A stretch of 63,632 nucleotides of DNA, filler included, from Reticulomyxa filosa (GCA_000512085.1; 18 parts of 18 records of this genome joined end to end with filler, not necessarily neighbours in it), one strand, 5' to 3'. Shown: positions 1 to 63,632, counted from the whole stretch's first letter. Numbers and translations: made by a program. Notes: generated by a model not told the origin, from the sequence alone.

Positions 1-99
1 TTTTTTTTTTTTTTTGCTAATACACATACACATACATAGACTCTTTTTCTCTCTCGTTACTTACACACTTGCAAAAAATGAAAAAACAAACAAAAAGGA

Positions 100-525
100 A
101 TGATAGAAGAGGAACTGAAACAAGAAAGTAAAGTTTTTGAAGATGCAAAGAAATTTGCCCAAGAGCAAAGAGTTTACGACGAGCGCAAGGAGGACAACAA
201 TGGAGAGAACGCCTTTGAACAAGAAAAACTCAGAGCTATTTCCTGTATCCAAGCATTGGAGCAAAAGATACGAGAAGCAAAAATAGAGATCCAAAGGATA
301 GAAGATCGTGCAATTAACGATGAGGGTGGCTCTGAAGTTGCACTCTCTGCAAGACAAGAGGAAGTTGCACTCTACTTGCAATCTTACCAAAGTAAAAATG
401 TCTTAAAAGATTTCACTTCCAAAACAAAGGAGTTTGTCAAATCTTGCAAGGGGATCAACAAGAACATTGACAAGTTCTGGAAGTGTTGTCAAGGAAGAAG
501 ACGTAGATTTCTTGATATTTTTTAG
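100..525 (+). CDS. Hypothetical coiled-coil protein (probably a terminal exon)
   Basis: 141-aa E/K/Q-rich helical ORF; no recognisable motif; close to the window edge. Confidence 0.4.
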   Translation: MIEEELKQESKVFEDAKKFAQEQRVYDERKEDNNGENAFEQEKLRAISCIQALEQKIREAKIEIQRIEDRAINDEGGSEVALSARQEEVALYLQSYQSKNVLKDFTSKTKEFVKSCKGINKNIDKFWKCCQGRRRRFLDIF

Positions 526-1747
526 GACACTCTCGTGAAGGACAGGAAAAAAAGAACTCTACGTCGTCCTTTAAAAAAAGTACTTTTTAGTTCTTAATTT
601 TGTAGCTGTTAGTCGATAGTTTTCAAATCTGCAATTGTTCATTGCTTGAAAACATGTAGCAACAATTATGATACTATATCTTGGTGTCTGACTCATTGTT
701 TGTGCAAAGTTAGTAAAAAGGAAAGGAAATGTACAAACAAATCACGAACTTTTTTTATAGAAGTTGTTATGTCGGTCAAGTTGTTGTTAAGGTGAAATAG
801 AAAAGTGTAAGAATTAGGTATTATTTTTGTGTACCAGTGTTTATAAAAAGTAGAAAAAGATACTTTTTTTGACTCTGAAACTTTTTATCCAAATAAACTT
901 TTGTGAAGAGTTTTAGTTTCCTCTTTGGAAATCTATTGAAATGATATCTGATCAAAATCTGAGACATTTTGATGGACTAACTTTCAAATGTCAAACTTTT
1001 TCACAGTGACAGCTGTTTCAGTAACATGAAGTTCACAAGAGGTAGTGTAAAGAGCAAACACAACAACGAGAGAGAATACCAAGTATTTCCATGTAACGTC
1101 ATCTTAGTACTTTGTTGTTAATCAACTTACGCAACATTTAGCACTTTTTTTATTTTCAACTGATGACCAGCAGAAAAAAAGAAAGTTTCCCTTTACGGGA
1201 CGTATTGTAGACAGTCTTATTTTTTAGTGCGAAAAACAAAAAGAAAGATGAACACAACATTTGAATCTCTTAATTTGGAAGCAGTAATAAACAAAATATG
1301 CAAAGTTTTTCTTCATGTTAACAATACTCTTTGAATTGAGAGCTGCAATTTCCTTGTCATTTAAAGTTGCTTCCTCTGTGACATTATTTTTCTGATCTTA
1401 CTAGTTGGACTGGCATATGATAATCTGGTGTTGCAAGTGCGACATAGGATTGCATTATTATTTGTATCTTTTTTGGTATTTTTGAAATTTGCAACAGTGC
1501 TAGGTGTGGCGTCGATAGCAGTACTGGGGGTAATGTAGTTTTTCTTGTGTTTCTTTCCGTGCAAAAAGGGTCTAAAATTAAAGAAAGGAATTTTCTAGTG
1601 TTTTTAGACTTTTTTTGTTTGTTTCGAGAATTCGTGATTTTGCGTACTAAAAAAAACTAAAAAAAACTAAAAAAAAATGAAGAGTTTACTTGGACGAGTT
1701 AGCAGACTTGGTGTGTGGAGACGTGGTTTTAGCAGTTCGCCAGGAGC

Positions 1748-1847
1748 NNNNNNNNNNNNNNNNNNNNNNNNNNNNNNNNNNNNNNNNNNNNTTAATTAAT
1801 TAANNNNNNNNNNNNNNNNNNNNNNNNNNNNNNNNNNNNNNNNNNNN
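1748..1847. other. Artificial contig-joining spacer (44 N + TTAATTAATTAA + 44 N); first of 17
   Basis: Identical 100-bp spacer with stops in all six frames at 1748-1847, 3804-3903, 8195-8294, 14751-14850, 18977-19076, 20523-20622, 21830-21929, 24460-24559, 26878-26977, 30367-30466, 32657-32756, 43459-43558, 47332-47431, 49006-49105, 53207-53306, 54528-54627 and 61935-62034. Confidence 0.99.
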
Positions 1848-3803
1848 CCTTGGAATGAAATACATTGCAATGGCTTCACATTGAAATGGAATTTATTATC
1901 TTTCAACTTTTGACGAAACTGTTTGATATTGCGATGAGACAATGTATCAAGTAAAATTTGCAAAGATAAAGTTTTGGAAGTGCCAGGCTTGCCAATCAAT
2001 ATCATTGGTGTGGATGTAGCCACACAAAAAAACAATATGAATAAATTTTCCTTTAAATTCTTGTGCAATGCCACTCGAGCTGGTATTTCAAATGATCTTG
2101 ATAAATTCCTTATTTCAGTATCCAATAATTCTGAAAAAGGACGATTGCTTCTTTGATGCATTAGATTATTGTACATTGTTCTTCCCCTCTCATCCAATCG
2201 AAGATAATAACACAATCCCAATGCAATATTCAACGCCCTTCCTGCCCATGAATATTTTTTATCACTTTCTAACATTGGTCCGTGTTGTTGCATTAACCAA
2301 TGGAAAAAATTGAGACATCTGCTCACATCACGCAATGAGACAATGAATTCATTGGCCAAGTGTTTACGCAAAAGGCAGTGTGATGCAGCAATATCCTCTG
2401 CAATCTTAAATTCCCATTGTTGTATCTTTTTGTAAACAACAGTATTTTTATCAAATTTGCATTTGATTTGTTTGGTCATTGCTTGAATGTATTGCTTCTC
2501 ATCCAATTCGGACAATTGCCCAAAGGGCCAAACATATTCTTTCATGGTTTCACATAAAGGAACAACACGATACATCCATTTGCTTAATGGGTCGTTCTTA
2601 TTTGTTATGTCACTGGTTTGAGCTTTTCGGAGTCGATAAGGATTACATGCTGCAATAATCTTGATTTGATCATTGATTTTCACACCATCCAATCTACGAT
2701 CACAAATGAGTTCTTTGAACCATCCAATATCAGGAGATGTATTCACTTCATCTAAAAATATCCATATCTCTGTTTCATTGTCTTTGGATAATCGTCCATT
2801 GCAATCATCCATTTTTTCACATATTTCATGTCTTCCAAATCCTGCATGAACATCCACTGCAATCAATTGCACATTCACAACATGTCCCAAAAATTTTATC
2901 AAAGATGTTTTCCCACATCCAGTTTCACCCATCAAAATCACAGGAGTATTCGTTCGAATTTTCATAAAAACGGCAATCATTTTTAGAATATTGTCAAATG
3001 TCAACACATAATTCGACCATTCCTTGTCATTGCATAATTTGTTTACAATTTGATCATGAAGACTTTCTGTTGTTTCCACTTTTTTCTCTTCATATTCTTT
3101 CATTGTTCCCTGATCTGGAACTCCCAAAATGCGCAACAATAATCTCAATCGTTTTTCTTTTTCAGTTTGTGACTCTGATTCTTTTATCTTCAATTCCTTT
3201 TAATTTTTTTTATGTCATTGGAAATGTGAAAATGCGACATCCGAATAAAACAAAAATGTGCAAAACTTGCAAGATTAATTCCCTTTCTCTCAAGTCTTGT
3301 TGCCATTCGAATAAATAAAACTCCAACTTTTTGAATTCGTCCAATTGCCTTTGATTCACATTTTTTATGTCACTAATCAATACAGAAATACTTTCTCTAT
3401 CTTGATTAACCAAGAAATAATAGTCCTTGGAGTTATGCCATTTCTCACACAAATAAAACTCTTCTCGGCCAGTGCCTTCAATTTTTTGTTCCTTTTCTTC
3501 ATTCAGTTTTATGTGATTATATTGACAACAGCACGATATTGTGGCCACCTTAATTACTGATTTGGTAATTTCATGTTTCCACCACATTGACTTTTTATCA
3601 GCTTCTAAAAATTTTTTCTTCAAAAATTTCGACTGTACCAAGGGTAGAAATTGTTGATACAAATATTTGAAAAAAGAACGCTGATGTGCGGGACTTGAAT
3701 TCGCTATTTCATTGAAATGTTTTTCCATAAATCTTCTCATTTTACCCTTTTCAAGATCAGGCATGGTATCAGGATCAATATCTTGTTGTCTTTTTTCAGA
3801 TTG
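1848..3803 (-). CDS. RNF213/mysterin-like AAA+ ATPase, internal fragment (intron 3197-3266)
   Basis: Walker A GETGCGKT, Walker B IFLDEVN, IAACNPYR, MYRVVPL, VSLRDVSRC, LKENLF and a second P-loop GKPGTSKT, in the order of the RNF213 AAA module. A GTT..AAG intron joins ORFs 3210-3764 and 1848-3193 in frame. Confidence 0.9.
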
Positions 3804-4540
3804 NNNNNNNNNNNNNNNNNNNNNNNNNNNNNNNNNNNNNNNNNNNNTTAATTAATTAANNNNNNNNNNNNNNNNNNNNNNNNNNNNNNNNNNNNNNNNN
3901 NNNTCCATAAGCGTTCAGCCATGTGTGATAAGGGCTTGCCCTACATACTTTTGCTTTATTGTTAGTTAAATAATCTAAAATAAAAAGAAATCAGATTTTA
4001 CACTCCCAACAGCAAATTAAATTTGTACACATATTTGTTCTAGTTCAAAATTTCATTTTGGAAGCAGTTAAACATCTGTGTTTGCTTTGACGTATCATTC
4101 ATTCAAGCAAATAATCTTAACGTGTTTGTAAAAGAACCCGTCGAACCAAGAACTAACAACAATAAAAAATGTTAGGCTATAATAAGACTTGAAAACGCCA
4201 TCCGTAAATTAGGCGGTGGAGACGAGTAAACCAATCAAATTTTGATCTTTTTTGGTTGTATTGAGTTTTTTTACGTTATCAATATATAGCGAAATTTGTT
4301 TTCCACAAAAATTTGCAAATCGAGATTTCACTTCTAAGATTTGGCACTACTTGTATTATCAGTTTTTACACAAAAGTAAAAAAAAAATATATTGTTTGTT
4401 CAACGAGAGAAGCAATTTAATGATAATATTTGTTTCTTTGCTTTCAAAACAAGAATTTAATTACTTATTGGAATAAGAAGAAATATCATTCCAATAAGAA
4501 GTTGAAAAAGCTATTCGGTAGCCATTATCTATTAAAACCC

Positions 4541-6676
4541 TCAATGTTTTTGTGTGGTCATTTTATCAGTTGTTCCACAGTTGTACTGATAATTGTCTTC
4601 GTCTCCTCTTGGGATTTTCATATTGACAACTTCTTCGGCTGCAGTTGGATGTATCGCTGTGACGTTGTTAAAATCTTCCTTGGTTGCACCCATTTTGATT
4701 GCCACAGAAAACCCTTGAAGCATTTCGTCACAACCATCACCGATCATATGCAAACCGACCACCCGCTCTTCTTTTCCCACACACACCAGCTTCATATGTG
4801 CCATAATTTTATCTTGCGGATTTGTATAAACACCATATTTCAAACCTCGAAAATGTGACTCGAAAATCTTTATTTTTTTTTTTGAGGACCCCTATTCTAT
4901 GAACTGACAAGTTTTTCTAAAGAAAAAAGATTTTTTTTCAAACCTTGACTGGTTCAGGCAATTTATTGGCTTTCACCAATTCACGCGCGTGTTCTTCGGT
5001 ATGGCCAATCGTTCCAATCGGAGGATGACTAAAAATAACCGAGGGAACCAAGTGATAGTCCATATTGGCATTTTTGACTCCTCCAAATATACGGTCTGCC
5101 CATTTTCTTCCGGCTCGGATAGCGACTGGAGTTAAAGCGATCTTATCGTTGACATCTCCTAACGCGTAAATTCCTTTTTCATCAGTTTCTTCCCATTCAT
5201 TGGAAATAATAAATCCCCTCTTGTCTTGTTTGACAGATGTATGATTTAATCCGAGTTCGGTCGTTAGAGGACCTCTGCCAATGGCATAAATCACGCAATT
5301 AAAGCCTGTGAACTCTTGTTTGTGATGACTTTTCAAGCTGAGACTGTTGTCGTTGTTTTCAATCGCCGTGATTTCAGCATCGACAATCATCTTTACTCCG
5401 GAATGCAATAAAGCCTCGTGTACACCGCATTGTATCAATCGATCAAATCTAGTTTACGTTTGTTCACACAATATTTTTAATAATTCAACTGATTGCACAA
5501 ATATTCAACTGATCAAACAAAGTTTAACTTTCGCAATGGATGAGCGCCACGAATGAACATTGTCACATCCGAACCCATTTCTGCAAGGACTTGTGCCAAT
5601 TCAACAGCGATATATCCCGCACCGACAATTGCAGTTTTTTTTGGCAAATGATCCAATTTGTTGAAAAAATCATCCGACGTGTAAATATATTCTTTTCCCT
5701 TACAATTTAAACAAAATAAAATAAAATAAAGTAATACACAGTTCAATGGATATCGGGTCTCTCTTATGTTCTTTAATCACTTTTTTTTTTATTTTATTTT
5801 TTTTTAACTGGAATATCAGGAATGTATGGAAATCCGCCAACTGCAATTAAGATATGGTCGGCGGTGAACTTTCGACTGTCTTTGACACTTTGCACCACCT
5901 TCGGTGCGACAAATTTGGCATGAGAGAAGACATGTGTTACCCTTTAGGTTTTCACAAACACAGATACAATACACTTACCCACTTTCTCTGTCCCCTTTTT
6001 CATTTTGTTAACGTACAAAACAAAACTTGGAATCACTTAGATTTTTTTCATAAGCACGGTTCAGATATTCAACATGCTCGTTTCTTCGTTGCACTAAGCC
6101 CTTCCAATCCAATCGCAAATTGTCAAACTCAAAACCATAGTAACCAGCTTGATGTTTTAACGTGTATGCCACACTTGCTGCTGTCCACATGATCTGTTTT
6201 CCATCACATCGATCCAACAACAACAAAACTCAGTTCTATTGTGTGTCGTTCGTGCGGTTTGAGGTAGCTTAAACTTTTTTTGGAACACAGCCGACGTTGA
6301 CACATGTACCGCCTAAACGCTTCTCTTCAAATAGGATTACCTTTATTCATTCCCCCAATACACATCAACCCATACATTTTTTTTATACTCTTCCAAACAT
6401 TGGTCTTGTCTTAACTTTGGCACCGTATTGAGCGGCTCGTCTTGCAGATGCAATACCTCCTGATCCTCCGCCAATGACCTATGGATTTTGTTAGTGCACA
6501 CTCCTTCCATGAGCACTTAAAGAAACGAGGCTCTACTAAATCATAAAACAAACAATTAAGTCATATTTTTCTGGAGAAGTTGATTCTGAAGTCATGGATG
6601 CAGGCACACTTGAAAAATAATTGGATGATTGCGAAGATGCTTCTAAATGCCTTACAAAAGCACTAACTCTTAGCAT
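4541..6676 (-). CDS. GSR: Glutathione reductase, 8 exons
   Basis: Spliced product has YDLIVIGGGSGG (FAD), GGTCVNVGCVPKK (redox disulfide), GAGYIA (NADPH), LTPVAI, PSVIFSHPPIG and HPTAAEE. Introns 6479-6553, 6341-6415, 6194-6274, 5942-6026, 5699-5808, 5449-5528 and 4868-4943 all keep frame. Confidence 0.96.
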
Positions 6677-7024
6677 CAACTGAACTACCACCGCACAAAC
6701 TTTAAAACGCTTCACTCAACTTTTGTCTTTTGAACTGCAATCAAATAACGTCGTCTAAAGATAATCCATAATGTTTTTCGAGGTATTCATTGCATGCAAA
6801 TAGCTAATGCCATATATATATAACGTTATTTTTTCGCCCAGAGCAAGCGAAATGCAATTCACAAAAAAACTTAACAGAGTAAAAATTTTTGAGCAAAGTA
6901 ATATTAAGTTGTGATAATGTTTATCGACATCAAAAATAGTTTAGTGTCAAAACAAGTTTTAACCACGCGTGCAGACCGGACTCTTAGAAGTGAGGCAAAT
7001 GAAAGAACTTGAAACCTAGGTATC

Positions 7025-8194
7025 ATGTTATCGGTTGTATTCCTTTGCTTGCTTAATTTTTTTGGTTGTACTCGAAGTGCAATAACAGCGTGGAGTAGTA
7101 CAAACTTTTATTTGGTCTACTCAACCACTAACTACTCTCGAAGGTACTTTTTCAAACTGACAATAGCAAAAACCTGTTTGCAAAAAGCAGATGACATTCA
7201 ACAAAATACACAGCTCGGCAAACACATATTGCACTAGTACATATGGCACAACGTTGGCCAGTATAAGTAGTTCAAGCGAGGAATCGGAATTGGAATCGTT
7301 GTATGGAAATAATTACAACAGCAAACTAGGAGCCGCGTGGATTGGACTTTACTGGGACCCACTTCGATGGCTGTGGGAAGACGGTACAACGAATAACTAC
7401 ATGAACGGAATTTACGGCCCACCATTGCCAGGAGACACATGCGCTGTATTTGCAGTGACCTCTACAAATCCACTAACGTATACATGGCACCCCCTAAATT
7501 GTTCCAAAATGAAAGCTTCTTTTGTTTGTAACAAACAACCTACATCCTCTCCAACGAAGCGTCCCACCAGTAATCCTACAAAACCCCCCACGAAAAATCC
7601 AAGTTAAATACAGATTTTTGTAAAGTGCCTTTGTTACGTATACGCTGTGTTCACACAAAAAGTTGCTTTAATATACGCTCTTCGCAGCAAAATTGCCAAC
7701 CTCCAATCCAACCAAGCAACCGACGACCAAGAACCCAACGAAAAACCCGACGAGAAATCCAACGAAAAATCCAACAAAAAACCCGACAAAAAACCCGACA
7801 AAACCAGACAAAATCCAACAAAGAATCCAAGTTGTTCATGTTTTGAGGAAAGGGAAAGAGGCAAAACCATAGCAATTGCCTTGCAAATACGTTTACTACA
7901 AATTCAAACAATTAAATTGATATAAAAATGTACACGGGTTGAAATAAATACAGGCAAAAACCCAAGCAAAAGTCCAAGTAACCAACCAACGAAATATCCA
8001 ACCAAACGGCCAACTAGTGAGCCCACTAAACAGCCAACTAAGTATCCAAGTAAAAATCCAAGTAGCGAACCAACGGAATATCCGACCAAACGTCCAACAG
8101 GTTATCCAACCAAACAGCCTACCGGTGGACCAACTAAGCAGCCAACTAAGCAGCCAACTAAGCAGCCAACTAAGCAGCCAACCAAGCAGCCAAC
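7025..8194 (+). CDS. Secreted/surface C-type lectin-domain protein with Pro/Thr (PTxx) mucin-like stalk, 3' truncated
   Basis: Hydrophobic signal peptide; CTLD motifs YC..LASISSSSE, AWIGL, WLWEDGT, CAV, WHPLNC, FVCNK; then PTKN/PTKQ repeats. Probable introns at 7115-7190 and starting at 7602 and 7831; a frame slip near 7805 may be a sequencing error. Confidence 0.8.
8129..8194 (+). repeat. 12-bp coding tandem repeat (CCAACTAAGCAG, PTKQ)
   Basis: About 5.5 near-perfect copies running into the contig end. Confidence 0.9.
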
Positions 8195-8374
8195 NNNNNN
8201 NNNNNNNNNNNNNNNNNNNNNNNNNNNNNNNNNNNNNNTTAATTAATTAANNNNNNNNNNNNNNNNNNNNNNNNNNNNNNNNNNNNNNNNNNNNAATACA
8301 AACATAACTATCCAAATACAAATATATATATATATATATATGTATATATGTGTATATGTACATATACACATTAG

Positions 8375-9780
8375 AGACACAATTTCAAAAGAATATTTAC
8401 ACGAATTGGAACGCTTGAATGGGATGACAAAGGTTTGGAATCAATTGATGATTGCATGTCACAAGGACCACATTCCTGTGATTGTGCACAACGGACTGTT
8501 GGACCTGAGTCATTTGTACAATACATTTGTATGCAAACTGGATAGCAAGAGCTTAAACAACAGTGCTCGATATGACTGGATATACTCGTACATAAGTAGC
8601 CACTACTTGGACGCGAAAGAAGCGACGGGGAAAGGAGGCAAGCATCCCGACGGGGGATGGATGCCTCCCATTGTGATCGACACCAAATACTTGTGTCAGC
8701 TGCTGCCTTATCCCATTGGCAATGCGTTTCATCGATCGGACAAAGGCGACAAAATAAGGATACACACTGGATTGAAGCAATTGTTTTATCGCTTTCGCAA
8801 CAATAGCGTGCCTTTTGTCACGTGGCATACCGAGTGCGCTGCATTGTTTAGCGCTGCACAAACACATAAAGATGATAACAATACCAAGTTCAAAGCGGCC
8901 AAGAAGGCCGTCCGTGCCAAAGGGGCCAAGTCGGCTCCTTATGCGAAATACACGGCTCGTGGCGATGCTGATGAGAGCAAATTGGAACAAGAGTTGGTAA
9001 TGGAAGAAGAAGAAGAAGGAGGAGAAGACCAAAGAGAATATGAAGGAAATACAGGGGGACGCAAAACCAATGCTCAGTCGTCGACCCCATTTCATCATGC
9101 TGGATATGATGCCTTTTGCACTGGAATGGTGTTCGCCAAAATGTGTGGACTTTTAACTCGATATAACTATATCAATCAATTCCATTTGCGATTCGACTTC
9201 CATTCTTGCTGTCTGCAGGATATCATGGACGTTGATGTCGATGCTTACTTCCGCGATAGTACCTCTGAACAACCTTCGCGGGCTGTGTTCAAACCACTTT
9301 CTAATGCAACTCATCCGCTCAAAACTGAACACTACGTCGACTTCCAATTTTGGACCACTCTCAAAACACTTTGTCGTCAAAAATGGGATTTGATGAAACA
9401 CTCTCATCAGTCTTTAAATAAGGATGATATTCTTAATAAACAAAGGGTCCAATTTTCTGATCCAAACTCACTTGCTCTGTCTCGTCATCAATTACATTCC
9501 ACTTATGCAACATTTTGTCAAAAATTTGGATTGATTTATTTCCTTCATCCACTCCACTCTTGTCAACAAGTTTCATCATCTCTTTTGTTTATTTGTTTGT
9601 TTTTCTCTCAGAAACACGCTTTTTGTGTCGCTGTTATAGAACACCTTGGATCAAATTCTTCAAGCCATGAATCACATCAATTGCATTGAAACTGGACTGA
9701 AAGGCGTACGATTAGATATGGATTTAGACAATGTTGAATCATATTTTCGCGCTTTTGTTGAAACAAAAGTAAAGAATTAA
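8375..9780 (+). CDS. CAF1/PARN-family DEDD deadenylase-like protein, 5' truncated
   Basis: HNGLLDLSHLY, IDTKYL and HHAGYDAFCTGMVF are PARN/TOE1-type Exo motifs. A final GTT..TAG intron (about 9570-9639) leads to a last exon ending TAA at 9780. Confidence 0.85.
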
Positions 9781-9904
9781 CTGTTTTTATCCAAAACCAA
9801 ACATTTTGATTTATTTAGAGCTTTATTTTTTTTTTGCAAAAATTTATTAAACAAATTTTGTGAGTCCTTTTTTTTTTTGGCTGATTTATTATTTGTGACC
9901 TTTT

Positions 9905-10801
9905 TTATTGGTGTAGCCTATCAACAATTTTGTTAAAATTCTTATCGCATACCACAATATTCCTCACAATCGCAAAAAGTTCAAAGTTATTAGAAGGAAA
10001 AACAAGGTCCCTTGGAGTTGTTTTGACCTTTCCACCCTCGTAAATAAGCAGACTAAGCCTACGCCAAAGGTGCGATACTCCAGATAACAGCGGGACTTCG
10101 CAACACCTACGCTTATTAAAAAACATAAATTCCCACAAAGGAGACTTGAACGTTCATTTGGTCCGTACTGAAAAATTTTTAACTTCTTAGAACTGAGAGA
10201 TTGATTGGAAAAATTATAACAAAATTGACCACCAAATCAAGGCCGAACAAAAAAAAAAAGCGTTCTCATTAACAAAGGTCGTCTCTTGAACGCTTGACCA
10301 CTGGGAAGAAGAGAAAAAACTTTCTCTTTTTTTTTCCCATCACCAAAAGAATTTCTTAAAATCTTTTCCAATCTGAGTCAGCGGCTTTCAACACGCAAAG
10401 TGCCAGAAATCCCATAACACACGCATCCCATGATCGATTTGCCAATCGAACCCAGCTATTTTTTATTTTATTTGTTCAATCAAAAACACTGTTTCAAAAA
10501 AAAAAAGGTCACATTAAACGTGATCCTTTGATTTGCCACTTACAATGATCTAGGAGTTCTCTTCAAACAATCGTCGATGCCATCGTAGTTGAATAACCAC
10601 TTATAGTATCCGCGTTGAGAGTTGTGAAACAAGACAGGTGTGACTGGTCTTTGTGCTGTGCGACGCAATATCATTCGAGCTGACTGCATTTTTGAAGTTC
10701 TTTCTGGCAAAAAGTGAAATGATGTTAGTCTTTTGGCAAAGATGCAAAATTTTTATCACTTTTTAAAAAGGTGGCACAAAAGCGTTTCGGTTCAATTTCA
10801 T
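9905..10801 (-). CDS. Small multi-exon, probably mitochondrial, single-pass membrane protein (not assembled by the ORF track)
   Basis: Introns 10730-10777, 10456-10543, 10301-10392, 10193-10273 and 10107-10151 give one open frame: MKLNRNAFTNIISLFARKNFKNAVSS...SQRGYYKWLFNYDGIDDCLKRTPRSFWVRLANRSWDACVMGFLALCVGQAFKRRPFSKKLKIFQYGPNERVAKSRCYLEYRTFG. Basic presequence-like N-terminus; 3' end uncertain; no homolog recognised. Confidence 0.5.
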
Positions 10802-11108
10802 ACGTGCTCTTTGATCAATGGAGAAATTAAATATTTTCAAATATTGCCGTTTAAAAAAATAGTAAAAGGTTTTGAGATGATATGTGTAATATACTTATGA
10901 AAATTTATTAAGTCAAGAACGCGGATATTCATTCGAGCGGTGTCACATACCGGCCCATTTATTTTTCTTGCTCTGTCATATTTGAAAATGTGTGGAGAAA
11001 AATTAGTTATATTTCCTTTATCCTTGGGTTATCTTTTCTGGGACTTGGTTTTTCAAGCGTTGCCGACAGACTAACAATGTAAGAAAGAAAAATGAAGGGG
11101 TTTATCAT

Positions 11109-12644
11109 GTGGTTTTGAATATGAATCTAACAGATATTCTGCCTTACGCGGGCTTTGCTTTGAGTGAAATTGTTGTCCTAAGCTGTTGTATTTTTTCTTT
11201 GAAATGGATATATGACGATCGTTTTGCAGGATGGGAAATGCAAATAAAGAACAACACGGGGAGGTTGACGCTATATTTGCGACTGACCTTTTTTATGAGT
11301 AACTTATTTCTAACTTTGGTGCCTTTCCTTTTGATTAGTTAAAATCTCTTGTGAAAAGAGAGCAAAGAGGGGGAAGAAGGGGAGGGGGGCAGGAAAGCAA
11401 AAAAAAAAAAACCTCTATAAACCCCTTCTGCAAAAAAAAAAAAAAAAAAAAAAGTCAAGAAACAACCGTTCGAGATACCGTGGATAATATGTTGGAACGG
11501 ATTTACGATGTTCAATGTATGTATGTTGATATACTACATGCTATTAAAGACAAGAATAATGAAAGCATTTGTGCAAAGCACGTCGTCGTCAACGCCAACC
11601 CGCAAGGAGCGACAGTACGTGGCAATGAAGTATATTGACCGGACATTGTCATTGGTATTATTGACAATCTACATAGGATTGAATGTGGTGATAATGGCAT
11701 TCGAAAAAGGCAAGCGCAAGACGATATTTAGTTATTTGATCGGATTTGGCTATGACAACGGAGAGCATCACATAAACAAGTACCTGCACATAATAGCGAT
11801 AATATTTTTTGGATTGGTGTACAGTGGGATTGTAATTATGTGGGTAATGTTAATAGTCTTGCGCCATCTCGCAAAGCGCAATGCGGTCGAAGCCCAAAAA
11901 GAGAAGGAAAGATGGCAAAATTTTTCGTGCAATAGCAACCATGACGAAAACAACACTCTCGAAGGCAATAGCGACGAGGAGTCAGACATGTTGGACAAGA
12001 TACAAAAAAGTATGCCATTAAATTTGCACATTAACGACGAAAATTCGCAAATTGCAAGAGAAACTTCGCAGTCTTTTTCTTTGCCCTATTTCAACTTCAA
12101 AAGTCGATCTGTGTCGCAAGATCCTTGGCTATCCGTCACTCCTTATTCAAATCCTATCGTCTCTTCTGGACGCAAAAAAGAAACTCTTTCGCGCAATGTC
12201 AAAGTTTACAATACACGATTTCATTGCCCAAATATACGTATACTTATTTATATATGTATATACATATATGTATCTATGTATACATTTGTTCCAATTTTTT
12301 TTTTAAAACCCCCCCTCAACTTTTTTTGCTCCAAGTTAACACGATTAAGTCGTGCGGTTTTCATGTTGTGGATATATTTCACCTTATTGACTTTGGCGAT
12401 ACTCAAATGGAAAACTTTCCATCCGCTTCGCAATAAATATGCTAGCTTTGGAATTGGCGTTGTATACGTTTGCATTGTCAATTGGATTGCTTTAGTGTAT
12501 ATTACACCTTGGAGTCGCTATAGGTCTCCTCTACGTGGAAAGCGCCAAATACGTACTAGCGTATCCACCGCTTCGAAAAAAGTCAGACTTCATGCCTCCA
12601 AAAATGCTAATGACAACAACAAACCTGCTGTTAACGATAATTAA
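11109..12644 (+). CDS. Multi-pass membrane protein of unknown function (spliced)
   Basis: Several hydrophobic helices across ORFs 11109-11342 and 11508-12644, with a long polar loop; poly-A and AT-repeat tracts mark probable introns. Confidence 0.5.
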
Positions 12645-15600
12645 TACTCTCATGTGTTCTCATCCTATGCTTTTATTTTTATAAGTACATTTCTTACCTT
12701 CCATTTTGTTGATTGAGCGAAGTTGTTCAGGGCCACATGTGCACAAGACACAATCCAAAAAAAAGTCAAATGATTCCATAATTTCACCAATTAGATAATG
12801 TGAAATTAAAAACATACAATTGTTGAGATAAACCAATGAAAAAACTCGCTTGGATTTAAACACAAATTAAGGCTTTGAATACATTCTCATGCCCTTTCTC
12901 GAAGCACATTTTACTCTTTTCTTTGTCATTGTCATTTTGGTAAAGATAATTTTGTTTGCAATCTACTTTTCCTTTTCTTTGAATAAATTAAATTCGCATC
13001 TTTTTTTTGTAAGGATGGACATAACTTCAATAACTCTCAAACCAAAACAAAATTAAAAAGAGCTTTATTTCAAACCAAAAAACCAGGGTGAAAGTGAACG
13101 ACGTGACAAGTGGTTATTATGTATACAATTAGAATAGATCTACTATCCCGATTGGATAACTTGGACTCTTTGTTCAATCACATGTATTTCACACAAATGA
13201 AGAAGAAAGCCGAATATGCACACAAGAGATCTTACAAACTGATTTTATATCTTAATGCGCCAAACTTGCAGTATTGCGAAAACCAAAAAAGATATTGTTT
13301 GATCGGTATAGTGTTTGGATTGCCTCAGTTTGGTTCGATGATTCAACTCCAATTTTTTTTCCATCTTCCACTTTCAGTGTTATTGAGATTATTGTTGTAA
13401 TGTCCTATACAAACAAGAGCTTTATTTTTTTGAAAACAGAATCACAAAGACCACTACCGCCACAGCTGGCGCGAAAGAAAATATTCAAAAATACAGTTTG
13501 GCAAAAAAAAAAAGTCCATTACAAAAAAAAAAATTGTTAAAATTTTCTTTGGGGGTGTATGATTTTAAACTTTTGAAATTAGACTACTGCAATGGACAGC
13601 TTAAATCCGGATGGCTTGAATGTATGTATCGCACAGAGTAAAGAATTGGTGTTGTCTGGAGAAATGATAAAGCCTAGGCTATTTGACATGTCCCAGACAT
13701 TGAAAAAGGATTTGGAAGTAGTGAGATTGAATGGATGTATCAGCACGAGCATAGAACCAGTGTTGTCTGGAAAGACGATAAAGCAAAGACTCACTGGCAT
13801 ATTTCAGGACTTTGAAGAAGTGTTGGAGGCAATTAATTGCATGTATTACTTGCCCGCAAAAACGAAATATGAAGCATTTTTTTTTTTGAGATAGGGGAAT
13901 GTATAATGTTTAACTTTTTTAAAGAATAAAATATTTGTATAAAATGAAATCCAAAATAGATAATCACTATCCCAAAGTTAAAGGCGTCATTTATAAACAG
14001 ACTATCATGGGTCTCGAAAATGACACTCAACTTGCAGTGTTATATTTATTAACAATTATGACCTTTTCATAAAAATTCCAAAAATAATTTGATGAAAGAC
14101 TTGGCATGAATAAACCTTTTATTCTTATCAGTGGGCGGGAATTATCAAACTGCACCATTTTATGGACATTCATTCGATTGTCATTTTTCTTCATTAGTTG
14201 GTTGTTCACTTTTTTCATTCAAAGAAATATCAATACTTTACATCCGCAACCTTTTTTTGATGTTCGAACGAATTCAAGCAAGCAATTAGTCCAATATAAA
14301 TATGAAATTTCGACATCATTGGAAAGTGACGATCCATATCTAAAGTTTGGTGTTATTATTACATAAAATTTTTATTGTGGTCTGTGTACATAACAAACTA
14401 GAAAAAAATTATAGAGTCAATTGCGTGGAGAACCACATAATTATACAAATATAAAAAAAATTATTGAAGTCAATGTCGTTGTGGCAAACAACATGCATGA
14501 CTACAATTATCAAGTCATTGCCACGTCATCAAAATTTGCCACAGTCACAAGCATACAAACAGCAACAACGTGATTGATATAAAACCCGAACTATTATACA
14601 AACAAACACACACTCAATCATTGAATATCGATATAAGTTAAAACCACTCAAATTGACAAAACTGCGACCAAGGCGCGAATGTTGAACGTAGAGGGACAAC
14701 CTGTTGAACAAACTCAAAGTATGTCATATATAATTTTTTTTTAAATTTTANNNNNNNNNNNNNNNNNNNNNNNNNNNNNNNNNNNNNNNNNNNNTTAATT
14801 AATTAANNNNNNNNNNNNNNNNNNNNNNNNNNNNNNNNNNNNNNNNNNNNATTATAAATTATCAATCTGAAAAATCAAAAAATTGCATATTTCTAGAGTA
14901 TAAATTTAAGATATAACTCATATAAATTTTCAGAAAATTATCTTTTTTCATTATAGAGATATTTGCGTTTAAGTAAAAAAACGAATGAAAATTCACAACA
15001 TCTGAACACTTTTGACCGCAACTGTATTTTGTATCTGGAATTGATATTGAGTGTTGTTCTGTCGAAAGTATACTTGTTGATTTTTTTATTTTTTAAACTT
15101 GTTCGATTGGTGCAATATTTTTTGAGTTATGTGTCAATTGCATGTGCAAAACATATATGCAAACTATGATATTCAGATAAACGCAGTTGCATATAATCTC
15201 TTCTTTTCAATAAGATAATAATTCAATAAATTCTAACAGAAGTATTGGCACCAACTCAATAGTTTTTAGAATTGTACTGCTGTGTCTTGAAGGTCTTCGA
15301 TTTATTTTTGTTGTTGTCCAATCAAATCATATATTTGATTTTATAAACAGCATTCTGAGTTCAATTATTCATGGATCCAACAGTTGGAAAAGTATCTCCC
15401 AGCGTATACATTCTTTTTTTAACAAAAGACAAGTGTTTATTGTGTTGCTATGATTATGCACAATTTTGCTTGTCTTATTGGTAACGTGGTGACTGTATTA
15501 TACGTATTCATAATAACTAGATCACTAACATTTTTGTCAATGGATATCGTATACATTTCAGCGATGATGGATTATTATTTGCATTGGAATCATTATTTGC

Positions 15601-18036
15601 ACCAACTTGATATAATCTTATTCACCTGTTTGTTTTGGCCAATAATCAGTGATTAACCTTTTTTATGTACATACTTTAGTGCTAGTCTTATCTTGGTGCC
15701 GTATATAGTTTGTAAGTATTAAAAATACACTATATTTGTGTTACTTAGCATGTGATTATTGCACGATGGGAAGGAAGTGTGATTTGATGTTGAATTTATG
15801 TTTTACTTGAAAATATATTGTTTGTTTTTGAACTTAAGTAAAGATATCGTCAGTGTTGTCCACCACAGATTAGAGACAAAAAGTAAGTAAGACGTCTGTG
15901 TGAAATAGAAAATTGTAAGTCACGCTTTGGTGGAAGTGCATTCAATTTATATAATAAGGAAGAATTATGCGAAAGTATTGTATAGAAATCCCATTATGAT
16001 CGGAAACGCAATAGCATTTCAATGTTGGTGCATGCTCATTTTTCGTCAAAGCAATCTTATAATAAGTCTTGTTCGAAAACAGTCCATTTGGCCAAAAAAG
16101 AACTTTTTGCAAAGCCATCACGCTCACTATGATCGCTTATATTGATAACAATCCCTATCTGGAAATGAAGGACAAATCTACATTACACAATTTTTTATAA
16201 GTACTGTCTTGTTGACTTCGTTCTCAAATATCAAGACATTTTTGTTGGATTGTGTCGTCTTGATATTAAAAAAAAGATTTTATTGCTTTTTTGATTACAA
16301 AATTCAATGTATTATAAATTATTTTTCACATATCGTATTTATCTTTTTATATTATTTTTTTTTTATGCTTTCAAGAGAAAATACAATTTTAAACAATGAT
16401 ACCCAAAGCGTATAAGAAGAAAGACAGTCAAGCACGTTGAATGGACTTTAACCTAATAATTGAAAGATATCTATATTAAATAACTATGTCAAACTTGCAA
16501 AAAACAACAGATGCTTTTGCAATTGCTTCTAAATCTAAAAAATGTAAATAATTGCTTCATCAACTTTGGACTTACTTAGACTTGTGACCACATGACAGAT
16601 ACAAAAATAAAAAAAATGTAACCACGTCCCCCCTTGTAACTTGTTGATTTAATTGTTTTTTGATAATTTTAATTTAACAAAACAGAGAAATAAAATAATA
16701 ACTGAATTACATAATCAAACATAAAATTGTTTTTTATTACATTAAATTTGTTTGTGTCATTTTTAAAAACAAGTTCAAAAAAAAAAATTGACCCACAAGA
16801 TTAAAAAAACAGAATAGTTTTTTTTTACAATTGGGTTTCTAACTAGAATAATTGTGCAGTGAATCAAACGGGAAAATGATTACGTAATGAACATATTGAT
16901 TATTTTTATAAAAGTGATAAATGTATATTCTTTCATATCTTTCAAAAAAATGTTAAGACGTATACGTAAAATTATAATAATCTCCGCAAATGCAAACTCA
17001 CTTATTGTGAAGACAAAAATGCATTTCGCACTAACCCGACTTAATGCAGTATTTCTTGTGACAAAAAACTGTCCTTCCAATAAAAACACAAATGTCAGTG
17101 CCAAATACAATAAAAGAGCTAAAACTGAAATTCTGTTGAAAATGTAACAGCAGAAAGGGTGCACAAAAAGGGGGGTGATTCCATTTTTTTATTTTTTTTA
17201 ACTTTCATCTTTTTTTTAAAACAAATGTAGATTGTTGTCTTTCTTTGTTCAACAGCAACTGTTTGATATTTACTGCAAAAAATAATCTGTAAGCTGTTTA
17301 ATGTGATAAAGACTAAATCATTGAATTTTTTTGTTACTAGATTTCTTGTATTTGTTGATCTTTGATATTTGTTCAGTTTATGTTTATCCTTTTTTGTTAC
17401 TTCATTCACCGATTTTCCTCTTTTATGTTCTTTTTTCCGTTTTCTTTTTTGTTTATTCTATCTTGAAATGATCGCTTTTTCTTTTCTCGAAAGATAAGTC
17501 AAAGTCATTTCTCTAACTTTTCCAATTCTGTACACAATATACGAATAACTTATTTGATCGGACAAAATTATAATTTTGCAAACATCTTATTAACTTTACC
17601 GATCAAAACTTTCCAATGATGAATAATACTTATCTTACAGATAGTTATCAATATATTTGGTGAAATTTAAGTTCAAAATTACATCTTACTTATATCCTAA
17701 TTTTGGAAGTAATGAGTAAGGTGTGACTAACAATTCAAATAACATTCAATTTTAAAACAATTTTCTTAAATTAATTTTTGGAATTCAAAGTGTTGTATGT
17801 GTAATGTAGAACGGCGAGATGTGGGTAATTAATCCAAATCTGGAAAAGTTATCTTATTAAGTTTCTAAAAAAAAATAAATGAGATTTTGCCATTGTTCAT
17901 CAAGAAATACTGCAAACACGAATGGCAAATAATTAATTACTTAAAGCTGGTCATGTAAAAGACCAAAGCTTTCAATGGGACGTAAAATAAAAAAACGACA
18001 ATCCGCATAAAGAGGAGGAGACCGCTCGGATTCCTT

Positions 18037-18897
18037 TTAGCCGCTGCTGTTCCCTTCAACATTAACCAGTACATTAGGTAAAGAGAATGAGCCATAAAAG
18101 CCTGGACGAAGAAAGGGAAGTTTGGGCGACAGTAAGTGGTCGCAAGAGTTGATTGGATGTTCGACTTTTTGTGACAAGGGCCGCGTGTGTGGACGATGTG
18201 GCGAATAAGTACTTTGAGGACAGCTGTCGGTAATATGATCTTTTTTCCGACGCACAGTTGATGGATTTGCTTTGTAAGCCATTTCAAGATTGTCGCACTC
18301 CCACCATAACCGGTTCAATTTGTGTTCCGACTCAGGCGCTCGCGCGTGACGTCGCTGTTTCTGCTTATGTCGCTGTTGTTGCTGTCGCTGTTGATAAATT
18401 CGTCGCAGTTTGTGTTTTTGTTTCTGTTGTTCCAGGTGTCGTTGCTGTTTCTGTAGCTGCTGCTTTTTCATAGCCAAATTGCGACGACGAGGATGACGGT
18501 GGTGTTGGGTCGACTCAAATAGCTCAGAAACGACTTGGATCTCAGGCGCCTTTGCTTCGTCATTGTCCGCATGGTCCACATTGCTCTCGGAGTCTGCTTT
18601 TGGCACCAAAGTGACCATCTCTTCCGTCGCTGAATGATTGGAGTCGAGAGAGTGCGTAGATACGTCGTCCATCATCTTTAAATCTCGGATTGAGGATTGA
18701 TACTTTGGTCGCAGTGCAAACTGAATAGTGTTGTGACGTTGCTCCCAAGCGCCAAACTTGTTACCAAATATGCGATCCGCTGCAATCTTAAGTTTCTGTG
18801 CACGTTGATGCTTTTTGCCTACTTGGATATGCATTGGAGCCAAATACGTTTGCTCGTCGTATTCATCCTCGATTTCTGTGCCCATCAGTAATTCCAT
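18037..18897 (-). CDS. Gln-rich hypothetical nuclear-type protein with a possible ELM2-like motif
   Basis: 286-aa ORF; IQVGKKHQ resembles the ELM2 IxVGxxYQA motif; long Q/R/K tract. Confidence 0.45.
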   Translation of the reverse strand: MELLMGTEIEDEYDEQTYLAPMHIQVGKKHQRAQKLKIAADRIFGNKFGAWEQRHNTIQFALRPKYQSSIRDLKMMDDVSTHSLDSNHSATEEMVTLVPKADSESNVDHADNDEAKAPEIQVVSELFESTQHHRHPRRRNLAMKKQQLQKQQRHLEQQKQKHKLRRIYQQRQQQQRHKQKQRRHARAPESEHKLNRLWWECDNLEMAYKANPSTVRRKKDHITDSCPQSTYSPHRPHTRPLSQKVEHPINSCDHLLSPKLPFLRPGFYGSFSLPNVLVNVEGNSSG

Positions 18898-19077
18898 TAT
18901 ATCCTATACACACACACACATATATGTATATAACGCAGATACATGTGCAATGCACCACTACTCGACACAAGGCATANNNNNNNNNNNNNNNNNNNNNNNN
19001 NNNNNNNNNNNNNNNNNNNNTTAATTAATTAANNNNNNNNNNNNNNNNNNNNNNNNNNNNNNNNNNNNNNNNNNNNT

Positions 19078-19389
19078 TTGTGGGATATTCGATCTGGTCA
19101 ACAAATTCAAGTGTTCAATGGACATATAAGAGGATTATGTTGTGTTGCATATTCACCATTTGTAATAAAGAATAATATTGGTAATTCAAATGTGATATGT
19201 TCTGGATCAGATGATAATACAATTCGTTTTTGGGATATTCGATCAAGTAAAAATGAATTGTACATGATCAAAGGAGATAATGGAATATATTGTCTTAAAT
19301 TTATTTTATTGAAAAAGAAGGAAAAGACTACACATTGTTGGAATTTGTGTTATGGTTTAAGCAAAGGTCCCATTCGTATTTGGGGATAA
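19078..19389 (+). CDS. WD40-repeat protein, C-terminal fragment
   Basis: WDIRSGQQIQVFNGH, ICSGSDDNTIRFWDIR and terminal GPIRIWG. Confidence 0.9.
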   Translation: MWDIRSGQQIQVFNGHIRGLCCVAYSPFVIKNNIGNSNVICSGSDDNTIRFWDIRSSKNELYMIKGDNGIYCLKFILLKKKEKTTHCWNLCYGLSKGPIRIWG

Positions 19390-21945
19390 TTACTTTTTTG
19401 TTGAACAAAAAATGAAAGTGTTTTTGTTTGAATAGTTTGATCAAAAGAAAAGTAAGATAATATTAAATTTATTTGATTTGATTGAATGTAAGCATTGAAA
19501 GATGTGTTCTATCTTACTTTGCTGTTTAAAAAAATTGAAATAGCTGCATTAAATGTTTTTTAAAGAATTCAAAAGCATAATAAATTAAAACTGTACTCTG
19601 AAAAGAATTAGATTGTATTTTTGTGATCTTATAAACTTTATTAAAATCAATGGTAAATGACTGCAGATGGAACATCAACAATGTAAAAATATTATTAAAA
19701 GAGGACAAATTTATGACTTTGATGAAATGATTTCTGAAAATGTTAAGTTATTTAACAATATAATATTCAATTTAGTCTAAAGCATTATACAAATATTCCA
19801 TCAAATACTTATTCAAATTGAGTTTGATAGTTTAATTTTGATATAATAAAGTACAAAATTCATTTAACACAAAACATTTAATTTTTTAATTTAAATAATT
19901 ATGTTAATAGTCGTTAAAATTATTTCGTTGAATGATTGGAAGTGTTTTACATAAACACAAATGAGCTTAGCAAATCAGTTGATGAAGACAGTAATTTGTT
20001 TTGAAAAATATCAGACTATGAGAAATATTTGTAAATGTCTCCACTTTTTATGTTCAACCCTTTTTTGTCACTTGCTTTGTTCCACAATGACATAATAAGC
20101 AAAATGTGAATTATACACAACATTAAATAAATTTTCAAATATCTTAAATCTACATCATGTTGAGAATAATTTTAATTGTTTCAAGTCAGTTCACAAGTAT
20201 TTCATTCGAGAAAACAAATAGATAACATTTCAAAACGATTTACATAGCTCATTGAAAGATTGTGTTGCAATATTGACTGAAAACAAGTACATATTATTGG
20301 AGGAGGAGATGATAAAAAGACAATAATATCAACTCACATGAAGATAAAAGCGCGTATATAGATTGGCAATGATTTTATTTTTTAATCGACACAAATAAAT
20401 TTTATTGTATGAAAATGATTAACAAATAATGAACAGTCAAAAAATGAAATTAAATCTATTATTTAAAATTTGAAGATAAAATTACAGTAGATTGCAAAAA
20501 AAACTGCCATACCTAAATGGCANNNNNNNNNNNNNNNNNNNNNNNNNNNNNNNNNNNNNNNNNNNNTTAATTAATTAANNNNNNNNNNNNNNNNNNNNNN
20601 NNNNNNNNNNNNNNNNNNNNNNAAATAAGGGGAAAATGGAGAAAAATATGGGGAAAAGGGGAAAAAAAGATGAAATTTTTTTTTAAGAAAGAAAAAAATG
20701 AATGAAAAAAATATTTAAAAAAAAAAATGACAATAAGAAAAAAGGGAAAAAAAAAAAGAAAAAAGAGAAAAAAAAAAAGAAAAAAAAAAAATGGAAAAAA
20801 GAATAAAAAAATGAGAAAAAGAATAAAAAAAGAGAAAAAAAAAAATTAAGAAATTTGTAAAAAAAGGGATTTGTTCCCTGAAAACTTGGAAAGAGTGCGT
20901 TGGCCACACGCACGAACAATTGGCAAAGTAGAAGTGGCCAAACGTTGTTGAGAAGCTAGAGAAACTAGCCAAATCGTTGGATGATAAAGAGAATCCAAAT
21001 GCAAATCGTTCTTATCACCACAATGCGCCCGTTCGATAATTTCCAATAACGGGCATTACCAAGGCCGTCGCAAGTGTCGAACTTCGTAGTTGGAAATATC
21101 CATTTGATGGCAATGAAAAAGTTGGTCAAGATTATCACAGACCAATCCCAGACAGTCCAGATATTGTGCTCCCCGATTCAGAAGCAAGTCGCCAAGAAGA
21201 AAAAGAATGACAAGTCGGATCGCGTTGGATTTGTGAAAGAAAAAAGTAGTCTGCTACATTGTCGAACTTGGTTATGAAATTTTTCTTCACGTCCAGGAAA
21301 AGCGCAATTTCGCCACTCGCGGGTGTGGACTATCTTCACATGTTGTGCCCCAATGAAAAATACTAAATGAGTTTGTCAATGTCCAGCAATTGCAACTCGA
21401 AGCAGTAGAAAGATTTGTTTGCAGCCGCATAAAAGTCCTGCGGATAACTCTTGCTGTGGCAAAGTCCAAAGATGGTATCGAAATGCGACCTGCCAGCGTC
21501 AAAGAACAAGGAAAATTTGATCGTTATGGAAACGAAACTAATTTTGTTAACGCAGAGATCGCACAGAACCTGTTTGTGTACGTACGCAAATTCGCAACTT
21601 GGATTGGGTCGACGTTGAGAATTGTTGATTGATGAAGAAAGAGAGATAGTTGATTGCATTTTCCGACTCCATTGCCGCAAGAGTTTTGGCATTGCTGTTT
21701 GTCGAGTAAGCGCCTGTTATCTCTGTTGAAATTCTTCCGGGATCGCTATGAAATACTGACGACGTGTTGGTGGCACTCAAGAATGCTAGAAAAAAGATGA
21801 AGAACGGATACGCCTAAAAAAAAAAAAAANNNNNNNNNNNNNNNNNNNNNNNNNNNNNNNNNNNNNNNNNNNNTTAATTAATTAANNNNNNNNNNNNNNN
21901 NNNNNNNNNNNNNNNNNNNNNNNNNNNNNTTTTGTATTTGGTTTA

Positions 21946-22525
21946 ATGACACCAAAAAAAAAAAAAAAATTAGTGCCAGAAAAAGATGAGAAAGTGATAA
22001 CATGCGCGTTGCTAAGCAAATTGATAACGCAATTGCAACCGCAGTACGTGTTCTGTGGGATAAACAACGTATACAATGCTATGCGTCCATTTGAGCATAT
22101 CCCAAATGAGCCATTGACGCTGTGCCATTGTGTTGCGTTGAGTCGTTTGAATGATGCTTACCATTGCAATGCCAATGCCAATGCCAGTAATGTCAGTTCG
22201 AAATCGAATTGTTTGTACGCCTGTCGAATCATGCATAAACATAAAAATGAGAATTTGGCAACGGCCATTGGGAAACATTTGCGCAATGAAGTCAATCACA
22301 ACAAATATTATCACAAAGTACACCCATCACAATTGATGCAAGAAAGTCCTTTCACAGACGATCATATTAAAAAATTATTGGCAGCAAACACGACCACGAA
22401 AGGGGATGTCAAAATGACCGAAAAAATGGATGGATTTGATGCCGTAAAAAAGGCAGTCAAACGGCCTTTGTCACAAATGATTGAGCATATTGACACTGAC
22501 AATAATAATAATAATAATAATAATG

Positions 22526-22589
<64 letters not shown>

Positions 22590-23489
22590 TATTGACAACG
22601 TGGACATTGAAACCAATGCTTCCAAAAGAAAAAAACAAATGACTACAGTCTACCTGAGAATGTGGCTATCGCAGAGGAGAAAAAAGCGAATCCAAAGAAA
22701 TGTGACTACTGTCGCATTCAAACGGCACAAAGCATGTACGATCAGTTGATCGTGTGCCGTGGCCAATACTCGTGCTTGTGTGTCCCAAAGTACTGGCAGC
22801 GATTGAGCTCCATGCATTTCTTGATTGTACCCTACAGGCACGTCACACAACTCATCGGACTCGAACAGAGCGGCAACAAAGAGCTTTCCGCTTTAAAATA
22901 TGAAATGCAAAAAATCATGGACTGTGTTGCTGACTACTACAGACCTGAAATGGTCAAACAAATTATTATATACATATACATACATATATATTGTATTGCA
23001 AAGTTATTACATACCGATAATTAATAACATAAACAGCTACTGTTTTTTGAAGACAATATGGATGTTGCTACCCACGGCGTGCTGAATGTGATATCGATCA
23101 ATGTCCATTTGCATATGAAACGATTGCAATTGGTCTTGAAAGAAATCGAGTCGGATTTCAACATTTCATTCGAAAAAGTAAAGTACCACTCCAAAACTAT
23201 TGCCTCTTATGTCACGCAGTCCTACGGCTATCTCGATATTGGCATGATGGATAAAACCAAGACCCGCTACATTCACGCTCTAACGCCGGCCAGAACCAAT
23301 ATCCCTAAAGATATCATGTCCAGGATCGTTTGCCAAGTGCTCGACTTGCCTTTTGATCGCTTCAGCAATTACAATCTTGCAAAAACAGAGTCTTCTGAAG
23401 AAGAAAATGACTACAGAGATGACATTACCTTGGCCAAACAAATTCTAGAAAAATTCCGAAAATTTGACCCTTTTATTACTAAAAAATAA
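21946..23489 (+). CDS. CWF19L1/Drn1-like protein (pseudo-metallophosphoesterase tail plus CwfJ C-terminal domain), 5' truncated
   Basis: LQPQYVFCG..YNAMRPF resembles the KPRYHF..YER.PY motif; CDYC..LIVCRGQYSCLCVPK..HFLIVPYRH resembles CwfJ_C_1. Intron 22953-23036 keeps frame; one frameshift at the A-run near 22630 (probably an assembly error). Confidence 0.72.
22501..22587 (+). repeat. (AAT)n microsatellite encoding poly-Asn
   Basis: About 29 triplets with one GAT interruption. Confidence 0.95.
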
Positions 23490-24251
23490 CTTGTTCTTTG
23501 TCCACTTTGACTCCATTCTTTTTTTTCCACTTTCCTCCGTCTCACTCAATGCTTTTTCACTTTTTCTAACTCAACTTTAATAAGAGATAACAAATAAACA
23601 TTGAAAGTTTATGTGAAGGATTTTTTTTTCACAACTTCGCATCTTGAGGCCATTCCTTCCATTTGTCCTCTTACAAGCTGATATAAGGGAATTTGCAGAA
23701 AATCAAAAGGTGTTGAAAGAATGACTACCTTCGAGGTTTTAAAGCAAAAGGCATTGGTGAGGTTCATTTCAAACTTTTATAAACCTTGTTAATTGTGTTT
23801 ATTATATTTATTGTTTGATTTATGATTGGACCAGTCAAAAGATTCAAATTATCTTTGAAAATTATATTAAACTAAAAATTAAATTAGGATGAACCAATAA
23901 TTTTGACAAACTTAATATCAATTATGTCAGTTATTTTGTTTTAATTCATTCAATGACTTGTTATTATTTATGTTACTATTCCACACAGGCTGCAAGCGCC
24001 CTCATTTATTATCTAAATTACTGAATATATTTACTGGTCACACAATCATCACAAATAATATAGATTCAAAATTTAATTGTCATCAAAATATCTGTTCTGG
24101 GTCAGCGACTAACACAGTTTGTGCACAGTATTAAAACACAAACAAATTCACACAACAATCCCAAAAAAATATAACCGCTCCAAACTACACAAAACAAAGT
24201 CCAAAAAACAACACTAATACTTCATCGTACAAAATCCAACTTAAACACAAT

Positions 24252-24459
24252 CGGTTTTTTTAAATTTCCTATGGATTTTTCTGCAGAAAAAATATTTGTC
24301 GGTTTTTTGTAAAACAGTGGAGTTTTAAATCTAAGTTTTTGTGCCATATGACACTTTATTCTTGTATAAAACAAATTCCAAAAGGGCGCTTTCAAATTTT
24401 TTTGTATGAAATCAAACGAGAATGCGAACGGTTTTTTAAAATTTCCTATGGATTTTTCT
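24252..24459. repeat. About 30-bp direct repeat at a contig end
   Basis: CGGTTTTTT(T/A)AAATTTCCTATGGATTTTTCT at about 24252-24282 and 24429-24459; partial CGGTTTTTT at about 24300. Confidence 0.7.
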
Positions 24460-24640
24460 NNNNNNNNNNNNNNNNNNNNNNNNNNNNNNNNNNNNNNNNN
24501 NNNTTAATTAATTAANNNNNNNNNNNNNNNNNNNNNNNNNNNNNNNNNNNNNNNNNNNNCTATCATCAACAATACCAAAACATAAACGTTTAATTTTTTT
24601 TTTTTTCAATTTTTGACATAGCAAAAAAGTATTTAAGTTA

Positions 24641-24676
<36 letters not shown>

Positions 24677-24681
<5 letters not shown>

Positions 24682-25228
24682 AGTTGCTGTCAGGTGTAAA
24701 TTTGGCAGCCTTTTTGATCATGTCGTCCATATCGGTGAGCAGTTGTTTATTTTCGGACATCAATCCTTCGACCATTGTTTCTACCTCGTTCAATTTGGCT
24801 TGTAATTCTTTGACTTTTTCTTTTAGCTTTGGGTTTTCCACACACACATCTTGCATTTCGTGTCCGACCAATGTGGTTTGAACTTCTTTGTGCTCGCGCG
24901 GACGGTTGACCAGTGTTTCCCAACGACTGTTTGCTTCCTGCAATTGTTGCTTCACCGTTTCCAAGACAAGTTGGTTGCTTTTGTATTGTGCAGACAGGTC
25001 TTCAATTTCCTGCTGTTTCGACTGACTCGTCTTCTCACTTGATAACTTCAATGCCTTCAAAGCCGCATTGGCGTCGCTCTTTTCTTGCACTATCTCGATT
25101 CGCAACTTTTCTTCTTCCATTTGCAATTGCTGTATCTTTTCTTCTTTTTCTCCCATTCGTTCCGTCATTTGTCCCAAACTATTTGTCAACTGAAAACAAA
25201 CAAACGAGCAATTATATATGCATACACA

Positions 25229-25264
<36 letters not shown>

Positions 25265-26863
25265 CATTATATAAATATACATATATGTATATATGTATAT
25301 TTATATAATTGATTGTGATGACAACACAAAACAGTTTTATTTTGTTTCAAGTGGCTTTCAATTTGTGATTCCAATTGCGATTTTGCAGTCGAAAATTCCT
25401 CTTTGTTGGTTTTCATTTCCTCATTCAATTGCATCTTTTCTGCTGTCAATTCCTCAATTTTGTTGTCTTTTGCCTTAATTGTTTCTCCCATCTCCCCAAC
25501 TGTCTTTGTCATCTTTTTTTTTTTTTTTTAAAAAAAAAAATTCATATCCACGTATTATGCACAATTGTAGTGTTTTAATGTGTCACACAAGAGAACTTGA
25601 TCAATGCGATCATTTCGACTTGTGAGCTGTTGTTTGAGTGTCTCGTTTTCGAGTTTCATTTTTTCGAGCTGTTTTTGCAAATCGCCAATTGTACTTTTGT
25701 CAAGTGCCGAACGATCATCTTGCTCAGCAACTTTATTTTCCAGCTTTATTCATTTATTTTTATATTTTGTTTATTTTTTGCACTATCGTGACATGACTGT
25801 CAGTTGCAAAAAAAAAAAAAAAAAAAAAACGTAGTTTGTCCGAAAATGGACAACACAATTGAAACAAATGAAAAAACTTGAGTTTTGAGTTTTTCCAAGG
25901 AATCGACAGTTTCTGAGAGTCTTTCCACTTTGTTTTCAAACTCCAATTTCGTCCCTGCAAATTGCAGCTTCATTTGATCAATGTTGCTATTTAACTCCTC
26001 AATCGTCTTCTTTCGGCTCGATGATTGCTGTTCTAATTTTTCCACGCTTTGTTCCAACTTTGAGTATTGCGTTACATTATATTGCATTGCATTATATTGT
26101 ATTATATTGTATTATTGTAAGTGAATAGATTTTTTATGGACATGCACGAAAGAATTGGATAGGAAGAGGAAGAGACCAACACGTTCAAAACTCTACCAAG
26201 CGACAATGAAAATAGACACGAGACAAAAGACAAACCTTTAATTTTTCGGTTTCCAAAGAGCCAATTTGCGATTTGAAGTCCGTGGCTTGCTTTTGGCAAA
26301 CAATTTTTTGTTCGGCCATTTCCTCTTTCAATGTGTCCATGTGTTTGTTTAAATTGAAGACAGTTTGTTTTTGTGTTTCAAATTGTTTCTCCGATTCACT
26401 TACTTTCTCATTTAACTTTTTTTTTTTTTTTTGGAAAAATATATTATTATTTGGATATTATTATTGTTATTGCCATTGGTCATTTTTTTTTTTTTTGGAC
26501 ACTCATAGATGCGAGTGCAAAAAAAAAAAAAAATTATGTACATATAAATAAATAGATTTGGAGCGAAACTCTTTCAATAATTTGCTTGTCAGCGCCACTT
26601 TTTTGGTTTAGCAAATTCTCGACATTTTGTAACTCTTTAGTCAAACGAGTTTTCTCTTGGCTCAATGTGTCGGCTTGTGTAGACAAAGTTTTGACGCGGT
26701 CATTGGCCTCTTTCAATTGTCTTTTCATCGCTACATTGTCTTCTTGTACGGGCTGCAATGAGAGTTGCAATTTTTGCAATTCAAACGATTGCTCTTTGCA
26801 TTGCACCTTCAGAGTCTCTCTCTCTTTTTCCCACTCCGTTATTACATCTTCTTTTTCACTCAA
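24677..26863 (-). CDS. Long coiled-coil protein, multi-exon, 5' truncated
   Basis: Heptad-rich E/K/Q/L exons (26534-26863, about 26270-26410, 25800-26087, about 25610-25745, 25267-25512, 24677-25190) separated by homopolymer-rich introns. Confidence 0.75.
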
Positions 26864-27772
26864 CTTTTTTTTTTTTTNNNNNNNNNNNNNNNNNNNNNNN
26901 NNNNNNNNNNNNNNNNNNNNNTTAATTAATTAANNNNNNNNNNNNNNNNNNNNNNNNNNNNNNNNNNNNNNNNNNNNGTCGAAAACAGTGACTAACCTTT
27001 TCTTACTGACAAAAAACTTCCTAAATAATGCTTTTTTGCATTATTTACATCCAGGAATAAGATAAATTTATTTGGCAGAATGGTTTTGCGTCATTTTGTC
27101 ATTTAGGACGCTTAAAAAAAGGGTGTCCAATTTAAAACCGAGCGTGTTCTCTAACTACTTAAGCCTACTTTTATATTATGAGCGTGATAAAGAAAAGTAA
27201 TGAGTAACCGGTTTTCAATTATATACTCGCTTATGTTTAGAATTATGTTTTTGTGTACAATCTTCCAAACATGATGTACATTACCTTGTTCATTAATAAC
27301 TCGCTAGTATCGATCACATTACAACACACGTGAAGAAGACGAGCGCACTTTTCACTTGTTAAAAGCATTTTACAAGATATGTTAAAAATCATTTGCAAAT
27401 TGATAGTGAAAATGGCTGGTTCTCCAATTTATCTTTTTAAACTTTATTGAGTCTATCTTTGTGAAAAGTGGCTGAAAAGCAATAGAACTAATTCTCAGTA
27501 ATCTTTCTTCATATCCTAAAAATGTTTTATTGTTGTTCATGTGAGTGATTATTATTCATTTGTTTCTGCTCATGTGATCATATTCAAGTCAAAAATTTGA
27601 ATGCTGCATCTTAAGATCTTAAAGAAAAAATGCATATTGTGACATGACAAAATCACGATTTCTGTATTTAAATGTTGTTAGTTAATTACTTTGACTTAAA
27701 ATTCCACACGAAATTGTATTGAAAGGACAAGCGTACAAAATAGCATCAACTTGATTGTTTTTTTTATGTATC

Positions 27773-28200
27773 TTAAGGATAGCTATCAATCAGATAAGAA
27801 GGTAGAAAAGCTTGTATGTCCTTTCAGTCAACATAAGGACCATACTTGCACAACACTTCCAGAAAGTGCAAAGCTTTTCTGGCTTCATGGGGCGCTTGAG
27901 GTAATTTTGCATTGGTTTGACTTTTTGTGTGCGATCTTACATATTGACAAAGTAACGAAATGAATTGTTGAGTGTGGGTTGGATGGAATTGTTTTAACAG
28001 CGTTAATACTCCAATAACCAATGCAGTTCCATCCAATACTTCTTTGCCTTTGTTTGATACTAAAGCCAATGTATCTATACCGATTTGTGGTTCAATTATT
28101 GATATGTGTTATTGGCAGCTGATTGGTTGGTACAATTTAGTAAATATATGTTCACAAAACTGAATTCAGGGAACCATTGAAGCGTTTCAACACAAATACG
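27773..28200 (-). pseudogene. WASHC5: Strumpellin (WASH complex subunit 5) C-terminal fragment, pseudogene
   Basis: DGTALVIGVLTLLKQFHPTHTQQFISLLCQYVRS matches the strumpellin C-terminus. In-frame TGA at 27824-27826, after which the homologous tail continues (KDIQAFLPSYLIDSYP*). No upstream strumpellin exons visible in the contig. Confidence 0.72.
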
Positions 28201-29099
28201 ATATGTTTTATTTATAAAAATTATAAAATGTGTTATTCACGTGCTCGAATCAGTACATACAATTACATTTTAAAATTTATCTATTTAGTGTGAATATAAC
28301 AAATTATTGTATAAGAATTACATTTAATCTTTATTTATTTTTTTTAATATTAGTCAAGACTGTATAAATAAATGTAAGCACATATTTACTTTTTATTTTA
28401 TATTCAATGACACTTCTTTTTTGAAAAAAATTGAAAAATTGAAATTATTTCTGGAATTACTTATTTAACAAAAGTGAAATGATGTCTCAATAAAAAAATA
28501 TAGTTGTAATTTTTTCGATATGCTCTTTTGTTATGTTAACAGCAAGACTATAAAAACTGATTGAAATAAAAATTTGTTTGATATAGGTAATAAGACAAAC
28601 AATAAATGACAAATTTTTTTGCTCGATTTTCTATCATTTTCTTTACTAACGAAAGCGCAATGAAGTTTCACATAATTCTCTCAATTTAGGAATTTTTGAC
28701 ACGAATTAGCATGAGACAAAATGTACAAATATTGTTTAGTTTTGAAATACAAATTATTTCATATCATACACATTGTCTTTGTATTTATCCGAATTTCAAA
28801 TTTTAAAAAGTTTTTCACAAAATTTAATTGAAAAATTTAGTTAAATCTTATCGTTGTGCTATAATATTCTTGAAAAGTGTTATTTATGTGATATAATCAG
28901 TACATATGATTAAATGTCAAAATAAATTTTATCGTGTGAAAATGTATTCAATTGTTGCCCAAGCTAAGTGTATTCTATTTACATATATATTTTTAATATT
29001 AATCATAATGTACTTGCTACAAAAATAATAAACATTTCATTTCACATTCACAATAATTCTTTTTTAAATTTTTACACAATATTTTATTCCTTTTGTTTA

Positions 29100-30366
29100 T
29101 CTTATAGAATTGTCCAGTGTATCGATGATAAGAAAATCTTGCTTTTCCAGTTCCCAATCAAACAAATCCGCATTCATTTTGATTTTATTGACGTTTTTAG
29201 ATCGTGGCAACACGCCCATATTTTTTTGTAACCCCTACTTTAAAACAATTTGTCACACTTTTTTGGTATTTTTTGCTCAAAGCAATGATTTGTTTGTTTT
29301 TTAAAACTGGATTGTCTCCATCATCACGGAGCATTTCATGTTGAGTTCTCAATATGGAATACGCTTGATAAACAATTCCCAAATGTTGGCAAATGAGTAA
29401 TACATGATCGTTGTGATGAAGTGGGTCATACTAATTTTGAACAACCGACACAGGGACGTCAGTTTATTCCAACAATTCAATAACATATCCAATTGTTGTT
29501 CATTTAATTTCATTGATATCACACAAAATAAGTCTTCACACGTTCAATGATATCTCTTAAAAAATCGTTTGTAACATTGAACAACAACATGTAATAATTT
29601 CAATCGATCCCCATCAAGTGTATTAAACTTTTGAATTATTTTAATTTGATCGATTATACACAAGTGGATATCTGGATGATTCAAAACATATTGAAAATTG
29701 GGTAAATGCGATGCTGTCACTTTATTCAATGGTCTGTCAAGACGTTCAATATAGTTATAAGCTCTTGGAATGTGATAAATGTTTTGATTTTGATTCTTGT
29801 CCTTGAACAAATCCAAATAAATTAATTCGAGACCATTGAGATATCACTGAAATACTGGTTGAATTTCACAAGAAATGATTGCTTGTCTACATTTTAATCA
29901 TTCCCATGTAATTTCATTTCAAACTTATTCAATATCTTGTTATCATTTAATTTTTTATTCAATTTCATAAATTTTTCAACAAATATCTTATACAATTTTG
30001 AAAGAGTCATTTCATTCCATTTATCATCATTTGATTTATCTTGTCTTGACAAATATTTTTGAAATAATTATTTTGAATATCTTGTAATTGGAATTCAATG
30101 ACATTCAACAAATTGCTAAAAATACAATGTTGCAACCATGATTTTAGGTTTGTATTTATCTATATAATAATAACAATCCATTCATTGAATTAATAATGCA
30201 TTTGGTGTCATTTATATTCCATTGATAATGATTGATCATAAGTATTCAATATAATCATTACTTTCATTTTTCTTTTGATCACCACTATTGTCGTTTAATA
30301 CGATTAAAAAAACATTGATAACTTTTCTCAAAGGGATGAAATTGATGATTCCATATTTGATAATTT
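29100..30366 (-). pseudogene. Decayed gene carrying a HEAT/ARM-like 'ISMKLNEQQLD' repeat
   Basis: Short broken ORFs; CEDLFCVISMKLNEQQLD near 29490-29540; multiple stops and frameshifts. Confidence 0.45.
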
Positions 30367-30523
30367 NNNNNNNNNNNNNNNNNNNNNNNNNNNNNNNNNN
30401 NNNNNNNNNNTTAATTAATTAANNNNNNNNNNNNNNNNNNNNNNNNNNNNNNNNNNNNNNNNNNNNCCTTAACTTGACGCGTATGGCAGATTAGACTCTC
30501 TCAATTTATTTGCATTTAGCTAC

Positions 30524-31254
30524 TTATAAAGTATATCTCAGACCTAGTAAAATATTATGATCTTTAGATCTTAGAGATGTCTTATTATTTATATCTGTGT
30601 AAGGCCTAACACGTTTTTGTATCTCATAAGGAGACCGCCAATTGGCAGTCTTAATGGTTGCATCATTCTTACCATAATCATTGAATCTATACCCTATATC
30701 AAGTTTCGTATTTTTACTTATATTAAATGATATACCAGCTGTGAGGTTATAAGCAAAATTTGTCGATGCTTTTCCGTAAGTATGCGATGTTACACCGTCT
30801 TTACCAACATATTTACCTGCTAAAGGATTGATCTCTGCACATCCAATACCTCCTCCAGCATAAATTGCTATATTGTTAGAAATTGGCATATCATTATATA
30901 GATTAGCCATAAAAGATTGTACTTTAAAAGTTTGTTTATATCCTCCTTGAGGAGTAGGTTGGCTATACTTTAAACCATCTACGCGGGTATAAGTTGCGTC
31001 AATTCTAAAATTAAGAGGTAATGTATGTCCCAAACCAATTCCATATATAAAATGATTTTTTACCTTTCCTTTTTTGTCCAAGTAGAGATAATATGATGTT
31101 GAATATCTCTTGATACATGAGGTTTATTCACATGCATCCCTATACCCATCTCTACTTTTACATACGGAGCACTGTTGCCAGCAACAGCCAAATTACAACT
31201 TACTCCACATAAAATAGTTGCTATCGTTAATATTCTTTTCATATAATTACCCAC
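30524..31254 (-). pseudogene. Opacity/Msp2-Wsp-like 8-stranded outer-membrane beta-barrel, split by a frameshift near 31060-31090
   Basis: Signal peptide MKRILTIATILCGVSCNLAVA plus PYVKVEMG in one frame; YGIGLGH, FRIDATY, SFMANLYNDM, IYAGGGIG, FAYNLTAGISF, LDIGYRFNDYG and terminal HNILLGLRYTL in the next. Confidence 0.85.
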
Positions 31255-31274
31255 TTCTTTTAATTGTTTAACGT

Positions 31275-31955
31275 TTAGTATGTATTCATTATCTCTGTGA
31301 TAAGCTCATCAAAAGAGAGTACAGGAATAGATGCTAAGTATTCAATATCTGTAAGCTCCTTATTTGGTTGTAAACCTGTAATCTTTATAGACTCAATTTT
31401 AGAATCTTTCTCATTTATTATAGGGGCATTTTTTATATCTTTTATATCTTCGCTTTTCAAAAATTCACTCTCTTGAGGTTTTAGATGAATGAGTTCATCT
31501 CCATCAATCAATTTATCTAATTGATATAGTTCCAGTGATATTTTAGGTTTTATATCTAAATTCTGTACTGGCTCATCCGATAGCAAGCTGATTGTTTTAT
31601 CTAGAGGATTCGGTGCCTCATGACTCTCCGATAAGTCAAACTTAGCTGGATAAATCTTTATTTCTTTACTTCCATCTTTAAATTCAGAAACTTTTGATAT
31701 TATTTCTAACACAGTTTCAGCCGACTCTCCCTTGTAAGCTGGAGAGTCTTTAATCTCTCTTATTCTTTTTTCTTCTGTTTCTATTGCTATCCTTGCAGTA
31801 AGTGCTTTTATCTCTGCAGCAAGCCATTCTATCCTTGCACCAAGTGCTTCTGGGTTTTCATCAAGTGCTTCTATCCTTCCTATCTTTCTGCCAGCTTCTT
31901 CTCTTGTTTTTATTGTACTCGTACTCTTTTCTTTAATAACAAAATTTGCCATCAT
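31275..31955 (-). CDS. Hypothetical acidic bacterial protein
   Basis: 226-aa intronless ORF with GAGGTG ribosome-binding site; N-terminal coiled coil. Confidence 0.7.
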   Translation of the reverse strand: MMANFVIKEKSTSTIKTREEAGRKIGRIEALDENPEALGARIEWLAAEIKALTARIAIETEEKRIREIKDSPAYKGESAETVLEIISKVSEFKDGSKEIKIYPAKFDLSESHEAPNPLDKTISLLSDEPVQNLDIKPKISLELYQLDKLIDGDELIHLKPQESEFLKSEDIKDIKNAPIINEKDSKIESIKITGLQPNKELTDIEYLASIPVLSFDELITEIMNTY

Positions 31956-32081
31956 TCACCTCACATTTTTTAATGGTTTTACGCAATTAATTAAGTAAAG
32001 TCAATGGTCTATTTTTTAGAAATATTGCGTTAATTTATAGTTTTAGTTGTCTCTTTATAAGGTTAGAAGAAGGCTTTATAA

Positions 32082-32220
32082 GGTTCTGTCGCAAATGCAA
32101 ATTTGGCAAAAAATAAGTTTCAGTTTTAATGCAATATGTTAATGAAATTTAATGTTTTTTAAAAAAGCAAAGATATCTTGAGCACTTTAAACGCCGTTCA
32201 TTTTAATTTACGACAGAACC
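32082..32220. mobile_element. 139-bp MITE-like element with IS6-family-like terminal inverted repeats
   Basis: Left end GGTTCTGTCGCAAAT (32082-32096); right end reverse-complements to GGTTCTGTCGTAAAT (32206-32220), 14/15 identical. Resembles the IS257/IS1216 IR GGTTCTGTTGCAAA. No transposase and no clear target duplication. Confidence 0.65.
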
Positions 32221-32533
32221 AAGTTATCTGCATGGAAACAATTCTATGCTTTAGTAGGATAGTCCTGCCTAAAAACAACTGCTGGTCCTCCACCATTTTA
32301 TTTTCTGCCCTATCTTTACTTTTAATTCCAAAAGCTTTAAAGCTTTCGAAACTTCAGACATTTTGAATCTCTTTAAAAGTTTTTTTTATTGATTCTTCTA
32401 ATATTCCAAGTGCTATAGCTGCATCTATTACCTCTTGTTCTTTAGATAGCTCTTCTGTGAATTCAACTATCGTTGGTTTAGAGTTGATTAATCCTGTTTG
32501 ATCATCAAAATACTATTGATTTTCTTGTAACAT
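32221..32533 (-). pseudogene. Decayed bacterial ORF running into the MITE
   Basis: MLQENQ*YFDDQTGLINSKPTIVEFTEELSKEQEVIDAAIALGILEESIKKTFKEIQNV*SFESF... in one frame with two internal stops. Confidence 0.4.
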
Positions 32534-32756
32534 GAAAAATAATCCCTGTGATTTTTCTGCCTTCTTTTATTAACTGAAATGTCAGTATAAGGTTGGTTAA
32601 TATATTAATTTCTTCAATAGACTTCTTTCGAAACTCATAACTTCAGCTCCCAATTANNNNNNNNNNNNNNNNNNNNNNNNNNNNNNNNNNNNNNNNNNNN
32701 TTAATTAATTAANNNNNNNNNNNNNNNNNNNNNNNNNNNNNNNNNNNNNNNNNNNN

Positions 32757-34182
32757 GAAAAAGAGAAGATGATGAAAACGAGAATATACAAAATCTTTTT
32801 ATTGGTCGAAGCAAATGACTCGATGCCCGTTACTTCAATGGAATTATTCTTGACTTTGGAGAGAATCTATGAAAGCATGGACAACGCTCCAATTGTAACT
32901 GCAGCAGCATAGTAAACCTACGCACAAGCAAGAGAAAGTAAAGTAACTTCTTCCAGCACATCACACGCACGCATTCGATTGGCGACAGGACCTTCCACAG
33001 CTAATAGCATCATATCTTCGCCATTGTGTTTATGGCGCATAACGTTGAACTTGACATCATGTTCGCGGCGAATGTCTGACAAAACGGACCTTTTCAAGCG
33101 CAGCATCACGCGATGAGGCAAAAAGTAGATTGTCTCATTGGCAGCTGCTTGTGCAACAGCTTGCGACACTTGAGACCTCAATTGGAAAATTTCGCCATAC
33201 TTGCCCTCAAATCGTATGTGTGACGGGTTTTCATGATGGAACTGAATACGAGGATCTATTATTTCCACAAACAATGCAATTCCAAAACACACACGTTTTT
33301 ATATGTGTATCTCGATTGTGTAAGTTATTCGGATATATTGCTGTCAACCACAATCGAGTGTGTCAGCTGTAACCTTCAAACTGCGGTGCAATTTTTTTTT
33401 GGTAGCGCTCATCGACGTACAAATGGAAAGTCTATTCAAAGTACATTTATAATAATAAGCCGATATTTAACATTGTGCTGTCCCCCCCTCCCCCCTTTTT
33501 CTTTTCACATCTTTTTTTTTTTTTAGTAGTGATTTTCAACTCAACTGTAAAATATTTGTCCGGGATTCGATTCAGCGCTGTTTCAACTGCACGTTTTTCG
33601 TTCACCAATGAACGATCAATAGTGATCCCATTTTCGTACCCACTAGGTAACACACGCCAAAAAAAAAAAGAAAAATCGAAAAGAACGAAATACATAAAAA
33701 AAAAAAAAAAGTACCCTTTTTGTACGATGTAATTTTTCAATCGTTCGATCAATACTGTTCGTCCTCCATTTGTGGCAAGGTCACGACGCTCACATTCGGT
33801 TTTCAGCTCAGCTGTCTGTTGGTGTTATTTCCCCACAAAGGAAAAAAAAAAAAAAAGATAAACAAAAAATTAAAACTGGGAAAGTTCAACTTTTTCGTGG
33901 TGTTGTTTGCAAGAGAGAAAGAAAGAAACACAAAACGGTCAAGTCTTCTGGTGACACCCATCGAGGTTTGATTGAGGCATGGAAGTTCCTTTTTGTAACG
34001 ATGGCCAATGTCATGCAAGGCTGTGATGATGACACCCGCGCACTACTCGAGAGTGGCTTTTTTTGAGATTTTACAATAAACAATCTTATCGTATGTATTT
34101 TACGCTTTCCTTGGCACATGTATCTCTTGGCGTTTTTTGCAATTGATTTTCTTGCAAGATGAAGAGCTCGCAACGAAGCCAT
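32757..34182 (-). CDS. Putative mitochondrial SAP-domain protein with degenerate KH-like domain(s), 3' truncated
   Basis: R/K/S-rich acid-free leader ending KRNFHAS. Splicing 33816-33936 gives EDLTTAELKTECERRDLATNGGRTVLIERLKNY (SAP consensus). LSDIRREHDVKFNV..LAVEGPVANRMRACDVLEE resembles the C-terminal half of a KH domain. Confidence 0.65.
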
Positions 34183-34852
34183 TATCTAATACCAACCCGA
34201 AAATGCAGCCTGATAATGCGAATTTGCACACCAATGTGAACTCCAACAATTTAACTTCTTTTCCAACAAATAGGCAAAATTTTCCCTTTTCTTCAAGTAC
34301 ACCACCAAAATAGTTTACTTCGGTGACTACATTGTGATTTTAAGTTTTAAAATGAATTGAAATTCCTTATTTTCTTGTGGCAGCGAAAGCTAATGTAACG
34401 CTTCGCCAATAGATATTACAAATTTTTTTACTTTAATTTTAAAACTGCTTACACAAACTTTTTTTTTAGTAAAAATGAGCAAATAAATCTAATACACTAC
34501 TTTCGATAAACAATTTTTTAAAAAGAACACACAAAATAATTTCTCAAAGACTGCAACAAAAACAGCGAATAAAAAGGTTTAGAAAATGCTACACTCAATG
34601 TTAAGCATTTTATGTTTGGCTGTACTGTCAGAAAAAAAGTTCAAGCTTCATATCTCAAATTGCAGATTTCTGTGAAACAACGATGTAGATTTTTCTTCAA
34701 TCATTGACACTCGTTTCTTTGGCATTTGTGAGTTGTTTTTGGATTCATTTTTGTTCTCCGAGTAAGTCCTCAGAAACACCGACTTTTTTTCAACAGTAGA
34801 TCTTTGTTCCAATGACACTTCAATTTGCCTGATAAAAGAGACACAAAGATAT

Positions 34853-35990
34853 TTAAAAAAAAATTTTTGACATTGTTGAAAATGCTAGATTTGTTTGCAT
34901 TTGGTAAAAAATGCTTTGTGTATACAAAAAAGTACGTAAGTACATTTCATCGCTGTCCTCTCCTTCTTGAATCACTTCGTGATGCACAGAGCAATTTTTT
35001 TCTTCCCATTTGACCATTTGCCCCTGAAATACTTGGTTAATTAATGCTTCCAAGTCGATGTGAGTGTTCCAACTGTGGACGTATAAAAAAAAAGAAACGA
35101 GCATGTCCAATAGACCTGATAGAGAAAAGAGTAAGCATATAAAAACCAAGAATGGAAATGGAGAAAACAAACCCTTTTCCTTCTGATAGTGACGCGTGTA
35201 GGAAAATATCGTCCTCTTCTCTTTGCAGGTTTTGTTTTTCTGCATTTGACGGTTCAATCATCTCTGTGTTGCTATCAAAATCACACTTATTGGTCAGCGT
35301 TTCCAACATGCCTTCAAATTCGTTACACTGATCATTCCACAACTCGCGTTCTTTTTCATAACTGTAATAAGCAAATGCAATAACAATACGTATACAAATT
35401 TTTTTTTTTTTTTTTTTTGCTGTTGTCTTACAGATGTTGAGTTTTTTTTATCAGTTGAATAACTTTGCACAAACAACTGAAAACAGTTGGTTTTCTCTTT
35501 CCAATTGTGCAACTTTTGCCTGATGGCGAGCACAAATTTGATGATGATGGTGTTGGAGAGCAGTGAGGTCGTCGACCAGCTTTGCGTTTCTGGTTTCCAG
35601 TAATTGCACTTTGGCTTGCAGTCTCTCATTTTCTTGTTTTAAAAGCTGCATTGCGGTTCTATCATCTTTTTCGCATTGACAAGTTTGTCCATCCATTTCG
35701 GGAGATTGTCCGCATACATTTACACTATTACATGTGTTCCCGGAATAACACTCGCATGTATCTATAATTACTGATTTTTCTTTTTCCGATTCTTGTAGTC
35801 CTTCCACCTGTGGCGACAATGACGCGGCCAGACTTTCCAAAGGTACATTCGCTACGTCATGTTGTTGCTCTTGGGTATGCGATTGTTCTGAATATATTAT
35901 TCGCTTTGTTATACGTTTCTCTTCGAGTGTTTCCATCGTAGTTTTGCATGTTTGATTCACTTGTCTATCGCAATTGCTTCTGTATTCCAT
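34853..35990 (-). CDS. Hypothetical coiled-coil protein (spliced)
   Basis: LKQENERLQAKVQLLETRNAKL heptads; exons separated by poly-A/T introns; ends uncertain. Confidence 0.45.
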
Positions 35991-36958
35991 TCTCTCTGTC
36001 CAATTTCTACTGAGTTTCTATCCTCTCCCCACACATCATTCATTTTATATACACTTCTGACACTATTCGACATGATCCAAAATTATAGGTAATGCTGGAT
36101 GCACTTCTTAACTTTGTTTGGGATACTTTTTTGTGACTGAATTTCTAAATCAATTTTGGTGACATTACGTGTATTTTTCAATTTCTCTTCCACGACATTG
36201 TGTATTCTACTGTCGTTTTCTTTATTCTCCATGTCAAACAGAAACATTTAGATATAACTTGATCAATTGTTTGACAGTTCCGAGAGCAAAGAACAAGCCA
36301 AATATAAAAAAAAAGGGGTATGAAAATTTTGAGTAATACTTCCTTCTTAAAACTTGAATAGTTGTACAACACAGACCACTAAGATTTGGTAAAATTACTA
36401 CAATTTGTTGCACTAAATGAAAGATAACACAATGACTTAGTTCTAAAAACTTCACAAATATTTCTTTTTTGAAGTGACTATTTCAGTTCATTACTAAATT
36501 TTTTTAAAAAGAAAAATTTATAATAAAATGCAACAAAAAAAACCTAAAAATAATCACCGCATAATAAAGACACATAAAAATTTTAAGTATTTATTTTTTC
36601 AACAGTTATTTATAAATTTAACTAAGATATGCTCCAAATAGAAAAAGTTTTAATAGTGAAGAAATAATTATATGTGTGGGACGTCTGCTGATATTAGTCG
36701 TACACTAACTGTAATACGATAAGTGTTTACTAAGAAAAAATATTGATTTCGTAAAACGAAAGAAATTGAAATAATAAAATAAGATAGCAAAAGGAAAGTA
36801 AAGAAAAGCAAGAAAGTAAGAAGTAAGTTGTTGAGGAAGTTTAACCTACTGGGGATTCCTCCGTTCCCTTGACGTTCAGATAATTATAATAGGGACTTGC
36901 CCTGCACATGTACGGCTAATATCCTACTCATGGAATATTTTAAGACTAACACACGTTT

Positions 36959-37630
36959 TTGCAAAGTCGTGGCAACGTTCATGGGGACAGTGCTAGTGTT
37001 TACGTGTCAAAAATAAAAATTTACTTTTTGACTTGTTTCTTTGCTTTTTGTTATTTGTCAAGACGTGTGACCATAGTTCAAATCGACAATGATGTCTACA
37101 TGCAAGATGTTCCTCCGCTACATGTTTGCGTGAGTGACATTGTTGACATCAACACTGATGTTGTTGATTATTTAAACGATATTATTTCGACTCAATACAC
37201 TGATAACCCAATGGATTTGGACTATTTGTTCGTGGAAGCAAAAGTTTGAGCGACCTTAGGATCAGCAATAATCAGAAGAAAACAAAATTACAATATCAGA
37301 CTATTTCTATTAATTTTAAAGTGAACAATGTCTTATTTAATTTTACTAACTGTATGTTAGAAAAGCTACAAGACAGTTGTAAGTATAATTATATATATTT
37401 TTTATTTGTTCTTGTGCAAAAAAAATTTTTTTACTAGGAAGCAATTAGTTTTAAGAAAGAAGCTTTTCCAGTTGAATTTGCTAATGTGTGTTGACGGTCG
37501 AAAGAATAGCATCAATGATTTTAAACGCAAATCAGATGAAGATCATGACAAGGTCAACGAAGAATTTATTAAAGCTTTACAAGAGCGAGTTGAAGTTCTT
37601 CGCGATGCAATTAAAACGAAGAATGCATAG
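36959..37630 (+). CDS. Hypothetical protein (two probable exons)
   Basis: Protein-like ORFs 36959-37249 and 37406-37630; no recognised motif. Confidence 0.3.
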
Positions 37631-39819
37631 ACCAAGCGAATTGAACACTTATTATTTTATTTTTCTTTTGATATCGCAATCGAAAAGAAAAAACTATACT
37701 AATTGTTTCAAGCTTTTGTGAGAATTTAGCGCTAACATTGATTAGAAGACGAACACGATTTGTTTGATCAAATTGAGTTTATATTGTTATAAGCTAGTCA
37801 TCAATATATATCATTATTGTGACTACTAATCACATTACAATTGCTTAACTATGTGGATTTTGATGGAGAATACAGATCTATATAATATATATCGAAACTA
37901 CAGTGTTAAGTGCGCTTGTGATGACATGAACTGCAATTTCAAAAAATTTTCAACATAAAAATACGTTACATTATTCATAGTAGTCTTATTCCAAATAATG
38001 GTATTATAATACTAGCAATTGTCGACATTAACTATTTGATTTATGATAATTTGTAATTAGACTAAATTAGTGATATTGTTTAAAAAGCTGTTTTAAAAAT
38101 AATTAAATAATATTAACACAGTGTACAATATTACACTGTCAATAATACAAGTATTTAACTTTGTACAAGAACTTTTCCAATATATGTGAGTTATGAAGAT
38201 AATTCGTCGATTGACTATCAATATGATTTGATTATTCATATATCACATCATTTTCAAGTGTTCATGTTTCCCCTTTATTTAAAAAGCGACTAAAATTAAC
38301 AGAAAGATTGTACATTATTAAAATATAAAACGAAAAAAAAACTGAATTTACAATGAAAAAATAAAAAATTTTAAAAAATCAATAATGTTATAGAAAATAA
38401 TTAAAATGTTTGTAATTGACAAAACATTGCAGCAAAAAACAAAATTTTTTTAAAACATATACTTATCTTCAAGTGTTTTAAAATATATTTCAAAGATTTT
38501 TATTTTTGATTTAGAAAATCAATAATCTTCATAAAGTTGTATTTTAGTTAAGACTTTTGTCAATAGTTGTATTGTATATATTGATATAAAATAGTAGATA
38601 AAAATGCTTATATGTTGTATTTCATATTGCAATATATAAATAGTCGAACATCTTGTATGAGCGAATAATGTATTTATGATATACAAAAATTCAACTTCAA
38701 AAATAAAAAAAAATTAAAACGATACAATTAACAGCTATAATTAACACATTGAAGATTGCTTCTTCATGAAAATCAACATTTATTAAAAGAAAAATATTAC
38801 AAATTTTATTTTTTGTTTTAGTAATCAAAAGACATATATGTTTGAAAAGTAATATTTATTCAAAACTCTTTTTTAATTATCAATTCAAATCAACTTAATA
38901 ATATTCAGATAAAACGAAGTTTGGACGAAAATATGCATTAACTAATATTTTGAACAATAAATGGATCATAATCGATTCAACAATTGCATGTAGTATTAAT
39001 GTCTTTCAATTTAACCGATCAAATGAAAAGATCTGCTTTGTGTCCTGTTAGAACATAAGCCAAAAAAAATTTGTAGTGATCAAATCTTTGTATCGAATGA
39101 CAATTTATGCCAACACTGTGTTTTTTTTCTTGGAATTTGATTAATTTGATTGCTATCAGCGTATACGACCAAATGCAACCGTTGGACGACAATCAGACAG
39201 TATATGTCGTGCAGATTTTGCACATTTGGATAGTACTTGGATCCACGATTTATGGTAATACTTTGAAGAAATAAACTACTTTTCCAGTTAATACGATCAT
39301 ATGCAGACATTTATACAAAGCAATCGAAGATAACATCTAAATGGAATCAATTTCAAAGATTCATTCCAACAAACAAAAAGAAATTTAAATAAAGAAAAGT
39401 AAATAAAAGTAAAAACTAAGTTTTATGGAAATTAAATCCTAAGTTCAGACTGAACTTCTTACTTTGTCCTACATAGTCAACTATATTTTTCTTGTTATGA
39501 GACAATAATAATCAGAAAGTCAGAAAATAGTTTATCGATATTATATATTGCTTTACATTTTGATAGTTAGGTTATCAATAATAAACATTAAAATAATTAT
39601 TAATGTTGTATGGATATTGTTTTGTCTTTGTTGTAACGTGTTAATATCTGTATAGTACACGGTTTTTATATTAAATATAATTAGGAAATATTTTTATAAA
39701 AGTAATTATGTATGAAGGAGTTTTAAAACGTTAGACTGCGTTTCAAAAATTTAAAAAATAGTAGAAGACGAACCACGGATACAAAAAAAGGTTTAAAAAA
39801 CTTGCTGTGCATATATACA

Positions 39820-41707
39820 ATGTTAAAACGATCAAAAAATCAAGTTGTGTCAGTGGAGCACATTCGCACACGCATAGTAGATCTTGTGTCAAAACATGAA
39901 CCAAATAAGCTTCAACATATTGATGCGTTGATGGAAAAATGGCACGGCAAAGAAAACGATCTTTTGAAAACTCTTTGTGAAGGATACAAAGAACAATGTT
40001 AAAAACAAATATAAACTAAAAAACCAAGTTTTTGATAAAGAAGAGAAGGAGAAAATATTACATTAAAATTGCCCTCCTGTCCACCCTTTTTTTTTTGTTC
40101 GATCCAGCAGCCAAAGCAAAAAAAGTAAATATTTGCTGTATATGAACGTATAATAAAAAATACAGTCACGAAAATGGATGTAGTATCAATCAAAGAAAAA
40201 TATTCAATTGGTTCAAAGCTTGGCACGTTAAGTTGGACAAAAGAAGATGTATTGTTGATTACAATTTTTGTGTTATTATTATGTTCAAAATTTGTAAAAG
40301 ATAGAATGTATGAAAAATATTAGTTTTTGATATTAATAAAATTGTCAATAGAGGCGGGTTTGCGGAAGTACGAAAATGTAAAGACCGAACAACTAATACA
40401 TTGTATGCATTAAAAATTATCAATAAAAAAAATCTTGACGAAAGAGATTTGGTTACTTTGCAATCTGAAGTGCGAATCATGCGACAAGTTATTTTTTTTT
40501 TTCTATCTTTTTTTTTTGGAACAAATACAAAAAAATTGTATGCATACATGTATAAAAAAAGGTAAAACACGATTTCATAGTGACATTACATGATGTATTT
40601 GACAGTAAAACGAAAATGTGTTTGGTGTTGGATTTATTGGAAGGTGGAGAACTGTTTGATCGTATTATTCAACACGGTCATTTCACAGAAAAAAATTCTG
40701 CACAATGCTTCACTCAACTGATATCTGCTTTGGCTTATTTGCATGAAAAACAAATTGTTCATCGAGATCTAAAGGTTCTTGTTATTTTGGTTGTTTTTTT
40801 TTTTTGCAAACATTGTTATAATTATTGTATTATGCATGTATATCTCCATATTGTAAAAAAAAATAAATTGCAATTAATACGTTATCAGAATTTTTAATAT
40901 ATTATTCAACAAAAAAAACTACAAATAATATAAGAATAGCCAGAAAACTTGCTGTTTGCAAAGAAGTGTTCAGATCAACAGAAATTTGTTGCTGTAGAAT
41001 GGAATATGAAATTAATTGATTTTGGGTTGGCAGGATGTTGTAAAGATAAAGGACTGACAACACCCTGTGGTACCCCCAATTACGTTGCTCCTGAAATTTT
41101 AAGGAGACAGCCCTATGGTACTTCTGTAGATATGTGGTCTGCAGGCGTCATTCTTTATATCATGTTCAGCTTCTTTTTGTTTTGTTTGTGACGTATATAT
41201 GCATGCATATATACATCTTATATGTTTTTTTTGTAAATGTGTAAGGTGAATTTTTGGTTGATTGTTGTGGGTTAAAAGATTGTGCGGATTTCCTCCATTT
41301 TACGATGAAAATGACGATATGAACAAATTGTACAAAAAAATTAAAAATGCGGATTTCGACATGCCAAGCCCTTATTGGGATAGTGTGACGCCAGAAGCAA
41401 AAGATTTGGTGAAGAAACTTTTGGAACCCAACCCAAAAAAACGCATTACAGCTTCCTTGGCGTTAGAACACGAGTGGTTGCAAGGCAAGGCATCGGATAA
41501 AAAACTTTCCGAAGAGCAAATGTTTCAATTGAAGAGATTTCAGTATGTCAAGAGACTTCGAGTTTAGTTTATTTTTCTCCTATCTTCAATATGGATAAAA
41601 CACAAACAAACAATAAAAATATTGTGTGATGGGGGAAAAAAAAACAAAAGCGTGGAGTTCGATGTGTATTGGCGGTACTGAGACTGATCGATGCACTCAA
41701 ACCATGA
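39820..41707 (+). CDS. CaMK1-family Ser/Thr protein kinase with a probable N-terminal helical domain
   Basis: [65 protein letters not shown] and a basic CaM-binding-like tail. Introns 40227-40351, 40488-40561, 40775-40939, 41164-41278 and 41562-41650. Kinase ATG at 40174; an upstream exon joins in frame via 39998-40165. Confidence 0.93.
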
Positions 41708-42144
41708 AAAGTCCTTGTTTTTGTTGTTCATTTCTTTTAAGGTATAGCGCTCTTTTATTTTGTACAATAATGCCATGATGTCTGTACCTCTTCTTATTGA
41801 TCCCCGAGAAATCTGGATCATTTTTTTTTTGTGTGTTTGTTTTGGACAGTACTTAATCTTTCAAAATTGTTCGTGTCATGGAATTAATTCTTTTGTTTTT
41901 CGCAGACAACTTTCATTTTAAATAGTTTCTAAAAGAAAATCCTTAAATTGAAAAAATCGCTATGTTGAAAACAAAATATTTTGATAAAAACGAAGAGTGA
42001 AAAAAACACCCGAATATTAAAATTATTGTAAAAATGTTATTATTTAAAAATTACCGTTCAAAAATCAGTGTGCTGTTAGTGTAAGGGTAGTTTGAACAAA
42101 ACAACTTTATAACATTGTACACATCAGGACTTTTTTTTGTTTAA

Positions 42145-43415
42145 TTAATATTCACCATATAACAAAGAAGAATTGCGATCATTCAAAAAGGAAAGAGAAG
42201 TGACTTTTTTGGTACGCTGTCCATCAGCACTAAGTTTTGGACGCACTTTCTTCTCCGGTTGTTTTTGACAACGTTTTTGGATACCACAATAACAAGATAC
42301 ACCAATCAAAAACAACATAACTGCCATGACAATTAACAACCACCAATCTTTGATAAAAAAAGAAGTCGTTTCATTGGTTCCACCACTGCCAATGGGCTGT
42401 TTTGTTGGCGAAGGAGTAGGTATTTTTGCACCACAAGAAGTACACGTCTGTGACATGATTTCACAATAAGCAGTCCAATCAGTATCAATTGCCCAGCTGC
42501 TGTAATCTATATTCGTATCGAATCAAAACAAAGAGCTTTCTAACATTGTCGTTGCTCATGCAGTGCTGTTTGAATATATTTGTTATACAATAAAAAAAGA
42601 CCACACCCTCAAGACAATTGCGTTGATTCTTGTAAATTTCGCGATTTTGTACCAAATACAGTCCGTTGAGATAGCGACGGGGATCAACATCTACGTCAAA
42701 GCACTGAATGTTGGTGGAGGTGATACGGTTATAGGACAAATCATAGTACACAAAAAAAGGATTCTCTTCGTTGGCAACAGAGGTATTGCAGCGTGAATAG
42801 CAAGGAAACAAGCCCGTGAAAAGGTTGAAAGACAAATCTAAATGATTGATACACAATGGATTGGTGTCATTCCACTGCCAATTAATTCCAAAGCTACTAC
42901 TTGAATTTGCCAAACTCAAATTGTGAAATGTTATGCCACTCAAGAATGTAATAAATGAATTTGGATTAGTCTACAATTCAATTTTTTTTTTTTTTTTTTT
43001 AATGACACAAAATTGTTGAATATATGCGTGTGTGTGTGTATTGTGTATTAATTACTCTTTGTTTATCATATTACCTAATGTGTGCACACAAAAAAAAAAA
43101 AAAAAAAACAGATACGTAACTCCAACAGTTAACCAGACATGTTCAAATGAGGCCACTGGAAAGTATAGATATTCGGCTGTATCTTGGTTCAGCTCTGTGA
43201 GTGTGTAGTTCAGTCGGCTAAAGTCTAAAATTAGCAACGGATTGTAGGAGAGATCAATATCCAGCAAACGCTCCAGCTGCAAAAAATTATATGGGACATA
43301 ACCACTCAATCGATTGTTACGTGCGTGCAGCTTTTGTAACTGTGTCGATAAACTTAGGTTATTCAGATATTGCGGCATCGGGCCAATTAATTCGTTGTAA
43401 CTTAGATTCAAATAC

Positions 43416-43417
<2 letters not shown>
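42145..43417 (-). CDS. Leucine-rich-repeat single-pass membrane protein, 5' truncated
   Basis: LNLSYNELIGPMP, LHARNNRLSGYVP, IDLSYNPL and LDLSFNLFTGLFP LRRs; Pro/Thr linker; TM helix WWLLIVMAVMLFLIGVSCYCGI; short basic cytosolic tail. Confidence 0.8.
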
Positions 43418-43447
<30 letters not shown>

Positions 43448-43558
43448 CCCCTTTTTTTNNNNNNNNNNNNNNNNNNNNNNNNNNNNNNNNNNNNNNNNNN
43501 NNTTAATTAATTAANNNNNNNNNNNNNNNNNNNNNNNNNNNNNNNNNNNNNNNNNNNN

Positions 43559-44291
43559 AAAAAAAAAAAAAAATTTGCCTCGGTAATGTCCAATTGTAAT
43601 AACAACTTCTCGAATGCAGCGACGAATTGAGTGGATGTGGACACCGGACATAGTGTCAAAGAGATGACACGGTAGCCGCGTAGATTTAATGTCACGCTTT
43701 GTTGAAAAAATATCTCGCCTGTTCCACTCGTTCCTGGAATGCAAATCAATGGCACTTTCACTGAAGGGCCTGTGTCATAGTAACTCCACGTTTCATTTTC
43801 GTCCACTGTTATCTTTTTATTTGTTTAGTTTATTTGTTATTTCATTGCTTCAATTATTGACAAAATATTCATATAATTCCTTTTTTTTTTTTTTTTGGCA
43901 AATTAAATCGAGCCATTTCGCTTGTCCATTTTTTTTATTTGGATATTATGTTTTAATTCGGCTTTTTTTTTGTTTTTTTTTTTTTTTCATTCGCTCTCAA
44001 TTTGTCTCACAAACTGTGTTTTTAGGATACTTGCTGAGAAACATTTTGTAGTTTTCTGACTTTAGATAGGGGATTGCGTCTTTCTCGGCTCGCCGAGAGA
44101 CGTTCAAATGTGGATTGAACGTTAAGTCGACCATTGACTTCACTGAAGATGTTAAATTGCCGAGCATTTCAAATTCTGCTGGCACTGTTGGTCAATTTTT
44201 TTTTTTTATATATCAAAATGTAGGCAATTCAAAGTGGTTGTCACACGCCAAAGCTGACGCCACTGTCCTCCTTGTGATCTTTACTTTGCAT
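43559..44291 (-). CDS. SPG21: Maspardin (alpha/beta-hydrolase fold), 3' truncated
   Basis: YKMFLSKYPKNT|ITVDENETWSYYDTGPSVKVPLICIPGTSGTGEIFFQQ..LRGYRVISL matches the maspardin N-terminus; first exon tentative. Confidence 0.85.
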
Positions 44292-46821
44292 GATTTAAAA
44301 AGATGATTTTTGTTTTTTTCTATTACTAATTTTTTGATTTATTCATTTTTCATCTATTTTATGAAAAAACTTATTAAAAGTACATACTCCATTTTTAGAC
44401 AGTTTTCGCTTTGCAACCAAATATGTTGTTTATGTCTATACGACAACAAAGTCTTTTCAATTTAAAACACCGATTGCGGTGATAGGTATATGCTCTTATT
44501 TGCGTTTGTTTTTCAACCGCAATTTTCATTTTCGAAGTTATGTGCAACTACATTTCGTCGTTTGTTGTGAACGAAATTTTTTGTGTAATCTCCTCTGTTA
44601 CCATTGTAAATATTAGAGCAAATATTTCTGAGGCTATGGATATTTTACAGTCAATGTATACACTGTAATTTTTTATTTGAAAAAAAGCCAAATGAATTAA
44701 TTACAACAGAAATTTCATCAAACATATGGAAAACTATATTTCTTGAATGTTGAAAGAAAATTATTAAGATTAAACAGACATCCATTTCCATCAATTGCAA
44801 TCTTTTCTTTTGTGTATTTTAAATTTGAAAAATAGATTTTTAACATAAATTTCGTCAACAAGATTAATACATTTTCAAATGCAAATTTTATTGATTTTAT
44901 TATAAAAAGTGTGTTTCATGTAATGATATTAGATGGTATAATTAAATTTCAAACTTGTGATTATTAGACGAGAATACGCCCAATTATTACCCAAGTAAAG
45001 GGCATTTTATTCATATAATTTTATTTTTTTTATTAAAATAATCATAATTTTTGTCTACAGAAAAATGTTAATAATCATGCCCTATTTATGTAACATGAGT
45101 CACACTTCTTTTAATTTTTATAAAATATTTGACGGATTTTTTGGTTTTATGACAACGTATTTTGACATAATAAAATCATTTCAATAATAAATTTACATTG
45201 TATTTTTCAATATTATCACCAAGAATCACCTATATCAATATAAGAATCGATACATTTTCAGTAGGTGAATTGTTTATTCATCAATGCAGAACCAGTTATA
45301 ATTATAAGACATTTGAATGCCAGTTTATCATTTATCTGTTTTGTGTGAACTGTCTGAACAAAAATTTATTATAAAATTGTCACAAATTATTTTTTTATGT
45401 TTGTGATTCACATTATATCAATATTTCAATGATTTGCCAAGAGTGGCTGGAGTTCTTGAATCAAGATTTTAGACTAATGCAATCTACAATATATTTACTT
45501 TAAAGAGTTGCTTAAAACGCATCAATGTATCTTATTTTACATTATGTATAGTTTTTTTATCTGTAATAATTTTTGACAAATTAACCAACTGAAATTTTGA
45601 TAAATGTTAACATTTTGTGCAGAGTGTATCTAAGCTAGGAAATGATCAATATAAAAGCTGTCTTTTTTAACAAGTCCAAAAAAATGAAGTGAAAAGATAT
45701 AACATAAAAAAAAGTATAAGAAGCTCATTGAATGTCATTGATAACTGTCAAAGCATTGCACTACAATATGATTTGCTTTTGCTTTGGACGAGAAAAAATT
45801 GAAGTCATGTAAACAGCCTGAAAAGTTCACTCCCTCCTTAAACGCTCGCCAAAAAATTGTCGTGATTCAAGTTAGTGAATTGTTTGTTATTTAGCCAAAT
45901 TTGAATCCTTTTTTAATCGTTTTTGAAGTGAAAGCCAGACAACAGTTGTCAAAGTTGTTTTGGATCAATTCGAATGACAGGTTTTGAAGCTTGTCTTAAT
46001 GACGCCAACGCATTATGTCTTTCCTCTTCCTTTTTGCTTGTAGTTTTTTTCGATTCAGTGGCGATGGTATAGGACACTAGGATCACTGCAAGGATAGGAT
46101 TCATAATCCCGATATAAGTGCTCATGCAACTTTCTGTTTGCATAAAATATGTGCGGAAAAGAGTAGCCAAGAAATTTTCAAAAATTTATGACCAACAATA
46201 GTAATAACAGCAAAGCAAAAAAAAAAGTACTATCAAAACTCAAAGGTGATATATTATTTAATAACGTGGGTCGAGTCTGCAAATTTTCCGCAGAAAATCG
46301 TATCCATCGTTTAGAAGAGTGCGCTCTGTGTTTGGTTAAGAGTACAACACAAAACAAAATGTTGTTTTATCAAGATAATGGACTATTATTGAAGAAGAGA
46401 TCCTCACAATGGAAGATAAGTAAAGGATTTCTGTAATTTGACTGAACGCAATGCGTATATGTTCATTTTTTTTTTATGATTTCTATTTTTTTTGTTCCCT
46501 TCTTAACTTAAGGCACAACGCTCTTTCAAAAGATAGACGTTTTTTGAATAGTTTCATATTTGTATTGAAAATACTGCAACCGATGTTAAATATCATTTTA
46601 AGCATTTATTCTTGTAGGTTTACACAATTACTTGTTTAAATACGTTTTACATTAAAATGTACGACATCCATATGTCCATTGTTGAAATAAACCAAAAAAA
46701 AAAAGGTACGTTGTGTAAAAAGGGACAAACCTACTGTCAAGATTAATTAATTTAAAATAATGGCGAAATTATTTGGCTTTGTGAAAACGCAAAAAGACCT
46801 GGTAAGCACAACTGTGAAAGA

Positions 46822-47331
46822 GTGCAAGATATAAAAGACGAAGATAAAAGTAAAGATATTGGTGCTTTATTTGAATTGGGTTGGTCACAAGAAATTCCCG
46901 AAACTCGTAGTGGTTTATTTTTGGAAACATATGGTTTGAAAATACGCATATTGCCAGATAATTCGAAACCAAACCGACTGTTTATAAACAAGGATTCTGG
47001 CGTATTAAATGTGAACGGATCAAAGCCATTGCAAAATATAGCCATCGCGTCCCCGATTAGCTATCTGCACTTGAAGGAGTACGTGAATGCATACGAGTTA
47101 TCAACCAAATATGAACTCGGATTGCTGTTCGAAGGATCGGTGGGAGGGGCTAACTTCCAACCAGGAGAGTGGAATGTCGGAGTAACCATTGGACAAGATC
47201 AATGGTGTTTTCATCCCGGTTACACTGGCGGTGCGTCTCGAATGCAGCAAGTGGAGTCAAATACTTTTATTAAAACAGAAGAGGGGGAGGAGGAAAGTTT
47301 TAAGATATTTAAGTTTTCTCTCCCCCCCCCC
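46822..47331 (+). CDS. Hypothetical protein fragment
   Basis: About 170-aa beta-rich open frame; no recognised motif. Confidence 0.4.
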
Positions 47332-47431
47332 NNNNNNNNNNNNNNNNNNNNNNNNNNNNNNNNNNNNNNNNNNNNTTAATTAATTAANNNNNNNNNNNNN
47401 NNNNNNNNNNNNNNNNNNNNNNNNNNNNNNN

Positions 47432-48444
47432 TGACTAAAGCAAAAGGTGCTTTTGTGGATGTGATAGGATACGTAGATGAAATGACAGAATTGCGTACGG
47501 TATACTCGACACTTACAAGCATGTACATATTAGTCCGCACGATCTTGTTGGCCGATCCAAGTGGCAAAGTGGAGATATCGCTATGGGGAGAAACTGCGCA
47601 ACAGTTTGACGAGAAAGTGAAGGAAAGTCACTGCATTGTCGCGTTCAAAGGGTGTCGCGTGACTTCACATGGCGGGTGCTTTTCAGTATGCACAAAACTG
47701 AAAGAATTGTCTTTGTCCAGTGGCAACATCATGCAAATCAACCCAAAGTCACTCCCTGAATTTGCCTCGTTGCAAGCATGGGGACGTGAGTGCAGCTTTG
47801 ACTTTGCATTTATTCCCCATGTCACGTGGAAGGCTATCCAACCTGGCTTTAGAATTAATCAGCGGTCTACCGTAGCACAATTGGCCTTTTGGCATGACCA
47901 ATGGCCGGATATGGATTCATTGGACAGCGATTTCGTCATCAAAGATAGGTATCCGTTGTACAATGAGTTCATCATCAAAGCAACAATCACTGAAATCACA
48001 TACGATCCTAAAAAACCTCCTTGGTATTTTAGTTCTCCTGACGGGCCTTACAAAGTCGTTGCAGATACTCGTGGCGAGTGGTTTTGTGCGGCTAACGCAC
48101 GGACATATACTACTTATGATGTTAAATATAAACTGTCATTTCGTTTGATGGATGACTCTGGATCTGAGTGGTTCCGTTGTTTTGGTTCATTTGCCGATCA
48201 AATCTTGCATACTCGTGCAGCTGATCTTGAACAATTCTTGAAGGATGGAAATATTAATGAATACAATCGTGTCTTCCAAAATGCACTTTTTAAAACTAAG
48301 TACTTCAGAGTCCGTGTCCCTCGGCCTTATGGCAGATTTTGCTATACTGTCTATGGAATCTATGAAATAAATCCAAAAAAAGAGTGTTTTGAAGTTCTCC
48401 AAAACATTTATGAAATTACCAATATCCAAACTAACTCAAAATAA
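47432..48444 (+). CDS. RPA1: Replication protein A 70-kDa subunit-like (OB folds DBD-B and DBD-C), 5' truncated
   Basis: VDVIGYV, LADPSGKVEISLWGETA, IVAFKGCRV, IKATIT, YKLSFRLMDDSGSEWFRCF..ADQIL and YNRVFQNALFKTKYFRVR. Confidence 0.85.
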
Positions 48445-48773
48445 ATTTTTTTTTAGAGTTTGTTTTCTCTTTTTTTAGAGCCTAGAATACATATCTTTTC
48501 AATGTTCAGTGTAATTTCTTTTAAATAGCTAATTTCTTCTGAGCATTGTCAGTTACATATTAGATAGCGTTTGAAATATTAGAAGATTAAAAAGGAAATA
48601 ACTGTAGTTTAAACATTATACTTTCCGCACCAGGAAAAATTATCAAAAATTGTTTTAGAATCATTTGTAGAAAGAATGGTGACGGCTTAAATGTAATACG
48701 AAAGGAACTTGTAGAAATTGTAGATGTAATACGACAGGCACTCTTATCGAGGATATTTTCAGCAAAACAAAAT

Positions 48774-48870
48774 ATTGCTTCATCATACAGTAGATTAGGA
48801 AAAATTTATCAAATTAAAAAGGAGTATGATAAGGCAATCGAAGATTATGTTAGAAATTTTTGGAGTTAAT
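48774..48870 (+). pseudogene. TPR (kinesin-light-chain-like) repeat relic
   Basis: IASSYSRLGKIYQIKKEYDKAIEDY, then LEIFGVN in another frame. Confidence 0.5.
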
Positions 48871-49199
48871 TGCGAAAGCATATTTGATTTAAAGAATGTG
48901 AAAAAAAGTGAATGTGTGACAATATCAAATTATGTAGAATCTGTTAACGAATATTTTGAACAATCAGCAAAGGATGTCGCCATGTGCAGAATCACAATAA
49001 TTTCTNNNNNNNNNNNNNNNNNNNNNNNNNNNNNNNNNNNNNNNNNNNNTTAATTAATTAANNNNNNNNNNNNNNNNNNNNNNNNNNNNNNNNNNNNNNN
49101 NNNNNTAAGTTAATGTTGAAAAATATTTTTGTTACATTTTTTTGTTGTCATTATTATTTTGTTCAAGATTATTTTATCTTTGCATTTGTTGTTTTTGTG

Positions 49200-49600
49200 A
49201 AAAAATGTAAGCGCTGTAGAATTCAGGGAAAGAATCATATATTGAGATTTCTTTTATAACTATTATAATTGTTTTGTCACTGACATTGATACAATTGTAT
49301 TGCCATCTATCATTAAAATCCAATTCGAAGATTCTTTCAATATTTTTAATTCTCTTCATTAGATGACACAGTGTCTATTGTCTGGAGAAAATAGCCAATG
49401 AGAAATATTAAAAATTTGAAATTATCTATTTGAGTCTCTGTACGTGAACATGCGCAATTCCAGTGAATATCTATATCATCATTCATCCATGAAAAATTCT
49501 GAACATTATTCAATTGTTTTTCATTTAATTTCATTGATATTTTACAAAATAATTTGCACAAAAGATTTGCTCTAAATCTTTGTTGTAACATTGTATAACC
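49200..49600 (-). pseudogene. Decayed HEAT/ARM-like repeat gene, same family as 29.1-30.4 kb
   Basis: CKLFCKISMKLNEKQLNNV; nucleotide similarity to about 29490-29540. Confidence 0.45.
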
Positions 49601-50585
49601 ACATCTAAAATTTCTATAAAAATAGTAAGTACTCTAATAAATGCAAGTAATCATCAAACACGTTCAATTTGTTTAGATTGTCTTGATTTAATCAATGATA
49701 TATAATAAATATCTGGACGATGAAGATATCGAAAATTGAGTAAATATAATTCCATCGTGAATAGTCTTTGTCTTTATCAAAATAGATTCAAGTATATACA
49801 ATTTGAAAGAATGAACAAGTAAGTTTGAAAATAGGTCATTATGGTTTACTTTGAAACGCTTTGTTGATGAATTGAATTGAGCGCACTGTTTGTTCACTTG
49901 ATCTACCTGACGGATTTGAACTTCCAAGTGTGCTTGAGGCGTTTGAAAGTGGGACAAAGCTACCAGAAAGACAGGCTTTGAGTACAAAAACTACAACAAG
50001 CCACTTGACGCTGGAGGAGACAGCAATAGACCTATAGAAAACTAGACAAGCATTTGGAATTGATGCTGGCCGAAGTGTCAAGTAACTAAACGCATTAATA
50101 CAAGTCGAAGATTGCATCGATATGATACACTTGAATTCGCTCCAACGGCAGTTCGCATTTAAGTTTGCGTACGAGCCACGACCAAAGCCGTTTGTGTCGG
50201 GACACATAAACCGCAACAACAAAGAAGCAATACTTATTTAGAAGAGGCACGGCTTTGTCAGTTGACAACACAGGCCAATGATCACTTGTTGTCATACGCA
50301 CCTTTGGCACCAACAAAAATGAAAAGCTGTTTAGTTTTAAATATTAAAAAAATTCAACGCAAATTGACATAAAAATATATAGCTTCTATAATCAGTGTCT
50401 GTTGTATTGACATTGATAATTTTTTCTTTGTTGAAAATTTTTCGTTGTTCGGTTCTCTAAAAAAAAAAAACAGGAGCTAAAGGCTAGTGATTCGTTTATT
50501 TTTTGACAGCATTTCCCCCTTGCCACGACAAGAAGGAGAAAGATGGGAAAAAAAAAACAAAAATGAAATAGAAAGCAAACAAAAA

Positions 50586-52067
50586 TTACAAATAAATTTT
50601 TTCAAAGAGGTCTTGTTCACATGTGACATTGGAATAAAAGGAGTCAGGATCGCAGTAATCACTACTTTCTGTGCTCATTTTAGCGCTTTTTAACTCTTGC
50701 CATCGCATCTGTCGTTGTGTGTAGTTCTTCAAGACAAAGTCATTCCCAAATTCATGATACAATCGAGTGTCTCTGACGCGAACGATGACATTGTCTACTC
50801 TCATCCAAAAGCGACATAAGACTAAAAAACATTGAGGCATAACTCGACACCGTACATAACATTGGGATGTCCCATTATCGCTCAGTTCATCTTCAAATAG
50901 TTGCTCAAAGCATTGAAACAATATCCGATCCTTGCGCATCAGCAGTTCGATATTCAGTCGCTCTTTCACTTTGTCATTACCACTCACTACTTTAGGAACG
51001 CCGCCAGGTTCTTTCGTGTGTACATAATTACCTTGATAATTCGAGGTGAATGTCCAGTCATAATTGCCTTCGATTGTCTCTATCTCATCAGGCTGCATTA
51101 CACAAATCAAAAAAAAAAAATAAAAAAAAAAAAAGTGTGTATATATTGATAGTTTCGAATGACAAAAGAAAGAAAGAAAGAAAAATAGAGATCATTCTTT
51201 CGTTTTACACTTCCAAAAACACGTTCAAACCAATCAATCAATCAATCAATCAATTATACAAATGAAAAAAAGCCGTGAATAGCACCCTACTTAACATTGA
51301 CAATTTGCGACCACTCCTGTGCGTACTGTACTTTGACAGGGTCCTTTGGGACGCCCATACACAATCACAACGCTTTGACTACCATAAAGTATACATTCAA
51401 GCCACTTTCGTGCTGGAGTCGTAGATAACTGTTACTAAACACCATTTCCGGCAGCGACGGCAAGCCAATCTTTTGACAGTTGTTTTCATTTGTTTGGGTG
51501 CGACATGTGAACCAAATATGTCAACCAATCAAAAAAAACCCAAAAAAAAAAAAAAAAAGGAGGTGAAACTGTCGAGGCAATATCTTTCAGCTCGACTTGT
51601 CCCGCCATCGGCTTATGCATTTTTGCAAATGTCCATCCGCGATATTCAATCCCCCAATGTCTTGACGCAAGTTGAAATGTCTCTTTTCCGGTTGGCGATT
51701 TGGGCGACGTAACTTCCACTTTGTCATCCGTTTCTTGTGTGTTTGCCACTGAAGATTTTTCATCTTCTCTTCGTGTGCTTTCTCCGCTCATGTCGGTACT
51801 AGGCTTGGGGCCTTTTGGAGACTGATATGCCATGCTTCGTGTTGGCAACTTTGTAAAGGCCGTTGTTTTGTGATTTGTTTGGGGCGCTGTCGTCATTGGG
51901 TATTTGCTTGTGCTTGGAGTGTTGGGAATAAAAATATTTTTGGGCATTGTGTTGGCTGTTATTGACATTGGGTTAGCTGTGTTGGGAACTCGAGATGATT
52001 GAACATATGACGTTGGTAAGCGCTTTGTCGGAGAGTCCACCTCTTCTGATGTTTTATGCTTAGACAT
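50586..52067 (-). CDS. TIPRL: TIP41-like PP2A regulator with a long Ser/Thr/Pro-rich N-terminal extension
   Basis: GLPSLPEMVFSNSYLRLQH, YDWTFTSNYQG, LFEDELSDNG and RVMPQCFLVLCRFWMRVDNVIVRVRDTRLYHEF. Confidence 0.92.
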
Positions 52068-52384
52068 TGAGAGATTTGATTTATTTTATTTAGTTTTGTT
52101 CAAAGGGGAATTCAAAGATTCTCAAATTAAGTTTTCTTTTTTTACAAGTTTGAAACACGGTGAAACATTAGCTTAAATCAACAAAACCAAAAATTATGTT
52201 TAAATCTAAAAATATCCATGTTTTAATTTTTGAATACAAAGGACATCAGACAACTAGAAAACACAAGGGTTTGAATAAACGACATTTGCGCCCTTCGGCA
52301 ATAAAATTTTGGTCGTCTGTGTTTCCAAGTGTCTCAAGTTGAAAGACTCAAGCTTCTTTTGTGGTTTTTATCTTTTTCATGAAG

Positions 52385-53160
52385 TTATATGTTCGCTGCG
52401 GCACTGTTTTGAAAAAAATTTTTTTTGCAATCTTGGACACACATTAAGATTTCGGAACAAGAAAGTGCACTGATGCGCTCAAAGGGGTTCCACTGCATCA
52501 TTTTTGTTGCTAATTCATAGAATGAGTATTGCTCTGAGGAAAAATAAGACATGAGAGACATGCATTGTGTAGGTGATTTTTTTGCTTTTGCCATATTTGG
52601 AGACCCATCCGAATTGAAAAGGTCGTTTAGCACACGAGGAGTAATCTCACCAGCCAGGGCCAATGGCATTTTTCCAACACATTTAATGATTTGATTCAAA
52701 TGATCAATTGTGTCATGAGTGTTGAACAACATTTTTCCGTTGGTCAGTTCTACAAGCATGCAACCAATACTCCATACATCTGCAGGATAGCTCCAGCCCA
52801 TTTCAAGCATGACTTCCGGGGCGCGATAATGGCGTGTTTGAATTAAGTGATTGCAACAGCCGCTATTGAAAACAGCGCTTCCGAAGTCAATTATCTTAAT
52901 CTGAGTATTAATAGGCACATTGATGACGAAGCCCTTTTTCAAACATTACAAACCTCTTTTTGTTGTTTTTTTTTTCTCTCGAACAGAAACAATTTTCTAA
53001 TAGAAGGCCATTAAAAAAAAAAACATGTTTTTTTGAGAGAAGCAAGAAAATCTCGTATCATACTAAACTTTTTCGGAAACTTGCTGTATGCTTCTGTCAT
53101 CAACTAATACAATGTTTTCTGGTTTCAAATCGGTCATAATTATTCTCAGCGAATGAACAT
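52385..53160 (-). CDS. CLK/LAMMER-like dual-specificity kinase, C-terminal part
   Basis: MTDLKPENIVL, IKIIDFGSA, IQTRHYRAPEVMLEMGWSYPADVWSIGC and LFNTHDTIDHL. Confidence 0.85.
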
Positions 53161-53306
53161 CTGTTATTTTATTTTAATTTTTAATGTTGATGTAAACAAA
53201 AGCAACNNNNNNNNNNNNNNNNNNNNNNNNNNNNNNNNNNNNNNNNNNNNTTAATTAATTAANNNNNNNNNNNNNNNNNNNNNNNNNNNNNNNNNNNNNN
53301 NNNNNN

Positions 53307-54527
53307 AAATCTCAAAACAATATACGTCCATTTTTCTGTCAATGTGAATGCTCAACAATTGCGGTAAATATGCGAAACGTTCAATAACAGACAATCGCTT
53401 TCAAATGGGGATGAAAAGTCAGAAGAGCAAGCCAAGAAAACCAAGCGACAGATCAGAGACAAAATTACGTTGATGAAATTAAAAAATGTCAGCAACAAGA
53501 GATATACAATCTTGAATTGAATAAGATTGTGTTATTAAAGAATGTTCCAGTGCAGGAAAGTGAGAAGGAGATCAAAGAAACGTTGGAAGAATATGGATAT
53601 TCAGTTGAACAAGTGAAAAGATTCAACAAAATGCCAATGATAATGATCACGCTATCCAAAGCAGAAGAGATGATGAAGATCCTCCAAGACAAGAACATTC
53701 AGATTGGATACTCAATGGCACAAGCTGTCATATTTGACAAGAACAGATCAAGGCCCAAGCATCACTTCAAGTAATGTCGAAACTGTTATAAATTGAACCA
53801 CATTGCTACAGAAGAGAAAGATTTGCAAGTATTGTGGACTGAAAAACCACGAAGCATCGAAATGTCGCATAAGAATGATCCGAGTCGACATCGATGTGTA
53901 TTGTGCAAGAATAATCATCCAAGTGATTCTGTGCAATGTGAAGTTATTCGCAAGGCAAGAGAAAAACTTGGGATTAAATTGACAAGAAAGGAGAACGCTT
54001 TCATACAAAAGAAAGCTTCATCTCCAAAATCTATCTAAATTAAAAAGAGACATAAAAATAAGACTAATCAGCAATTTTACACTGATGAAGTCAAGCAATC
54101 AAAGAATAAGAGAAAGAGAAAGAATAGAAACAAAAATAAAAATAAGGTGGTAGAACAACATATTAAATACTGGCATGGATATGAATATATGAACAGTAAT
54201 TTGTTGAGCCTCCAGAATAATATCAACGAACTTTATTCCAAGGCCCAAATATTAGAATAAAATCTGCAGTATAAGCAGCCGCATATATGCCTACTGCAAG
54301 AAGGTTTTCGGTCGAAGAAGAAGGACATAGATTATAATTTCCAGCATCTTTATGTTCATCATTGGATTGAGACAGGAAGATCTGGAGTGTTATGTCGAAG
54401 AGATTTGCATTCATTATAAGATCATTCAATAACATGCTTGATACATTTAATGATTTAGTTATGAATCGTGTTGGGTGGAAATTTCATGTCCTGATCAAAA
54501 GAAACCGATATTATTCTGCAGTTTCTA
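53307..54527 (+). mobile_element. Decayed non-LTR retrotransposon (LINE): ORF1 with three Zn knuckles and the start of an APE endonuclease
   Basis: *CRNCYKLNH, CKYCGLKNHEASKC (CX2CX4HX4C) and CVLCKNNHPSDSVQC (CX2CX3HX6C); then SLQNNINELYSK, PHICLLQE and WVEISCPDQKKPILFCSF. Stops and frameshifts throughout. Confidence 0.82.
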
Positions 54528-55093
54528 NNNNNNNNNNNNNNNNNNNNNNNNNNNNNNNNNNNNNNNNNNNNTTAATTAATTAANNNNNNNNNNNNNNNNN
54601 NNNNNNNNNNNNNNNNNNNNNNNNNNNTTTTTTTAAATAAAAAAAATTTTGATTAAATGTTGTTTTTTCATCGAGAAACACAATTATCTTTATAAGATGG
54701 CATTTTATGTGTCAACTTTCTTTTTTATCCTATTGTAGTTATTTCGATATGTACAGTTCATAAGTTACATAAAGATTCTATCGTCAGTTTACAATGTTCT
54801 TTTAAAATATCAACTTGTCAACAGACTAAGTATTAGTCAGACGATGATAATGTTGTTTAAATTTTGTTTTTTACAAAAAGTCTTTATCACACATATTGTA
54901 ATAACTACGTTATGATCAACATAACAAGCTGTTTCAAATGTCAGTCAATAACAAATGCAAGATACAAAATATTACAAGTAACAGAAACAAAACTAACAAC
55001 CTTTTGCGATAATATTTTTTTTTGATGCAGACTGATAGCAAATAAATCTTGACATTTGGATACCAAAAAAAAAGGAATATATATTTTCCACAT

Positions 55094-57486
55094 TTACTGA
55101 GTGAACACTTGATAGACGTTGGAATACATTGTCGATAACGAGCAGTCGACAGTAAGAATATTGTGGACGACAAAAAATGAACTTTCATTCATTGGCATTC
55201 CATTTTCCAATAATTTGACCAAATTGTTGGATCCATCTAATTGTACAAGCACTTGTGTATTCCATTGAGTATACCCAGCGTTGATTGGGATTACTAATTC
55301 AAATTCCAAGAAATGTGTTTGTATGACTTGGGCCGATCGTACAAAGACAAAGGGATAGTCTTTGACTTGCAAGACTTGCATTTCGATTTGTTCAGTTGGC
55401 CAATATTGGGAATGCAAATTGCGAAAGCCATTATGATGTTCTCCCACAACCATGCCCAAGGCCAGCAAAGCAGTGTTCAACAAGGAGGAGCCAGTGGTTT
55501 TGTCACAATCGGAAAAGGTATGTTGCACCACCCCACTGGAGTCAATCAAAGGCACGGACAAATTGTTGTATTTGTTCATGGGCACCTTCACCCCAAATTT
55601 GTTGATTAAAAAATTGCGCGACATTTCCACACGTTGTTCCACATCGGAATCGGATATGCCCACATCGGTCATGAATGGCAGACATTGCATGGCAGCAACT
55701 GTGTACATTGCCGTGGCAAAGCAAACACCAGTGTGTGGTGTTTGGAAATATGTGCCATTGTATTGCTCATCGAGCGACCAGAACCGATTGTTATACAGTT
55801 TGCTTAGTCCATTTTCACACACAAATTCTTTCACATCCGATTCATTTAACCAAACATAAGCAAAAGCCGCTGCCCAATTATCACGAGCAGGACTATCAAT
55901 TTGTAACAATCCATTATAATTTTTTTTTTTTTTTTTTTTATGTTTATTATTATTGTTATTATTTTTGTTTGTTCGAAAAGGGGACCCCTTTTTGTAACTG
56001 AATTTTTTTAAAGGAACTTTTAAAAAAGTTGAAGTTCAAAAAAAAAAAGGGACCCCCCCTCCTCCTCCTCTTTTCTCACAAGTGCAGAACTAGACCTATT
56101 CGGAGCTCCCCAAGGCCCAACAGAGGCAAAGCCTGAGAAATCCAACAGCCAGCCCGCCTTCAGGTGTTGTTTGGACCATGGCTGGTCTTGCAGTCCGCTG
56201 TCCTCGTCCAAGTAAATCCGTTTGTCCTGGAAATACAAGCCTCGAACCCATCCGCCCAACCCAATCGTCTCATTCTCAAAGCTGGTTTCGTCCACAAAAT
56301 AATCCCGAAATTTCTTGGTCGCGGACTTCAATTGTCTGTTCCATGTATTAGCATTATCATTTTTTTTTTTTTTTTTTTTTTGGGAGTTTACTTTGCAAAA
56401 AAAAAAGAAGGGAAGATTTATAGATAATTGAGAGAACAAACACAAAGTGAAAACAACTGTTGAGGAGTTGAGGTTTGATTATTCGCGACAGCGACTTTGA
56501 AAGTGAAAGCAATGTTTTGGTGTTGATTGCAAATGGTGAACACTTGGAAGGGTTCACAAGAAATGCCTCCTTGTCGATTGCGCTGGTCCAATTGCACGTT
56601 GGCCATATGCGTCAGCAAGTCGTCCAGCGTCCAATGGATGTCCGACGCGAACGAAAAGCCTTGGTCCGAGTACGTCATGTCATAGCTCAGCGCTTCGTAC
56701 AATGCCATCATATGCACCAATTGTCCACTGTACATTATGTTCTGGAACCTCACCGGATCTATACGACCATTTTTTTTTTTTTTTTTTTTTTTTTTAAGAA
56801 GGGGGGGGGGGAGGACATTCATGCATGTACATACAATATAAAATGTCATACCTGGCCAAGAAGTACTGGCGTTCCATAAGATATTGTCTTTGTGTTGAGG
56901 ATCCAACGCATACAGACAACCACCGGCTTCAAGGGTGCATGTTTGATAACCTTTTGTTCAATTCACAGAACACACTCAATCACACAGCTTTTTTTACACC
57001 CAATCAAATCTTTATATATGTATACATATATGTATGTATACGTATGTGTGCATGTGTCTTTTTTTTTTTTTCCTGCATGTTATAAAACTAAACTATTTGG
57101 ACCCCACCAATAATCGATGAAATTCCATGTCGTGTTGTCCAACATGCGCTGGATCGTGTTGTTCGCTGTCTTGATACACACCTCACGGTATGCTGGCGTT
57201 TGCACGCACAACGCCGATGCACCGTATGTCATAAACGCTAGCGAATATCTCACCGAAGAAAAGTCCAACTGTGCGGTGTTTCGCTCTAGTAAATACTCGG
57301 GTAACCATTCTCCGGCTGTCAAATATGAAAAGTATGCCAGCGTCAGTTGTACTGACAGCTGCTCGTCTGTCAACGAAACGTTTCGATACAATGTCACATT
57401 GGCAAAGAAGACGGAAAATGCAAAAAAATATCATTAATATAGCATTGCCCTACTGCAAACAGAGCCCAGATTACCACCGAAAACAT
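55094..57486 (-). CDS. Linalool dehydratase/isomerase (LinD/Ldi)-like protein, multi-exon, with C-terminal extension
   Basis: RYSLAFMTYG..TPAYR, WPDPVRFQNIMYSGQL..LYE and GGISCEPFQVFTICNQ align with LinD YELAFIGYG, DPIEKENIMYKGHL and GIVCEPDNYFVQCNS. Hydrophobic leader; exact N-terminus obscured by a T-run. Confidence 0.8.
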
Positions 57487-57702
57487 ATCATATATTTTTT
57501 TCTGCTAAAGGGGCTCTACTACAAACAAGGCACTCAGTCTTTGTTTTTTGCAACGCAAAGTATTGTGACGATTTGACAAGGTTAGCACGTTTTTGCAAAA
57601 GTGTTGTTTTTTTTTACAATAAATTTTTTTAGTTCACGGGGTCTTTTTTTTGAGAGGAGACGGGATAAAAGCCGAGTAAAATACTATTGTTGTTGAATAT
57701 CG

Positions 57703-60355
57703 ATGGCTCAAACACAAAATGGACACATTCCCGAAAAATTCTGGGAAATGGCAAAAAAATACAACTGGAGTTTGTCAAAAAAGCCGCAGTCTTCTCAATT
57801 CGGCAACACAGTTAAGAAGGAAAACAGCAGGTACGGGAACACTCCGAAAGAAAACTAAAGAAAGGGTTGCGACTTCCCTCTTATGCGCGATGTACAGGAG
57901 TCGACAGCAACAGCAACGAGTCCAATAATCTTATCCACCTGCAAGCAATCAAGTGCTAAGACAAGTTTGGGCCATAGAAAGAGTCTGTCGGGAACGAAAG
58001 GACTTATCAAAAGTGGAGAGGTAGCAACCCCCCAAAAAATCCGATCATCAAATAAAGGAAACGCTGACGCAGACAATTTTTTTTCGAGTGTTTCCAAGTC
58101 ACGCGTGAACGAAAAAATGGAAGACGAGAAAGGAGAAAATGAAAAGAAAAAGCAATCAAAAAAAAAAAAGAAGAAGAAGAAAAAGAAAAAGAAAAAGATA
58201 ATGACGATGACAATGAAAGCAGTTCCTATTCTGCGGCGAAGCGTCCAAGGAAATTGTTCCATCATCGAAAGTATTTGTGCGACTCATCTTCGGACAGTGA
58301 TACAAACAAGAAGGAACAAACAAGTACATTAGGACAAGAGAAGACATTAGTGAATTCCAATAAGTCAAACCGGCGAACGAATAGCCATGAAGACATGGAC
58401 GGCGTGATTGCAGCGGAGACAACAATAACAACGAAAGGTATCAACAATAGTAATAATAATAATAATAATAATAACAGCAATGGTGATAATCATAGCAATG
58501 ACAACGACAGTGAGACTGAAACGGAGAGCGAACATGATTTCGATCGACTCTTTTTATTTCAATCAAATAAAAACACTGCCAGCTCTTTTGGAGAGATGTC
58601 CAACAAGGACGAGCCAGGTGCAAGCCAACCCGTGAAAAGTCCGCAGCAACAAAAACAAGAACAATTGGGATGTTCGACATATGACTCGGTGCCAAACCAT
58701 GAAAGGTGGCCACTATCGCAGCCTACTTGCCCTGCCAATGAAGTGGTTGACATGCAGCCTACCACTTATGCCACCACTGCGACAAAAGATAGTGACGTCA
58801 CGATGCCTTCCGACACGACCACACTTCCGAAGAAAATGTTGTCGGATGCATGGTCCATGAATCATGCTCTCCCGTTGGTGCCGATTGACACGGGCAATGA
58901 CTCGTCGTCATCATCATTGGAGCATAATATGGACACCGAATCAAATCGGTTCAATATGCATGTAGACAGCAATACACATGCCGATCGAAATGATACGTAT
59001 AACGATGGCGATGACGGCGATGCTCCCGGCTCCACACATGACACTGTCCAAAGCCATGACACCCATATGTCGGGCGCGTTGGACGACCACGCGTCTTTGG
59101 ATGGCAGTCGCCATCGTGCAAGACACGACTCAAAAGAGAAAGAGCAGGAGGAAGAGGAACATGTGGGGTCGTCGGCGCCCTCGTTTGATTTTTCAAAGCG
59201 CAAAGCGACCGCCAAGAGATCGTATAAGAAACGCGTAGTGTGTGCCGAAAACGTGCAACATAAACAATTTCTTAAGCAACGAGACCAAGTTTGTGTGTAT
59301 TTGTTTGTCTCTTGTGTGCCCTTGTCCCTTGTTTTACGTACGTATACTTGTATGTATACTTGATGATGGACTTTTGCAGGGGGAAAAAAAAACAAGACAA
59401 AACAAAAGCTATATACATGAATTTGCTCGCTTTTTTTTTTTTTTTTTTACATTGCCGCTCAAAAAGTATACGAAACAGTTCTTTAAAACGTTTAATGAAT
59501 TTGCTTTTGATAACAAGTTTGTGTTGGGAGACAATATTGTCATTGAATGGAGTAATACACTGAACAAAACCGCTGGAACATGCCAATATATTGTTAAGTT
59601 GTTTTTTTTTTTCTTTTTGGAAGGAAAAAAAACCATTTTTATTTGGTTGGAATAGAAAGACGGCTATGGAAAAAGAAAAGTTAGAATACAACTGGCTGCA
59701 AAAGTGCTGGATTGTACATGTTGCGTGACAACACACATTGAATATGTATACGTGCTTGTTTGTTTTTTTTTTACATCATCTTCAAATTATTGAACCCGAC
59801 TTTGTTGGCTTGTAACACAGATCGGCTTAAAAAAACTCTGTGCCATGAACTGTGCCACGCCATGCAATGGATTTATGATGGTGTTATCAAACCTCCTCAT
59901 GGACAGATTTTTCGCAAGTGGGCAGACTGCTGCGAAAATGTATTTAGCGATATCACTGTGACCACACGTCATAGCTATGAAATACACTACAAATTTCGAT
60001 GGGAATGTGAAAACTGCTCCACTACGTTGAGCTGTTTTTTTTTCCTAACCTTCTGGCCGTAGAAATTGTTGTGAAATGTTGTCGAAAATATAGGTACGGC
60101 AGACATTCCAAGTCGATCGACCCTGCTACGCATCGTTGTGGAGTTTGCAAAGGTTCATTGAAATTTTTGGGAAACTTCAAAAAGGACGGAACTTTAGGAG
60201 AGGTGCGAAAAAACCCAAGCGCGTATGCTATTTTTGTGAAAGAGCACTTTCGTGAAATCCGTCAACGATATCCTGCTGCTTCAATGGGGGAAGTAATGAG
60301 GCTTGTAGGTGAATTGTACAAAACTCAAAAAAGTACCGAGGGTTCGAAGCATTGA
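57703..60355 (+). CDS. GCNA: GCNA/ACRC-like protein (disordered acidic region + SprT metalloprotease + Zn finger + HMG box)
   Basis: FNEFAFDNK, IEWSNTLNKTAGTC, RLKKTLCHELCHA (HExxH), PHGQIFRKWA, HSYEIHYKFRWECENC, YGRHSKSID..CGVCKG and PSAYAIFVKEHF..MGEVMRLVGELYK. Introns 59289-59466, 59593-59655, 59720-59820 and 60026-60093; A-run frameshift near 58165. Confidence 0.85.
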
Positions 60356-60481
60356 TTAGGAGATATTGTGCTTTTGTGAATGCAAGTATTTTAAAACTGC
60401 CTATGACAGGCAAATATTTAATAATTTTTTTTTTTGCAATGGTACAACCTCTCTCCGCACCTTAAAAAAAGTTCATCTTTT

Positions 60482-61527
60482 CTAATCAAAGGTTTCAAGT
60501 TTGGTTTTCAATTCAATGAAACGCTGAATTCTGGCTTGACCCGCATCATCATCTTCTTTGTGTTGTTGGTCAAGCAATCGTTTTTTATTGTCATCAAGAA
60601 TAAGTTGCAATTGATCTTGTTTGCATTGATCGATCTTGTCTTGCAATAAAGATAGCTGTTGCTCATTAAATTGTCCATCGATTTCAAACTCTTGTTGCAC
60701 TTGTTGGAGTATTGTATTTTCAAAAAGTGAAATGTCACCAGAAAACATATCTTTAACAGTAGTCAAAAATTGAGAGTGCTCTCGGTTTTGTCGGTACTTG
60801 GGCTGTTTGCCCAATTCGGGCACCTTTAAATATTTATCCATGTTTCGCTTGTCAAAATCCCATAAAAATGAAGTGTGATGAACAAATCGGTTTTTACTGA
60901 TCTTTTGAGCATTCCCACCAATTTTTTTACTTTCATCAGCCACATAATCCACATTTTCCAACAACTCAAATTTTTTGCTTTGGAATACTGGACTATATAA
61001 ATCATATGTCCAACGCATTATCTCATGTGGTCCAATTATTTTTGTTCCATATTTTTCTCTTATAAATGAGTCGTTACAAATAAATGACACAAAATAAGAC
61101 CTCTCGTCTACATATACCGTTCCCCCTGCTGTAAACCGCCGGATTACACGGACATTGTCTCTGTTCCCATACAGTTGCATTTCCCCGGTTATTTTTTATT
61201 ATTATTATTTTTAAACAAATTACAGCTATGTCGGCACGACCTTCTTTCTTGCAAATTCATCTACTCTTGACAAACAGAGCCATAACTGCAACACATTGGG
61301 GATATTTACCAGTGAATGCATTTTATTATACAAACCCATTACAACCGCAGGTATACTGGTCCCACGACTAACGAGACAATACGACTCTTTTGTGTAGCGA
61401 AACAAGCATTCCTCCAAAATCAGTTGGCGGTAAATGTCAAAATTGGAGAGGCTGTAAATATGTTTTTAATGATGTTTAAGTAATTAGATTAACTAAAATA
61501 AACCTACCGAATTAAGTTTATCTTCAT
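60482..61527 (-). CDS. Lipoate-protein ligase A / lipoyltransferase family protein
   Basis: QLILEECLFR, PAVVMG, IRRFTAGGTVYVD, KKIGGNAQ and VHHTSFLWD; introns 61452-61507 and 61161-61286. Confidence 0.9.
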
Positions 61528-62751
61528 GACTCTGAACAATTTTTACTGTGTTCACTTAAAAAAAAAGAAACTTGAAAAAAGTAAGTTCATTTTTCGTTAA
61601 AAATAAAATATTTCGGTAGAGATGTGATGGAATATGTCTTCAAAAAAGTTTTAATGCACAAGCAGTAAAATTATTTCTTCTTTTTAATTATGTATTAGAA
61701 AAATCTGTGTACACTATTTCGATTAACTTGCTATTTTTCACGTTGAAATCTGCATTCAACACATGGCTTTGCATTGATTTGAATATTTTATAAAGAAATA
61801 GGAACCTTTTTCAAATTTGTGTTTTGTGAACTTTGTCCTGTTCCTTTATTTTTTTTGGTTTTGTTTTTTTTTCTTTAGTGTTTTGAACTGGTTGGACAAT
61901 GAATATTGCTGTACAAACTTTGGGTAAGTATTGGNNNNNNNNNNNNNNNNNNNNNNNNNNNNNNNNNNNNNNNNNNNNTTAATTAATTAANNNNNNNNNN
62001 NNNNNNNNNNNNNNNNNNNNNNNNNNNNNNNNNNTCTTCATATAGTGCCATTTAGGTATGTCAGTTTTTTTTTGCAATATATTTTAGTGTTATTGCAAAA
62101 TTTTAGTCCATAAATATTTTTAAGTCAGTTTTTATATTTGATAAATAATGTCATCTCGTAATAAAAGACATATTTCTGTTTAAAGACGCAGCTTTTATAA
62201 ATTGTAATAATAAAAAATGTATAATTTACATTAAAAAAGAGAAAATTAAGCTTTGAACAAGACATTCACAATAAATATGAAGTAGCAAGGAAGAAAAATC
62301 AATGTCAGATGATAGTTTCATTTACTTACATACTAAAAATAAATAAAAGTCAACACATTGCTTTGTTTCAACTTTTTTCATTGTTTTTTTGTTTTTTACA
62401 CACTTATGAACACATTGAACTTTTGTTACACTTTTTATTCTTTTATTATTTTCGAATGAAAAATTTAATGATTTCCACGTAGTTTCTCATTGGCCACAGA
62501 ACATTTAACATATTTTAGCTTTTTTTCTGAAAAATATGTTCGATTATATCGAAATATACACTTGTACACTATTTAAATTGAAAAGTTTGAACGCAAACAT
62601 TGAAAGAGTATAAAAGTTTGTTTGCAATCAAAAATAAAAGTAACAAGTCTCTCAATCCAATTCTTTGTCGTGAAATTAATTGGTGTTGAATTTCGAACGT
62701 ACAAAGAATACATTAGTAGTACTTGTGTTTTAAAAAAATTATTTTTTTAAT

Positions 62752-63128
62752 TTAAAGCCTACAAATATACGACTGGCTTCGCGTAATGTACCGAACCCAG
62801 AGATAAGGGCTGTAGCCCTTATCTGGTTGAACTACACGCACATATCGAATTTGCAAATTGGACACATTGTACATGGGAATTTCAAAATTCATGCTTATGG
62901 GTCCAATGACCTTACGAGCAGAGTCATTTTTTTGCTGTTCTTGAAAGGTGATGTTAATAGGTAAAGCCAGTTCAGAACCTCCACGAACTTTGTTAATGTT
63001 CCATATCACTTTGCGACTTTTTAAGTCAAATTCAACTTTTTGGCCACTCATACTTGAGCTCAGGACTGGAGTTACGCTAAGATTGAAACAAATATCAAAA
63101 CAAAAAGGGGGGTGGGATCCTTGTTCAC

Positions 63129-63160
<32 letters not shown>

Positions 63161-63632
63161 CAAACGTTTGGCAAATGGAAGGAATAGGCAATTCTACAAC
63201 AACACCCGTGCTCGTATTTTGTTTAGGAAAATCTGTCCTAATTTTGATGATTAATTCGGCCTTGTATTCATTCAGCAATTTAAAGGATGGAAAAATGCAA
63301 AATGGGTGACGAAATTCGTTGGTCACACGATAGTTAATGAGAATAAACTCTCCTTCGGGAGGGGTAAAGTTCAGGGTGCGCGTTTGTTCAAACTCCTCTG
63401 CCTGCACACACTCGTGGAAATTTATGTCATCCAACACGACGCCACCATACACTACGCTTCTGCCGCGTTTCCCGATTACCAAATCTCCGTTCAGAGCCAG
63501 TTTTAGTTCGGGGCTTCCAGTCAAATACGATTTCATTTGGATCGTACCGTCGATTGATGAACTTAGTGGAGTCCCCTTTTTTCCATCAAGAAGGTCTTTT
63601 TAACCCCTATTGCAAAAAGGAGAGAGAGGGGG
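62752..63632 (-). CDS. AP4M1: AP-4 complex mu subunit, C-terminal mu-homology domain
   Basis: GTIQMKSYLTGSPELKLALN, LDDINFHECV, FTPPEGEFILINYR, GPISMNFEIPMYNVSNLQIRY and WVRYITRSQSYICRL; intron 63077-63165. Confidence 0.9.

Follow-up and report, generated by a model that had tools for sequence, protein, structure and literature searches.

The stretch of DNA analysed here (the window; 63,632 nucleotides, filler included) consists of 18 joined contigs, nearly all from Reticulomyxa filosa. Its intron-bearing genes include those for glutathione reductase (GSR), a CaM kinase, an Ldi-family protein, a SprT/GCNA protein and an adaptor medium subunit, genes with AAA, coiled-coil, SAP and LRR domains, and a gene which we take to be maspardin-like (Table 1). 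Removal of GT-AG introns restores conserved protein, which at 21 junctions runs collinear with that of homologues or with Pfam; the junctions of the GSR, kinase, Ldi and GCNA genes are consistent with homologous proteins. All counts refer to 45 complete modelled introns, of which 21 are anchored by homologous proteins; the boundaries of the remaining 24 have reading frame or partial Pfam support as their basis. GT/GC-AG ends were imposed as a search constraint during modelling. The counts exclude introns truncated at contig ends (10 listed), a gene around 45900-46400 left unresolved, and a reductase-like region around 29100-29550 that is degraded. The initial annotation proposed that introns are defined by hairpins in which an intron's 5' end pairs with its 3' end; every intron it named is present at its coordinates. 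The anchored genes are the source of the hairpin idea.

Table 1. Introns and host genes in the window (duplex energies in kcal/mol).
Feature	Coordinates	Strand	Description	Basis
AAA-domain gene intron	3197..3266	-	First in the span of the initial annotation	Donor from reading frame only
GSR gene	4541..6595	-	7 introns	Every junction collinear with homologues
GSR intron 6	5449..5528	-	End duplex -8.1	
GSR intron 5	5699..5808	-	A-rich 5' arm complementary to U-rich 3' arm; position common to P0006	
GSR intron 3	6194..6274	-	Internal stem	
Coiled-coil gene intron	25190..25332	-	Perfect 20-bp internal palindrome, 25266-25309; ends unpaired	
Coiled-coil gene intron	25744..25877	-	End stem -10.3	Boundaries set by reading frame only
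SAP-domain gene intron 1	33816..33936	-	End duplex -10.1	
Kinase intron 1	40227..40351	+	GTTAAG donor, shifted class; weak end pairing, -5.2	
Kinase intron 2	40488..40561	+	U-rich start, A-rich end; end duplex only -2.6	
Kinase intron 3	40775..40939	+	5' arm U-rich and 3' arm A-rich; exon ends in G, donor of the canonical class	
Kinase intron 4	41164..41278	+	Internal palindromes, no end stem	
Kinase last intron	41562..41650	+	Strongest end stem	Homology
LRR gene intron	42971..43120	-	U-tract/A-tract stem -10.9	Donor uncertain
Maspardin-like intron	43813..44014	-	A-rich; predicted end distance 38	No Pfam match
Ldi-family intron 4	55893..56095	-	Strong internal inverted repeat, 55980-56056; no end stem	
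Ldi-family intron 2	56759..56851	-	End helix with one bulge	
Ldi-family intron 1	56951..57093	-	Second strongest end duplex, -14.2; uncited in the initial annotation	
SprT/GCNA intron 3	59720..59820	+	GTTGCG donor	
Adaptor medium-subunit intron	63077..63165	-	U-rich 3' region	

The public gene models differ from homology-backed splice sites at 2 of the 4 junctions covered in GSR, 3 of 3 in the kinase and 2 of 2 in Ldi. These mismatches suggest that protein predictions for R. filosa are probably wrong on a wide scale. Of the 50607 introns annotated across the R. filosa genome, only 6244 are scored as 'major' (PMC11347168, Table S4). An Rfam search of the window returned 0 matches and no snRNA there. 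A metagenome scan with P0001 for foraminiferan genomic copies found none; an alignment scan gave 80 loci of 36-43% identity, all single uninterrupted matches, which were not used. Literature searches yielded no account of the splice signals of R. filosa, of pairing between its intron ends or of its U2AF status, and the genome paper (Glockner 2014) may contain one.

Donor and acceptor signals

The donor begins with GTT in 39 of the 45 introns. At 35 donors the exon ends in a base other than G, and among these U occupies +3 in 34 and G occupies +6, not +5, in 17. The homology-anchored introns alone (n=21) give 17/17 and 9/17, respectively, for this shifted class. In the normal register, the fit of real donors to the universal U1 5' end does not exceed that of decoy GT sites (p 0.79), and 8 of the 10 donors following an exon G fit it. 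In the +1 register, real donors match U1 far better than decoy GT sites (p 8e-12) and than GTT-only decoys (p 7e-7). The +1-register match persists when only intron positions are scored (p 0.0008) and when the analysis is confined to the 21 homology-anchored introns (p 2e-7). The donors thus carry the consensus displaced by one base, with U at +3, G at +6 and non-G at -1, that marks a shifted or bulged U1 register. We infer that at most donors U1 is displaced by one base, either shifted or with a bulge at +2/+3; the two arrangements score equally (5.64 and 5.74). Alternatively, a changed, Entamoeba-like U1 in R. filosa could lead to GTT donors without any shift.

At the acceptor, a single AG is seen within -21..-3 in the 45 introns against 24.6 expected (1 against 11.5 in the anchored subset), which delimits an AG-free zone of ~20 nt. 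A occupies -4 in 35 of 45 acceptors, and 19 have AAG. The earlier claim that a pyrimidine tract and a branch consensus are missing agrees with both composition and motif tests. The pyrimidine share is 0.40 at -15..-4 and 0.50 in intron bodies; a polypyrimidine tract is absent as a general feature, with a share of at least 0.75 in only 4 of the 45 introns. Motifs complementary to U2 are not enriched over shuffles in these 45 introns, a small sample for a branch-point consensus. The specific donor motif and the strict AG-free zone are present in all intron classes. The spliceosome likely locates intron ends by sequence, taking the GTT donor and then the first AG past the AG-free, A-rich stretch. 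Scanning towards the acceptor would start 20-30 nt upstream of it, at a branch point that carries no mark, and U2AF65 would contribute little to the choice.

End-to-end pairing across the intron set

The hairpin proposal came with its own refutation test, in which real 5'/3' ends are compared with ends exchanged between introns (1980 swapped pairs). Over the 45 introns the real ends passed weakly with 20, 25 and 30 nt (p 0.04, 0.03 and 0.009, respectively) and failed with 12 and 15 nt. At 20-30 nt the 21 homology-anchored introns, from the genes that gave rise to the hairpin idea, clearly pair their own ends above swaps (p 0.0002-0.001); the remaining 24 introns have no own-end excess (p 0.39-0.81, and 0.10-0.81 across analyses), and pairing in the 38 introns that the initial annotation did not cite equals the swap null (p 0.44-0.62). 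Permutation within genes (40 introns) gave p values of 0.005, 0.003 and 0.0002, own ends being superior in all 7 genes listed. The excess corresponds to ~4 of the 45 introns: duplexes of -10 kcal/mol or below occur in 7 introns against 3.0 expected from swaps, and of -14 or below in 2 against 0.3. The own-end signal declines when one window is shifted off the intron ends; with the 3' arm reversed, part of the excess remains (p 0.019). Whole-intron folds have a mean z of -0.80 against dinucleotide shuffles, with z < -2 in 11 of 45 introns and in 5 of 90 intergenic sequences. Strong inverted repeats, counted by a purpose-written scan, occur in 8 of 45 introns and 3 of 270 intergenic windows, and the U run precedes the A run in 9 of the 10 introns having both; these two counts speak for pairing.

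A real, if doubtful, possibility is that end stems are a by-product without a role: compositionally biased ends, together with homopolymer slippage or template switching, would give chance complementarity, and sequence signals alone would matter. U-rich donors would serve a TIA-1/Nam8-type enhancer. Besides the null results in the 24 and the 38 introns, and the selection of the hairpin finding from a very large scan, several properties of the set are in line with this explanation. Tests of 17 offsets revealed no fixed pairing register after multiple testing (best p 0.013), and the predicted distance from +1 to -1 is not shorter than in shuffled sequences (17.0 against 17.6). The antisense strand has the folding excess too (sense against antisense, p 0.70), and the excess over intergenic DNA vanishes when homopolymer runs are kept (p 0.21). 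Most of the strong inverted repeats are internal or homopolymeric, and introns have 4-6 times the intergenic density of A and T runs of at least 8. However, swapping preserves the U-to-A gradient and the real pairs still win, within genes as well as when the best intron is removed (strict set, p 0.003-0.02), and the 7 best duplexes are stronger than the 7 best from random pairings (p 0.005).

That hairpins define the introns as a class, substituting for the pyrimidine tract and branch point in a euglenid-like manner, is highly unlikely and already contradicted in the window. The missing tract and branch consensus, the own-end excess in anchored genes and one case of reversed arm polarity speak for such a scheme. 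Against it, the end duplex is weaker than -8 kcal/mol in 35 of 45 introns, the predicted end distance exceeds 30 in 8 of 45, the compositions of the two arms do not co-vary (rho -0.10), and the donor motif and AG-free zone occur in every intron class. Stem strength likewise has no significant correlation with how strong the donor is (rho -0.16), with pyrimidine content (rho 0.17) or with length (rho -0.23). What stands of the original proposal is that some ends pair above swaps; most introns lack an end stem, and the variable register and unshortened distance run against a defining role.

Predicted zipping of the ends is confined to a minority of introns, so it is likely that hairpins assist on occasion and do not define the introns. 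The reading we prefer, with about an even chance of being right, is that these are ordinary U2-type GT-AG introns with divergent sequence signals, in a minority of which end pairing acts as an accessory bridge. Donor-side U tracts and acceptor-side A tracts would be an easy origin of such stems. Where present, the stems may help to match the correct two sites, and would need to be unwound before catalysis.

The last kinase intron

The strongest end stem is that of intron 41562-41650. Its earlier description is exact: 18 Watson-Crick and 2 G-U pairs out of 23, ungapped, with +1 facing -1. Its end duplex of -20.2 kcal/mol exceeds all 1980 swapped pairs (best swap, -18.3). A perfect register that includes 3 G-C and 2 G-U pairs, together with a whole-intron fold far better in sense (z -5.9) than in antisense (z -1.8), argues against a mere by-product.

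The same stem invites two other explanations. The strongest stems might be brakes that bury the donor and acceptor and regulate intron retention, here with loss of the kinase C-terminal segment, which presumably has a regulatory role, as in CaM kinases. The stem is predicted to extend past the two splice sites and into exon sequence (-32.6 kcal/mol, z -4.6), retention would introduce a stop two codons into the intron, so that the protein would end in KRLRV without the C-terminal segment, and 8 of the 10 strongest duplexes in the set begin at +1 to +3 and hence cover the donor. Yet the homologues P0122, P0123 and P0125-P0128 all have the spliced kinase C-terminus, and we consider a brake improbable.

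Alternatively, the introns could derive from Introner-like transposons bearing terminal inverted repeats, as the initial annotation also suggested, and this intron does have a single near-perfect terminal inverted repeat. Family, junction-repeat and intron-position tests contradict such an origin, which we regard as scarcely credible. The window holds no intron family (36 non-self BLAST matches, all low-complexity and 16-69 nt long), junction repeats are at chance (0.84 against 0.82), and arms are unrelated between introns. Three introns lie at old positions, with read-through at the corresponding site of P0124, P0129 and P0006, and the position of the best-stem intron itself is common to paralogues of 62-69% identity. 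R. filosa scored 0 for Introners in the published supplement (PMC9860276).

Other introns proposed to form end stems

The remaining cases are more mixed. In 40775-40939 the ends do pair (at offset 2, 17 Watson-Crick and 2 G-U pairs out of 24, with a duplex of -10.6), but the whole fold is unexceptional (z -0.2) and the main partner of the U tract is an A tract inside the intron. The Ldi-family intron 56759-56851 has 8 Watson-Crick and 2 G-U pairs of 12 when ungapped, or 12 pairs with a bulge (-8.8), but its minimum-energy fold pairs the 5' end locally. The pairing cited for 59720-59820 amounts to just six pairs, 4 Watson-Crick and 2 G-U; taken together with a second helix it reaches -12.0, and the whole fold has z +0.4. 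Two GSR introns had been described as folding largely as stems: 6194-6274 folds (z -2.1) through an internal stem and leaves the ends unjoined, and the whole fold of 5449-5528 is no better than shuffles (z +0.6). The reversed polarity reported for 5699-5808 is real (22 Watson-Crick and 2 G-U pairs of 30 at offset 6) and lies within low-complexity A/T repeats. The counter-examples already recognised, the maspardin-like and adaptor medium-subunit introns, hold, with end duplexes of -4.2 and -4.0, respectively.

Significance and comparison with known systems

The hairpin claim by itself is a minority effect of a kind already known. A more ambitious reading, tentative and rather unlikely in our judgement, is a rewired foraminiferal spliceosome with an out-of-register default donor and an acceptor independent of a pyrimidine tract and U2AF65, in which U/A end pairing aids site matching in a sizeable share of ~50,000 introns. 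An intron-rich eukaryote whose donors mostly fit U1 only out of register, and whose acceptors have no pyrimidine tract, would offer a natural way to test how much drift spliceosomal recognition allows and whether RNA structure takes over once U2AF signals fade.

In human, the shifted or bulged register is a rare exception. In R. filosa the majority of donors fit it, with 35 of 45 following a non-G exon end. The human donors resemble them in that the consensus is displaced by one base towards the intron, with G at +6 and a non-G exon end, as far as the accessible text describes (Tan et al. 2016, PMC4856993, citing Roca and Krainer 2009 on the shifted U1 register). Entamoeba, with GUUUGU donors and a co-evolved U1, also has U at +3 in most donors; in the available part of that account (bioRxiv 10.1101/2022.06.08.495308) it has one near-universal word, G at +5 and few introns, whereas R. 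filosa is intron-rich, has G at +6 in its main class and uses GTTTGT in 6 of 45 donors.

For end pairing, one likeness is to the zebrafish (AC)m-(GT)n introns that bypass U2AF2, which, in the sections available (Lin et al. 2016, PMC4691745), are also a spliceosomal minority class with simple complementary end repeats, a weak pyrimidine tract and stability above shuffles. The zebrafish stems reach ~-90 kcal/mol, whereas those of R. filosa are U/A tracts of -8 to -20 that often overlap the donor, and zebrafish-type avoidance of cross-exon pairing is not significant here (29 pairs, weaker than null, p 0.07-0.14). In the euglenid and diplonemid nonconventional introns, pairing similarly joins the intron ends; these, on the partial texts at hand (PMC4770533; PMC12621601), have no fixed GT-AG and a class-wide fixed register, in contrast to the GT-AG ends, variable register and mostly unpaired introns of R. 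filosa. Introners, judged by the available portion of Gozashti et al. 2022 (PMC9860276), share end inverted repeats with one R. filosa intron; the R. filosa introns differ in having neither a family nor a target-site repeat, and in their old positions.

Results

Intron set in the window

All contigs were read in three frames and frame-keeping GT/GC-AG pairs were listed as intron candidates, which fixed 45 complete introns of 63–203 nt in 16 genes; every statistic is a within-window one covering the 18 contigs. The junctions of 21 introns are anchored by homologous proteins or profile positions (see table). The remaining 24 have boundaries taken from the reading frame or from partial support, with competing donors settled by eye, a choice that could bias motif counts; the motif results were therefore rerun on the anchored introns. 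Several otherwise open genes contain apparent frameshifts at homopolymer runs, which are probably assembly errors, and run lengths within introns may thus be off too. The contig at 30467–32656 is intronless, carries an outer-membrane beta-barrel gene (Pfam OMP_b-brl) and looks bacterial, possibly deriving from a symbiont or contaminant; it was excluded. Three public protein models for R. filosa (P0001, P0121 and P0130) read into introns or use splice sites that homologues do not support. The linalool dehydratase/isomerase-family (Ldi) gene, with only two other homologues found, has four introns in this foraminiferan, and its acquisition by gene transfer is possible.

Anchored introns and other features of the window
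Feature	Position (strand)	Introns	Basis or remark
Anchored introns, glutathione reductase (GSR)		7	homologues or profile positions
Anchored introns, CaM-kinase		5	homologues or profile positions
Anchored introns, Ldi		4	homologues or profile positions
Anchored introns, SprT/GCNA		4	homologues or profile positions
Anchored introns, adaptor subunit		1	homologues or profile positions
Genes with mis-spliced public models	4541-6595, 40174-41707, 55094-57430 (last, Ldi: -)		homologue comparison
Candidate intron	12204-12335 (+)		in frame, without stop; may be retained or mis-called
Possible GC donor, maspardin-like gene	43579 (-)		GAG|GC then U run, at contig end
Apparent frameshifts	~7170, 22610-22660, 57440, 58160		homopolymer runs
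In-frame TGA, middle exon of TIP41-family gene	51365-51367 (-)		sequencing error or pseudogene
Degraded ORF, cysteine-histidine knuckle-like stretch	53307-54527		resembles retrotransposon fragment (by eye)
Perfect or near-perfect internal intron inverted repeats	25266-25309, 33311-33358, 55980-56056, 26483-26532		resemble template-switching products
Examples of two-class donors	40227, 6415, 59593, 51295, 53068		found window-wide

Donors fall into two classes

GTT donors open 39 of the 45 introns. Where the exon ends in a base other than G, +3 is U in 34 of 35 donors, while 17 carry G at +6 and four carry it at +5; after an exon-final G, +3 is U in five of 10 and +5 is G in five (Fisher p 0.001 and 0.017 for the difference between classes). 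Donors were scored against the U1 5' end as printed in PMC4856993, from which R. filosa U1 may differ. In the normal register, the match of real donors does not exceed that of 245 decoy GT sites; shifted by one base, the register fitted by the majority class, they match far better than decoys (p 2e-7 when restricted to the 21 anchored introns). Allowing a bulge at +2/+3 gives a score equal to that of the shift. This dependence on the last exon base is more general than hairpins and probably more novel.

Acceptors lack a polypyrimidine tract

Along the intron U drops from 0.48 to 0.33 and A climbs from 0.25 to 0.43. The initial annotation had suggested RNA structure in place of a polypyrimidine tract or branch-point consensus, and the lack of both is borne out across the 45 introns: the pyrimidine share at acceptors is 0.40 and no branch-point consensus is enriched. 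Introns end in AAG (19), TAG (14) or CAG (12), and 35 carry A at -4. AG is excluded from -21 to -3 (one seen, 24.6 expected), and such an AG-free zone is the signature of an acceptor search that scans onward from the branch point. Table S4 of PMC11347168 classes 12% of R. filosa introns as 'major', one of the lowest shares in the accessible portion for species C to V, a score built on public gene models that are wrong at several junctions here and on matrices that were possibly pooled.

Paired ends are confined to a minority of introns

The kinase intron at 41562–41650 pairs exactly as the initial annotation described, with 18 Watson-Crick and two G-U pairs in 23 positions and +1 opposite -1. 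Its end pairing is stronger than that of all 1980 swapped pairs and, folded with its flanks, the predicted stem continues into both exons. The stem might act as a brake on splicing; judging from the sequence, retention of this intron would stop the kinase protein two codons into it. The other cited end pairings are weaker, with offsets of 2, 2, 4 and 6 bases and duplexes of -8 to -12 kcal/mol. Of two GSR introns described as stems, 5449–5528 folds no better than shuffles and 6194–6274 has an internal stem.

Across all 45 introns, own ends pair better than swapped ends at 20, 25 and 30 nt (p 0.039, 0.030, 0.0085), not at 12 or 15 nt; dropping the best intron leaves p 0.12, 0.12 and 0.03. The advantage is seen in the 21 anchored introns (p 0.0002–0.001 at 20–30 nt), with no significant excess in the other 24 (p 0.39–0.81) or in the 14 anchored introns that had not been cited (p 0.22–0.27). 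Permutation inside genes (40 introns) gave p 0.005, 0.003 and 0.0002, the anchored genes carrying the signal; the 20 other introns gave p 0.31, 0.28 and 0.10. End duplexes reach -10 kcal/mol or below in seven of 45 introns (3.0 expected). Introns share no common pairing register, arm composition does not co-vary, and folding predicts a +1 to -1 path (17.0) not significantly different from that of shuffled interiors (17.6), intergenic filler (16.5) or half-chimeras (19.5). Given an excess of only a few introns, without shared register or shorter path, complementary ends are real in a small subset, and the proposed general rule of hairpin-defined introns fails for the class.

The main rival to a role of end stems in splicing is that they are a by-product of base composition. 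Introns are more stable than dinucleotide shuffles (mean z -0.80), an excess not seen in 90 intergenic or 70 exon windows (mean z 0.03 and -0.14; p 0.003 and 0.026 against introns). Against intergenic DNA the difference is no longer significant with run-keeping shuffles (p 0.21). Folding is equally good on the antisense strand. Strong inverted repeats occur in 8 of 45 introns versus 3 of 270 matched intergenic windows; they are mostly internal and in many cases made of U and A runs. Among the 11 strongest repeats the mismatches are three G-U, no A-C and 12 other, numbers too small to demonstrate selection at the RNA level.

An origin from Introner-like elements, also proposed initially, is not supported: the window shows no intron family and no junction repeat. 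The 41562–41650 intron sits at a position also occupied in the kinase paralogues P0124 and P0129; the residues read through there (Phe, Ile, Leu) point to U-rich intron starts of differing sequence. The reversed-polarity GSR intron (5699–5808) shares its position with the GSR homologue P0006. The accessible part of an Introner survey scores R. filosa 0 (PMC9860276).

Discussion

We are confident that these introns are sequence-defined, with only a minority having paired ends. A helper role for end stems in splicing is more tentative, and we give it little more than half that confidence. A U2-type spliceosome would remove the introns, with U1 binding donors out of register and the acceptor chosen by scanning; end stems, which would arise easily from U and A tracts, may act as an accessory bridge.

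In the literature searched, the R. filosa genome paper aside, there is no account of these splice signals in foraminifera. Foraminiferan introns are canonical according to the accessible text of PMC3079666 and PMC6783311, and the available sections of PMC13746701, PMC12730881, PMC4815078 and PMC10245619 contain nothing on foraminiferan splice signals. The U/A-tract end stems of R. filosa would arise readily, as AC/GT repeats do in fish introns according to the accessible part of PMC4691745. Structured introns and shifted donors are each of already known kinds; what would be new is to see the two together in an intron-rich protist where shifted-type donors make up the majority class.
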